A stretch of 64,000 nucleotides of DNA from an uncultured Gemmatimonadaceae bacterium (GTDB lineage: Bacteria > Gemmatimonadota > Gemmatimonadetes > Gemmatimonadales > Gemmatimonadaceae): NCBI GenBank assembly GCA_963829055.1, contig CAWHHI010000020.1, positions 416,001 through 480,000 on the forward strand, read 5' to 3'. The notes beneath the pieces are model-generated. The model did not search any database. It was given only the letters and a program-made list of their open reading frames with translations, and was not told the origin of the DNA. Positions 1 to 64,000 of this stretch are shown in pieces (positions within the stretch are counted from its first letter, which is position 1; every line of letters starts with the position of its first letter). The position numbers and the translations under genes were made by a program.

Positions 1-203
1 CCTCGCTGTCGAGCCAGGCCTATCCGAGCTTCACGGTGGATGGTCGAGTGCGATTGCAGAACGATCTCCGCGTGTCGTACGAGCTCGTGAAGGACTTCAT
101 GCTCACCGTGACGTTGTTCGATTCGTACGACAGCAAGCCGCAGGCGGTGGGGGTCACCAAGAACGACTTCGGGACCACGCTCGCGATCAGCTGGACCTTC
201 TGA
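1..203 (+). CDS. 3' end of an outer-membrane beta-barrel protein (DUF481-like), partial
   Basis: Frame from position 3 reads SLSSQAYPSFTVDGRVRLQNDLRVSYELVKDFMLTVTLFDSYDSKP...NDFGTTLAISWTF*, with amphipathic strands and a C-terminal Phe. Confidence 0.65.
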   Translation, partial: SLSSQAYPSFTVDGRVRLQNDLRVSYELVKDFMLTVTLFDSYDSKPQAVGVTKNDFGTTLAISWTF

Positions 204-351
204 GACCGTGCCACGTTAGGCGCGACAGAGCTCGGTGCAAGCGGGTTTGTGGAGACCGCGCGTTGGCGCGACCACCGCGCCGAGCGGTTCCCCGCCAACG
301 GGGAGGACAATGGGCAGCGGTGACCGCACACCGGATCCCGCTCGGCGCCGA

Positions 352-486
352 CCGGTAACACGAAGGGCCAATGGTCAGCCCCCTGAACGCCGCCGATTGT
401 GCAGTGGTCGCGCCGGCCGATTGTGCTCGTGATTGGCCAGCGCGCGTCGTCGCGGGGATGACACCGTGCCCGCGACTACTCTCGAG
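352..486 (+). promoter_or_regulatory. Upstream region of the RND adaptor gene; diverged duplicate of 40279-40416
   Basis: Identical 21-mer CCGGTAACACGAAGGGCCAAT plus shared blocks GCCGATTGTGC, TCGCGCCGGCC, GATTGGCCAGCGCGCGTC and ACACCGTG. Confidence 0.75.
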
Positions 487-503
487 GATCGGACGGCTTC
501 GCC

Positions 504-1661
504 ATGGGGGCGCGTATGACGATATCGGGTTGGCGGTCAATGCCGGTACTGATCGCGTGTGTCGGTTTAAGCAGCTGCAAGGAGGCCCCACCGCCGGCGC
601 CGCCTCCACCCGACGTCGTCGTTCAGCCGGTTGAAGTGCGCGACGCGCCGGTGCAGGCCGAGTTCACCGGTGTAGTCCGCGGCGGCGAGGATGTGGAGGT
701 CCGAGCCCGAGTCGTCGGATTCCTTCAGTCGATGAACTATCGCGAGGGAACCGCGGTGACGAAGGGCCAACTGCTCTTCGTCATCGATCCCAAACCATTC
801 GAGGCCACAGCCGCGGAGGCCCGCGCATCCGTGGCAGAAGCGAAAGCGCGACACGACCGGTCTGTGATTCAGGTCAACCGGCTCCGGCCGTTGGCAGCGC
901 AGAACGCCGTGAGTCAGCAGGACCTCGACAACGCGTTAGCGGGCGAGGAAGCCACCCGCGCCGCCCAGGATGCCGCGCAGGCGCAGCTCACCAAAGGACT
1001 GCTCGACCTGAGCTACACACGGGTCACCAGCCCGATCAGCGGCACCGCGGGCAATCGCCTGGTCGACGTCGGATCGTTTGTCGGAACCCCGCAGCCCACG
1101 GTGCTCACCGTCGTGTCTTCGCTCGATCCGGTTCGCTTCGACTTCACGATTTCGGAGACCGAGTACCTCGCGCTTGCACGCTCGACCGCGAAGAACGGAC
1201 GAAAGCAACCGCCGTCGGAGGCTCCACTCGAGCTCGTTCTTGCTGACGGATCGATCCACCCACACAAGGGGCGGATCACGGTCGTCGGCCGCGGAGTCAG
1301 TGGAGAAACCGGCACGTTGCCGCTGCAGGCCAGCTTCCCCAATCCGGGCGGAGTCCTCCGCCCCGGCCAGTTCGGCCGCATACGACTCCCGATCACGACA
1401 CGCAAGAGCGCCATCGTGATCCCGCAACGCGCCGTGCAGGAGCTGCAAGGGACCTACAACGTTTTCGTCGTCGGTCCGGACAGCGTCGCCCAAACGCGCG
1501 AAGTCAAGGTCGCCAATCGGATCGGCAGCGACTGGGTCGTTTCCGAAGGTCTCGAGCCCGCCGACCGGATCGTGGTCGAGGGGCTGCAGAAGGTGCGTCC
1601 CGGTACGAAGGTGCGGCCGACGGCGAAGCTCGCAGCGCAGGACTCCGCGACCACGCGCTGA
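504..1661 (+). CDS. RND efflux periplasmic adaptor (MFP) lipoprotein
   Basis: Lipobox LSSC; VEVRARVVG, LLFVIDP, YTRVTSPISG, FPNPGGVLRPGQF, IPQRAVQELQG. True start may be 516 or 540. Confidence 0.93.
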   Translation: MGARMTISGWRSMPVLIACVGLSSCKEAPPPAPPPPDVVVQPVEVRDAPVQAEFTGVVRGGEDVEVRARVVGFLQSMNYREGTAVTKGQLLFVIDPKPFEATAAEARASVAEAKARHDRSVIQVNRLRPLAAQNAVSQQDLDNALAGEEATRAAQDAAQAQLTKGLLDLSYTRVTSPISGTAGNRLVDVGSFVGTPQPTVLTVVSSLDPVRFDFTISETEYLALARSTAKNGRKQPPSEAPLELVLADGSIHPHKGRITVVGRGVSGETGTLPLQASFPNPGGVLRPGQFGRIRLPITTRKSAIVIPQRAVQELQGTYNVFVVGPDSVAQTREVKVANRIGSDWVVSEGLEPADRIVVEGLQKVRPGTKVRPTAKLAAQDSATTR

Positions 1662-1681
1662 TTCATTCGCGGAGTTCGTAT

Positions 1682-1722
1682 CCGGCGACCGATCGCGACG
1701 ATCGGTCGCCGGCATCGTTTTG
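1682..1722 (+). terminator. Hairpin after the MFP gene, overlapping the decayed RND 5' remnant
   Basis: Perfect 14-bp stem CCGGCGACCGATCG-cga-CGATCGGTCGCCGG followed by catcgttttg. Confidence 0.5.
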
Positions 1723-1919
1723 CTCATCTCATATGTAAGGCGTCGCCCGACGCCCGTGTCGGATTTCCCCCATGGCACGATAGGCCAATTGTGGCGTGGG
1801 TGCCACTGCGGACAGTACACCATGCGAGAATGGACCGGGCAGGCGACTCCATCAGTCGCCGGTTCCTCCCGGTTGTTGCCTAACGATGCTGGCACCACGT
1901 CGTATCTCGAGGAGCAACG

Positions 1920-3254
1920 ATGACGCATTGGTGGGCGGTACCGCTCGGACTCCTGTTCGTCGCGAGCACAGCGCCGGCGCAAAACCAGACGCACGACACC
2001 ACGTCGGCCCGGGCGACGGGGCTGCCGAAGAAGATCCAGTGGAAGTTCAACTTCGACGCCGGCGTCGGCGCATTCGGATTCGGGAACTCGCTCTACACCG
2101 ACGCGCGCCCCGACCCGTCCGGAGACCTCGGCGACGACTGGGTGGAGAGCTTCGCGAAGCCTGCGCTCTCCGCCGAGTACGCGCTCAGGACCGGCACGCT
2201 CTACGGCGCGGCGAGCGTCGTCGGCGAGCGCACGTTCGCCGCTCCCCCGTCGATCGTTGGTGAAGACGCATCGTCCTTCCAGGTCGAGGACATGTACATC
2301 GGCTGGAAATCCGGGAAGGCGCTGAGCATCGGCGAGGACGCGCTCGACTTGAGAGTGGGGCGATCCCAATATCGCATCGGGCAGGGCTTCCTCCTGTGGG
2401 ACGGTGGCGGCGAAGGCGGCAGCCGGGGAGGATTCTGGAGCAACGCGCGCAAGGCGTGGGAGTTCGCCGGAATCGCGCGCTTCAAGCCGAAGACACAACA
2501 CGCTCGAGGCATTCTACCTCGACCGCGATGAGGTCCCCGAAACGAAGACCGGAACCCACGTGTTCGGGGCGAACTACGAGCTCGCCATGGGCGAATCCAA
2601 CACGATCGGCGCGACGTACCTGGGGCTGACGTCCGATTCGCTGCCGAACCGCGACGGCATGTCGGTCTACAACCTCCGCGCGTACCTCTCACCGTTCAAG
2701 CGGCTGGCCGGCCTCTCGTTAGGTGCGGAGTACGCCAACGAGGACAACGGGAGCGCGCTGAGCTCGACCGCGTGGATGGCGCAGGCCGCGTACGAGCTCG
2801 GCAGCGTCGACTGGAAGCCGAAGGTCTCCTACCGCTACGCGTACTTCAAGGGCGACGACCCATCGACGGAGAAGAGCGAAGCGTTCGATCCGCTGTTCCT
2901 CGGCTTCTCCGACTGGGGCACGTGGTGGCAGGGCGAGATCGCGGGGGAGTACTTCCTGTCCAACTCGAACCTGATCTCGCACACGGTGCGCCTCCACTTC
3001 ACGCCGACCGAGTCGTTAGGCACCGGCTTCCTGGGATTCGTGTTCCAGAACGACCAGCCCGCGTCGTTCGGCCCCAACGTGACCTCCAAGAACATCGCGT
3101 CGGAGCTCGACGGTACGCCGACTGGAAGTTCAACAGCAACTTCACCGCGAGCTTCGTGCTGGCGTACGGGAACCCGCAGGAAGCGTTGGCGCAGGGGTAC
3201 GGCCGAACCAGCAACTTCACCTACGGGATGTTGTATCTCGCCTATGCGTATTGA
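1920..3254 (+). CDS. Alginate-export-family (AlgE-like) outer-membrane porin, frameshifted
   Basis: Signal peptide; joined from ORFs 1920-2531, 2404-3285 and 2772-3254; RVGRSQYRIGQGFLLWDG, FDPLF, C-terminal YLAYAY. Confidence 0.75.
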
Positions 3255-3277
3255 CCGACTCCGCGGGAGGACCCGCC

Positions 3278-5641
3278 ATGATTGAACACACCTCGAGGCC
3301 ACTGACCCGGCGGGTGCTCATCGTCGACGACGAGCTGACCCATCCGACATCGGCGGGCGGCCACGCCGTCCAGGGTCTGGCGAACGAGTTGCGGGGGCGC
3401 GGCATGGAAGTCGTCGCGGCGAGCTCCTGCGAAGATGGCCTTGCCACCGTCGTCTCCGATTCCGCGATCCACTGCGTGTTCGTCAACTGGACCCTCGGCA
3501 AGGAAAACGGGAACGGCGAGCCGGAGAACGGCGGCGGGAACGACGGGGGAAACGGCGGCGGTCAGTCACGGATCACGCGGAGGCCGTGGAGCTGCTGAGA
3601 ACCCTTCGGTCCCGCAACGCGAAAGTCCCTGTCTTTCTGATGGCTGATCGAAAGGTCGCGGGCACGGTCACGGTCGAAGTCGCGACCATGGCCGACGAGT
3701 TCGTGTTCACGCTCGAAGACACCGCGTCGTTCGTTGCCGGACGCGCGGCGGCGTCGATCGATCGCTACCTCCAGGGCCTGCTTCCCCCGTTCGCCGCCGC
3801 GCTCGCGGCGTACCAGCAGGAGCGGGAGTACTCGTGGGCGGCGCCCGGCCACCAGGGCGGCGTCGCGTTCCTCAAGTCGCCCGTCGGTCGCGCGTTCTTC
3901 GACTTCTACGGCGAGAATCTGTTTCGCACCGACATGGGGATCGAGCGCGGCGCGTTAGGCTCGCTGTTGGGGCACACCGGTCCGATCGGCGAGAGCGAGC
4001 GATACGCCGCGCACGTGTTCGGCGCCCACCGGTCGTACTCCGTGTTGAACGGGACGTCCGGCTCCAACCGGGCCATCATGTCGGCCTGTGTCGGCGATGC
4101 CGAGATCGCGCTCTGCGACCGCAACTGCCACAAGTCCATCGAGCAGGGGCTCGTGCTCACCGGCGGGATCCCGGTGTTCCTCGGCGCCGACGCGCAACCG
4201 CTTCGGCATCATCGGACCGATTCCGCCGGAGCGCCTCGCGCCTAACGCCATCGCGAAGGCCATCGCCGACAACCCTCTCGCGAAGAACGCCGCCAGCGCG
4301 CGCCCCGTCTACGCCGTCGTCACGAACTGCACGTACGACGGGATGTGCTACGACGCCGCGGACGCCGAGGCGATACTCGCGAAGAGCGTCGATCGCATCC
4401 ACTTCGACGAGGCGTGGTACGGCTACGCACGGTTCAATCCGATGTACCACGATCGGTACGCGATGCGTGGCAATCCGGCCGAGCATCCGGCGGACGGCCC
4501 CACGGTGTTCGCCACGCACTCCACGCACAAATTGCTGGCGGCACTGTCGCAGACGTCGTACATCCACATCCGCGACGGCCGCGGCGCCATCGACCATGGC
4601 CGCTTCAACGAGGCCTACTGCTCGCAGGCCAGCACGTCGCCGCTCTATGCGCTGATCGCATCGAACGACGTCGCGTCCGCCATGATGGACGGCCCGGGCG
4701 GGCACGCCCTGACGCAGGACGTCATCGACGAGGCCGTCGCCTGTCGCCTGGCCGTCGCCCGCGTCAGGCAGGAGTTCCTCACCAAGAAGGAGTGGTTCTT
4801 CGCGCCGTGGAACGCGGAGGAGATCCAGGACCCCGCGAGCGGCAAGCGCGTCCCGTTCCACCGCGCGTCGCCGGAGCTGCTCGCCACGAACCCGTCCTGC
4901 TGGGTGCTGCATCCGAACGAGAGCTGGCACGGGTTCGAGGGCATCCCCGACAACTGGTGCATGCTCGACCCGATCAAGTTCGGCATCGTGTGCCCGGGCA
5001 TGAAAGCGGACGGGCAGCTCGCGGACAAAGGCATCCCGGCCGACATCGTCACGGCCTATCTCGGTCGCCACGGCATCATCCCGTCGCGCACGACCGACCA
5101 CATGGTGTTGTTCCTGTTCTCGGTCGGCATCACCAAGGGCAAGTGGGGAACGCTCCTCAACACCCTGCTGGATTTCAAAGCCGACTACGACGCCAACGTA
5201 CCGCTCGGCCTGGTCCTTCCGCGGCTCGTGAGTGCCGCCCCCGACCGCTACGCGGGAATGGGATTGAAGGATCTCGGCGATGAGATGTGGGCGCACATGA
5301 AGAAGAACCGGCAGGGACACTGGCAGGCGCAGGCCTACGCCGGCCTCCCGACGCCGAAGATGACACCGCGGCGCGCCTTCCAGCAGCTGATGGCCGGCAA
5401 TGCGGAGAAGGTTCCGCTGGATCAGATGGCGAACCGCGTCGTCGCGGTCGGCGTGATTCCCTACCCACCCGGCATTCCGATTGTCATGCCGGGAGAAAGC
5501 GTCGGCGAGACCGACGGTCCGTGGCTCACCTACCTGCGCACGCTACAGGAATACGGCCATCGCTTCCCTGGCTTTGCCAAGGAAGTCGAGGGCACGGAGG
5601 AACGTAATGGCGTCTACCACATCTACTGCGTCACGAACTGA
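3278..5641 (+). CDS. Orn/Lys/Arg decarboxylase (AdiA/LdcI-like, copy 1), frameshifted
   Basis: Receiver-like wing domain (VLIVDDE), PGHQGG, NGTSGSN, DRNCHKS, HFDEAW, PLP-lysine motif THSTHK, PYPPGIP; two indels near 3580 and 4185. Confidence 0.9.
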
Positions 5642-5754
5642 GGGTCGACGTAGTCCGGCGCACGAGACCGTCGTACGCGAGCCGCCGGTACGCGAGACCG
5701 CCGCGGCGGGCGGCGCGACACGACCACGACGGAGTTCGCGGTCGCGAGCCCGGC

Positions 5755-8088
5755 CATCCCGATCCCGTTTCATCGACTGCTCAAAGTGGTGGCGCTGGTG
5801 GATCGCGAAGATCCACAGACGCGACAGCTGCTCGATCACATCGCCGAGAGAAGTTCGAGATCGAGGTGAGCACGCGCTACGACCGCGATGTCGCCGAAGA
5901 TGCGGATGTCGGCGCCTACATCGTGCTGGTCGACGGCGACCATCGTGAGCAGGCGCGCGATCTCGGGCGCGCCGTTCGCGCGTTAGGCTTCCGCACGCCG
6001 CTCTGGGCGCTCGCCGATTCCCATCAGATTGCCGACGTGGCCGTGTTGGCCGGCACCGGCGAGGTGGACGGCTACATCTATCTCGGCCAGCAGACGCCCG
6101 CGTTCTACGCCAAGCAGGTGGTGGCGAGCCTCGTACACTACGGGATGAGCCTGCTGCCCCCGTTCTTCGGCGGCCTCGCGGCCTACGACGGGGAAGCCAA
6201 CGTCACGTTCGCCTGCCCGGGGCATCAAGGCGGCCAGTTCTACCGACACTCTCCGGCCGGTCAGCTCTTCTTCAAGCACTTCGGCGAGCGCGTGTTCCGC
6301 AATGATCTGTGCAACGCCGACGTCGACCTGGGCGACCTGCTGATTCACGAGGGCCTCGCGGCGCAGGCGGAGCGTCACGCGGCGCGCGTGTTCGGCGCCG
6401 ACCGCACCTACTTCGTGCTGAACGGCACCAGCAGCTCGAACAAGGTCGTCACCAACGCGGTCCTGCGCCGCGGGGATCTCGTGCTCTTCGACCGGAACAA
6501 CCACAAGTCGCTCCATCAGGGCGCGCTGGTGCAGGCCGGCGCGATTCCAGTCTTCCTGCCCACGTCGCGCAACCCGTTCGGGATGATCGGTGCCGTCGAT
6601 TGGGACGCGTGGGACGAGGACTATCTCCGGGACCACATCCGGACGAACCCGCTCGTGACGGATCCCGAGCGGTACAAGGCGGAACGGCCCTTCCGGCTCG
6701 CGTGCATCCAGCTCGCGACGTACGACGGCACGGTCTACAACGTCCGGAAGGTCATGGAGAAGATCGGGCACCTGTGCGAATACGTGCTCTGGGACGAGGC
6801 CTGGATCGGCTACAACGCGTTCCATCCGCTGTTCGCGGACCACAGCCCGATGCGCCTAACGACGCTCGGACCCGAGATGCCCGGCCTGTTCTCCACCCAG
6901 TCGGTGCACAAGCAGGGCGCGGGGTTCTCGCAGGCGTCCCAGATCCACAAACGCGACGAGCACATCAGCGGGCAGCGGCGGTTCATCGACCACAAGCGGT
7001 TCAACGAGTCGTTCCTGATGAACGCGTCGACGTCGCCGTTCTATCCGCTCTTCGCCTCGCTGGACGTGAACGCCAAGATCCACGAGGGCAAGGCCGGCGA
7101 GATGCTCTGGGACCGCTGCATCACGCTCGGCATCGAGGTTCGGAAGAAGCTCCGCGAATTCGGCGCGTTCTACGGACGCACCGGCCAGAGCGCCGACGAG
7201 CAGTGGTTCTTCGATCCGTTCGTGCCGGACGTGGTGACGATCCGCAATTCGCGGTTCACCGAGGACGCGACCGACGTGCCGTGGCAGGACCTCCCCACGG
7301 ACGTGCTGCGGCAGGAGCAGCAATGCTGGACGTTCGACCCGCGGAGCAAGTGGCACGGGTACGCCGGCTACGCCGACGGCTACGCGATGGTCGATCCGAA
7401 CAAGCTGACGCTGCTCACGCCGGGCATCGACCGCCTAACGGGTGAGTACCTGGATTTCGGCGTGCCGGCCACCGTGGTCGCGAACTACCTGCGCGAACAG
7501 CACGTCATCCCGGAGAAGTGCGATCTCAACAGCATTCTCTTCCTGATGACGCCGGCGGAAGACGAGAGCAAGCTGAACACGCTGATCGCGAAGCTCGTGA
7601 AGTTCAAGAACCTCTGGGATCGGGACGCTCCGCTCGCCGAGGTCCTGCCGACGCTCTGCACGAACCATCGGGAGCGCTACGCAGGCTACACGCTCCGTCA
7701 GGTGTGCAACGAGATGCACGGCTTCTACCGAGCGGAAAACGTCAAAGGGCTACAGCGGGCCTGCTTCCGGGATTCGAGTTTCCCGGAGCTCGCGATGTCG
7801 CCGAAGGATGCATACGAGGCACTGGTCGCCAACGAGGTGGACTACGTGCCGCTGGACGCGATGAAGGGTCGCATCGCTGCGACGCTCGCGCTGATCTACC
7901 CGCCAGGAATCGGAGTCGTGGTTCCGGGTGAGCGGTGGGACGAGCGCGCGCAGCCGATGCTCGACTACTTCATGGCGTTTCAGGAGTCGTTCAATCGGTT
8001 CCCCGGGTTCAACTACGAAGTGCAGGGTGTCTACCAGGAGCGGATCAATGGGCGCATCAAATTCTACACTTACGCCGTCCGGCAGTAG
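5755..8088 (+). CDS. Ornithine decarboxylase (SpeF/SpeC-like); start uncertain, N-terminal indel
   Basis: FACPGHQGG, DLCNADVDLGDLLIHEG, DRNNHKS, TQSVHKQ, STSPFYPLFASLD, PEKCDLNSILFLMTP; lies next to potE. Confidence 0.9.
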   Translation, partial: HPDPVSSTAQSGGAGGSRRSTDATAARSHRREKFEIEVSTRYDRDVAEDADVGAYIVLVDGDHREQARDLGRAVRALGFRTPLWALADSHQIADVAVLAGTGEVDGYIYLGQQTPAFYAKQVVASLVHYGMSLLPPFFGGLAAYDGEANVTFACPGHQGGQFYRHSPAGQLFFKHFGERVFRNDLCNADVDLGDLLIHEGLAAQAERHAARVFGADRTYFVLNGTSSSNKVVTNAVLRRGDLVLFDRNNHKSLHQGALVQAGAIPVFLPTSRNPFGMIGAVDWDAWDEDYLRDHIRTNPLVTDPERYKAERPFRLACIQLATYDGTVYNVRKVMEKIGHLCEYVLWDEAWIGYNAFHPLFADHSPMRLTTLGPEMPGLFSTQSVHKQGAGFSQASQIHKRDEHISGQRRFIDHKRFNESFLMNASTSPFYPLFASLDVNAKIHEGKAGEMLWDRCITLGIEVRKKLREFGAFYGRTGQSADEQWFFDPFVPDVVTIRNSRFTEDATDVPWQDLPTDVLRQEQQCWTFDPRSKWHGYAGYADGYAMVDPNKLTLLTPGIDRLTGEYLDFGVPATVVANYLREQHVIPEKCDLNSILFLMTPAEDESKLNTLIAKLVKFKNLWDRDAPLAEVLPTLCTNHRERYAGYTLRQVCNEMHGFYRAENVKGLQRACFRDSSFPELAMSPKDAYEALVANEVDYVPLDAMKGRIAATLALIYPPGIGVVVPGERWDERAQPMLDYFMAFQESFNRFPGFNYEVQGVYQERINGRIKFYTYAVRQ

Positions 8089-8146
8089 CCTGACCCTCCC
8101 TGAGACGGGGGTCGCGAAAGGGACGGCCGCGAAGGCAGCAAAGAAG

Positions 8147-9469
8147 ATGAGTCTGATGCAGCTCACGTTCATCGTCGCGGTGAACATGATGGGCTCGGGC
8201 ATCATCATGCTGCCGACGAACATGGCCAAGGTCGGCGCCATCTCACTGCTGTCGTGGATCGTGACGGCGTTAGGCTCGATGGCCATCGCCTACGGGTTCG
8301 CGCAGGCCGGCCTCTTCAACCAGCGCAGCGGTGGCATGTCCGCGTACGCCGAGGACGCGTACGGGAAGCCGGGCTACTTCAACGTGTTCTACCTGTACTT
8401 CGTGTCGCTCGCGATAGGCAACGTGGCGATCGCCATCTCCGCCGTCGGCTACCTGGCGAGCTTCTTCCCCTGGCTCTCCGCGACGCCCATCGCGACGACG
8501 ATCGGCGTCATCGGACTGATCTGGGTCACGACGCTCGCGAACTTCGGCGGACCGAGCGTGACCGGAAAGATCGGCTCCATCACGGTCTGGGGGGTCATCC
8601 TGCCGGTCGGACTGCTGTCGTTCATCGGCTGGTTCTGGTTCAGCGCCGATACGTTCAGGGCGGCCTGGAACCCGCAGGGCATGAGCATTGGCGCAGGCCT
8701 GGGCTCGAGCATCGCGCTGACGCTGTGGGCGTTCCTGGGGATGGAGTCCGCGGCGCAGAACTCGTCCGCCGTCGAGAATCCGAAGCGCGACGTGCCGCTC
8801 GCGTGCCTGTTCGGCACGCTCGGAGCCGCGGTGATCTACATCCTCTCCACCACGGTGATCCAGGGCATCGTGCCTAACGCCGAGCTGGCGAAGTCGACGG
8901 GGCCGTTCGGACTCGCCTACGCGCACATGTTCAACCCGATCATCGGCTCGATCGTGATGGGGCTGGCCGTTCTCGCCTGCCTGGGTTCACTGCTCGGGTG
9001 GCAGTTCACCATCGCGATGACCGGGAAGTCCGCGGCGGACGAGCGGATGTTCCCGACCTTCTTCACGAAGATGAACGGCATGGGCGCGCCGGTCACGGGC
9101 ATGATCGTCATGGCCGTCGTGCAGTCCCTGATGGCGCTGTCGACCATCTCGCCCAGCCTGAGCGAGCAGTTCAGCGTGCTGGTGAACCTGGCTGTCGTCA
9201 CCAACGTGATCCCGTACATCGTCGCCCTGTCGGCGCTGCCGCTGATGATGAAGAGGGCCAACGTCGAGCAGAGCAAGTACCGGTTCAATGTGGCGATCGC
9301 GGTCGTCGCGATGCTGTACAGCACGTACGCCATCTTCGCGTCCGGCAAGGACGCGGTACTCGGAGGGACCCTCGTGATGGCCATCGGCTTCATCATCTGG
9401 GGATTCATCGCATCCCGCTTCGCACCGCCACGCGACCCCGCCGCGAAGCCGGCGACGGCACCGGCGTGA
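8147..9469 (+). CDS. potE: Putrescine-ornithine antiporter
   Basis: MSLMQLTFIVAVNMMGSGIIMLP, TLWAFLGMES, VENPKRDVP; about 12 TM segments; follows the ODC gene. Confidence 0.88.
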   Translation: MSLMQLTFIVAVNMMGSGIIMLPTNMAKVGAISLLSWIVTALGSMAIAYGFAQAGLFNQRSGGMSAYAEDAYGKPGYFNVFYLYFVSLAIGNVAIAISAVGYLASFFPWLSATPIATTIGVIGLIWVTTLANFGGPSVTGKIGSITVWGVILPVGLLSFIGWFWFSADTFRAAWNPQGMSIGAGLGSSIALTLWAFLGMESAAQNSSAVENPKRDVPLACLFGTLGAAVIYILSTTVIQGIVPNAELAKSTGPFGLAYAHMFNPIIGSIVMGLAVLACLGSLLGWQFTIAMTGKSAADERMFPTFFTKMNGMGAPVTGMIVMAVVQSLMALSTISPSLSEQFSVLVNLAVVTNVIPYIVALSALPLMMKRANVEQSKYRFNVAIAVVAMLYSTYAIFASGKDAVLGGTLVMAIGFIIWGFIASRFAPPRDPAAKPATAPA

Positions 9470-9494
9470 GGAACAACGGCACAGGAGAAATTCC

Positions 9495-10469
9495 ATGTTA
9501 CGCATAGCCTCATTGACGGCCTCGGACTGGCAGCGGTTCTGGATTGCGAGCTGCGTGATCGCGGGGATCGCCACGCCGGATGCCGGCCACGCGCAGACGA
9601 AGAAGAAAGCCGCCGCGCCACCAGCGGCGGCCGCCGCGGCGACGACGCTGGACCGGGTCCGCTCGAGCGGGACGCTCAAGCTCGGGTATCGCATCGACGC
9701 GAAGCCCTTCTCCTACCAGGAGCCTAACAAGCCGGCCGGATACTCCATCGAGATCTGTCAGAACCTGGCCGACATGGTCAAGAGCGAGCTGAACCTGCCC
9801 GCGCTCAACGTGCAGTGGGTGCCTGTGACGGTGGAGAATCAGCTCAAGGCCGTCGAGCAGCACGACATCGACGTCATGTGCGGATCGATGAGTGTCACGC
9901 TGGAGCGACGGAAGCAGGTGGACTTCTCCTCCCCGATCTTCCCCGGCGGCGTCGGCGTCGTGGTTCGGTCCAACGCGCCGAAGCAGCTGCGCAACATTCT
10001 CTCGGGGCAAGCGCAGGAATTCCGACCGACCTGGCGAGCGGTGGCGCTCAACATTCTGCGGGAGCAGACGTTCGCCACGGTGCCCGGGACCACGGCCCAG
10101 CAGTGGCTGACCCAGCGCGGGGAGGAGCTTCAGGTACAGTCGCACACGGTCCCGGCGGAGAGCTACGAGGCGGGCATCAAGGCCGTTCAGAGCGGGCAGG
10201 CGAGCGCCTTCTTCGCGGAGCGGGCCGCCCTGCTCGACGAGGTACGACGGAGCTCGTCGGACGACCTGACCGTGATCGACCGGCAGTTCACGTTCGAGCC
10301 GCTGGCGTTGGCGGTCGCGCGTGGCGACGACGATTTCCGCCTGCTGGTGGACCGGAGCCTGAGCCGGTTCTACAACGGGCCGGGATTCGGGGCCACGTAC
10401 ACGAAGTGGTTCGGCAAGCCCGATGAGACGGCAAAGAATTTCTTCCGATGGAACGCCTTACCCGAATGA
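9495..10469 (+). CDS. Amino-acid substrate-binding protein (family 3, GltI-like)
   Basis: Signal peptide; TLDRVRSSGTLKLGYR, PAGYSIEIC, TLERRKQVDFSSPIF. Confidence 0.85.
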   Translation: MLRIASLTASDWQRFWIASCVIAGIATPDAGHAQTKKKAAAPPAAAAAATTLDRVRSSGTLKLGYRIDAKPFSYQEPNKPAGYSIEICQNLADMVKSELNLPALNVQWVPVTVENQLKAVEQHDIDVMCGSMSVTLERRKQVDFSSPIFPGGVGVVVRSNAPKQLRNILSGQAQEFRPTWRAVALNILREQTFATVPGTTAQQWLTQRGEELQVQSHTVPAESYEAGIKAVQSGQASAFFAERAALLDEVRRSSSDDLTVIDRQFTFEPLALAVARGDDDFRLLVDRSLSRFYNGPGFGATYTKWFGKPDETAKNFFRWNALPE

Positions 10470-10494
10470 GTCAGACCTCAAGGGGGTCGTTGAT

Positions 10495-12828
10495 ATGATC
10501 GAGCGAAGCATCAAGCGCCTCAGCATGCGAGCGCTTGTGGTGGACGACGAGCTCACCAGCCAGACAGCCGAAGGCCGCGCAGCGCGAGCCCTGGAGAACG
10601 AGCTGAAGAGCCGCGCCGTCGAGGTCGTGGGCGCGGCGTCCGCCGCAGACGGCACGTCCGTGATCATCTCCGACTCCGCGATCCACGCGATACTGGTGGA
10701 CTGGACGCTGGGAGACGCCAACGGGAACGGCAAGTCGCGCAACGGGCATAGCCACGACGGCGCGACGGACCTCCTCAAGCTCGTGCGCTCCCGGAATGAC
10801 AAGATCCCCATCTTCCTGATGGCCGAGCGGGGCCAGGCATCGTCGATCCCCATCGACGTGATGCAGATGGTGGACGAGTACATCTGGACGCTGGAAGACA
10901 CGGCGGCGTTCGTCGGCGGGCGTGTGGTCGCCGCCATCAAGCGCTACGTCGGGGTCATGCTTCCTCCCCTGGCCGCATCGCTCATGAAGTTCAGCCAGGA
11001 TTACGAGTATTCCTGGCACACGCCGGGGCACACGGGCGGCACCGCGTTTCTCAAGTCGCCGGTGGGGCGGATCTTCTTCGACTACTTCGGCGAGAACCTG
11101 CTGCGGTCCGACCTGTCGATCAGCGTCGGCGCGTTAGGCTCGCTGCTCGACCACACCGGCCCGATCGGCGAGCACGAGAAGTTTGCGGCGCGGGTCTTCG
11201 GCGCCCATCGGACGTACTCGGTGACCAACGGCACCTCCATGGCGAACCGCGTGATCTTCATGGCGGCGGTTGGCCGGGACCAGATCGCGTTATGCGACCG
11301 CAACTGCCACAAGTCGATCGAGCACAGCCTGGTCATGTCGGGCGGGATCCCGACGTACTTCGTTCCGCTGCGCAATCGCTACGGGATCATCGGGCCGATC
11401 CCGCCCGAACGTCTCAAGGCCGCGGCCATCAAGGCCGCCATCAAGGCCAACCCGCTGGCGCCTAACGGGGCCGACGCGCGCGCGGTGTACTCGGTGATCA
11501 CCAACTCCACCTACGACGGGCTGTGCTACAACGCGCGGCGGGTCGAGGAGCTGCTCGATCCCAGCGTCGATCGGATTCACTTCGACGAGGCGTGGTACGC
11601 CTACGCCCGCTTCAACCCGATCTACCGGGACCGCTTTGCCATGCACGGTGACCCGAAGGACCACAAAGGCCCGACGGTCTTCGCCACGCACTCCACCCAC
11701 AAGCTGCTGGCGGCACTCTCCCAGGCGTCGCTCCTGCACATCCGCGACGGGCGCAGTCCGATTCCGCATTCGCGCTTCAACGAGTCGTACATGATGCAGG
11801 CGTCCACCTCGCCGCTCTACACCATCCTCGTCTCGAACGACATCACCGCGGCGATGATGGATGGTCCCGGAGGGGCGGCACTCACCAACGAGTCCATCGA
11901 GGAAGCGGTGGCGTTTCGGCAGACCATCGGCCGCGTCCACCGCGAATTCAAGAAGAAGGGGGAGTGGTTCTTCAACACGTGGAACGCGGAGCAGGTCAGC
12001 GAGAAGAAGAACGGCAGGAAAGTCGCGTTCGCCGATGCGTCACCCGAGTTCCTCATCCGCGAGCCCGACGCCTGGGTGCTGCACCCGGGAGATACGTGGC
12101 ACGGGTTCGGCGATCTCGAGGACGGCTACTGCATGCTGGATCCGATCAAGGTGTCGATCGTGACGCCCGGCGTGGCCGAGAAGGGTGGACTCGACAAGCA
12201 AGGGATCCCGGCCACGCTCCTGACGGCGTACCTCCACCGCCGCGGGGTGGAGGTCGAGAAGACCACGGACTTCACGATTCTGTTCCTCTTCTCGATCGGC
12301 ATCACCAAGGGAAAGTGGGGGACGCTGCTCAACGCGCTGCTCGAGTTCAAGCGCGACTACGACACCAACTGCCCACTGGTCGAGGTGCTGCCGGACCTAA
12401 CGAGTGCGCACCCGGACGTCTACGGAGGGCTCGGGCTGCGCGACCTGGCGGACCGGATGTTCGCCACGCTCAAGGACACGCGGCAGACGCACTGGCTGTC
12501 CGAGGCATTCTCCACGCTCCCCGAAGCGGTGATGACGCCGAGCGCGGCGTATCAGCACCTCGTGCGAGACGAGATCGAGCACGTCGCGCTGCCGGACCTC
12601 GCCGACCGCGTGCTCGCCACGAGTCTGGTGCCCTATCCACCCGGCATTCCGATGCTGATGCCGGGCGAGGCCACCGGCCCGGACAAAGGACCGTACCTGG
12701 GGTATCTGCGCGCGCTCGCCGAGTGGGACCGACGGTTCCCGGGGTTCGGGCACGACACGCACGGCGTGGAACATCGGGATGGGGTGCAATACATCCAGTG
12801 CTTGAAGAAGACGTCACGACGCGGCTGA
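10495..12828 (+). CDS. Orn/Lys/Arg decarboxylase (AdiA/LdcI-like, copy 2), intact
   Basis: ALVVDDE wing domain, WHTPGHTGG, DRNCHKS, HFDEAW, THSTHK, PYPPGIP. Confidence 0.93.
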   Translation: MIERSIKRLSMRALVVDDELTSQTAEGRAARALENELKSRAVEVVGAASAADGTSVIISDSAIHAILVDWTLGDANGNGKSRNGHSHDGATDLLKLVRSRNDKIPIFLMAERGQASSIPIDVMQMVDEYIWTLEDTAAFVGGRVVAAIKRYVGVMLPPLAASLMKFSQDYEYSWHTPGHTGGTAFLKSPVGRIFFDYFGENLLRSDLSISVGALGSLLDHTGPIGEHEKFAARVFGAHRTYSVTNGTSMANRVIFMAAVGRDQIALCDRNCHKSIEHSLVMSGGIPTYFVPLRNRYGIIGPIPPERLKAAAIKAAIKANPLAPNGADARAVYSVITNSTYDGLCYNARRVEELLDPSVDRIHFDEAWYAYARFNPIYRDRFAMHGDPKDHKGPTVFATHSTHKLLAALSQASLLHIRDGRSPIPHSRFNESYMMQASTSPLYTILVSNDITAAMMDGPGGAALTNESIEEAVAFRQTIGRVHREFKKKGEWFFNTWNAEQVSEKKNGRKVAFADASPEFLIREPDAWVLHPGDTWHGFGDLEDGYCMLDPIKVSIVTPGVAEKGGLDKQGIPATLLTAYLHRRGVEVEKTTDFTILFLFSIGITKGKWGTLLNALLEFKRDYDTNCPLVEVLPDLTSAHPDVYGGLGLRDLADRMFATLKDTRQTHWLSEAFSTLPEAVMTPSAAYQHLVRDEIEHVALPDLADRVLATSLVPYPPGIPMLMPGEATGPDKGPYLGYLRALAEWDRRFPGFGHDTHGVEHRDGVQYIQCLKKTSRRG

Positions 12829-12835
12829 CGGAGAC

Positions 12836-13050
12836 ATGGGGACTGGGGACTGGGGACTGGGGATAACTGCAAGCTGGTTGCTGGGTGGTCGTGCTGGTTG
12901 CTGGGTGACGCTGGGTGCGGCTGCGTGCAGCGAGCAGCGCGTGGGTGACCGGGCGGTAATGGCAGCAGCGGGCAGCGTGCGGCCGCAGCATGCAGCCGTC
13001 GGCAGACAGTTCCCAGCGTGCAGCCCCAGTCCCCAGTCCCCAGTCCCCAT
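12836..13050. repeat. Inverted pair of heptamer tandem repeats (GGGGACT)n / (CCCCAGT)n
   Basis: 12836-12862 ATGGGGACTGGGGACTGGGGACTGGGG is the exact reverse complement of 13024-13050. Confidence 0.9.
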
Positions 13051-13068
13051 TCAGTCGTTAGGCATACC

Positions 13069-14444
13069 ATGGCAATGCTCCATGTCGCGATCCGGGGACG
13101 CGACCGCCGTCACCTGACGGCGCTCGGCCCCAAGCTCCGGGTCGTGGTGGTGGGCTATCGGGAGGATGCGCACGGCCTCGTCGTCGATGCGTACATCCCG
13201 GTCGGCAAGGTCGGGTGGCTCGAGCGGCACGGCTACGGCGTCACGCCGATCGAGGCGGTGGATGCGCATGACCGCACCCGCCAGGAGGAAGGGCGCACCG
13301 CCGTGGCGAGCCGGGTCAAGCGCGGCCGCTACGGCGACATCATCTGGGGAGGCGGCTACCTCACGACCGACGAAGTGGAAGCCGCGCATGGTGCTCGGAG
13401 AAAAGAACCACGCCGGCTACTTCGAGCGGATCGCGCTGCCGCACCTGACGTGGGAGAAGCGACGCTGCCACGCCCTCCGCATTGGCACGGGCGGTGCCGG
13501 CACCGGCCGCCGGCCCGCCGTCTGCTTCGTGGCCGGCGTGCACGGACGGGAATGGGGTGGCCCCGACATCCTCGTCTACTTCGCGATGCGACTGCTGCGC
13601 GCCTACCGCGACGGGAAAGGCGTTAGGCTCGGCGGCAAGCGCTTCACCGCGGCGCAGATCCGCGGGATCGTCGACGGGCCTCGACATCATCCTGCTGCCC
13701 CAGGTGAATCCCGATGGCCGGCACTTCAGCATGGAGCGGCACCCGATGTGGCGGAAGAATCGGCGGCCGGCGCCGCGCGGCCGCGGCGCCAAGTGCATTG
13801 GGGTGGACCTCAATCGGAACTTCCCGTTCCTGTGGCGCTTCGATCGGCACTTCGCGCCGGACACCGTGCAGAGCACGTTCAACCCGGCAGACTACGAGAC
13901 CTACGTCGGTCCGCGCGCGGCGTCCGAGCCGGAGACACGCAACGTGATCTGGCTGCTGGATCGCTTTCCCAACATCCGCTACTACGTCGACCTGCACAGC
14001 TACGGCGAGACCATTCTCCATAGTTGGGGCAGCGATGAGAACCAGTCGCGGAATCCGCGCATGAGCTTCCGGAACTCGGCGTACGACGGAACGCGGGGCC
14101 AGATCCACGACGACGTGTACCGCGAGTACGTGCCGGCCGCGGATGAGAAGGAGGCGCAGCGGATGGGACGACACATGGCTGCGTCCATCCGGCTCGTCCG
14201 TGGGCCGCGACTACAAGGTGAAGCAATCCGTCGGACTGTACCCGACGGCGGGCGCTTCGGACGACTACGCGTACAGTCGCCACCTGGTGAATCGCAAGCG
14301 AAGGGGAAGATCATTGCCTTCACCATCGAGTGGGGCCGCAGCCACGCGTCCACGCCGTTCCACCCGCCGTACCCGGAGATGCGCAAGGTCATGCGTGACG
14401 TGACCGCGGGGCTGCTCGCGATGTGCCTTCACGCGCTGCGGTAG
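13069..14444 (+). CDS. M14-family zinc carboxypeptidase, frameshifted
   Basis: HGREW, PQVNPDG, WRKNRR, GVDLNRNF, SEPET, DLHSYG, GASDDY and FTIE, spread over several frames. Confidence 0.85.
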
Positions 14445-14578
14445 CAGAAGGACGGCGTACGAAGGCCCAATTGTCCGCCGCCGCGGGCCGATTGTGCGGA
14501 AGCTGGCCATCGGCCGATCGTGCAGCGACGATCGACCCCGCAGACGAGTGCGATCACCCAGTCCGGGAGAACCAAGCA

Positions 14579-15240
14579 ATGTCCGACGTGTCAGCCCTAC
14601 TCGAGCGAATCGATGCCGAGTTCTCCGCTCTCGACGGCAAGATCAAGCGGGCGCAGGGCGAGAAACTGCAGGAGCACAGGATCGGCAGCAACGTCTGACA
14701 ACGTTCAAGAGGGAATTGGATACGTTGCCCGACGTCTGGAGGCCTCGCCTGGAGGCGCTGATTCAGCGCTTCGGGGACAACGCCAAGGTGACTCCGCGCC
14801 TCGAGTCGACCAGTCGCGCGGTCGACGCATGAATTTCGAGTCGGAGCTGGCGCGCATCCACCTGCGGCTTTCGGCAACCATCGATCAGGACGTTCGCAAT
14901 CTCGTCCTGATCTACGATCTGGAGATCCTGCCCGCCCTCATGCAATTCGATTCGCATGCGCAGGCCAGTGGCCCCTCGATGCCATCGATCGCAAGGCGAT
15001 TGGGCACTGGGTCGATGACCGGATCGTCTCGTTCGTCAAGACGTATTTGTCACTGCACGAGAACGAGTACTACCTGAAGGAGCACATGGTCGAGCGATCC
15101 GGTGGCGGGCGTGCGATTTCCGAAGTTACGCGGCAGCCGCGACGCTCGACTGTGGGTGGAAAGACCTACTACTTCATCGGCGACGATACCCGTCGTGAGT
15201 TCGAGGCGAAGCAGCAGGAGTGTCCTCGGGACTCGCCTAA
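14579..15240 (+). CDS. YHS-like domain protein, frameshifted; end approximate
   Basis: MSDVSALLERIDAEF...YDLEILP...LHENEYYLKEHMV-DPVAGVRFPK...GKTYYFIGDDTRREF. Confidence 0.6.
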
Positions 15241-15290
15241 CGATTCACGCTTGCTGGAGCGCCGGGAACCCGCGCGCTCGAGGCATTCGC

Positions 15291-16706
15291 ATGGGCGATC
15301 CGGCAAGGAAGATGACGCTGCTGCAGGCCACGATGCTGGTGGCCGGCAACATGATCGGCACGGGCGTCTTCCTGCTCCCCGTCAATCTCGCGTCCGTCGG
15401 CGGCATCGCCGTCTTCGGCTGGATCGTGGCGACCGCCGGCGCCGCCGCGTTAGGCCTGATCTTCGCCAAGCTCGGAGAGCTGGACCCACAGGAAGGCGGG
15501 CCGTACGCCTACGCCCGGGACTTTCTCGGGCCCTACGTCGGGTTTCAGACCAACTACATCTACTGGTTCGGCAACTGGATCGGAAACATCGCGATCGCGG
15601 TGGCCGCGGTCGGCTACCTGGCGGAGTTCATCCCGGGGGTCGGCACGCCGCCCGCGAGCGTGTTCGCCACCGCCGCCGTGATCTGGATTCTCACGTTCGC
15701 GAACATCCTCGGGACCGCGCGTCATCGGCGCGCTCGAGACGTGGACGATGAGCCTGGCGCTCATTCCGATCCTCGGGATCGCGTTTCTGGGGTGGCTCTG
15801 GTTCAGTCCCGACACGTTTCGCGACGGCTGGAATGTCAGCGGCGGATCCAACGCCCATGCCATCTCGCGCGCGGCGTCGATGGCGCTGTGGGCGTACATG
15901 GGCATCGAGAGCGCGGCCGTGTCCGCCGGCGTCATCGAGAACCCGAAGCGCAACATCCCGCTCGCCACAATGATCGGCCTCGGCCTCGCGGCGGTGGTGT
16001 ACGTGCTGAGCTCGACGGTGATCATGGGCATCATCCCGAACGCCGAGCTCCAGAAGTCGCACGCTCCGTTCGCCGAGGCGGCGCGGATCGCGTTCGGGAC
16101 GCCGGGCGTGGTGATCGTGTCGCTCTGCGCGATCCTCAAGTCCGTCGGATCACTCGGCGGGTGGATGATGCTGGTGGGCCAGTCCGCGAAGGCCGCGGCG
16201 TCCGACGGCATGTTCCCGGCGGTGTTCGGGCGGGTCAACCGCCACGGCGTGCCCGGCGTGGGCCTAACGATTGTCGGCGTGCTCATGACGATCGTGCTCT
16301 TCGCCACGATGTCACCGACGATCGCCGACCAGTTCAGCACGATCGTGGACCTCGCCGTGATCCTCGCCGTCATTCCGTACGTCTATGCGTCGGTGGCGGT
16401 GGTGAAGGTGATTTTCGATCACCACCTGCCGGCGCGCACGTTCCAGACCTACAAGTGGATCGCCATCGCCGCGGTGATCTACTGCCTCTGGACCGTGCTG
16501 GGCGGCGATCCGTCGACGGTCGTGTACGCCATGGTGGCTCTCCTCGCCAGCGTGCCGCTCTATCCGTTCTTCATCGGTCGATGGAGGCGGCGTCGGAGCG
16601 CAAACGCGACCGGCAAGCGGTCACCGGAGCCTGTATCGCTCGCTCGGGGACGAGCGGCCGACGGTCACGGCGCCAGGCGGTCCCGGCCGCACCGCAGCGC
16701 GCCTAA
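15291..16706 (+). CDS. APC basic amino acid/polyamine antiporter (AdiC/CadB-like), frameshifted
   Basis: [54 protein letters not shown]. Confidence 0.85.
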
Positions 16707-16746
16707 CGATACCGAAGTCTCCACCACAGCCACCGGAGCGTGCGTC

Positions 16747-19506
16747 ATGGACGCCGAACGTGCACGCCTCGAGGAGGCTCGCGACTCAGAAGACCCCCTG
16801 GAAGAAATGGGGACCCTATCTCAGCGAGCGTCAGTGGGGCACGGTCCGCGAGGACTACAGTGAATCGGGTGATGCGTGGAATTATTTCAGTCACGATCAC
16901 GCCCGCTCCCGCGCCTACCGTTGGGGAGAGGACGGGCTCGCCGGAATCTCCGACGACCGGCAGCTGCTCTGTTTCGGCATCACGCTGTGGAACGGGCAGG
17001 ACCCCATCCTGAAGGAGCGGCTCTTCGGACTGACGAACAGCGAGGGCAATCACGGCGAGGACGTGAAGGAGTACTACTTCTATCTCGACTCCACGCCCAC
17101 GCACTCGTACATGAAGTACCTCTACAAGTATCCCCATGCCGCGTACCCGTACGCGGACCTCATCCGCACGAATGGCGCGCGAGGCCGTGGCGACCCGGAG
17201 TACGAGCTGCTCGATACGGGCGTCTTCGATCAGGACCGCTACTTCGACGTATTCGTCGAGTATGCCAAGGCCGCACCGGAAGACATCCTCATCCAGATCA
17301 CCGTCCATAACCGCGGACCTACGGCGGCGACGCATTCATCTGCTCCCGACGCTGTGGTTCCGTAACAGCTGGTCCTGGAGCGACGACGCCGTTCGCCCCC
17401 GGCTGCATCAGTCGGCACCGGGAGTCGTCGCGGCCTCTCATCCGGAGCTCGGCGACCGATTCCTTCACGCCGACGGCAACGCCACGCTGCTCTTCACGGA
17501 GAACGAGACCAACACCGAACGGCTGGTCAACACGCCTAACCGCACGCCCTACGTCAAGGACGCGTTCCACCAATACCTCATCAGCGGGCGCACGGCCGCG
17601 GTGAATCCGGAACACACCGGGACGAAGGCAGCCGCGCACTATCGGCTGGAAGTCGCTGCCGGTGGCCTCGCGGTGGTGCGGCTCAGGCTGAGCGACACGA
17701 CACCAGCCGCGTCGGACGCCCGGAGGCCGCAAGCCCGCGACGTCATTCGGCAAGGATTTCGACACCGCATTTTCGCGCCGCCGAAAGGAAGCGGACGAGT
17801 TCTACGCGTCGGTCATCCCGCCGTCGCTCAACGAGGACCAGGCGAACGTCATGCGGCAGGCGATCGCCGGCATGCTCTGGTCGAAGCAGTTCTTCCACTT
17901 CGATGTCAACCAATGGCTGCAGGAGCGCGGCCGCGCCCGCGTTCAAGGCCGGCGAGCACGAGGTTCGCAACGCGCACTGGCACCACATGGCCAACGCCGA
18001 CGTCATCTCGATGCCGGACAAGTGGGAGTACCCGTGGTTTGCGGCATGGGACCTGGCCTTCCACACGCTGGCGTTGTCGCTCGTGGATCCGGACTTCGGC
18101 AAGCAGCAGCTGGACCTCATGCTGCACTCCCGGTACCTGCATCCCAACGGTCAGCTGCCCGCGTACGAGTGGAACTTCGGCGACGTGAATCCACCGGTGC
18201 ATGCGTGGGCGACGATCTTCACGTATCGCCTCGAGAAGGCCGCGAAGGGACAGGGCGACATCGAGTGGCTCGAACGCGCCTTCCACAAGCTGATGCTCAA
18301 CTTCACGTGGTGGGTGAATCGAAAGGACCGTTCCGGCAGCAACGTGTTCGAGGGCGGCTTCCTCGGACTGGATAACATCGGCGTGTTCGATCGCAGCGCA
18401 CCGCTTCCGACCGGCGGATATCTGGAGCAGGCCGACGGCACGGCCTGGATGGCGCTGTTCTGTCAGAACCTGCTCGAGATAGCGGTGGAGCTCAGCGAGA
18501 CCCGGCCGGCCTACATCGGTCTCGTCGAGAAGTTCGTCGAGCATGCCCTGCTGGATTACTTCCTCGATGCTCAATGTCGGCGATGGGCGGCATGTGGGAC
18601 GAGGAGGACGGGTTCTTCTACGATGTCCTGCGGCTGCCGAACGGCCAGGCGCAGCGACTCAAGGTCCGGTCCATGGTCGGGTTGCTTCCGCTGTGCGCCG
18701 TCACCGTTTTCGAGGGCGAGCTCAGGAAGAAGTCCCCCGAGGTCAACCAATCGCCTGCGCGAGTTCCTGATGGCTCGGCCAGAGCTGAGGGCCTTCATCC
18801 ACGACCCGGTCAAGACTCGGCAAGGGTGGCCGCTCGATGAGCGCGCCGCTCAACGAAGACAAGCTTCGCCGAGTGCTGACGCGGATGCTCGATGAGAAGG
18901 AGTTCCTGAGCCCGTACGGCATTCGCGCGCTGTCGCGCTATCATGCCGAGCACCCGTTCGTGCTTCATGTGGAAGGCCAGGAGTATGCCGTCTCGTACCT
19001 CCCGGCCGAATCCGACACCGGCATGTTCGGCGGCAACTCGAACTGGCGCGGGACCGATCTGGATGCCGGTGAACGCGCTGATCATTCGCGCGCTGCTCCA
19101 GTATCACCTGTACTACGGCGACGACTTCACCATCGAATGCCCGACGGGCTCCGGTCGCACGATGAACCTGTATCAGGTGGCCGAGGAGATCGGGCGGCGC
19201 CTAACGAGCATTTTCCTGTTCGATCGTGAGGGCCGCCGGCCGGTGTATGGGGGGATCACGAAGTTTCAGGAGGACCCGCACTGGCGCGAGCATATTCTCT
19301 TCTACGAGTACTTCCACGGAGACAACGGCATGGGGATCGGCGCCAGCCATCAGACCGGATGGACCGGGGTCGTCGCCCGCATCATGCACCTGTTTGCCAC
19401 GACGACGTCGGAGCAGGCGCTCGAGATGGGCAAGGCTGCGGCATTCCACGAAGTCGAGCCGCTCGAGACCGGCGATAGCTGGTGGCGCGACCGTACCGGA
19501 TCGTGA
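16747..19506 (+). CDS. GH63 / MGH1-like glucosidase, multiply frameshifted
   Basis: [72 protein letters not shown]. Confidence 0.88.
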
Positions 19507-19760
19507 CACCGGGATCGGCATCGCGTTAGGGCCAGCCTTAACAGACAGCGGGACGCAGAATGACGCAGACCGCCCGCTGGCGCGGACGGACGCGGATTGA
19601 CGCGACGGCTCCGCGTCAGGACCGCTGCGCAACGACGCCTGATTTGACGCGAGCTGTCCTCGCGGACTGGCTCTGAATGAACGTCTGAGCAGCCTTGCGC
19701 CTGCCGCGTCCATCGGCCAGCGATCGGAATGTGATCGACCGCCGTCGGCGACGGAATCGG

Positions 19761-20414
19761 TCACCAGGAACCGCGCCGACCTCGCCCTACCGCAGCGGCA
19801 CCGCGTGCCCGTGAAGCGATCGACCGTGTCCGACCAGCAGTGAAGTCGAGCATGCCCTGCCAGTAGTCGCGCCCCATGGCGACGATCGGGAAGTGTCGAA
19901 TCTTCCCCGTCTGGACGAGCGTGACCGTCTCGAAGATCTCATCGAGCGTCCCGTACCCGCCCGGCATGAGCACGAAGGCGCTGGAGTATTTCACCAGCAT
20001 GACCTTGCGGACGAAGAAGTAGTCGAAGCTCACGACGCGATCGAGGTACGGATTCGGCTGCTGCTCGTGCGGGAGGATGATGTTGCATCCGACGCTCAGT
20101 CCGCCGCCCTCACGCGCGCCCCGGTTCGCGGCCTCCATGATCCCCGGGCCGCCTCCGGTCACGACGGTGTAACCGTGCCGCGCCAGCTCGCGGCCCAGCT
20201 CGCGCGCGAGCTTGTAGTACCGATGAGTCTCATCGAAGCGCGCGGAGCCGAACACGGTCACGGCCTGTCCGAATGTCGTACAATGTCCGACATCCGGTCA
20301 CGAACTCCTGGAACATCCGGAACGCGCGATCGAAGTCGACGCAGCAGGTCGTCGCTCCGGCTCAGGAGCGCCTCGTCTCGGCAGCGCGGAGCCGACTCGA
20401 GCGGTCTCGATCAT
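19761..20414 (-). CDS. LOG-family (TIGR00730-type) protein; N-terminus in a shifted frame
   Basis: [40 protein letters not shown]. Confidence 0.88.
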
Positions 20415-20523
20415 GCTGTGCCTCGTGGGACTTTCATTCAATTGCAACGCTCTGCCGAGCGCGGCCAAAGTCAATGGACCGTTCGTAGCGCCCGGCAGAA
20501 TACACGGCCACGGAGTGAATCGT

Positions 20524-22971
20524 ATGACCCAGACAATCCACGAAGCGGCCGCCCGCACGCGCGAGCCGCTCTCTCCGACACGGAAGCTTCGGCAAGCTCG
20601 ATGCGCTGTGGCGCGCGTCGAACTATCTGTCGGTTGGCCAGATCTACCTGCTGGACAATCCGCTCCTCCGCCAGCCGCTCAACGCGGGAACACATCAAGC
20701 CGCGGCTGTTGGGGCACTGGGGCACCACGCCGGGTCTCAACTTCATCTACGCGCACCTGAACCGCGTGATCAAGAAGTACGACGCGGACATGATCTACAT
20801 CATCGGCCCGGGGCACGGCGGCCCGGCGCTGGTCGCGCACGCGTACCTCGAGGGGACCTACAGCGAGGTCTACCCGAACATCAGCCAGGACGAAGAGGGG
20901 ATGAAGCGCCTCTTCAAGCAGTTCAGCTTCCCGGGCGGCATCCCCAGCCACGTCGCTCCCGAAACACCCGGGTCGATCCACGAAGGCGGCGAGCTCGGGT
21001 ACGCGCTGTCGCACGCGTTCGGCGCCGCCTTCGACAATCCGGATCTGATCGTGGCCTGCGTCATCGGCGACGGCGAAGCCGAGACCGGTCCGCTGGCCAC
21101 CGGCTGGCACGGCAACAAGTTCCTGAACCCGGCGCGCGACGGCTGCGTGCTGCCCATCCTGCATCTCAACGGCTACAAGATCGCCAACCCCTGCTTCCTC
21201 GACCGCATTCCGAGGGAGGAGCTCACCAAGCTGCTCGAGGGATACGGCTACGAGCCGTACTACGTCGAGGGCCACGAGCCTAACGCGATCCACCGGCAGA
21301 TGGCGGCAGACGCTCGACGCCGTCATGGCGGACATCCGGCGCATCCAGGCCGACGCGCGTGAGCGATGGCGTTAGGCAGCGGCCGATCTGGCCAATGATC
21401 GTGCTGCGCACGCCGAAGGGCTGGACCTGCCCCACGCGAGATCGACGGCAAGCTCTGCGAGGGTTACTGGCGCAGCCACCAGGTGCCGATGGGCGACATG
21501 GACAAGCCGTCGCACATCGAGATCCTGGAGCAGTGGATGCGGAGCTACCGCCCCGAGGAGCTGTTCGACGAGGCGGGCACGCTCGTGCCCGAGCTGGCGG
21601 AGCTCGCGCCGAACGGCGAGCGGCGGATGAGCGCCAACCCTCACGCGAACGGCGGCCTCAAGCTCAAGGACCTGCGTCTGCCCGACTTCCGCAAATACGC
21701 GGTCGACGTCAAGAAGCCGGGCGCAGCAACGGCCGAGTCGACGCGGGTTCAGGGGAAGTACCTGCGGGACGTGATGAAGCTCAATCTGGACCAGCAGAAC
21801 TTCCGCGTCTTCAGCCCCGACGAGAACAACTCCAATCGCTGGCAGGACATCCTCGAGGTCACCAACCGGTGCTTCATGGCCGAGATCCGTCCGGAGGACG
21901 ATCACCTCGCACCGGACGGCCGCGTGATGGAGGTCCTGTCGGAGCATCAATGCCAGGGCTGGCTCGAAGGCTATCTGCTCACCGGACGGCACGGCTTCTT
22001 CAGCTGCTACGAGGCGTTCATCCACATCATCGACTCGATGTTCAACCAGCACGCGAAGTGGTTGAAGGTGTGCAGTCACATCCCGTGGAGACGGCCGATC
22101 GCGTCGCTCAACTACCTGTTGAGCTCCCACGTCTGGCGTCAGGATCACAACGGCTTCAGCCACCAGGATCCGGGCTTCATCGATCACGTGATCAACAAGA
22201 AGGCGGAGGTGATCCGGGTCTACCTGCCGCCCGACGCGAACACGCTGCTGTCGGTGACGGATCACTGCCTGAAGAGCCGCAACTACGTCAACGTCGTCGT
22301 CGCCGGGAAGCAGCCCGCGCCGCAGTGGCTGACCATGGACCAGGCGATCAAGCACTGCACCGCGGGCATCGGGATCTGGGAGTGGGCCAGCAACGACCAG
22401 GGGAGCGAGCCGGACGTGGTCATGGGATGCTGCGGCGACGTTCCGACGCTCGAGACGCTGGCCGCCGTGCAGCTGATGCGGCACCATCTGCCGGAGCTCA
22501 AGGTCCGCGTGATCAACGTGGTGGACCTCATGCGCCTGCAGTCGGCGGAGGAGCATCCGCACGGGCTGACCGACAAGGAGTTCGATGTCCTGTTCACGAA
22601 GGACAAGCCGATCGTCTTCGCGTTCCACGGGTACCCGTCGCTGATCCACCGCCTAACGTATCGCCGGACCAACCACCGGAACCTCCACGTGCGCGGCTAC
22701 AAGGAGGAAGGCACGACGACGACGCCGTTCGACATGGTCGTGCTGAACGAGCTCGATCGCTTCCACCTCGTGCGAGGACGTGATCGACCGCGTGCCGCAG
22801 CTCGGGGCGCGAGCGGCGTACTTCAAGCAGGCGATCCGCGACAAGCTGATCGAGCACCGGCAGTACATCGAGACGCACGGCGACGACATGCCGGAAATTA
22901 CCGGGTGGCGCTGGGCGGACGACAAGTCGAAGCCCGCGCGTGGCACCTCGACCGAAGGCGACAACGTGTAA
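20524..22971 (+). CDS. xfp: Phosphoketolase (XFP), frameshifted
   Basis: [74 protein letters not shown]. Confidence 0.93.
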
Positions 22972-22975
22972 GGCG

Positions 22976-25115
<2,140 letters not shown>

Positions 25116-25148
25116 ACGAATGGCACACGCCACGGAAGTGGAGGTCGT

Positions 25149-27690
25149 ATGAAGGCCGCCGGAGAAGGGGCTCCCAAGCTGAAGACGAAACGAAGCGTGC
25201 CAAAGGCTGCTCGGACGACAGACTCGGACGCCCTGTCGAAGGTGATCGCCAGGTATGGCGGCGGCCCGGCCCAGCTCACCGGGAGTGAGAGTGCGCTCTA
25301 CGAACGTCATCTCACGTTCGACAACGTGCTGGCCGCGGAGCATACCGGTGCACGGGAGCAATACGAGGCATTCGCGCGATCCGTCCGCGACGTACTCTCC
25401 CAGCGCTGGATACAGACCGGGCAGACCTACGAGCGAGAAAATCCCAAGCGGGTCTACTACCTGTCGATGGAGTTCCTGATCGGCCGCTCGCTCGCGAACA
25501 ACGTCATCAACATGGTGCTCGACCCGTACGTGCCTCGCATCGCTGCGGAGAAGGGGCTCGATTGGGTAAGCGTCCTGGAACAGGAACCGGACGCGGGGCT
25601 CGGCAACGGAGGTCTGGGGCGCCTCGCGGCGTGTTTCCTGGACTCGATGGCGACCCTGCAGCTTCCGGCCATGGGCTACGGGCTGCGATACGAGTACGGG
25701 ATCTTCCGCCAGTCCGTTCAGAATGGATGGCAGGAGGAACGGCCTGACAACTGGCTCCGGCGCGAGGACCCGTGGGAGGTCGCTCGGCCTAACGAGAAGG
25801 TGGAGATCAAGCTCGGCTGCTCGTTCGAGCTGCGAGGCGGCCGCCTGCGGCTCGTCCAGGGCTCGCCCTCCACGCTGTTAGGCATTCCATTCGACCGGCC
25901 CGTGGTCGGCTACGGAGGGGGAAACATCAACACCCTCCGACTCTGGGCGGCGGCCGCGCCGGACTACTTCGACTTCCAGCGCTTCAGCCGCGGTGAGTTC
26001 GTCGAAGCACTGGAGGAAAAGCTCGCGGCAGAATCTCTCACCCGGGTGCTGTACCCCGACGATTCCACGGTGAGCGGCCAGGCGCTGCGCTTACTCCAGG
26101 AGTATTTCCTCGTCGCCTGCTCGCTGGCCGATCTCGTGCGGCGTTTCCGCAGCGCCAACGACGACTGGAGTGCACTGCCTGACAAGGTGGCGATTCAGCT
26201 CAACGACACCCACCCGGCGCTCGCTGTTCCGGAGCTGATGCGCATCCTGCTCGACGAGGCGCATCTCGGATGGGATGACGCCTGGGAGCTGACGCGGCAG
26301 ACGCTCGCCTATACCAACCACACGCTCCTGCCGGAGGCGCTCGAGAAGTGGCCGCTCAAGTGGTTCGAGCAGCTCTTACCGCGGCATCTCGAGATCGTGT
26401 TCGAGATCAATCGCCGACTACTCGACACGGTTCGCTCCCGCTTTCCGGGAGATGAAGGACGTGTCGAGCGAGTGAGCCTGGTCGAAGAGGGCCGAGCCAA
26501 GCAGATCCGCATGGCCAACCTCGCGATCGTCGGTTCCCACAGCACCAACGGCGTTGCCGCGATCCACTCGGGACTGTTGCGCACGACCACGGTCAAGGAT
26601 CTCGCGGAGACCTTCCCGGAGCGCTTCAACAACAAGACCAACGGAGTCACGCCACGTCGCTGGTTGCTGCTGGCCAATCCCCCGCTGGCCCGCGCGGTGA
26701 CTGACGCAATCGGGAAGTCCTGGATCACCGATCTGAGCCAGCTGAGAAAGCTCGCGCCATTCGCCGCCGACTCGGGATTCCGTGACGCGTTCCGAAGCGC
26801 CAAGCGTCAGGCGAAGGCCAGGTTCGCGGAATGGGTCGAGGCGACATCAGGTCACGTGCTCGACCCGAACACGATCATCGATTCGCCACGTCAAGCGCAT
26901 TCACGAATACAAGCGGCAGTTGTTGAACGCGCTGCGCGTCGTGGTGCTCTACAACCGGCTACGCGAGAACGCGCAGCTCGACATCGCACCGCGCACGTTC
27001 ATCTTCGCGGGGAAGGCTGCACCGGCGTATCAGCTGGCCAAGCTGGTCATCAAGCTCGTGAACAACGTAGCGGCCACCATCGACGGCGACCCCTCGGTAC
27101 GCGGGCGCCTCAAGGTGCTGTTCCTGCCCGAGTACTGCGTGTCCATGGCGGAACGACTCATCCCGGCGACCGACGTCTCCAACCAGATCTCCACCGCCGG
27201 CTACGAGGCGAGCGGCACCAGCAACATGAAGTTCATGATGAATGGGGCGCTCACGATCGGAACGCGCGACGGGGCCACGATCGAGATGGCCGAGGAGGCG
27301 GGCGAGGACAACTTTTTCCTGTTCGGCCTGACCGCTGGCCAGGTGACGGAGAGCCGCGGCCGGTATACGCCGCAGTCACATTACGACACCGAACCGGAGA
27401 CTCGAGCGGCACTCGATCTGATTTTCGATGATCACTTCAGCCGCGACGAGCCAGGCGTGTTCGCCCCACTGCGTGACACGCTGCTCGTCAGCGACCACTA
27501 CCTGCACCTCGCCGACCTGCGATCGTATCTCGAGGCTGACGGGCGGTTGCTGGGATTGTATGCCGATCAGGACGCGTGGGCGGAGAAGGCGATTCTCAAC
27601 GTGGCCGCTTCGGGAAAGTTCTCGAGTGACCGCACGATCGCCGAGTACGCGCGGGAGATCTGGAACGCGAAACCGTGCGCGGTGCCCTGA
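25149..27690 (+). CDS. glgP: Glycogen/starch phosphorylase; one indel near 26885
   Basis: YYLSMEFLIGR, GLGNGGLGRLAACFLDS, QLNDTHP, KRIHEYKRQ, EASGTSNMK, FSSDRTI. Confidence 0.93.
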
Positions 27691-27750
27691 CCGGCATCGA
27701 TTCGATGGAGGCCGCCGCCGCGGCGCCGACGTTAGGCAGGCAGCGCGGCC

Positions 27751-29992
27751 TCAGAGCTGTCTCGAGAACCCGTAGACGAATCGGAGGCCTCTCCGCATGT
27801 CGTGCGTCGCATCGATCGGCAGGGCGACGCCGAGGTAGACGGTACTGCCGAAGAGCCGGACCCCGAAGCTCGCCGTGGCACGGAGCGCCTCGGTGGGCAC
27901 CGACGCCGGCACCGGTTGCCCGGTCTCCGGATCGATTTCCACCTGGCCCGTACTCGTATCCACCTTGTCGCCCAGCCGCCTAACGGCCGCGCGCGCCTGG
28001 TCGTTGCTCGCCCACGCCATCCCCGTCTGGACGCCCATCACCAGATCCGGCGCGACCGGCGGGAACACGAACCCGGTGAAGATCGGGACCGGTGCGCGGA
28101 GGGTCGGAATCGCGTACTGGACCGTCCCGCGCGCGATCCACGCGCGGTCGCCGGCGAACGCCTTGTAGTCGTAGCCCGGAAGGTTCTGCGTCGACCCGAT
28201 CTCGAACAGCTGCTGCGTGGGGACGGTACCGCCGATCAACCCGCCGTACAGCCGTTCGATGAACAGCAGCGACCTGACAGTCTGGCGCGCGATGAACACC
28301 CCTTCCACCCGCTGGTAGTCGAGGTCGCCGTCGCCGCGCTCGTAGCGGACGCCGCCGCCGAAGCGCTCGCGCGTGAGGTCGGCGTGGATGTCGGGGTTCC
28401 ACTCCACGATCGCGATCGACCGCACGTACTGGCCGGGATCGACGATACGGTTCGGACGGAACGGGCTGAAGAAGATGCCTTCCTTCCGGTGTTGCGCCGC
28501 GCCGGTGTCGCGAACAACGCCCAGCTCCAGACGGACGTGCATCCCGGTCGGCGTGAGCACGTTCTCCGCCGTTAGGCGGGCAACACGTCGGTCGACGTAA
28601 TCGTTGTCGTCGGCGGACCAGAAGATGGCCGACCACACGCTGCCGGAGTCGAGTGGCGAGCGGAAGTCGTTCGTCAGATCGAGCAGCCGAGCGACGGCCC
28701 CGGTCGTGATCCACCCATGACGCCGAAAGCCCGGCGCCGACGTAGCCGCGCCACGTCTCCTCGGACCACGCGTAGCCCGCCGTTCCGACCACCGACAAGC
28801 CGGGCACGCGATCGCGCGCGAGCCAGGAGGCGGACAGGCCGGTGTACACCCCCTCCACCTTGTTGAACCGGAACACCTCGTAGTCATTGCGCGCGCGAAA
28901 CGACCAGCGAGGCGGCCCGGTGGGTTTCACGCGATCGGGGTAGAGGTCGTCGAGTGCCTCGTTCTGCGCGATCTCGGTCGCACGCCCTATGGGGAGCAGC
29001 CATGCGCCGTACGCGTCCTGCGAATCGCGGGGCGCATACGTGATGCGATACTGCGGCGATCGCCGCTGAGCGCTGTCGGGCGGTGGGGGCGGGTCACGGG
29101 CAATGATGTCATGGTGTCTGAAGCGCGTCACGAAACGGAGCAGCGTTGCCGATTGTCCCACCACGCCACCGCGCACGATGTCGAGGCGCTCGATGTCGGG
29201 GAGGCGCAGGCCATCCCGCTCGGGGCCGTTCCACATGTCCACGAACCCGACCACTCGCTCGCTCCCGGTGATGTCGTCGAGCGCCTGTATCGCCACGTGG
29301 TGGATGATGTACACCCGGCCGCGCAGGTGGACGACGAGCAGCGTCCGCGCATCGATGTCCACGTCGCCGGCGAACACGCCCGTTCCGGAGGAGACATCCT
29401 CGCGCGGCTGAACCGTGATTCGCATCACGTCGACCGAATCGCCGTTAGGCATGGGCTCGCGAAGCGAGTCGACACGGGGGTACTCATAGTAGTCGGGCCC
29501 GTCCCGAGCGAGCGGATGGACGGTCGCGACGGTCTCCGGCTCGAAGAGGAACCGTCGTATCTGCCGCACGACGGGGTCGAGCGCTTTCTCGACCTTCGAA
29601 ACGCTGGCGGGATTCGGGAACCGCAGGCGGAAGCGATCGCCCTGCAGCACCGGGACGACCCACCCGGCGCGATAGACGCGGGTCATCGCGAGCTCCATCC
29701 CCACCTGCTCGGCGCGATAGCCTGTGACGCGCTGCTCGATGACGCTGTCGCGCGTCCACTCGATCGTCGACGCCTGCTGCTGCATGGAGACGACCTCGCG
29801 CCGTCCCGACGCGCGGCGCGCGACGACGGCGATCTCGGTCTCGAATTCCATCCGTGCTCGATACGGCCGCGCCTCGTAGTTACGAGCCGCGGCTCTCGAG
29901 ACGAGCACGCGGACGTCTGGAGGCGTGAGGACCGAGGAATCCTGCGTCACCACCTGCGGCGCGAGGAGGAGCGTGATGAACGTGGCGAGCAC
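27751..29992 (-). CDS. Large exported / outer-membrane protein (DUF5686-like), frameshifted near 28720
   Basis: Signal-like N-terminus, HPLA..G..YY motif, FRFNKVEG and C-terminal beta-strands; joined from ORFs 27980-29992 and 27751-28887. Confidence 0.55.
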
Positions 29993-30076
29993 GAGGACTG
30001 GTTAGGCGCGGGATACTGGGGAGCCTGAAGTCTCGATGGCCTTTGTGCCAAGGTCCAATACCGGCGGGCCAGGTCA

Positions 30077-30133
30077 GCGGACGACAGGTCGAAGGCCGCT
30101 CGTGGCACCTCGACCGAATCCGACAACGTCTGA
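30077..30133 (+). pseudogene. Remnant of a phosphoketolase 3' end
   Basis: 50/57 nt identical to 22915-22971 (ADDRSKAARGTSTESDNV* vs [18 protein letters not shown]); no in-frame start. Confidence 0.8.
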
Positions 30134-30137
30134 CCGC

Positions 30138-31458
30138 CTAGAGCCAACCGCCACGAAATCCCGCGCGTGTGAGCCCGGTGACGATCGCCGGACTGCGGCG
30201 CATGATGTCCCAGAGGAGACCGGTCCTGTAGTTCTCGATCATCAGCACGACCGGCCCCTGATCGATGCCGAAGTGGTACGGCGTCACCCACCACCCTGTC
30301 GGGCTGTCCGGCATCTCGAACGACTGATTGAACGACGGGCTGAACCCGTATTTCGCCGTCATGCCAAGGTCCATTCGCGCGAACCGCTGCATGGTGGGGA
30401 TGACTATTTCGGGGGCGAACGGCAGTGACGCGACGACGACCCATGGCGCGACGGTGCCGTCGTCGGGACCGAAGGGCGCGCCCCGGGCGATGTAGTCGAA
30501 GAACTCCCGCTCGACACCGTTCACCGTCCGCCTAACGTTCCCCGGGCCGTCGCAGGCCGTGAATCCCCAGCAGTGCTCCCCGTAGCCGACGTAGCCCAGG
30601 GGATTCCGGATCGCGTATTCCTGCTGGACGAGCGTCGCCTGCCGGCGTGTTCTCGAAGTAGTCGCTGTCGTGCGCCCGCATGAACTCGTCCCGCAGGCCG
30701 CGAAAGTCGATCCACAGGTGCGAGAGTTGATGCGTGAAGAGCGGCCCCGAGTACAGCAGCTCGCGATCGTAGATCTGCTTCCACTGGTACGTCGCGCAGT
30801 AGGCGGGATAGCTCTCGAGCGGCAGCGGGTGCGTCGGCGAACCGAGCCCGAGGATGTACAACAGCAACCCTTCGTCGTACCCCTGGTAGCGATGGGGGAT
30901 GAAGCCGCTCTCCGGCCGCCAGCCGTGGGTCAGCGTCGGCCCGCCGTTCCGTGCCCAGTTCCAGTCGGCGCGATGGTACAGCGCGTCGGCCAACTGCCTG
31001 ATCTCGATCTCGTTAGGCACGTCGCGGTCGAAATACGCCCCGGCGGTCAGCGCGCCCGCAAAGAGAAACGCCGAGTCGATGGTCGACAGCTCGCACTGCC
31101 AGACGCGGCGACCCGTCTCGATGTCCAGGAAGTGATAGAAGAACCCCTTGTAGCCGGAGGCGTCCGGCTCCGGGCCCTGCGGGCATTGGAGCAGGTAGCG
31201 CAGTCGCTTCAGGGTGATCTTCGCGGCGAAATCCCGGGCGATGACGCCGCGCTCGACGACGACGGGAATCGTCGCCAGTGCCATGCCCACGGCGGCAATG
31301 CTGACCGGCGCATGCGGGTCGGTCTTGTCACGCACCAGGCCGTTGTCCGGATTGGTCTCGTGCAGATAGTACAGGACCGTGGAGAGCTGCAGCAGCCCCA
31401 AATCCCTGTCGGTCAGCGGTCGATCGAGACCGTCGTCGACATCGAGCCCGGACCGCAT
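30138..31458 (-). CDS. Glycoamylase / GH144-like glycoside hydrolase, frameshifted
   Basis: NPDNGLVRDK, SIAAVG, GYKGFFYHFLD, ELSTIDSA, GPLFTHQLSHLWIDFRG, GPDDGT, GIDQGP...IENYRTG. Confidence 0.8.
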
Positions 31459-31474
31459 TGGCCGTCGTCGTCCG

Positions 31475-34400
31475 TCAGCCCAACTGCACGACGACGTCAT
31501 GGTGCTTCGCGTCGTCGCGCAGCGGCAATGAATCGTTAGGCATCCGCTGGCCGTCCAGCTCGACCGATCGGACGCCGCGACCCGTTCCGGCCGAGTTGTC
31601 CACCAGGATGCGATACGTCGAAGACCCGTGGCGGTAGCGCAGCTCGAATTTCGGCCACGCCCGCGGGATGCACGGCGCGAAACGCAGGGTATCGCCTCGC
31701 AGCTGAAAACCCAGGAGCGTCTCGATGGCCACGCGGTACAGCCAACCCGCCGAGCCGGTGTACCACGTCCAGCCACCACGTCCCGTGTGCGGCGCGGCGC
31801 CATAGATGTCCGCACACGCCACGTACGGCTCGACCTTGTAACGCTGCACCGCCCTGGCCGTCATGGCGTGGTAGATCGGATTGATGAGGTTCCACAGCTC
31901 CATGGCGCGGTCGCCGTGTCCCTGCAGCGCGGTCGCCAGGACGACCCACGTGGCGGCGTGGGTGTATTGCCCGCCGTTCTCCCGGATGCCCGGCACGTAC
32001 CCCTTGATGTAGCCGGGTTGGAGCACGCCCTTGGTCGAACGGCGGATCGAACAATTGAATCAGCCTGTCATCCGTGCGGACCAGCCGTTGCTGAACCGCA
32101 TCCATCGCCGACTGAGCTCGCGCGGGATTTCCCGCACCGGAGATGACCGCCCACGTCTGGGGGAGTGCGTCGATCTGGCACTCATCGTTCTGCGCCGAGC
32201 CTAACGGCGTGCCGTCATCGAAGTACGCGCGCCGATACCAGGCGCCATCCCAGGCGCTCGCCTCCACCGCCTGCCGCAGCTGCTCGGCGCCCTCACGGCA
32301 CCAATCGGCATCCGCGGCCTGGCCGCGCTGCTGCGCCAGTTCCGCAAAGGTCGTCAGCACGCTCACGAAGAACCAGCCGTTCCAGACGCTCTCACCCTTT
32401 CCCTCGGCGCCCACCTTGTTCATGCCATCGTTCCAATCGCCGGTCCCCATGAGCGGCAAGCCGTGCGGGCCAAGGCGATAGCCGTGCTTCAATGCGCGGA
32501 GGCAGTGCTCGTAGACGGTGGCGGTCTGAGAGCTCACCGCCGGCAGGTTGAAGTCTTCCTCCTGATCCGGGCGAAGCACCGGTGCGGTGATGAACGGCAC
32601 GACCTCGATTCAGGAGCGAGGCATCGCCCGTCGTCGACCACATAGTGATGCACGACGAACGGCAGGAAATAGAGGTCGTCGGTGATGCGCGTGCGGACGC
32701 CGATGCCGGACGGCGGGTGCCACCAGTGCTGGACATCGCCCTCCTCGAACTGCCGCGTTGCGGCGCGCAGAATCTGCGCACGAGCCTCTTCAGGGGCGCT
32801 GTACACCAGCGCCATGACATCCTGTAACTGGTCCCGGAACCCGTACGCTCCGCCGGATTGGTAGAACGCGGAGCGCGCCCACACGCGGCACCCGAGCACC
32901 TGGTACACGAGCCAACGGTTGAGCATCAGGTCGACGGCGGGATCGGGCGTGGTCACCTGCAACGCAGTCAGGTAGCGGTCCCAGTGCTCGCGTACCTGCG
33001 TCAGTAGCCGCGCCGGCGCTGTGGGATGGTGTGTATTCGCCGATGAGTCGGCGGACCTCGTCCAGGTCGTTCGCCTGTCCCAGGGCGAAGACGACGTCTC
33101 GTCGTCTCGCCGGGATACAGCGTCAGCTCCGTCGTGATGGCGGCGCAGGGATCGAGACCAGGGCCGGCACGGTCCGACAGCCTAACGCGTCCCAGACCGG
33201 CGGGCGCCGAGATCGAGCCGTACCGCCCGAGGAACTCCAGACGATCGGCAGTGACGGAGTGCACCGGGCTACCGCAGGCCGCGAAGGCGATCTTCCCGGA
33301 GAAGTCGCCGGCCCAGGCATTGCGCGCCAGGATCGCGCAGCTGTCGGGGTCGCGCTCGCAGACGACCTGCAACGCGGCGTTCTCGCGCGCGGTTCCGAGG
33401 ACCCACTCGGCGTAGTAGGTGACGGAGAGGTGCCGCGGCCGATCGCCCTCGTTCCGAACCGTTAGGCGGACCAGCTTGACGGGATCGTCCGGTGGAACGA
33501 AGACGAGAAGGTCCTGATCGAGATCGTGGCTCACATGCGACCACCGCGTGTAACCCTGGCCATGCCGGATAGTCACGGTTCCCATGGGCCCCAGCGGTAA
33601 GGGCGTGGGGGTCCAGAGCTCTCCGGTCTCCACGTCGCGCAGGTAGACCACTTCGCTTGGCGGATCCGACGTCGGATCGTTCGACCAGGGCGTGAGCCGG
33701 TTCATCTGACTGTTCCCCGCCCACGTGTAGCCCAGGCCAGCTTCCGTCACCAGACATCCGAACTGTGGATTGGCAAGCACGTTGGTCCACGGGGCCGGCG
33801 GCAGCGTCGTGGCGACCGGTGATGTGCGGTCGATGGCGATCACGTACTCGCGGCCATCGTGCGTGAACCCGCCGAGGCCGTTCCAGAAGAGCAACCCGTT
33901 AGGCGGGACGGTCCGCCGCGCCACCCGCTTTGCCGCGAGCCCCTTCGGAGCGAGCGGCGCCAGCTCGGGCGATCGGATAGCTGTCGCGCTGCGATCTGCT
34001 CGATGAGCGACCCGCGGCCGCCGCCAAGCACGGCGCGCGCCGCGGCCGCGAGCAGCACGGCATCGTCGGCCGGCAGCTGCCGCGCAGCCAGCACGAACAC
34101 CCCGCCCGGCTTGCCGAGCATGTCGCCGGCAGCGCCCGTCTCCAGCTCCTGTCTGCAATCGCGCCGCCGGTTCGTCGGCGCGCTCGTCCAGAATCACGAG
34201 ATCGAACGTCAATCGCCGGCGCACGATGTAGCTGCGCCACCTGACGAGTTGGCGAACGACCGCCTCGTCATCGTCCTGTGTGACTCGAGCCAGCACGATC
34301 GGCAGGTCGCCGGAGATCGCGTGCGGCCAGAGACTTCGCTGTCCAAGGCGGTTGGCAGCCACTGCATCCGCGGTCGCGAAGAGCAGCGCTCGTGAACACG

Positions 34401-35399
34401 AGCGACGCCGCCAGGCGGTTGAATGGCGCGATCTCGTCCGCGCTGAGCTCGAGCTCCCGCAGCTCCTGTTCGGCAGCGGGCGTGAGCACCGGCGAAGGCC
34501 GCGTCTATCGCGTCGAGATCGCGGAATCGTTCGGCCAATCCCATGGCGGCTTCACGCGTGTCGGCCGCTCCGGTCATGAACGCAACGCGCGCCGTCATTC
34601 CCGCGTCGAGCGCAATGCGGCGGCGCAGGCTGAAGATCGGATCGAGCACCGGGCCGGTGGTTCGCGACAGGCGCGATCCCGCATCCATCGCGGCGGGATT
34701 CGCCGGCGTGCGGCCGCGGCCGAGGAATCTCACTCGGTCGGTTTCGTAGGCGATCTCGTCGGCGACCGGCGCAGCGCTCACGTCACTCACGTCGCTCGTT
34801 GAAACGTGAATCGCCCAGACCGGGTGCTCCTTCGCGCCGCGCGGCCGACGTCGCGCCAGGAGCGCACCGGACTGCGCATCGAATTCCGTCTCCAGAAACA
34901 GCTTTGCGAACGCCGGGTGGGCCTGGTCGGCGCGGCGTGCGTTGAGACACACCTCCGCGTAGCTCGTCAGCTCGAGGTCTCGGCGGCGCTGGCCGTGATT
35001 GACCAGCGTCACGACGCGAAGTTCGGCATCCGCATCCGGCACGACGCACACGGCACAGCGAGTCTCGACGTCGCCATCGCGTCGACGAAACTCGGCGCGG
35101 TCGATGCGAAGGTCGACGTCGGGTGCGTCGCCCGCTCGCACCAGCGGCTGCGTGCCGATCGACCAGCAGCGGTCGTCGCCGAGGTCGCGGACGTAGTAGA
35201 ACTGGCCCCAGCAATCGCGCGTGGCATCCTCGCGCCAGCGGGTCACATCGAGGTCACGCCAGGCGCTGGAGCCAGTACCGGCGCTCGTGATCATCACGCT
35301 GTACGAGCCGTTGGACAGCAGTGCTATTGCGGGTGCGATCGCATTGTGCGAGGGTCGGATGCTGGATGGCCCTTCTCGTCGAGCTCGTGCGTGTGTCAT
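31475..35399 (-). CDS. GH94 glycoside phosphorylase resembling the NdvB/Cgs C-terminal region, multiply frameshifted
   Basis: LLSNGSYSVMIT, DVTRWRED, AHPAFAKLF, PAPWTNVLAN, FYQSGGAYGFRDQLQD, GTGDWNDGM, PGIRENGGQYTH, GRGGWTWYTGSA. Confidence 0.88.
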
Positions 35400-35651
35400 T
35401 CCGGGCGAGGCATTCGCTCAGCACTAGTACGGACCTCCATCCTCCACCGCCATGAGCCCTTCGGCGCGGCCGCGACGCTCGCCGCGCGCCTAACGAGCTC
35501 GACCGGTCGAATCCCTAGGCCCGCTCGTCGCCACGAACGTCCGCCCTCTGCCAGCGGCCTGGGAGACTCGAAGGGCCAATTGTCCAGGCCACGCACAGCC
35601 ACAGCGAACGTGTGAGGGCTCCGATCGAACCACGCATGCAATTGCGCCAAC

Positions 35652-37335
35652 GTGAGTAGATCCGCGCGCCTCCCGATCCTGGACTGGGCCGTCGGGTACC
35701 GGAAGGAATGGCTCCGGCTCGACGTGGTTGCCGGTCTCACCGCCGCGGCGGTCGTCATCCCCAAGGCGCTGGCGTACGCCACGATCGCGGGGCTGCCGGT
35801 GCAGGTGGGGCTCTACACCGCGCTCTTCCCGATGGTGATTTACGCGCTGCTCGGGACTTCGCGCCCGCTCAGCGTGAGCACCACGACGACCCTCGCCATC
35901 CTGGTCGCGGCGAATCTGGCGCGGGTCGCACCCAGACGGTGACGCTCGCCGCTCCTGATCAGACGCGACGGCGACGCTGACGCTGCTCGTGGGCGTCATC
36001 CTCGTTGGTGCTTCCGTTCTGCGGCTGGGATTCGTCGCCGATTTCATCTCCGAGCCCGTGCTCATCGGGTTCAAGGCGGGAATCGGGCTGGTCATCGTGC
36101 TCGACCAGATTCCCAAGCTGCTCGGCGTCCACTTCGACAAAGGCGGGTTTTTCCACAACGTCGTCGAGACCATTCGAGCGATCCCGCATGCCTCGCTGCC
36201 GACGGTCGCGGTGGGAGTCGGCACGATCGTGTTGCTGGTGGGTGCTGCATCGAGTGCTCCCTCGGGCGCCTGCCCCGTTGATCGCGGTCGCCGCGGGGAT
36301 CGCGGCAGTGAGCCTGTTCGGGCTGCGAGCGCTATGGTGTTGCGACGGTCGGCGAGATCCCGCGTGGTCTGCCGTCGTTCATCGCACCGGACTTCTCTCT
36401 TGTCGCCGTGCTCTGGCCCGGGGCCCTTGGCTGCGCGCTCATGAGCTTCACGGAAACGATCGCCGCCGGCCGCGCCTTCGCCGCCAGCCGCCGAACCGCC
36501 GCTCGTGCCTAACAGGGAGCTGGTGGCGACGGGACTCGCGAATGTCGGGAGCGCGGTCTTCGGGAAGCATGCCGGCCGGCGGCGGTACGTCTCAGACCGC
36601 GGTGAACCGATCGGCTGGGGCGCGAACGCAGCTGGCCGAGCTGGTCACCGCTGGTGCCACGTTGCTCACGATGCTGCTGCTTGCCGGACCAATGGGGCTG
36701 ATGCCGCAGGCGACGCTCGCGGCGGTGGTGATCGTGTACTCGATGGGGCTGATCGAGCTGGCCGGCTTTCGCGCCATCCTCGCGATCCGTCGCCTGGAGT
36801 TCATCTGGGCGCTGGTCGCTCTGGCCGGCGTCGTCGTGCTCGGGACGTTGCAGGGTATCGTGGTCGCGATCGTGGTGTCGGTGGTGTCGCTCGCCCAGCA
36901 GGTCGCCAACCCGCCGGTCTACGTGTTGGGCCGCAAGCCAGGCACCAACGTGTTCCGGCCGCGTTCGGCCGAGCACCCGGAAGACGAGAGCTTCCCGGGG
37001 CTGCTGCTGCTCCGAGTGGAAGGACGCGTGTTCTTCCTCAACGCCGCACGGATCGGCGAGAAGATCCGCTCGCTCGTGACCCGAGATGAAGCCGAACGTC
37101 GTGGCGATCGATCTGAGCGGCGTGTTCGATTTCGAGTACACGGCGCTCAAGGCGCTGATCGAAGCGCAGAAGCGGCTCGCGAGGCGATGGCATATCGGTC
37201 TGGCTGGTCGGCCTAACGCCGGCCGTGCTGCGCGTCATCGAGCGCTCGTCACTCGGCGAGCGGCTCGGGCGGGAGCAGATGCACTTCAACCTGGAGATCG
37301 CGGTGCGGAAATATCTGCGCGCCACGCCCGAGTGA
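35652..37335 (+). CDS. SulP-family anion transporter with STAS domain, frameshifted
   Basis: DVVAGLTAAAVVIPKALAYA, LRLGFVADFISEPVLIGF, NRELVATGLAN, VFFLNA. Confidence 0.88.
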
Positions 37336-37347
37336 CGCGAGGCGCGG

Positions 37348-38037
37348 TCACTCCCGCCGCCAGCGCGTATCGTCGCCGCGAGCACCAGCCCAGCACCGAG
37401 CGTGAGCATGACCAGGCCGGCTCCGCCACGGGTGCCTGCCGCCGTGACGGCCCAGGTAGTATCCGCCCGCGAAGCAGCATCAGCAGCGCGATGCCGTTCG
37501 AGACGCGGAGCGCACGATGCGCGTCGTCGATGAAGGCGAACGGGAGCGCCACCGGAAGCGTGGCGAGGAACACCAGCAGAAAGACGCCGAACGCCGCGCG
37601 GAAGTCGCCAGCCGTGAGCCCTGCGCTCGCGGGCAGCGGCAGACCGCTCCAGACGGCCCCGAATGACATCGACCTCCGCCGGCTCCATGGTGGAAGCGAT
37701 CACCGGCGGCAGGGCGTCCGAGAATCAGCTGGCGCGCGCGCGGCCGGGTTGGACCGGCTCCGCACGTCCTTCAGGATCGCCAGGTTGCGGCCCCGTTCGG
37801 TCAGGTGGCCAGCAGGTACATCACCGCGTCCACCAAGCCCCAGGCCGTGTTGCACCCCAGAGCGCCGATCAGCATGCTGCGCACTTCGTTCCGGTCCGCC
37901 GTCGCGACGCTCAGCGTTCCCGTGAACGTGAGCGCCATGATCAGGCCGAAGATGACTCCGGAGACGCGGTCGACCGGGGACAGCGCCGGCGCCGGATCGC
38001 CGCGGCGCTGGCGGGAGCGAGCGAGCGAGATCGTCAC
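37348..38037 (-). CDS. VIT1/CCC1-like membrane protein, frameshifted
   Basis: LSPVDRVSGVIFGLIMALTFTG, ALGCNTAWGLVDAVMY, VFLLVFLATLPVALPF, ALRVSN. Confidence 0.65.
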
Positions 38038-38182
38038 GATCGGACGCGGACGGCGACGTACCGGGCCTAACGATCGACGTAGATCGACGGAGTGGATCTC
38101 GCACGGACAGCGTCGGCCTCGCGTCTGCCAACCCTCCCTGCGCTACGACCGCCACCGCTTGGCCGGCTGAACGGCGGCGCGC

Positions 38183-39171
38183 TCACCCGATGAGGATCGG
38201 GTAGCAGCTCCTTGACCGTGAGCGTGAGTGGAATCGCGAGCAGGGCGCCCATCGGTCCCAGGACGACGCCCCAGCCGAGCAGCGCCAGGACGATGACCAG
38301 CGGCGAGAGTGCCGAGGCCCGCTCCCCATGAGCTTCGGCTTGACCACGTTGTCCCCGATGAAGTTCACGACGAAGAAGAGTCCGAACATGATCAGGGCCA
38401 CGGCTCGACGCCGTACTCCAGCAGCGGTGAGGATGAACGGCGGAATCGCCGAGAGAATGAATCCGAACGGGACGAACGCGAACAGGAAGGCGATCACCGC
38501 CCAGAGCACCGCGGCATCGGTGCCTACCGACCACATGATGACGAGGTCGATGACCGCGATGCACGCGCCGAACATGCCCGTTGAGACCCACGAAGCGTCG
38601 CACCAGCAGTCATGGCGGAGTCGACGCGCGCTCCGGAACGAGCCGGCCGCGACGTCGTCGGACTTGACCAGCGGCAGCTCGACCAGGAACAGCACGACGA
38701 GCACGATCGCGAAGAGCCCGACACCTACGAGGTTGAGCGCTGCGCCCACCAGACCGCCGACCGCCCCATGATCCGCGCCGGGTTCGGCTTGAGCGCCTCG
38801 TTCACCTCGATTCCGCGCGCCGCGAGCTTCTGCGTCACACCATCCACGAGCCCCGAGAGCGAAGCCTGATAGACCGGAAGATTCTCCGACAGGCGACTCA
38901 TCGAGCGCGCGAGCACCATGACCAGGAGCTACTCCGCCGAGCAAGCGGCAGCAACGCCGTGAGCCCGATCGCGGCGCCGCGGCCCATCCCGCGCTTCGTC
39001 AGGCAGACCGGCACCGGAGAAAGCGTCGCCGCGAGCAGCAGCGACAGCAGCACGAGGTTCAGCACCGACGCGGCCGCCTTCATCGCGGCCGCGATGATGG
39101 CGAGGCCTGCCCCAGCACGACCAGCCGGAGCAGCGGCGATCCTCGTTCGAACGGTGATCATTGTGAGACAT
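38183..39171 (-). CDS. AI-2E-family transporter, frameshifted
   Basis: Hydrophobic; FLFAFVPFG..LSAIPP, NVVKPKLMG, LSPLVIVLALLGWGVVLGPMGALLAIPLT. Confidence 0.8.
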
Positions 39172-39178
39172 AGCGTCC

Positions 39179-39990
39179 TCAATACCGCTCGTTCGATGTA
39201 CTTGTAGTGGATAGTCCGGCTCTTTGTAGCCGTGCGCCTTTTGCCGGTCCGGGAGCTTCACCTTCTCGCGTGGCGCGTTCTTGTAGGGAACCTTGCTGAG
39301 CAGGTGCGCGATGATGTTGAGGCGCGCGCGACGCTTGTCGTCCGACAGGGCCACGTACCAGGGCGCGTGCGCCGTATCGGTCGCCGCGAACATCTCGTCG
39401 CGGGCCTTGGAGTAGTCGTACCAGCGGCCGTACGAGTCGAGATCCATGGGCGAGAGCTTCCAGATCTTGCGCCCATCCTCGATGCGGTCCTCGAGCCGGC
39501 GCGTCTGCTCCTCCGGGCTCACCTCGAGCCAGTACTTGAGGAGGATGATGCCCGAATCCACGATGGCCCGCTCGACCAGCGGTACCATGCGCAGGAACTT
39601 CTCGACCTCCTCCTCGCCGGTGAAGCCCATGACGCGCTCGACGCCGGCGCGGTTGTACCAGCTGCGGTCGAAGATCACGACCTCGCCGGCCGCCGGCAGA
39701 TGCTGCACGTAGCGCTGGAGGTACATCTGGCTCTTCTCGCGCTCGGTCGGCGCCGGGAGCGCGACGACGCGGAAGACCCGCGGACTCACGCGCTCGGTGA
39801 TGGCCTTGATGGTGCCGCCCTTGCCGGCGCCGTCGCGGCCTTCGAAGACGACGCAGACCTTGAGTCCCTTGTGCTTCACCCACTCCTGAAGCTTGACCAG
39901 CTCGACGTGCAGTCGATCGAGCTCCTCCTCGTACTCCTTGGCCTTGAGCTTCCCGTTCGGCGCCGCACCGTTTCCTCTCGATCTCGGCAT
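39179..39990 (-). CDS. ppk2: Polyphosphate kinase 2
   Basis: FEGRDGAGKGG, PAPTERE, FDRSWYNR, WKLSPMD, DDKRRARLN; indel near the C-terminus. Confidence 0.93.
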
Positions 39991-40278
39991 CGCCTTGGCG
40001 CTTCTTGACTTTGACTGTCACGGGATCTCCTCTCGAGGTTCGCGACGGCCGGCACTGTCCATCGAGCTCACGCCTGCATGACACGAGCGGGTCCGTGCCT
40101 CACCGGACAGATAGGAACGCCGCAGCCAGGCCGCTATAAGCCCTTCGGCGTGGGTGCGGAGCGGGAGTCCGCACCGGGTTGTCACCCGGGTTCACCCGCG
40201 CGGAGCCGTTGGCGGCACGTGTCGACGCCGCCACGCACACCGGAGGCCGCTCGAGCGGCACCGGCACACTCGCATCAG

Positions 40279-40416
40279 CCGGTAACACGAAGGGCCAATT
40301 GTCCCCTCCCGCAGACGCGGCCGATTGTGCGGTAATCGCGCCGGCCAACCACATGTTGGCGATTGGCCAGCGCGCGTCATCCGGGAGGCAACACCGTGAC
40401 CGCGATTTCTGTCGAG
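40279..40416 (+). promoter_or_regulatory. Upstream region of the RND permease gene; diverged duplicate of 352-486
   Basis: Same conserved blocks, in the same order, as 352-486. Confidence 0.75.
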
Positions 40417-40489
40417 CATCCAGGTCGAGACAAGGCAGGATGCCAGTTCGTCCCCGCGCTGCCTCGACTCCGTCAACAAACGTTGACTC

Positions 40490-43400
40490 ATGGCTGACTT
40501 CTTCATTCGGCGGCCGATCGTCGCGATCGTCATCGCCATCGTCATCACGCTGCTTGGTCTCGCCGTTCTGCAGCGCCTTTCCATCGAGCAGTATCCCGAG
40601 CTGGCGCCACCGAACATTCGGGTGGAAACCACCTACCAGGGTGCCTCCGCCGAGGTGGTGGAGCAGTCGGTCGCCACGCCGATCGAGCAGCAGGTGAACG
40701 GCGTGGACAACATGATCTACATGAAGTCGCTCAACACGAGCGACGGGCGCATGCTGCTCGACATCTCGTTTCAGGTCGGCATGGATCGCGACATGGCGAA
40801 CGTGCTCGCGCAGAATCGCGTGTCGCAGGCCCAGTCCCGGCTGCCGCAGGAAGTGATGCAGCAGGGAGTCACGGTCAAGAAGCTCAACCCCAGCATCCTG
40901 ATGGTGGTCTCGCTCTACTCGCCGAAGGGGAGTCGAGACGCGCAGTTCCTCAATAACTACGCGATGATCAACATGCGGGATGCGCTCCTCCGCGTGCCCG
41001 GGATCGCGCAGGTGGATCTCTACGGCGGCGCCGAATACGGCATGCGCGTCTGGCTCCGTCCCGATCGCCTAACGCGGCTCGGCCTGACGCCAGCGGATGT
41101 CATCGACGCCATCAAGGAGCAGAACCTCCAGGCGCCCGCAGGACAGGTCGGTGCCGCTCCCTCGCCGCCAGGGCAGGAGTTCACCTACACCGTGAAGGCA
41201 CCGGGCCGCCTCGTCACCGCCGAGGAGTTCGACAACATCATCATTCGCCAGACCGCGGGCGGCGGAGAGCTCCGACTCAAGGACGTCGGGCGGGCCGAGC
41301 TTGGAAGCGAGAATTACCGCTCGTTCGGACGCGCGATCGTGAAGGACTCGACCGGCAAGTGGACGGGCGGCGCCGCGGCGTCGCTCCTCGTGTACCTCCT
41401 GCCCGGCGCCAACCAGCTCGCCTCGGCCGAGGGGGTTTACCACTCGCTCGAGGAGTTCGCGACGTTTTTCCCGACCGACGTGGCGTACAAGATCGTGTAC
41501 GACACCACGCCCTCGGTCGAGGCGAGCATCCACGAGATCCTCAAGACGCTCGTCGAGGCATTCATTCTCGTGAGCCTCGTGGTGTTCGTGTTCCTGCAGA
41601 GCTTCCGCGCCACGATCATCCCGCTCCTCACCGTGCCGGTGGCGCTCGTGGGCACGTTCATCTTCTTCCCGCTGCTCGGCTTCTCGATCAACACGCTCAC
41701 GATGTTCGGCCTCGTGCTGGCGATCGGCATCGTGGTGGATGACGCGATCGTGGTCGTGGAAGCGGTGATGCACCACATCGAGCACGGGAAAACACCCAGG
41801 GACGCGACGGTCCAGGCCATGAAAGAGGTGTCCGGGCCGGTGATCGCGATCGCCCTCATTCTCTCGGCGGTGTTCGTGCCGGTGGCGCTGCTTGGCGGCC
41901 TGACGGGCCGGGTGTACCAGCAGTTCGCGCTGACCATCGCCATCTCGGTGCTCCTGTCCGCGTTCCTGGCGCTGAGTCTCGCGCCGGCGCTCGCCGCGAT
42001 GATGCTCAAGCCCGCCAAGCAGACCGGTGGCCTGCTGGGCAAGTTCTATCGCGGGTTCAACAAGATGTTCGATGTGACGACGACCAAGTACGTGAGCTGG
42101 ACGCGCTTGTTCGTCAGGCGAGCGATCCTGGTGGTGGTGGTCCTGGTCGTGGCCACCGGCGTGACGGGTCGTTCTTGGCAGTTCGCTTCCGAAAGGGTTC
42201 GTGCCCGACGAAGACCTGGGCGTCTTCATGATCAACGCCCAGCTGCCGCCCGCGTCATCGAGCGAGCGGACCGACGGCGTCGTCCGGCAGATCGAAGAGG
42301 TGCTGAAGAAGACCGATGGTGTGGTCGCCTGCACCGGCATCGGCGGATCGGGAATCCTCACGAACTCGTTCAGCCCGGAGTTCGCCTCGTTCTTCTGCAG
42401 GCTCGAGGACTGGGACGAGCGGAAGACACCGGCGCTGCACGTCAGCGGGATTACGCAGACGCTGAGACGCTCGCTCGCGGGGATTCCAGGCGCCGTGATC
42501 TTCCCGTTCACTCCACCGACGATCCCGGGGTTCGGCGCGGCCGGTGGCTTCAACTTCCTCCTGCAGGACCGAAGCGGGACGATGAGCGTGCAGGATCTCG
42601 GGAAGCAGACACAGGTCTTCCTGGACGCCGCGCGCAAGCGACCCGAGCTCGCCAACCTGTTCACGTCGTTCAACGCGCAGGTCCCGCAGGTTCAGGTCGA
42701 GCTCGACCGGGAGAAGGCACGCACGTTAGGCGTGCCGATCAACGACGTGTTCGCCGCGCTGTCCGCCGCGATGGGTGGCGCGTACGTGAACGACTTCAAC
42801 CGGTTTGGGCGGCTCTATCGCGTGTACGTGCAGGCAGAGCCCGCGTTCCGTCAGAAGCCCGTGACATCGGGCAGTTCTACGTGCGGAGTCGGACGACGAA
42901 CGAGATGGTGCCGCTCTCCACGCTGATGACGATCACGCCCGGCTCGGGTACGGAGATCACCACCCGGTTCAACCTGTTCCGGTCGGTCGAGATCACCGGG
43001 GTGCAAGCGCCGGGCTACACGTCGGGTCAGGCCATGACGGCGCTCGAGGAGACGGCGACGCAGGTGCTCCCGCGCGAGATGGGGTACGCGTACTCGGGTT
43101 TCTCGTACCAGGAGAAACAGGCGCCGCCAGCGGGACCGACGTTCGTGCTGGCGATCGTCTTCGTCTTCCTGCTGCTCGCGGCGCAGTACGAGAGCTGGAA
43201 GCTCCCGTGGGCGGTGCTGCTGGAGACGCCGCTCGTCGCGTTAGGCGCGTTCTTTGGCGTGTGGGTCGCGGGCTACGACAACAACGTGTTCGTGCAGGTG
43301 GGCCTGATCATGCTGGTGGGGCTCGCCGCCAAGAACGCCATCCTCATCGTGGAGTTCGCAAAGATGCGGCACGAGGCCGGTGCGTCGGTGGAAGAGGCCG

Positions 43401-43726
43401 CACTCGACGCCGCAAAGCTCCGCTTCCGCCCGATCCTCATGACCGCGTTCGCCTTCATCATGGGCGTCGTGCCGCTGATGCTCGCGAGCGGCGCCGGTGC
43501 CGCCGCGCAGAACCGCATGGGCACGGCGGTGTTCTCCGGGATGCTCGTCGCAACGGTCGTTGGCGTGTTCCTCATCCCCGGACTGTTCGCGATGGTCGAG
43601 CGCATGGGGTTCCGGAAGAAGCCACAGCGCGCCGCCGTGCCGCCGGGAGCGGGACTTGGGCGCACCGCCGGCCGCGCCCGTTCCGGCCAGCGCGGCTCCG
43701 CCTGGAGGACACTGACGTGCACCTAA
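40490..43726 (+). CDS. RND (HAE1-type) efflux permease, frameshifted
   Basis: MADFFIRRPI, EQYPELAPP, PIEQQVNGV, GLVLAIGIVVDDAIVVVE, GLAAKNAILIVEFA, RFRPILMT. Confidence 0.93.
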   Translation: MADFFIRRPIVAIVIAIVITLLGLAVLQRLSIEQYPELAPPNIRVETTYQGASAEVVEQSVATPIEQQVNGVDNMIYMKSLNTSDGRMLLDISFQVGMDRDMANVLAQNRVSQAQSRLPQEVMQQGVTVKKLNPSILMVVSLYSPKGSRDAQFLNNYAMINMRDALLRVPGIAQVDLYGGAEYGMRVWLRPDRLTRLGLTPADVIDAIKEQNLQAPAGQVGAAPSPPGQEFTYTVKAPGRLVTAEEFDNIIIRQTAGGGELRLKDVGRAELGSENYRSFGRAIVKDSTGKWTGGAAASLLVYLLPGANQLASAEGVYHSLEEFATFFPTDVAYKIVYDTTPSVEASIHEILKTLVEAFILVSLVVFVFLQSFRATIIPLLTVPVALVGTFIFFPLLGFSINTLTMFGLVLAIGIVVDDAIVVVEAVMHHIEHGKTPRDATVQAMKEVSGPVIAIALILSAVFVPVALLGGLTGRVYQQFALTIAISVLLSAFLALSLAPALAAMMLKPAKQTGGLLGKFYRGFNKMFDVTTTKYVSWTRLFVRRAILVVVVLVVATGVTGRSWQFASERVRARRRPGRLHDQRPAAARVIERADRRRRPADRRGAEEDRWCGRLHRHRRIGNPHELVQPGVRLVLLQARGLGRAEDTGAARQRDYADAETLARGDSRRRDLPVHSTDDPGVRRGRWLQLPPAGPKRDDERAGSREADTGLPGRRAQATRARQPVHVVQRAGPAGSGRARPGEGTHVRRADQRRVRRAVRRDGWRVRERLQPVWAALSRVRAGRARVPSEARDIGQFYVRSRTTNEMVPLSTLMTITPGSGTEITTRFNLFRSVEITGVQAPGYTSGQAMTALEETATQVLPREMGYAYSGFSYQEKQAPPAGPTFVLAIVFVFLLLAAQYESWKLPWAVLLETPLVALGAFFGVWVAGYDNNVFVQVGLIMLVGLAAKNAILIVEFAKMRHEAGASVEEAALDAAKLRFRPILMTAFAFIMGVVPLMLASGAGAAAQNRMGTAVFSGMLVATVVGVFLIPGLFAMVERMGFRKKPQRAAVPPGAGLGRTAGRARSGQRGSAWRTLTCT

Positions 43727-45112
43727 CGACGTCGCGGCGTCGGCGCGGCGCTCCTGCTGACCGTGGTCACGGCGTGCCGCATGGGGCCGAACTACGAGCG
43801 CCCGGAAACCACGCCGGTGCCGACGGCATGGCGGGACAGCGCGCAGGCCGGGCACGACTCGTCGTTCGCGAACGTTCCGTGGTGGGGCGTGTTCAACGAC
43901 GACACGCTGCAGACGCTGATCCGACGCGCGCTCAAGGAAAACCGCGACGTTCACATCGCGCTCGCCCGCGTGAACGAAGCGCGCGCACTGCTCGGGATAC
44001 AACGGCTGGAGTACTACCCGCAGATCAACGTGCAGGCCGGCTTGCGCAAGTCCGACGGTGCCGATTCCCTGCTCACCGGCGTCACCAACAGCGAGATGGC
44101 GTGGCTCGGCGGCGGACTGTCCTGGGAGCTCGATCTGTGGGGACGGTTGCGACGCTTGAACGAAGCGGCGGCCGCCGAGCTTCTGGCGACCGAGGAAGGA
44201 CGCCGCAGCATGATCCTCACCGTGGTGAGCGACGTCGCGCGCGCCTACATGGAGGTGATCGAGCTCGATGACCAGGTGGCCCTCACCGACACGCAGGTGG
44301 TCATCCGGCGCGCATCGCTCGCGCTGGCTCGTGGACGGTTCCAGGGCGGGCTGACGTCCGAGATGGATGTCCGCCAGGGGGAGCTCGCGCTGGCCGTAGC
44401 GGAAGGCAGTCACACCCGGGCGCTCCGACAGCGGGCGCAGAAGGAGAACGAGATCAGCGTGCTGTTGGGCCGCACGCCCGGCGGGGTCCCGCGCGGGTTG
44501 CGGTTGTCCCAGCAGGGCATCCCCACGGCGATCCCGGCCGGCCTGCCGTCGAACCTGCTCACGCGCCGCCCGGACGTTAGGCAGGCGGAGGAGCAGCTGC
44601 GCGCGGCGAACGCCAGGATCGGCGCCGCGAAGGCCGCAATGTTCCCCACGATCGCACTCACGGCGACCGGCGGGACCATCAGCGATGAGCTCGGGTCGCT
44701 GTTCAAGGCGGCACCGGATTCTGGCGCCTCGCACCCAGCCTGTTTCAGCCGATCATCAACACCAGCCGAAACCGCAAGCAGATCGCGGCCGAGCGCGCGC
44801 GCACCGAGGCGGCGGTGGGTCAGTACGAGAAGACGGTGCTGACGGCGTTTCGGGAGGTGGAAGACCAGTTGGTCGCCGTGCAGCGGTTGCGCGAGGAAGC
44901 CGACGCCGCGGGGCGTGCCTCGACGGCGGCGCGACAGGGCGTACGCCTGGCCGGGACTCCGCTATGAAGGCGGCGTTGACAACTACCTGACACTGCTGGA
45001 CGCCCAGCGGGCACAGCTCGACGCCGACCTGCAGTCGTCCGGACTGGAGCGACAGTACCGCGTGGCCGTCGTGCAGCTGTACAAGGCGTTAGGCGGTGGG
45101 TGGGACCCGTGA
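43717..45112 (+). CDS. Efflux outer-membrane factor (NodT/OprM family) lipoprotein, frameshifted
   Basis: Lipobox VTAC-RMGPNYERP, WELDLWGRLR, PAGLPSNLLTRRPDV, LYKALGGGW. Confidence 0.9.
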
Positions 45113-45184
45113 CCGACACGCTGGCACTGCCCAACCGCGGCCACGACCGGCACGGCTGTCAGCACCTAACGTCACGGTCGGTCG

Positions 45185-45214
45185 CGGGGCGCGCGAAGAC
45201 GGTCGCGCGCCCCG
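45185..45214 (+). terminator. GC-rich hairpin after the OMF gene
   Basis: CGGGGCGCGCGA-agacgg-TCGCGCGCCCCG, 12-bp stem, no U-tract. Confidence 0.35.
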
Positions 45215-45327
45215 TGCCCGGCACGCCCGACTACACCTTGGTCCCGTAGCCGGGGCATGTCGCCGCTCCCATCGTTGCCTCCGGAGACCGCGCTGTCGCG
45301 GCAATGACTTCCATCCGGGGCAAACCG

Positions 45328-46528
45328 ATGAGTCGCCTTTTGAAACCCGTCTTCGTCACCGTCGTGCTGCTTGCGAGCGTGCAGTCGATCGCGACGGCAC
45401 AAAGCGGATCGCAGTCGACGATCAACGTCTACGGGTTCGTGATGCTCGATGCCGGCTACAACTTCAACCAGATCAATCCCAACTGGTACGGACGTGGTAC
45501 GGCCCACCAAGCTGCCCTCGTTCAAGGACCAGTACGCGCCGGACGGCAACATGTTCTTCGGCGTCCGTCAGACGAGGCTCGGCGTCAAGGGGAACGTGCC
45601 GACGCCGATCGGTGAGCTCAAGACCACGTTCGAGTTCGAGCTGTTCGGCACGGGCGTCGACGAGGGACAGACGACGTTCCGGCTCCGGCACGCCTACGGA
45701 GAGTTGGGCAAATTCGGCGCCGGCCAGACGTGGAGTCCGTTCATGGACATCGACGTCTTTCCCAACTCGCTCGAGTACTGGGGCCCCACCGGGATGGTGT
45801 TCTTCCGCAACCTCCAGGTGCGGTGGATGCCCATCCAGGGCGATACCCGCATGACGATCGCGCTCGAGCGGCCGGGAGCCAGTGCCGACCAGGGCACGTA
45901 CGCCGGCCGCATCGAGCTGCAGGATGTGAAGCCGAGGTTCCCATACCCCGATCTCTCGGCGGAATACCACCTGGGCAGGAAGTGGGGATACGTCGAGCTG
46001 GCGGGGATGGTTCGGCGCATCGAGTGGGAGGACCAGGGCACTGACGCGTTCGACCTCTCCGGCAACGCCACGGGCTGGGGCCTGAACCTGAGCTCCAACC
46101 TGAACCTGGGCAAGAGCAGCGTCGCGCGGCTCCAGGCGATGTACGGCGAAGGCGTCGAGAACTACATGAACGACGCGCCGGCGGACATCGGGATCGAGAA
46201 CCAGCCCGGCAACCCGGTCGCGCCGATCAAGGGCGTCGCGCTTCCGGTGACCGGCGTCGTCGCGTTTCTCGACCACACGTGGAACACCAAGTTCACCACG
46301 GCCATCGGGTATTCGATGGTGGACATCGACAACAGCGCGCAGCAGTCGGCCGACGCGTTCAGCAAGGCGCAGTACGCGTTAGGCAACCTCCTCTACAGCC
46401 CGACGCCGGGGGTGACCGCTGGAGTGGAGTTCCAGTGGGGGAACCGGGACAACTTCTCCGACGGCTTCACGTCGGACATCCGCAAGGTCCAGTTCTCGTT
46501 CAAGTACGCGTTCGCCAAGACCTACTGA
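45328..46528 (+). CDS. DcaP-like outer-membrane porin; one indel near 45488
   Basis: Signal peptide; INVYGFVMLD, VRQTRLG, FRLRHAYGELG, GQTWSPFMD, VQFSFKYAF. Confidence 0.8.
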
Positions 46529-46559
46529 AGACCTACTGAAGACCACTGAAGACCAACTG
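46517..46559 (+). repeat. Four tandem degenerate copies of AAGACC(T/A)ACTG across the porin stop codon
   Basis: aagacctactg aagacctactg aagaccactg aagaccaactg. Confidence 0.8.
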
Positions 46560-46571
46560 AGGCTGCGAGCC

Positions 46572-47624
46572 ATGCATCGGATTCATCGCGAACTGTTCAC
46601 GCTGGCGCTCACGGCCGCCGGGGCCACAGCCATCCTGGCATCTCCGGTGCGGGCACAGAGCGCCAAGACCACCGGTCAGGACCAGGCCATCGTGACGGCC
46701 CTGAACGAGACGTACGCAAAGTTCAAGAACCTGCAGGAAGGCAAGAACGCCGATTACATCCCGGCGCTCGCCAAGGTCGATCCCAAAATCTTCGGCATCG
46801 CGCTGATCACCACGGATGGAAAGGTCTACACCGCCGGCGACATCAAATCGGAAGTCTCGATCCAGTCGATCTCGAAGGTGTTCACGATGGCCAAGGTCAT
46901 GGAGGAACAGGGACCTGAAGTCATCGAGAAGACCGTCGGGGTCGACGCCACCGGCATGCGCTTCAACTCGATCGTGTCGGTCGAGTTCTCGCAGAAGGCG
47001 CTCGGCGGCCCGGAGATGAACTCGCTCGTCAACCCGGGCGCCATCGCCACGACGTCGATGGTCAAGGGCAGCACCCGGGATGCGGTGTGGAACAGCATCC
47101 TCGGGTTCTACTCGGACTTCGCGGGCAGGCCGCTCTCCGTGAATCAGGAAGTGTTCAAGTCCGAAGCGGAGACCAATCAGCGCAACCAGGCCATCGGTGC
47201 CCTGATGTACGCCTACGGGTACATCAAGGCGAAGCCGGCCCAGGCGACCGACATCTACACCGAGCAGTGTTCGGTAAACGTCAACGCCAGGGACCTCGCG
47301 ATGATGGCCGCGACGCTCGCCGCCGGAGGCAAGAATCCGGCGACCGGCAAGCAGGTGATGGCGGCGAAGAACGTACCGTACGTGCTGGCGGTCATGGCCA
47401 CGGCGGGGTTGTACGACGATTCCGGCAAGTGGCTCTATCACACGGGCCTGCCCGCCAAGAGCGGCGTTGGTGGCGGGATCATCGCGGTGGCGCCGGGCAA
47501 GTTCGGGATCGCCGTCATCTCCCCGCCGCTCGATGACGCCGGGAACAGCGTCCGCGCGCAGCGCGCCATCAGAGAGATCGTGGCACGGCTGCATGCCAAC
47601 CCCTACGAGGTGGCAGCGCGGTAG
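46572..47624 (+). CDS. glsA: Glutaminase A with N-terminal signal peptide
   Basis: ADYIPALA, catalytic SxxK in SIQSISKVF, NPGAI, GLPAKSGVGGGI; hydrophobic leader ending VRA-Q. Confidence 0.92.
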   Translation: MHRIHRELFTLALTAAGATAILASPVRAQSAKTTGQDQAIVTALNETYAKFKNLQEGKNADYIPALAKVDPKIFGIALITTDGKVYTAGDIKSEVSIQSISKVFTMAKVMEEQGPEVIEKTVGVDATGMRFNSIVSVEFSQKALGGPEMNSLVNPGAIATTSMVKGSTRDAVWNSILGFYSDFAGRPLSVNQEVFKSEAETNQRNQAIGALMYAYGYIKAKPAQATDIYTEQCSVNVNARDLAMMAATLAAGGKNPATGKQVMAAKNVPYVLAVMATAGLYDDSGKWLYHTGLPAKSGVGGGIIAVAPGKFGIAVISPPLDDAGNSVRAQRAIREIVARLHANPYEVAAR

Positions 47625-47744
47625 CGCACCCGTCCGATGGGGGAGGGTACGGCGTCTCCCCTCACTGCCTAACGCCGGTGATGACTGCGTGGGGTGCCTG
47701 ACGCACCGTATGCCGGCTCGTTGCCTACCCTCACGGAGTTACCG

Positions 47745-49107
47745 ATGCCCTTGACGCGTCCTGCGGCCACGAGCTCGTGCCTGGCCGTCACCCTCGCGCG
47801 GCCATTGCTGATACTCGCGGCGTTCCTGGTCGCGATCCCGCCCGCGCGGCTCGCGGCCCAGGAGGACCCGGGACGAAGCGCCGCGGATACGGCTACCGCC
47901 AAGGATACGATGTACACGTCCAGCATCGGGGGAGAGTTCCGTCCCGCCAAAGGCTTCGACCTCGTCCGGACGAAACGGTCCAGTCTGAACATCAGCTTTT
48001 ACGGGCTGTTCCGGTATATGAATCAGACTCCGGGCAGCCAGACATTCACGGACCACCTGGGCCGGGAGCGCACCGTCAAGGCCCGCCAGGACCTGAACTG
48101 GCATCGCACGTTCGTGTGGCTCACCGGTTTCTTTTGGGTTCCAAAGTTCCGGTACAACATCTCGCTCTGGTCACTGCCGACGACGCAGCAGACGCTGCTC
48201 TTCGGGAACCTCCAGTATTTCTTCCAGTCCCGCGTTCAACCTTGGCGTCGGGATCACGCCCAATCTCACCAGCCGCTCGGTACAAGGCTCATGGCCGTTC
48301 TGGGGGTCGAGCGACCGACAGATGGCGGACGATTTCTTCCGCGGCGGGTTCTCGTCCGGCATCTTCGCCACGGGGCTGGCGCTCCCGCGGCTCAACTACA
48401 CCGTCTCGGTGAACACCAACATCAGCCAGCTCGGCACGACCGCGGCAAATGACTCGCGCGACTTTGCCTACAGCGGGAGCCTGGTCTGGAGGCCGACGAC
48501 CGGAGAGTTCGGTCCGCGCGGCGGATTGGGTGACTTCGAATATCATAAGACGCTGGCCACCCAGTTCGGCATTTCGGCCGGCCACAGTCGCGAGTCCCGC
48601 TACGCGAACGACAGCGCGCCGCCTAACGCGACACAGATCAAGCTCTCCGACGGCGTCAACCCGTTCGAAGAGAACGCGCTGGCCCAGGGCGTGACGGTGC
48701 AGAAGCTCGATTACGATGAGATGGCCGTCGACGCGGGACTCAAGCTCCGCGGCTTCTCGCTCCAGAGCGAGTACTACTGGCGCCGGCTGTCCAACTTCCA
48801 GACCATCGGCGGCCCGGTCCCGATGAATTCCATCTTCGATCACGGATTCCAGGTGCAGGCGATGCAAATGGTCGTCCCGACGAAGCTCGGCCTCTACGCG
48901 GTGTACGGGAAGGTGTTCGACGACTTCAAGCGGAATCCCTACGAGATATCGGGCGGCGCCAACTTCTACCCGTCGGGAACGCGCAGTTGGCGACTCAACC
49001 TGCACCTGATCAACGTGAAGCGGAGCCCGGCGGCCTCGAACTTCGGGTTCTACACATCAGGGCAGACCGGCACGACCATATCGGCGGGAATCGATATCCT
49101 CATGTGA
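47745..49107 (+). CDS. Uncharacterised outer-membrane beta-barrel protein; one indel near 48225
   Basis: Signal peptide (RLAA-QE), aromatic amphipathic strands, C-terminus TTISAGIDILM; ORFs 47694-48452 and 48322-49107. Confidence 0.6.
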
Positions 49108-49195
49108 CGGAACGCTCACCGCGTATCGCCGTGCCTAACGAGCATGCAGGGACGCGTGCCGTCGACTGTTGGTAACCCGTTCAGGCGAACGATCA

Positions 49196-50867
49196 ATGTC
49201 GTATTTCGTCATGGCGCTTCGAACGAACCCCGAGCTGGCGATCTTCCTGACGCTGGCTGGTGGGTTCGTGCTGGGACGCGTGCGGATCGGCTCCTTCCAG
49301 CTGGGCAACGTGGTGGGGACCCTGCTCGCGGGAGTCGTCATCGGACAGCTCGGCATTCAGGTCCCGACAGTCGTCAAGGTCGTCTTCTTCGACCTCTTCC
49401 TGTTCGCGACGGGATACAAGGTCGGCCCACAGTTCATCCGCGGTCTCGGCAAGAGCGCGCTGCCGCAGGTGGTGGTGACGATCGTGCTCTGCGTGACCAG
49501 CCTCGCCGCTGCCGTCGTCTCGGCGAAGATCCTCGGCTACGACAGCGGAACGGCGGCGGGGCTCCTCGCCGGCGCCTTCACCGAGTCCACCGTCATCGGG
49601 ACGGCCGGCGACGCGATCACGCGACTGCGGTTGTCGGAGGCCGAGACCTCCCGGTTGCTCAACAACATCGCGGTGGCCTACGCGGTCACGTATCTGGTGG
49701 GCACGACGGCAGCGGTCTGGTTCCTCTCCAAGCTCGCGCCCCGGATACTCAACGTGGACCTCAAGGCCGAGGCTCTGCTGCTTGGGGCGTCGGGGCCGAA
49801 CGCGTCCGGTAACCTGGAAACGCTCTCGGGCTACCGCGAGTGGGACATGAGAGCGTATCGCCTGGCCAATGCGTGGGACGGGCGAAACGTGTTGGCGCTC
49901 GAGCAGTCCTTCGCGCCGGACCGCGTGTTCGTCCAGCAGGTCCATCGCCGGGGTCAGATGTTCGGCGCGGAGCCCGGACTTCCTCCTGCGCGCCGGGGAC
50001 ACGATAGCGGTAGCCGCGCGCCGCTGGGTGGTCGCGGGCAACGAGACGATCGGAAAGGAAGTCGATGACCGTGCCGTGCTCGAATTCCCGGTCGCGGTGC
50101 TGGACGTCGTGCTCACGAACAAGGCCGCGGTAGACCGCACGATCGAAAGCGTGGCGCAGGAGTATGGCCGAGGGGTGTCGCTCGTCACGCTGATTCGTGG
50201 AGGGGAACAGATCCCGTTCACCGCCTCGACCGTGCTGAATCGGGGTGACCTGCTTCGGATCGCCGGCGCCGCGCGGGACGTCGAGCGCGCCGGCCGCGCG
50301 TTAGGCTACGTCGAGCGGTCCAGCGGCGCGACGGACATGGTCTTCGTCGGGCTGGGCATCGTCCTGGGCGGTCTGGTGGGGCTCCTGTCGGTCACGGCGG
50401 GCGGCATGGCGTTCAGCTTGACGGCGAGCGGAGGCGCGCTCGTGATGGGGCTCGTCTTCGGGTGGCTGCGATCCGTGCATCCCACCTTTGGCCGCATCCC
50501 GGAACCGGCGCTGTGGGTCTTCGACACCGTGGGCCTCGCGGTGTTCATCGGTGTGGTCGGGCTCGACGCGGGTCCGGGGTTCGTCGCGGGCCTGCGCCAG
50601 TCCGGCGTATCGCTCGCGGTGGTGGCGCTGTTCGTTGCCGTCACACCGCACCTGACGGCGGTTCTCTTTGGGCGGTACGTCCTGAAGATGAACCCGGTCA
50701 TCCTGTTGGGTGCCTGCGCTGGCGCGGGCACCAGCACGGCGGCCCTGCGATCGATCCAGGATGAAGCGCAGAGCAAGATTCCCGTGCTCGGGTATACGGT
50801 TCCCTACGCGCTCGGAAATATCCTGCTGACGGCATGGGGGCCGGTCATCGTCCTGTTGACACGCTGA
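49196..50867 (+). CDS. aspT: Aspartate:alanine antiporter (AAEx/YidE family); one indel near 49970
   Basis: NPELAIFLTLA, FLFATGYKVGPQF, AVAYAVTYL, TrkA-C-like loops, GACAGAGTSTAAL, LGYTVPYALGN. Confidence 0.85.
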
Positions 50868-50962
50868 GCATTGGTCCAAGGTCCACTGGGTGCCTCGCGA
50901 GGGCGCGGGGCATGATAGACCGACGAGCATGAGATCGTCCACGCTCTCGGGCAGGCACAACC

Positions 50963-52203
50963 ATGATCACCACGAGCGAGGCACCGCCGTCGCGTCTCCC
51001 GCCATCCGCGCCTGACGACGAGGCGGATGACGCTCTCGATTCGACGTTTCCGACTTCCGAGTTTCCGTTCGACGGCGCGCGATTCCCACCTCCGCTGGGC
51101 GGCGGCACCAGCGGGCGCACCATTCTGTTGCGGGCGCTCGGAGCGATCCTCATCGCGTGGGTGCCGCTCGCCGTGCTTTCGGCCGTAGACGGACTGGCGC
51201 TCGGTCCCACGCGTCGTTTGTCCTTCCTGCTCGATGTCTCGGCGTACGCACGCTTCCTGATCGCTCTGCCGCTGCTGATCCTGGCCGAAGCTGTCGCACT
51301 CCCGCTGCTCGGCCACATCGTTAGGCACCTCGCCCGGCCGGAGCTGCTGCCGGAGACCGAACGTCCCCGCTACGACGCCGTGGTCGCCCGCACGTCCCGA
51401 CTGGTGCGATCCCCGCTCGCCGCCATGATCATGGTCGCGATCGCGTACGTCGCGACGATTCGGGCAGGCCAGGCCGGCTATCCGGCGGACATCACGACCT
51501 GGGTCACGGCGACCGGGGACAGCGGCCGCGCGCTGTCGTGGGCCGGCCTGTGGCGCACGTTCGTGAGCCAGCCCCTGTACGTCGTCCTCGTGCTCATGTG
51601 GCTCTGGCGTGCGGCGGTGTGGGCAATCTTCCTGCGCAAGGTGTCGCGGCTCGAGCTCCGGCTGGTCGCGTCGCATCCCGACCGCATGGGCGGGCTCCGG
51701 TTCGTCATGGCGTCGCTGCGCGCATTTTCGCCCGTCGGATTCGCGTTGGCCGTGGGAATCTCCGGCGCGATCGCCGAGCGAGTGATCGTCGGCGGCAGAC
51801 CGGGTGACCGAGTTCGTGCCGGTCATCGGCGTCGTCGTTGTGGTGCTGCTCCTGCTGTTCGTCGGTCCCCTGTTCGTGCTGCGCAAACCGCTCAAGAAAA
51901 TTCGGACCCGCGCGATCTTCAGCTACGGCCGCCTCGCGTCCGGCGTGGGATACCATTTCGAGCACGACGTGGCTGCGGCCGAGCGAAGACGTCCCCGCGC
52001 ACGCCCTTCAGTCGCCGGAATTCTCGGCGACCACGGATCTGTACGCGGTCGTCACCAACGCCAACACGGTCAAGGGCATCCCCATCGACCTCAATGGAGT
52101 GGTGCCGCTCGTCCTCGCGACCCTGTTGCCGTTCGTTCCGCTGGCGCTGTTCGAGATGCCGCTCGTCGAGCTGCTGAAGCTCGCGGTTGGATTCGTGGTG
52201 TGA
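50963..52203 (+). CDS. Conserved hypothetical membrane protein, frameshifted
   Basis: Several TM segments; ARFLIALPLL, LRLVASHPDRMGGL, FSATTDL, LATLLPFVPL. Confidence 0.6.
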
Positions 52204-52304
52204 GGAATGGGATCGGGCATCGCCGCTGTGGAAGTGGCGATGCCCGGACTCGTGCGGCCGCGGTGGCCTGCCTAACGTCAGCCAATGCCGCGGCCAGACC
52301 ATGA

Positions 52305-53204
<900 letters not shown>

Positions 53205-53266
53205 TGATTGCTCGTTAGGCACGGGACATTGCGCAGCGCCGTTGCGACGTGCTCCGCATCATGACG

Positions 53267-53297
53267 CGCCCCACGCCACAAGAGATGGCATGGGGCG
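53267..53297. terminator. Hairpin between convergent genes
   Basis: CGCCCCACGCCA-caagaga-TGGCATGGGGCG (one mismatch). Confidence 0.4.
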
Positions 53298-53325
53298 ACG
53301 TGCTCGTCGCCGTCGCCGTCGCCGA

Positions 53326-54602
53326 TCAGAACTCGAGCTGCAGCCGGGACTGGAAGAACTGCGTCGCGCCCTTCAGGTCGAACCGGTCGAGCGTGCCGTA
53401 GCCATAGGCGATCTCGAGACGGGCGTTGTCGGTGAGGTACCAGTTCACCATCGGCGTGATCCGCCAGAAGGTGCCACCCTGGATGGCGCCGTCGGTGTAG
53501 TCGCTATACGAGTATCGCAGCACCGCCTCCCACGCTCCCGGCCCGCGCTCGACGATGGTCTTGGCCGGAAAGACGCCGCGGAGGTAGCCGCCGGCGGTGT
53601 TGTACGAGCGCGTTTCGCCCGTGATCAACCACTGCACGGCGACGTCGCCGCCGTGAAAGAGCGGATCGCTCGTGTCTCGTGCATTCACCTGTCTGGGCGT
53701 AGTACTCCGAGGAAAACAGCCAGGGGCCGGGTCGGTAATACACCTCCACTCCCACCATTGCTCGCATGGCTCGCAGGAAACTTCCCGGTGTCGAGGAAGT
53801 ACGGGGCGTCGGAGGCTTCGGGACGCGAGCGCAGCTGCATCTGTCCCTCGTTCAACTTCCCCTTGCGAGCGCTGATACCGATGTGGAGCAGCGTCCCAAC
53901 ACTGTCCGACACCATTGGCACCCACGCGGCGCGGACGGTGAACTGGTTGTCGTAGGTGGAGAAACTCTGTCCTTCGGACAGCCAGTCCGTGAACCAGCCG
54001 ACGTTCCAGAGGAAATGCTTGTTAGGCAGGTAGCCGAGCCACTTGACGCCGTCGGCCAGGAGCGGGATCGCGTCACTGAACGTGAATCGCTCCATCGTCC
54101 AGCCGTCGTACCCTGTCATCACCTTGTTGAGACTGACCCCCTCCTTGGCGCGTCCGATGAAGACGTTCCCCCAGAGCTCCGGGATGGCCACCATGAGCCC
54201 TGTCTGGCGCACGAACCAGGAGTTCGTTTTGCCGTCGTACATGACCCCTGCCTGCCACGTGAACGGGCGCTTCGTCTTGAAGCGCCCACCGAAGAGCAGG
54301 CGACTGTCCCGGACCTTGAAACCCGGCTCCATGTTGTTGATTTGCGCTCGGCTCTCATCGTTCTGGGCGTAGGACGCAAAGTCCACCAGGATTCCGGCGC
54401 CGACATGGAACGTCGTGAAGCCCAGGTCGAACTCGGGTCGGCGGAGGCGGTTCCTGCGTACCGGGTCCTCGCCGGCGTCGCCGGCGTGCTCGATCCGAGG
54501 GGTCGTATCACCGGGCGGCGGGGTCGGCTGCTGACCAAGCACTGTCGCCCGATGCGACAGGCACAGCACCAGCACGCCTAACGTGAATCGCGACCGCATC
54601 AC
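53326..54602 (-). CDS. OprO/OprP-family porin, frameshifted
   Basis: Signal peptide; RDSRLLFGG, IGRAKEG.SL, TMER, LRSRPE, GAWEAVLRYS, VNWYL, FFQSRLQLEF. Confidence 0.8.
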
Positions 54603-54673
54603 GGCCGCCAGCTCACGGCCGACAGGGCGGCGGCGGTCACGCCGCGCCTGCCGGCACGCGCTCGTGGGTAGCC

Positions 54674-55762
<1,089 letters not shown>

Positions 55763-56030
55763 CTAGTGGGTCAACGGCACGATGATCGGTCCCCACGCCG
55801 CCGCCGGATGTTGCCGAACGCGAGGGAACCGTGTATCCGAGCACGAGAACCTTGCTCTGCGGTTCATGCTGGATCGCACGCAGGGGGCCGTGCTGGTGTC
55901 GGTGCCAGCGTAGACACCGAACAGGATCTCCGGATTCATCGTCGGGCAACGCGCCCCACGATGAGGGTGGTGAGGACGTTCGTTAGGCACGCCGTGCCCG
56001 GCGTCGAGACCGGCGTCGGAAAGACCGCGG
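55763..56030 (-). pseudogene. Decayed 3' remnant of an aspT paralog
   Basis: GLDAG...MNPEILFGVYAGTDTSTA / LRAIQHEPQSKVLVLGYTVP / AWGPIIVPLTH* aligns with the AspT C-terminus at 50538-50867. Confidence 0.8.
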
Positions 56031-56082
56031 GCTCGAGCCTGGTCCTCGGCGCAGGGAGGATGTACGACATCGGGCGTCCGCC

Positions 56083-57513
56083 TCATCGCGCGACCAGCAG
56101 CAGCCAGGGCGTTCCGATCACGAGGTAGATCAAGAGACACAATCCCGTGTGAATGGCGCCCCACTTGTACAGCTCTCCCTGCGACATGTAGCCGCTCGCC
56201 ACGAAGAGAAGGTTTGCGCTCGAGCCCTGGGGCGCGATCGCTGCGAAGTAGTTCGTGGCGAAGAGGAGCTGGAAGGCGAGCAGCGCCGGCGTGACGCCGA
56301 GCTGCGCGCCCACGCCCAGGAAGACACTGAACAGCGCCAGCAAGTGGGCCGTCTGGCTCACGAACAGGTAGTGGAGCGCGATGTAGACCACGAGCAGCAC
56401 CACGGCCGCGACCGCCGGGGGGAACCCGCCGAGTCGCATAACGAGACGCCCACCCAGGAATTCCATGAAACCGAGCTTGTTGAGCTGATCGCTCAACGTG
56501 AACAGCGACGCGAACCAGATGAACGTCGCGAGGACGTCGCCTTCCTTGGCGATGTCGTCGAGCGTCAGGACACTCGTGGCGAGCAGGATCCCGAGCCCGA
56601 GAAAGGCCACGGCCGTGACGTCGATGCCTAACGCCGATGCGACGCTCCAGAGCGCCACCATGCCTGCGAACGTCGCGGCAACGATCTTCTGGTCGCGGGT
56701 CAGGGGGCCCAGGTCCGCGAGTGCCTTGCGCGCCGCGGCCGGCGCCTCGGGCATCGACGTGACTTCCGGGCGCATGACCTTGTAGTAGACGTACGGCAGC
56801 ACGGCCATGCAGACCAGCGTCGGCACCACGGCAGCGATCAGCCATGAGCCGAACGTGATGTCCACGCCGCGCGTTTTCGCGATCGCCGCGCCGAGCGGAT
56901 TCGCCGCCATGGCCGTGAGCCAGAGCGCCGACGACAGCGTTAGGCTGGCCATGCCCGAGAACATCAGGAATCCGCCAAGGCGCTGCCGGTCCGCGCGCTC
57001 GGGCGTCACGCCCGCGGCCTGGGCCATCGAGAGCGCCAACGGATACAACACGCCGGAGCGAGCCGTGTTGCTCGGGAACGCCGGAGCGATCACGGCGTCC
57101 ACGATGAAGATGCTGTAGGACAGCCCCAGCGTCGTACGGCCGAAGAGGCTGATGGCCCGGTGGCCGAGACGCTCCCCCAGGCCGCACTTCACGACCGCAC
57201 GCGCCACCAGGAAGGCAACGATGATGAGCACGATCGTCGGGTTCGCGAACCCGGCATAGGCGTCGTTCGCGGTCAGTGTCCCTGACAGCACCGCCACCGC
57301 GATCGCCAGGACGGAGGCGGTCAGGATCGGGAACGCCCCGATCACGACCGACAGGATCGTGGCGGCGAAGATCGCGAACAGGTGCCACGCCTGCGGGCTC
57401 AGCGTACCGGGGGTCGGCACGAACCATATCCCGAGCGCGACCGCCAGCGCGATCAGGCGTGCGATCCGCTGGCGTCGCATCGCAGGTGCAGTCACGTACG
57501 TTTCCCCGGTCAA
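56083..57513 (-). CDS. DASS-family di/tricarboxylate transporter
   Basis: AWHLFAIF, GLGERLG, APAFPSNTARSG, LWLTAMAANPL, HYLFVSQTAH. Confidence 0.88.
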   Translation of the reverse strand: MTGETYVTAPAMRRQRIARLIALAVALGIWFVPTPGTLSPQAWHLFAIFAATILSVVIGAFPILTASVLAIAVAVLSGTLTANDAYAGFANPTIVLIIVAFLVARAVVKCGLGERLGHRAISLFGRTTLGLSYSIFIVDAVIAPAFPSNTARSGVLYPLALSMAQAAGVTPERADRQRLGGFLMFSGMASLTLSSALWLTAMAANPLGAAIAKTRGVDITFGSWLIAAVVPTLVCMAVLPYVYYKVMRPEVTSMPEAPAAARKALADLGPLTRDQKIVAATFAGMVALWSVASALGIDVTAVAFLGLGILLATSVLTLDDIAKEGDVLATFIWFASLFTLSDQLNKLGFMEFLGGRLVMRLGGFPPAVAAVVLLVVYIALHYLFVSQTAHLLALFSVFLGVGAQLGVTPALLAFQLLFATNYFAAIAPQGSSANLLFVASGYMSQGELYKWGAIHTGLCLLIYLVIGTPWLLLVAR

Positions 57514-57531
57514 TCGTTAGGTCACGTTAGG

Positions 57532-58947
57532 TCATCGCCCCTGCCCCGTCAGCGCCGCCGGGTTGAGGATCTCGGTGATCTGATCGTCGGTCAGGATGTG
57601 TTTCTCGCGGATCATTGCGACGATCCCCTGATCGGTCCTCATCGCCTCCGCGGCCAGCTCGGTTGCCTTGTGGTAGCCGATGACCGGGTTCAGCGCCGTC
57701 ACCGTCCCGATGCTGTACTCGACATAGTGCTTGAGGACATCCGCGTTTGCCGTGATCCCCTCGATGCAGAACTTGCGCAGCGTCTCGGCGGCGTTGATGA
57801 GCAGCGTCTGGCCCTCGAAGAGCGCGGCGGCCACGACCGGCTCGAAGCAGTTGAGCTGCAGCTGTCCCCCCTCGGCCGACAGCGTGACCACCAGGTCATT
57901 GGCCATGACGCGATACGCGACCATGTTCGTCACTTCCGGGATGACCGGGTTCACCTTGCCCGGCATGATCGACGAGCCGGGCTGCGCGGCCGGCAGGTTG
58001 ATCTCGCGGAATCCGGTGCGCGGGCCCGACGACAGAAGCCGCAGGTCGTTGCCGACTTTCGCGAGCTTGATCGCCACGCTCTTGAGCACGGACGAGTAGA
58101 GCACGAACGCCTGCATGTCCTGCGTCGCTTCGATCAGGTCCTCGGCGAGGTGGATCGGGAAGCCGGTGATCTTCGCCAGGTGGTCAGCACACTTCTGCGC
58201 GTAGCCCGCTGGCGCGTTGAGACCCGTGCCGATGGCCGTGCCGCCCATGTTGATCTCGTACAGGACGCGCTGCACGGCCTCCAGCGCCTTGACTTCATCC
58301 GCCAGCGTGCGCGCAAACGCCCTGAACTCCTGGCCTAACGTCATGGGGACGGCGTCCTGGAGCTGCGTCCGACCCATCTTGACGAGGTCCTTGAACTCCT
58401 CCGCCTTCTTCTCGAAGGCTGCAGAGAGCTTCTTGTAGGCCTCGATGACCTGGCGGTTGCCGAGCGCGAGGCCGACGTGCAGGGACGTGGGATACGCGTC
58501 GTTGGTCGACTGGGACCGATTCACGTGATCGTGCGGGTCCACGTGCTGGTACTCGCCCTTCCTGTGTCCCATCAGCTCGATCGCGCGATTGGCGATCACC
58601 TCGTTGATGTTCATGTTGGTCGACGTCCCCGCGCCGCCCTGGTACACGTCGAGCCGGAACTGATCGTGGAGCTTGCCGTCGATGATTTCCTGGGCGGCCT
58701 CCTCGATGGCGGTGAGGACCTCCTTGGAGAAGCCTCCGGTCTCGAAGTTGGCGCGCGCGGCAGCCAGCTTCACCATGGCCAGCGCCTTGATCAGGTTCGG
58801 GTAGTGACGAAGCTCGATGCCCGAGATCTGAAAGTTCTCGAGAGCGCGTGCAGTCTGGACGCCGTAATAGGCGTCGGCAGGGACTTCGAAATCACCGAGG
58901 AGATCGTGTTCGGTCCGTGTTTTCGACGACGGCATTTCGGCCTCCAC
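57532..58947 (-). CDS. aspA: Aspartate ammonia-lyase
   Basis: RTEHDLLG, YYGVQTARALENF, QGGAGTSTNMN, QSTNDAYP, KMGRTQLQDAVP, GSSIMPGKVNPVIPE. Confidence 0.92.
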   Translation of the reverse strand: MEAEMPSSKTRTEHDLLGDFEVPADAYYGVQTARALENFQISGIELRHYPNLIKALAMVKLAAARANFETGGFSKEVLTAIEEAAQEIIDGKLHDQFRLDVYQGGAGTSTNMNINEVIANRAIELMGHRKGEYQHVDPHDHVNRSQSTNDAYPTSLHVGLALGNRQVIEAYKKLSAAFEKKAEEFKDLVKMGRTQLQDAVPMTLGQEFRAFARTLADEVKALEAVQRVLYEINMGGTAIGTGLNAPAGYAQKCADHLAKITGFPIHLAEDLIEATQDMQAFVLYSSVLKSVAIKLAKVGNDLRLLSSGPRTGFREINLPAAQPGSSIMPGKVNPVIPEVTNMVAYRVMANDLVVTLSAEGGQLQLNCFEPVVAAALFEGQTLLINAAETLRKFCIEGITANADVLKHYVEYSIGTVTALNPVIGYHKATELAAEAMRTDQGIVAMIREKHILTDDQITEILNPAALTGQGR

Positions 58948-59429
58948 CCGCTAGGGTGCTGCGTGATCTACGTGAACCATCGATGCACCCAAGCGTTGGG
59001 GTGACGGCTGGGCGTGGCTGACCGCATGTGGCCAGCGCGTGGGCTCATCGAACGCGCTCCAGGGTCGCGTGTCGTGCAAGGACACGGAAGGAACGCCTGG
59101 GCTTGGCTCGAATGGACCGACGTTACCGTCGGCGGCCGTTGGCGAGACATTGGACTTTAGGTGTCGCCGGATGTCCAGCGTGGAAACGGACGAACTCCGC
59201 CACGCAACAGGACGAGAACCACGGAATCGAGATTCCGCGGGCTCTGACCCTGTGTGGCTGTCGTGTCCCCCCCGACGGCCAGCAATGATCCCCGAGCCCG
59301 AAGGCCGACGCTGCCGTCAGCGGCCTTCGAGCGCCTAACGCCAGGCGGGACGGCCCGGAGCCGAGGGCCGCCTGATGCGTCTTGGACGCCTAACGCGACT
59401 CGCAGAATGCCCGGGCACCAGCGAGCGCA

Positions 59430-60902
59430 TCAATAGCGCCGCAGGCGGTGCGAGTCGGCGACCCGCTTCACGAGTGGCGGAGCCCACTTGCCGTCGAGCG
59501 CCGCCGGCTCGGGCCAGTACACCCGCAACGTCAGACTGAACGCACCGTGGTTCGGCGTCGGCAGCCAGTTGCTCTCCATGCCCCGGCCGGGCGACTCGCG
59601 TTGGATGTACAGCATGAGCGAGCCGTCGGAATCGAAGCGCAACGGGTCGCGGTTGCCGATGACGTATCGGCCGGTGGGATTATCGGCGAACAGCTGCCGG
59701 TCGTCATACAGGGTGAGCGACCAGAACGCCCGTGCAGGCGGAAGACCGTTGTGTGGAAACCGAACCTCGTACTTCGCCTCCGCGTCGAACGGCGAGCCGT
59801 CAGCCATCGTCAACGCCGTGGGCGCGATCGCATCCTCGACGGTGGTCGTGCCCAGCCCCAGGCACGACACGAGGGCGCGCTTCAGGTAATCAGTCCCGTA
59901 GGTGCCGATCGGGCTCGACATCATGGCCCACCCGTTCACGATGCGGGCAGCACGGCTCGCGTGGTCACGGATCTTTCGCTGCGCGAGCGGAATCGCGCGA
60001 TCCAGCGCGATCCGCACGGTATGCGACAGGCGCTCGTGAACGAATGGCACGGCTGGAACGATGCCGAGCCGCTTCATGCGCTGCAGCTGCGGGTGATCAT
60101 TGGCGTGCGGCGGATTGGCGGCCGTCAGCTCGGCGAAGCGGGCGAAGAACGTCGCGCCGTCCATCCGCGCCACCTGGTGCGCGGGCGTGCTGCTCGAGTT
60201 GGGAGTGGGGGGCGAGATGAGCGGATCACCGCTGGCGCTGGGGCGCGCGTGCGCTCGTCCGAAGGCCGAGAGCGCCACCGCGCGCAGCCCTGACTGGAAT
60301 GCGCGGCCAGCGTAATCCCACGGGCCGTCGGTCTGCGTCCGCGCGATGATCCAGCCTAACGACGTCGGCGCATGGACGGCGTCCACACCGTTGGGCAGTG
60401 TGCCGTCCCAACGCGGGCCGACGATCGCGTACCGCTGCGCGCCCGTCCCTGTCGTGCGCTTGCCCGCAGATGCGAACTCGTCGGTCCACATGTCGAGCAT
60501 CGGCATCAGGTAGTAGCGTCCGCCCGAGTCGGGCACGCTCACGATGAGCGGCTCTTCCGACACATCGAACCAGAGCGAGGACGAGAGCATGTCCGCGTTA
60601 GGTCGCAGGACGCCCGTGAATCGGGCGTCGGGAAATGCGGGCGCGTGGGAGAACTGATTCATCGGCGCCGATGCCCGCATGCTATCGGCCGTGGCCGTGT
60701 CGGTACTGGCGGTGCGGGACGCGCCCATGAGCACCAACGGATACGCGTACACGTACGCCTCGATCGCGATCTCGAGTGCCCCCTCGGCCGACAGCTGTTC
60801 GGCCGGGACCGGCACCTCGCGCTCGATGATGTGTCCGTCCTTCTGCAGGTGGAGGGACAGGCGAGCAAGCTCGGGGTCGGGGCTGTGCTCGCGTTCCATC
60901 AT
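59430..60902 (-). CDS. DUF1254/DUF1214 domain protein; start uncertain
   Basis: AYVYAYPLVLM, RPNAD, VPDSGGRYYLMPMLDMWT, PPARAFWSLTLYD, NWLPTP, LRVYWP. Confidence 0.85.
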   Translation of the reverse strand: MMEREHSPDPELARLSLHLQKDGHIIEREVPVPAEQLSAEGALEIAIEAYVYAYPLVLMGASRTASTDTATADSMRASAPMNQFSHAPAFPDARFTGVLRPNADMLSSSLWFDVSEEPLIVSVPDSGGRYYLMPMLDMWTDEFASAGKRTTGTGAQRYAIVGPRWDGTLPNGVDAVHAPTSLGWIIARTQTDGPWDYAGRAFQSGLRAVALSAFGRAHARPSASGDPLISPPTPNSSSTPAHQVARMDGATFFARFAELTAANPPHANDHPQLQRMKRLGIVPAVPFVHERLSHTVRIALDRAIPLAQRKIRDHASRAARIVNGWAMMSSPIGTYGTDYLKRALVSCLGLGTTTVEDAIAPTALTMADGSPFDAEAKYEVRFPHNGLPPARAFWSLTLYDDRQLFADNPTGRYVIGNRDPLRFDSDGSLMLYIQRESPGRGMESNWLPTPNHGAFSLTLRVYWPEPAALDGKWAPPLVKRVADSHRLRRY

Positions 60903-61034
60903 GTGCCTCGCGCGCATCGGGTGCAGGTCATCGTGCAGAGACTGACGATGGTGCCACTGCACCTCACGCACGCGCCATTGGACTTTCGCCCCGCCGTCAG
61001 TCACCGGCGCGCCCACCGGCGCGTCCACCGAGGC

Positions 61035-62701
61035 TCACATCAGCCGCGGCCCGTGGGCACGGGCGTCTCGACGACGCGATCCGAGTTGGGCGGCGCCGCC
61101 GGCCGCGCGAACCACTGGTCGCGCGGAACGATCTTCGGCTGCTCCGGGTCGCCCTCGTACGCCGGCGTCATGATCTGAATGCCGTACTCGTTGAATGCAT
61201 CCAGGATGTTTCGGTGCAGCGCCGAGTAGAGCCGCGACCATCCGGCTCGGATCGTCCGTGTAGGCGTTGAGCTCGTAATCGACGGCGAAGTCGCCGAGCT
61301 TGCGCTGGAGCACGAATGGCTCGGGGTCCGTCCGCAGCCCGGGCGTACGCCGCGCCGCCTCGAGCAGAATGGCTTCCACCTGACGCCAGGGTGTCTCGTA
61401 GCCGATGCCGACGTTCGTGTGCAGGATGAGCCCCGCGTCGCCGGCCAGCGTGCTGAAGTTCACGACCTCGCTGTTCAGAATGATCGAGTTCGGGATCACG
61501 ATCTGCTCGTTCTTCGGCGAGCGGAGGTAGGTGGTCAACAACCGGACCTGCGCCACCTCACCGATGTGCTCGCCAATGCGTACGCGATCGCCGACCCGGA
61601 ATGCCCGGCGAAACGCGAGGCTCAAGCCCGCGACCAGGTTGCCGATGACGGACGGAGACCCGAGCGAGAACATGAGCCCGATCACGAGCCCGATTCCCTT
61701 GAACGCATCGGAATCCGAGCCGGGGATGTGCGGGTAGGCGACGACGAGCGCGAAGGCGATGATCGCGAATCGCGCGATGCGCTCCGTGGGCTGTGCCCAC
61801 TCCGGGTCGAAGCCCTGAAACGTGATCGCCCCTTCGGTTATGCGTCGGAAGAAGATCCGGTTGAGCCTCATGAAGAAGCGAACGACGAACATGAGGACGA
61901 TCAGGAACAGCAGGCTCGGGATGAACCGGACGAATCCCGTGCCCAGTGTCTCGAGCGGCTGCAGGAGCAGGGACGCCAGGCTGTTGCCGAGCGCGCGCGT
62001 CCAGGGAAACAGCAGCAGGACGTAGTCGACATACACGTAGCCGGCCGCCAGGGTGATGATGGTCGCGATTCCCCGCACGGCATTCTGCACGGCGTTCCAC
62101 AGCTGCTCGCCGCGCATGATGTCGATCGTCTGGAACTGGACGTCGTGGACCCTCGTCCGGTACCGCCGCTCCACGAGCGCGCGAACGCGCCGGAGGACGC
62201 GGCGGCCTAACGCGATGAACAGCACGAAGCCGAGCGTCGCGGCGGCTGCCCTGGCGAGATCCTCCCAGAGCGCGGCCGCCTCGCGATCGCGCCGGAACTG
62301 CGTCATGGCTTCGACCACGCGGGTGCGGTAGGCCTCCGCCAGCACCTGACGCGTCAGGCCCTCGACCGCGGCGTCCGCGTCGAACACGCGCGAACAACCG
62401 CCGGCCGCCGCCGACGATGAACGTTGCCACGGTCGTGTCCTTGACCGTGACCGACTCGACGGGAAACGCCCGGTCGGACGCGAGCGCCTCGATGCGACCG
62501 GCGATCTCGGCGGCGCGCCGCTCGGCGGGGTAGGAGGAGATTCCGCGGACCCGAAAGATCGTGGCGCCGTCCAGCATCACGGGCGCCGTGGCGGTCACCA
62601 CCTCGGTCTGGACGGCGGCGGAATCCTGAGCCGCCACCCGCGGTGCTCCAGGCGACGGCCAGCGCTGCGAAACCTAGCGCGATGCGGTGCCTAACGTTCA
62701 C
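61035..62701 (-). CDS. MscS-family mechanosensitive channel with periplasmic N-terminal extension, frameshifted
   Basis: NLVAGL, FRVGDRVRIG, IVIPNS, VGIGYETPWRQV, PFVLQRKLGDFAVDYELN, YGIQIMTPAY. Confidence 0.88.
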
Positions 62702-62724
62702 AGCCGTGACCCTTGCGGCACCGG

Positions 62725-63840
62725 CTACCAGCCCTGCGCGCGCTCCCACGCGCGCACCTTCTGGCGCGCGGCGTCGAACAGCCGCTCGTAGTTGCCCTTG
62801 CGCACTTTCTCGCTCGCGTCCGGCGTGAGTAGGGCCCACAGCGGACGATAGCTCTCGAAGACCGCGTAGTACTGTGTCGTATCCTTCGGCGCCACCACGT
62901 CCGAGCCGAACAGGAAGCGGTCGGGATAGCGGTTGATCATCTCGGCGGCGCGACGGGTGATCGCCGGAGACGACAGGATGTACTTCGCCACTTCGTCCCA
63001 GCTGATGTCGAAGTACACGTGGCGCAGCGCGGGGTCGGAGAGAATGCTTTCCACGATGACGGCGTGGTTGGGATTCCACTCGGACGCGGGAGCCGACGCG
63101 GACGCCTGGACCGGATGCACCACGCGCCCCAGCCCCATATGCGCCCAGATGATCGTCGTCTTCGGGTGCCGCCGGAGCAGGGCTTTCATCTGGTCGAGGA
63201 AAACGGGGTCGGCGCCCGCCTTCGCAAATGGCATGTCCATGTCGTTGTGAAAGACCACGACGAGCCCCGCCTCACCCGCCAGATCGAGAATCCGGTCCAG
63301 GGCCGGATTCGTTAGGCTGGCCACCTCGCCCGCGACCTTGGACGACACGAACTCCTTGTGAATGCTGAACTCACCAATCCCCGAGAAGACGCCCGGGAAG
63401 GTCTTCAATACCCGGCGGATGTGGTCGGCGGCGTACATGTCCGCCGGGTTGAAGCCCGTGATCATCGGGTCGAGCCGCGCGCGCTGCTCCGGCGGCAGCG
63501 AGCGGTACGCCATCGCAATGAAGGCGTCCGTGAACGAGTAGTAGTAGAGCGGGGCGTCGCTCTGGAGATAGTAGGTGGGCGCGAAGTCGCCGGAGTTCGC
63601 GTGTGACCACGTCTGCTGCAGCGGGATCCCGAACAGCGTCGAACGACCGGCACGCGTTCCCATGATGCGCAGGAAGTCCCGGACGTCGGTGCCTTCCTGG
63701 ATGTAGTTCGTCAGGTGGAAATGCGAGTCGTCGAAGTCGTAGCTGGTGCCTTGCTTGCCGGCTTGCGCGGCGGCCGTGCTGCCGGCCGCCGCCAGGGCGA
63801 CGAGCACCGCTCCCGCGTACCAGCCATGGGATCGCGTCAT
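62725..63840 (-). CDS. Exported amidohydrolase-superfamily protein
   Basis: Signal peptide; HxH motif DSHFH, GIGEF, WAHMG, DISWD, PDRFLFGSD. Confidence 0.8.
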   Translation of the reverse strand: MTRSHGWYAGAVLVALAAAGSTAAAQAGKQGTSYDFDDSHFHLTNYIQEGTDVRDFLRIMGTRAGRSTLFGIPLQQTWSHANSGDFAPTYYLQSDAPLYYYSFTDAFIAMAYRSLPPEQRARLDPMITGFNPADMYAADHIRRVLKTFPGVFSGIGEFSIHKEFVSSKVAGEVASLTNPALDRILDLAGEAGLVVVFHNDMDMPFAKAGADPVFLDQMKALLRRHPKTTIIWAHMGLGRVVHPVQASASAPASEWNPNHAVIVESILSDPALRHVYFDISWDEVAKYILSSPAITRRAAEMINRYPDRFLFGSDVVAPKDTTQYYAVFESYRPLWALLTPDASEKVRKGNYERLFDAARQKVRAWERAQGW

Positions 63841-63879
63841 GGGTGTACCTGCTCCTCCCGTCAGGCGGCGTCCGGCCTG

Positions 63880-64000
63880 CATCAGGATGTCGGTTCCGGT
63901 GGATGTCGTCGTGCGATCGATCAGCACGTCGGCGTCGGCTAGCGCGTTGGCATCGACTGGATCGACGCCGTCGGAGAGCGTGACCGTGTCGCGTTAGGCG
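63880..64000 (-). pseudogene. Internally deleted remnant of a paralog of the 47745-49107 outer-membrane protein (runs off the window)
   Basis: PNAT / TLSDGVDPVDANALA...TTTSTGTDILM versus PNATQIKLSDGVNPFEENALA...TTISAGIDILM. Confidence 0.65.

What the first reader, a model, noticed from the sequence alone, without database searches (positions are those of the whole stretch)
214..63999. Strongly over-represented non-palindromic word (G)CCTAACG / CGTTAGG(C) embedded in genes on both strands: candidate undescribed HIP1/DUS/Chi-like signal
Seen: by hand I count about 80 CCTAAC/GTTAGG sites, about 74 of them the full 7-mer and most extended to GCCTAACG/CGTTAGGC. That is roughly one per 800 bp, e.g. 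214, 1879, 3014, 3953, 4241, 5981, 6855, 7434, 8268, 11132, 13621, 22652, 31011, 42724, 50299, 57515, 57525, 63992. A simple base-composition model, assuming about 68% GC (eyeballed), gives only about 7 copies of the 7-mer. Sites occur in both orientations regardless of gene strand. They use all four stop-free frames and force codons that are rare in high-GC genes: GCG TTA GGC (ALG), CGC CTA ACG (RLT), CCT AAC (PN) and GTT AGG (VR). Sites also occur between genes, so protein sequence does not explain them. Established: DNA uptake sequences (Neisseria, Pasteurellaceae), cyanobacterial HIP1 and Chi are short words enriched within genes in this way, but none has this sequence. Inference: a DNA-level signal maintained by selection or biased repair/uptake, e.g. 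for transformation, a methyltransferase-linked repair process, recombination or a nucleoid protein.
Basis: partly seen in the sequence, partly recalled or inferred. Interest (0 to 1): 0.92.

Follow-up and report, generated by a model that had tools for sequence, protein, structure and literature searches.

The report
Integron core word spread genome-wide
This soil bacterium and many of its relatives carry thousands of copies of one 8-letter DNA word, written through their genes against their own codon habits, and the word is the same one their integron gene cassettes use as a recombination core, so some unidentified system must read it.

Summary
The window holds 74 CCTAACG/CGTTAGG sites where about 3 are expected. 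The 7.78-Mb genome holds 5004 GCCTAACG/CGTTAGGC, 38-49 times a Markov expectation and about 12-20 times a synonymous-codon shuffle.

Sites lie on both strands with no replication or gene-strand skew, are spaced more evenly than chance, and use every reading frame, stop codons included. They are made by synonymous changes to rare codons and are conserved 54-58% between species that are 78% identical, against 23-25% for other words. The word is also abundant in fragmented assemblies from other projects, so it is not a platform artefact.

In a survey of 401 Gemmatimonadaceae genomes, 14 of 77 genera have genomes with over 1000 copies; most others have under 50. Following two earlier notes of this scan on other genomes, I confirmed that the word is the R''/R' core of this family's integron attC sites.

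Integron integrase, type IV pili, ComEA, ComP, DNA methylases, Vsr, RecC and VirB4 do not track abundance.

The parts
214..63998 (.). 74 copies of CCTAACG/CGTTAGG (64 extended to the 8-mer GCCTAACG/CGTTAGGC), 39 on + and 35 on -. Starts on +: 1879, 4241, 6855, 7434, 8873, 11461, 12396, 15236, 16263, 16702, 19200, 21279, 22652, 24282, 24863, 25788, 27979, 30531, 32200, 33181, 35489, 37212, 38066, 41068, 43722, 45165, 47668, 48622, 49134, 52271, 54577, 54768, 56627, 58334, 59334, 59389, 60355, 62206, 62690. Starts on -: 214, 2717, 3014, 3953, 5981, 8268, 11132, 13056, 13621, 15448, 19524, 21370, 23068, 27730, 28570, 29443, 31011, 31534, 33460, 33897, 42724, 43239, 44575, 45087, 46377, 50299, 51319, 53213, 55981, 56938, 57515, 57525, 60596, 63310, 63992.
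   Evidence: One search gives the coordinates and the shuffle expectation of 3.15. One search gives the counts of the 6-, 7- and 8-mers and a median gap of 815 bases, with only 5 gaps under 200.
58334..58340 (+). Site inside the fumarase C gene (57535-58947, - strand). The coding strand reads ACG TTA GGC (Thr-Leu-Gly). The orthologue in locus L001 encodes the same three residues as ACT CTC GGC, so the word comes from a synonymous switch to the rare codon TTA.
   Evidence: Pfam Lyase_1 and FumaraseC_C; aligned orthologues.
43722..43728 (+). Site that supplies the TAA stop codon (43724-43726) of the AcrB-family transporter gene 40490-43726, read as CC TAA CG.
   Evidence: ORF end; site; ACR_tran. 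Genome-wide, 215 of 679 TAA stops lie in the word.
57515..57531 (-). Two copies 10 bases apart in the 21-base spacer between the fumarase gene and the Na/sulfate-symporter-family gene, as a direct repeat TGACCTAACG TGACCTAACG on the - strand. Both are intergenic.
   Evidence: Pairs this close are rare genome-wide: 6 gaps under 10 bases where 53 are expected.
40463..49100 (.). Stretch aligned to congener G005 at 83% identity. 9 of the window's 10 sites sit at the same position in G005, while their flanks differ. G005 has 4 further sites, two of which differ from the window's sequence by a single A/G change (CCTGACG against CCTAACG).
21279..21376 (.). Two sites (21279 +, 21370 -) inside the phosphoketolase (XFP) gene, which is read in three frames in this assembly. 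The frame breaks are not tied to the word genome-wide.
   Evidence: In one search, 1-2-base indels against G005 and G001 lie no nearer to sites than random positions do (within 20 bases: 3.8% against 3.3%).

Best explanation
GCCTAACG/CGTTAGGC is a self-marking DNA word kept at about one copy per 1.2-1.5 kb by a drive that acts on DNA rather than on proteins.

The proposed mechanism is as follows. Some machinery that moves DNA between related cells handles fragments carrying the word preferentially. The most likely candidate is the type-IV-pilus / ComEA / ComEC / DprA uptake route that the genome encodes. Homologous recombination then writes those fragments into recipient chromosomes. Word-creating point mutations, mostly synonymous changes to rare codons, therefore spread, and word-destroying ones are replaced. 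This is the process proposed for the DNA uptake sequences of Neisseriaceae and Pasteurellaceae.

The word was not chosen at random. It is the R''/R' core (RYYYAAC/GTTRRRY) of this family's integron attC sites. I infer that the specificity arose on the most repeated conserved word already shared by the family's mobile gene pool.

Shown: abundance, anatomy, site turnover and conservation, taxonomic pattern, and identity with the attC core.

Inferred: preferential transfer, the link to uptake, and the evolutionary order of events. The protein that reads the word is not identified.
For: 1. Abundance is in the DUS/USS range: 5004 8-mers in 7.78 Mb, 38-49x over Markov expectation and about 12x (7-mer) and 20x (8-mer) over synonymous shuffles.

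2. There is no orientation bias. Across 145 windows of 50 kb, site orientation against GC skew gives rho = -0.17, with pooled counts of 526:570 and 839:814. Orientation against gene strand gives rho = -0.03. Orientation runs match chance on the four largest contigs examined (C4, C11, C16, C20).

3. Spacing is more even than chance: 408 gaps under 200 bases where about 977 are expected, with an excess at 400-1600.

4. Sites lie in coding and non-coding DNA and are denser where constraint is low. Density is 0.71 per kb in called CDS, against 1.68, 1.41 and 0.96 per kb in convergent, tandem and divergent short spacers. Position within genes is uniform. Published passages describe the same traits for uptake sequences: no orientation bias, significant even spacing, 65% inside ORFs in H. 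influenzae, and excess in non-coding DNA (PMC1939737, passages).

5. The force acts on DNA. 54% of all TTA codons (1422 of 2629) lie in the word. CCTAAC encodes 1218 of 3165 Pro-Asn pairs. TTA-GGC is the third commonest spelling of Leu-Gly.

6. Sites are both maintained and turned over. 63 of 108 and 43 of 80 G000 sites are shared with G005 and G001 at 78% identity, against 23-25% for all or same-composition 7-mers. Non-shared sites differ at 1 to 5 positions (42 at one position, 56 at two, 36 at three, 21 at four, 3 at five, both relatives summed). The commonest alternates are CCTGACG (19; the synonymous CTG/CTA or GTC/GTT swap in two of its reading frames) and CCGAGCG (17; the CTC/TTA Leu swap).

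7. DNA that looks foreign lacks the word. Three stretches of 31-50 kb have none, and the one tested this way (C6:5440-55038) carries second copies, about 50% identical, of FtsK, DAHP synthase, chorismate synthase and peptidase M17.

8. The uptake machinery is encoded: ComEC, DprA, a ComEA-like HHH_3 protein, PilQ and PilM.

9. The same core is amplified in genera with GC from 61% to 74%. On a PilM+PilQ tree the rich genomes fall in at least 5 separate clades.

10. Natural transformation is already known to feed cassettes to chromosomal integrons (PMC12614218, abstract).
Against: No uptake preference has been measured and no reader has been found.

No competence component tested separates rich from poor genomes. 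PilM is in 49 of 49 and ComEA-like proteins in 49 of 49. The three groups of pilin genes next to pilM are shared (15 rich and 17 poor; 11 and 9; 5 and 5), and their trees follow the PilM+PilQ tree. The neisserial receptor family ComP_DUS gives only sub-threshold hits, in 9 of 24 rich and 9 of 25 poor genomes. Its one hit over the cut-off is in a poor genome.

The word is not enriched in the conserved part of the genome. In G005 and G001, stretches that align to G000 have 0.82 and 0.66 sites per kb, and the rest have 1.04 and 0.85.

Inverted pairs that could act as terminators, typical of DUS, are rare: 28 of 6371 gaps of 60 bases or less.

Identity with the integron core could instead mean that an integron-linked protein reads the word inside the cell.

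My gene calls are crude, because the assembly has many frame breaks. The 'non-coding' figures therefore include missed genes.
Confidence: 0.4

Rival explanations
1. Integron-linked reading. The integron integrase, or a protein that co-evolved with attC sites, binds the solo words in the chromosome. They would serve as secondary (attG-like) docking or exchange sites, or as integrase-dependent entry points for incoming DNA. They accumulate because segments flanked by them are captured or exchanged more often.
For: The word matches GTTRRRY/RYYYAAC, the sites the integrase targets (PMC3053210, passages).

It is the R''/R' pair of real attC hairpins. There are 24 attC-like sites in 20 kb of G027:C95, 9 in G025:C3, 11 beside intI in rich G061 and 3 beside intI in poor G072.

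In poor single-contig G072, 9 of 17 words lie within 33 kb of intI.

G000 has an integrase at C20:208041-208958, with attC-like hairpins at 205101 and 207188.

The typical spacing of 0.8-1.2 kb is of the same order as the 0.5-0.7 kb attC spacing in the arrays.
Against: Integrase presence does not track the trait: it scores over the cut-off in 15 of 24 rich and 20 of 25 poor genomes.

Integrase type does not track it either. On the IntI tree, rich and poor rows are intermixed (10 changes; 63-71 of 500 shuffles give as few).

At most about 50 of 6391 sites in G000 have a partner that could form an attC-like hairpin.

Flanks carry almost no further information, so there is no L box.

Thousands of active recombination sites inside genes would be harmful. 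No known integrase reaction converts a near-match into the word.
Confidence: 0.2
2. An intracellular architectural or maintenance signal. A nucleoid, replication or repair protein binds the 8-mer about once per kilobase, and selection keeps the sites. The integron attC sites use the same host factor.
For: Spacing is even. Sites are present on all 20 contigs at 0.64-1.09 per kb. They also occur on a second, 1.1-Mb contig of G061 (18 sites in 20 kb, 11 attC-like sites among them). Conservation is above background.
Against: It would need selection on thousands of individually dispensable sites. Close relatives with the same lifestyle have none; within genus g59, counts are 3200-4100 in some species and 4-66 in others. 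Sites turn over quickly. No candidate protein is known. The same argument was made and set aside for uptake sequences (PMC1939737, passages).
Confidence: 0.12
3. HIP1-like origin. A DNA methyltransferase marks the word and a mismatch-specific (very-short-patch type) repair restores it, so that it accumulates.
For: Enrichment is of HIP1 size. The 1-off variant GCCTGACG is 2.4x over expectation and is the commonest alternate at non-shared sites, as a deamination-and-repair scheme might give.
Against: The word is not a palindrome. G000 (86% complete) has no match to Vsr, N6_N4_Mtase, C5 DNA_methylase or N6_Mtase. The D12 methylase family is in 8 of 24 rich and 17 of 25 poor genomes. Non-shared sites differ at 1 to 5 positions spread over the word, not at one hot position. 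Other 1-off variants are not depleted below the level usual for TA-containing words.
Confidence: 0.04
4. A polar recombination or segregation signal of the Chi or KOPS kind.
For: It is a short, non-palindromic, over-represented word in resident DNA.
Against: There is no skew with GC skew or gene strand. Enrichment is far above that of known Chi sites (recalled). RecC is absent from G000 and 22 of 24 rich genomes and present in 3 of 25 poor ones.
Confidence: 0.02

Closest known systems
DNA uptake enhancing sequences: USS of Pasteurellaceae and DUS of Neisseriaceae
   Same: A short non-palindromic word at about one copy per kilobase, on both strands without replication skew. It is embedded in genes in several frames and denser between genes. 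Spacing is more even than chance. It is shared by whole genera with small flank 'dialects': A after the word in G014 and G209, GCCTAACA in G183, T before it in G061. It is lacking in DNA that looks foreign.
   Different: It occurs in a different phylum of soil bacteria. No uptake bias has been shown. No ComP-type receptor is present. Competence genes are equally present in relatives without the word. Inverted terminator pairs are few. There is no bias to the conserved part of the genome. The word is also a site-specific recombination core. By the abstract of 10.1101/2025.10.24.684340, such sequences comprise DUS in Neisseriaceae and USS in Pasteurellaceae, the only two families it names.
Integron attC core and inverse core sites (GTTRRRY / RYYYAAC), and attG-type secondary sites
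   Same: The sequence is identical. GTTAGGC and GCCTAAC are the R' and R'' boxes of the attC hairpins in this family's cassette arrays.
   Different: More than 98% of the chromosomal copies are solo words, without an inverse partner, L boxes or a hairpin. They arise by point substitutions within conserved genes. Their abundance is unrelated to the presence or type of integrase.
HIP1 (GCGATCGC) of cyanobacteria
   Same: An octamer with a comparable level of enrichment inside genes and a quasi-regular distribution. According to the abstract of 10.64898/2026.06.24.733823, HIP1 is now linked to transformation.
   Different: HIP1 is a palindrome recognised by two methylases. Here the word is not a palindrome and no co-distributed methylase was found.

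Membership tests
DNA uptake sequences (DUS/USS) | Competent cells preferentially take up DNA that carries the word | not testable with these tools
   Needs uptake or transformation assays with a cultured word-rich strain.
DNA uptake sequences (DUS/USS) | Hundreds to thousands of copies, about one per kilobase, far above expectation | tested here: met
   5004 8-mers in 7.78 Mb, 38-49x over Markov expectation. 2947 in coding regions against 125-170 in synonymous shuffles.
DNA uptake sequences (DUS/USS) | Both orientations, with no bias around the chromosome | tested here: met
   pooled 526:570 and 839:814 in windows of opposite GC skew; runs test as expected. Tested on draft contigs, not on a closed chromosome.
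DNA uptake sequences (DUS/USS) | Spacing more even than random | tested here: met
   408 gaps under 200 bases against about 977 expected.
DNA uptake sequences (DUS/USS) | A dedicated receptor (ComP-type minor pilin, for neisserial DUS) | tested here: not met
   PF16732 has no hit in G000. Sub-threshold hits occur in 9 of 24 rich and 9 of 25 poor genomes. The only hit over the cut-off is in poor G016.
DNA uptake sequences (DUS/USS) | Competence machinery encoded | tested here: met
   ComEC, DprA, a ComEA-like protein, PilQ and PilM are in G000. PilM and ComEA-like proteins are also in all 25 poor genomes, so this does not discriminate.
DNA uptake sequences (DUS/USS) | Frequent inverted pairs acting as terminators (DUS only) | tested here: not met
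   13 convergent and 15 divergent pairs within 60 bases, among 6371 gaps.
Integron attC recombination site | Core GTTRRRY and inverse core RYYYAAC | tested here: met
   GTTAGGC and GCCTAAC fit the consensus (PMC3053210). They bound the attC-like hairpins of the arrays in G027, G025, G061, G072 and G183.
Integron attC recombination site | Imperfect palindrome of 57-141 bases between inverse core and core, able to fold | tested here: not met
   At most about 50 candidates among 6391 sites in G000. Flanks carry under 0.2 bit per position beyond the 8-mer.
Integron attC recombination site | Occurs with an integron integrase | tested here: not met
   TIGR02249 scores over the cut-off in 15 of 24 rich and 20 of 25 poor genomes. 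The IntI tree does not separate the two groups.
HIP1-type word | A palindromic word with a cognate DNA methyltransferase | tested here: not met
   The word is not a palindrome. G000 has no match to PF01555, PF00145, PF02384 or Vsr. PF02086 is not co-distributed with abundance.
Chi / KOPS-type polar signal | Strong orientation skew with the direction of replication | tested here: not met
   RecC is absent from G000 and 22 of 24 rich genomes.

The most novel reading that the evidence does not exclude
The chromosome-wide words are working half-sites of the integron system. In word-rich lineages every segment of about one kilobase is flanked by integrase cores. Chromosomal genes could then be exchanged between diverged relatives, or captured as new cassettes, from single-stranded DNA brought in by transformation. 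That would give a route for making cassettes, an open question for integrons, and would treat the whole genome as a cassette reservoir.
Probability: 0.1. Interest if true: 0.95.

Novelty: new variant of a known kind. Interest (0 to 1): 0.85.

Why it matters
By the abstract read, hyper-abundant uptake words comprise DUS of Neisseriaceae and USS of Pasteurellaceae; both families are known mainly from animal hosts (recalled). HIP1 in cyanobacteria is the other classic case of a hyper-abundant word. This one is comparably strong and occurs in a widespread soil and rhizosphere family. Near-identical DNA was found in runs from 13 studies.

Two features make it experimentally useful. First, the word equals the integron recombination core, which ties a genome-wide signal to a defined DNA-protein recognition problem. 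Second, the family offers natural contrasts. One genus (g59) has species with 3200-4100 copies and species with 4-66. The amplified state appears in at least five separate clades on the tree.

If the word governs DNA exchange, it bears on how soil bacteria share genes, integron cassettes included. It is also a practical marker. Stretches without the word flagged about 125 kb of probably foreign or mis-joined DNA in this assembly.

Tried and rejected
Max-order Markov scoring hid the word, because its sub-words carry the enrichment, so lower orders were used.

Platform artefact: rejected.

Link between assembly frame breaks and the word, as a hint of base modification: none. 1-2-base indels against G005 and G001 lie no closer to sites than random positions. 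That test is noisy at 78% identity.

Other 'dialect' words in relatives with few or moderate counts: none stood out in samples of 15-60 kb from G010, G019, G036, G040 and G128. G020 showed the same word weakly.

Core-genome bias: not seen.

Co-distribution with abundance on 24 rich and 25 poor genomes:
- PilM 49 of 49
- ComEA-like HHH_3 49 of 49
- D12 methylase 8 of 24 against 17 of 25
- ComP_DUS 9 of 24 against 9 of 25, all but one below the cut-off
- RecC 2 of 24 against 3 of 25
- VirB4 2 of 24 against 1 of 25
- integron integrase 15 of 24 against 20 of 25

Pilin genes beside pilM: three shared groups, with no rich-specific type. Integrase phylogeny: rich and poor rows are intermixed. The first attempt at that tree used a wrong reference ORF and failed.

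I first read the same-strand runs spaced about 550 bases in poor genomes (G027:C95, G025:C3) as repeat-domain genes. One search showed they are cassette arrays.

The reads laid were assembled contigs only, so they say nothing about base modification.

Literature: the word itself, Gemmatimonadetes with uptake sequences or over-represented octamers, integrons in Gemmatimonadetes and the 7-mers. No paper describing this phenomenon was found in the held library. Subscription-only papers are not covered.

Full report
**What was checked first.** The window is G000:C20:416001-480000 of a 7.78-Mb, 20-contig, 66.7% GC genome. The nearest named loci are MAGs labelled Gemmatimonadaceae. In 100 dinucleotide shuffles the 7-mer averaged 3.15 copies, with a largest value of 9.

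Genome-wide there are 6391 CCTAACG/CGTTAGG and 5004 GCCTAACG/CGTTAGGC. This is the top-scoring word at every k from 5 to 8 and under Markov orders 1 to 3, at 38x, 49x and 19x for the 8-mer. A logo of 7103 CCTAAC sites shows G before in 79% and G after in 90%, with A as the second choice at both ends. Beyond that there is almost no information.

**Not a protein or codon effect.** I called 5231 coding regions with a simple codon-usage model. They cover only 68% of the genome, because the assembly has many frame breaks. Within them there are 3735 7-mers, against 281-351 in ten synonymous-codon shuffles and 154-196 in ten codon-order shuffles. For 8-mers the figures are 2947 against 125-170 and 53-77.

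All four stop-free frames are used, and the other two frames supply stop codons: 215 of 679 TAA stops and 164 of 1371 TAG stops. The word dominates rare codons. 1422 of 2629 TTA codons lie in it. CCTAAC spells 1218 of 3165 Pro-Asn pairs. TTA-GGC is the third commonest spelling of Leu-Gly.

**Not an artefact.** The assembly is error-prone. The phosphoketolase gene at 19893-22976 is read in three frames and an amino-acid permease at 15102-16860 in two. The word, however, is equally abundant elsewhere:
- in the six other genomes of the genus; the five whose contig numbers were shown are in 260-1170 contigs each;
- in loci of MAGs from other projects, with 12 in 21 kb of L001 and 11 in 11 kb of L003; that their contig names indicate short-read assemblers is my recollection;
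- in near-closed genomes such as G061 (4 contigs).

Near-identical DNA occurs in 20 runs from 13 studies of rhizosphere, soil and freshwater sediment. Contigs from four of them cover window 40001-50000. None of the 40 substitutions and 12 indels shown, of 613 and 34 found, lies in the 11 sites there. Small indels against relatives are no closer to sites than random positions.

**Anatomy.**
- Orientation is random. Across 145 windows of 50 kb, it does not follow GC skew (rho = -0.17; pooled 526:570 and 839:814) or gene strand (rho = -0.03), and orientation runs match chance.
- Spacing is more even than an exponential: 408 gaps under 200 bases against about 977 expected, with an excess at 400-1600.
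- Position within genes is uniform.
- Short spacers are denser than coding DNA: convergent 1.68, tandem 1.41 and divergent 0.96 per kb, against 0.71.
- All 20 contigs carry 0.64-1.09 sites per kb.
- Three stretches of 31-50 kb have none. They sit at contig ends; two of the three (both on C6) have higher GC. The one tested this way (C6:5440-55038) carries second copies, about 50% identical, of FtsK, DAHP synthase, chorismate synthase and peptidase M17. It is probably foreign or mis-joined DNA.

**How sites arise and persist.** In about 147 kb and 121 kb aligned to congeners G005 and G001 (78% identity), 63 of 108 and 43 of 80 G000 sites are at the same position. That compares with 23-25% for all 7-mers or for words of the same composition, and puts the word among the ten best-conserved of 1100-1400 words.

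Non-shared sites differ at one to five positions. The commonest alternates are CCTGACG, which in two reading frames is the synonymous CTG/CTA or GTC/GTT swap, and CCGAGCG, the CTC/TTA Leu swap. In the window's fumarase gene, ACG TTA GGC stands where L001 has ACT CTC GGC for the same three residues. With the more distant L001, only 1 of 8 sites is shared. Sites are therefore made by ordinary point changes, kept longer than their surroundings, and replaced over time.

**Taxonomic range.** I surveyed 401 genomes of the family, covering 77 genera. Seven of them are marked unpublished (G013, G055, G056, G154, G268, G286, G313). They enter only the tallies, and no conclusion depends on them.

Counts are consistent within genera. 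14 genera have a genome with over 1000 copies: g1, g9, g16, g38, g47, g50, g51, g58, g59, g65, g72, g79, g80 and g83. The highest count is 7821 in 6.1 Mb (G209). Several genera are intermediate, at 300-900. Most have 2-60, which is below the 100-400 copies of the reversed control word.

Genus g59 is split: six species have 3200-4100 copies and eight have 4-66. The same core is amplified at GC contents from 61% to 74%, with small flank preferences.

On a PilM+PilQ tree of 45 genomes, rich genomes form at least five separate clades, and six changes are forced by well-supported branches. Three caveats apply. I chose the genomes as extremes of the trait and left out intermediates. G004, G011, G065 and G380 were left out for partial hits. 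It is a two-gene tree.

**The integron link.** Two earlier notes of this scan on other genomes (e1-7737207, e1-7737451) said the word equals the integron core. I tested this.

GTTAGGC and GCCTAAC fit GTTRRRY and RYYYAAC (PMC3053210, passages). The same-strand runs spaced about 550 bases in poor genomes are cassette arrays. There are 24 attC-like hairpins of 90-136 bases in 20 kb of G027:C95 and 9 in G025:C3, each running from GCCTAAC (or GTCTAAC) to CGTTAGGC (or CGTTAGAC). There are 11 beside intI in rich G061 and 3 beside intI in poor G072.

In single-contig G072, 9 of its 17 words lie within 33 kb of the integrase gene. G000 has an integrase at C20:208041-208958, about 208 kb from the window, with attC-like hairpins at 205101 and 207188. 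Yet at most about 50 of G000's 6391 sites could pair into an attC-like hairpin. The chromosomal copies are solo words.

On 24 rich and 25 poor genomes nothing tested tracks abundance. The figures are listed under Tried and rejected. G000 itself lacks Vsr and three DNA methylase families. Pilin genes next to pilM fall in three groups shared by both classes, and their trees follow the PilM+PilQ tree. The integrase tree mixes rich and poor rows and disagrees with the PilM+PilQ tree, so integrons move within the family.

**Reading.** The anatomy matches point by point what is published for uptake sequences: no orientation bias, even spacing, most copies inside genes, and excess between genes (PMC1939737, passages). 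It does not match Chi/KOPS or a HIP1-type methylase scheme.

I therefore favour a transfer-biased drive, at about 0.4. The specificity would have been borrowed from the attC core, which is the most repeated conserved word in the family's shared gene pool. This would also explain why separate clades amplify the same word. It fits the finding that transformation feeds cassettes to chromosomal integrons (PMC12614218, abstract).

The main rival is an integron-linked reader inside the cell, at about 0.2. It is weakened because integrase presence and type are unrelated to abundance. An architectural protein under selection (0.12) cannot be excluded. No paper describing the phenomenon was found.

Noticed in passing
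window 19893-22976 and 15102-16860: The phosphoketolase (XFP) gene is split over three reading frames and an amino-acid permease over two. Contigs from other studies show 1-base indels against the window at 40027, 42862, 43658, 43731, 44953 and 45487, each seen in two or more runs. The assembly seems to carry many small indel errors, which also fits its 86% marker completeness.
   Followed up: partly
G000:C6:5440-55038, G000:C6:591808-623330, G000:C11:1-44055 (outside the window): Stretches of 31-50 kb at contig ends have no copy of the word; GC is higher in the two C6 stretches (0.70 and 0.73). The first C6 stretch holds second, about 50% identical copies of single-copy housekeeping genes (FtsK, DAHP synthase, chorismate synthase, peptidase M17). 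It is probably a mis-join with another organism's DNA or a large foreign insert. Word density could be used to flag such DNA in these MAGs.
   Followed up: partly
window 4088-12825 and 46572-47621: There are three paralogous Orn/Lys/Arg decarboxylase genes (4088-5638, 5866-8085, 10423-12825) with amino-acid permeases, a solute-binding protein and, further on, a glutaminase. This is an unusual concentration of amino-acid decarboxylation genes and may form an acid-stress or polyamine island.
   Followed up: no
G000:C20:200429-208958 (about 208 kb upstream of the window): An integron integrase gene scores just over the family cut-off (265.7 bits). On its 3' side is a run of same-orientation GCCTAAC sites and attC-like hairpins, so the cassettes appear to lie downstream of the integrase gene rather than upstream of it.
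   Followed up: partly
IntI genes of 32 family genomes (loci L259-L299 and others): The integrase tree disagrees with the PilM+PilQ tree. For example, G142 (g79) pairs with G016 (g11), and one copy from G183 (g83) pairs with G057 (g46). Integrons seem to move horizontally within Gemmatimonadaceae. 35 of the 49 genomes tested have a full-length integron integrase.
   Followed up: partly
G014:C182:835-1781; G094:C1:1329299-1329826: In two word-rich genomes the integron integrase is in pieces or carries a stop codon. These are possible pseudogenes.
   Followed up: no
G079:C2:347729-350011 and G079:C3:2169605-2180692: In this word-poor, 3-contig genome the few words cluster at two places that are not next to either of its integrase genes. 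My simple attC finder found no hairpins in the first cluster. They may be integrase-less cassette clusters or something else.
   Followed up: partly
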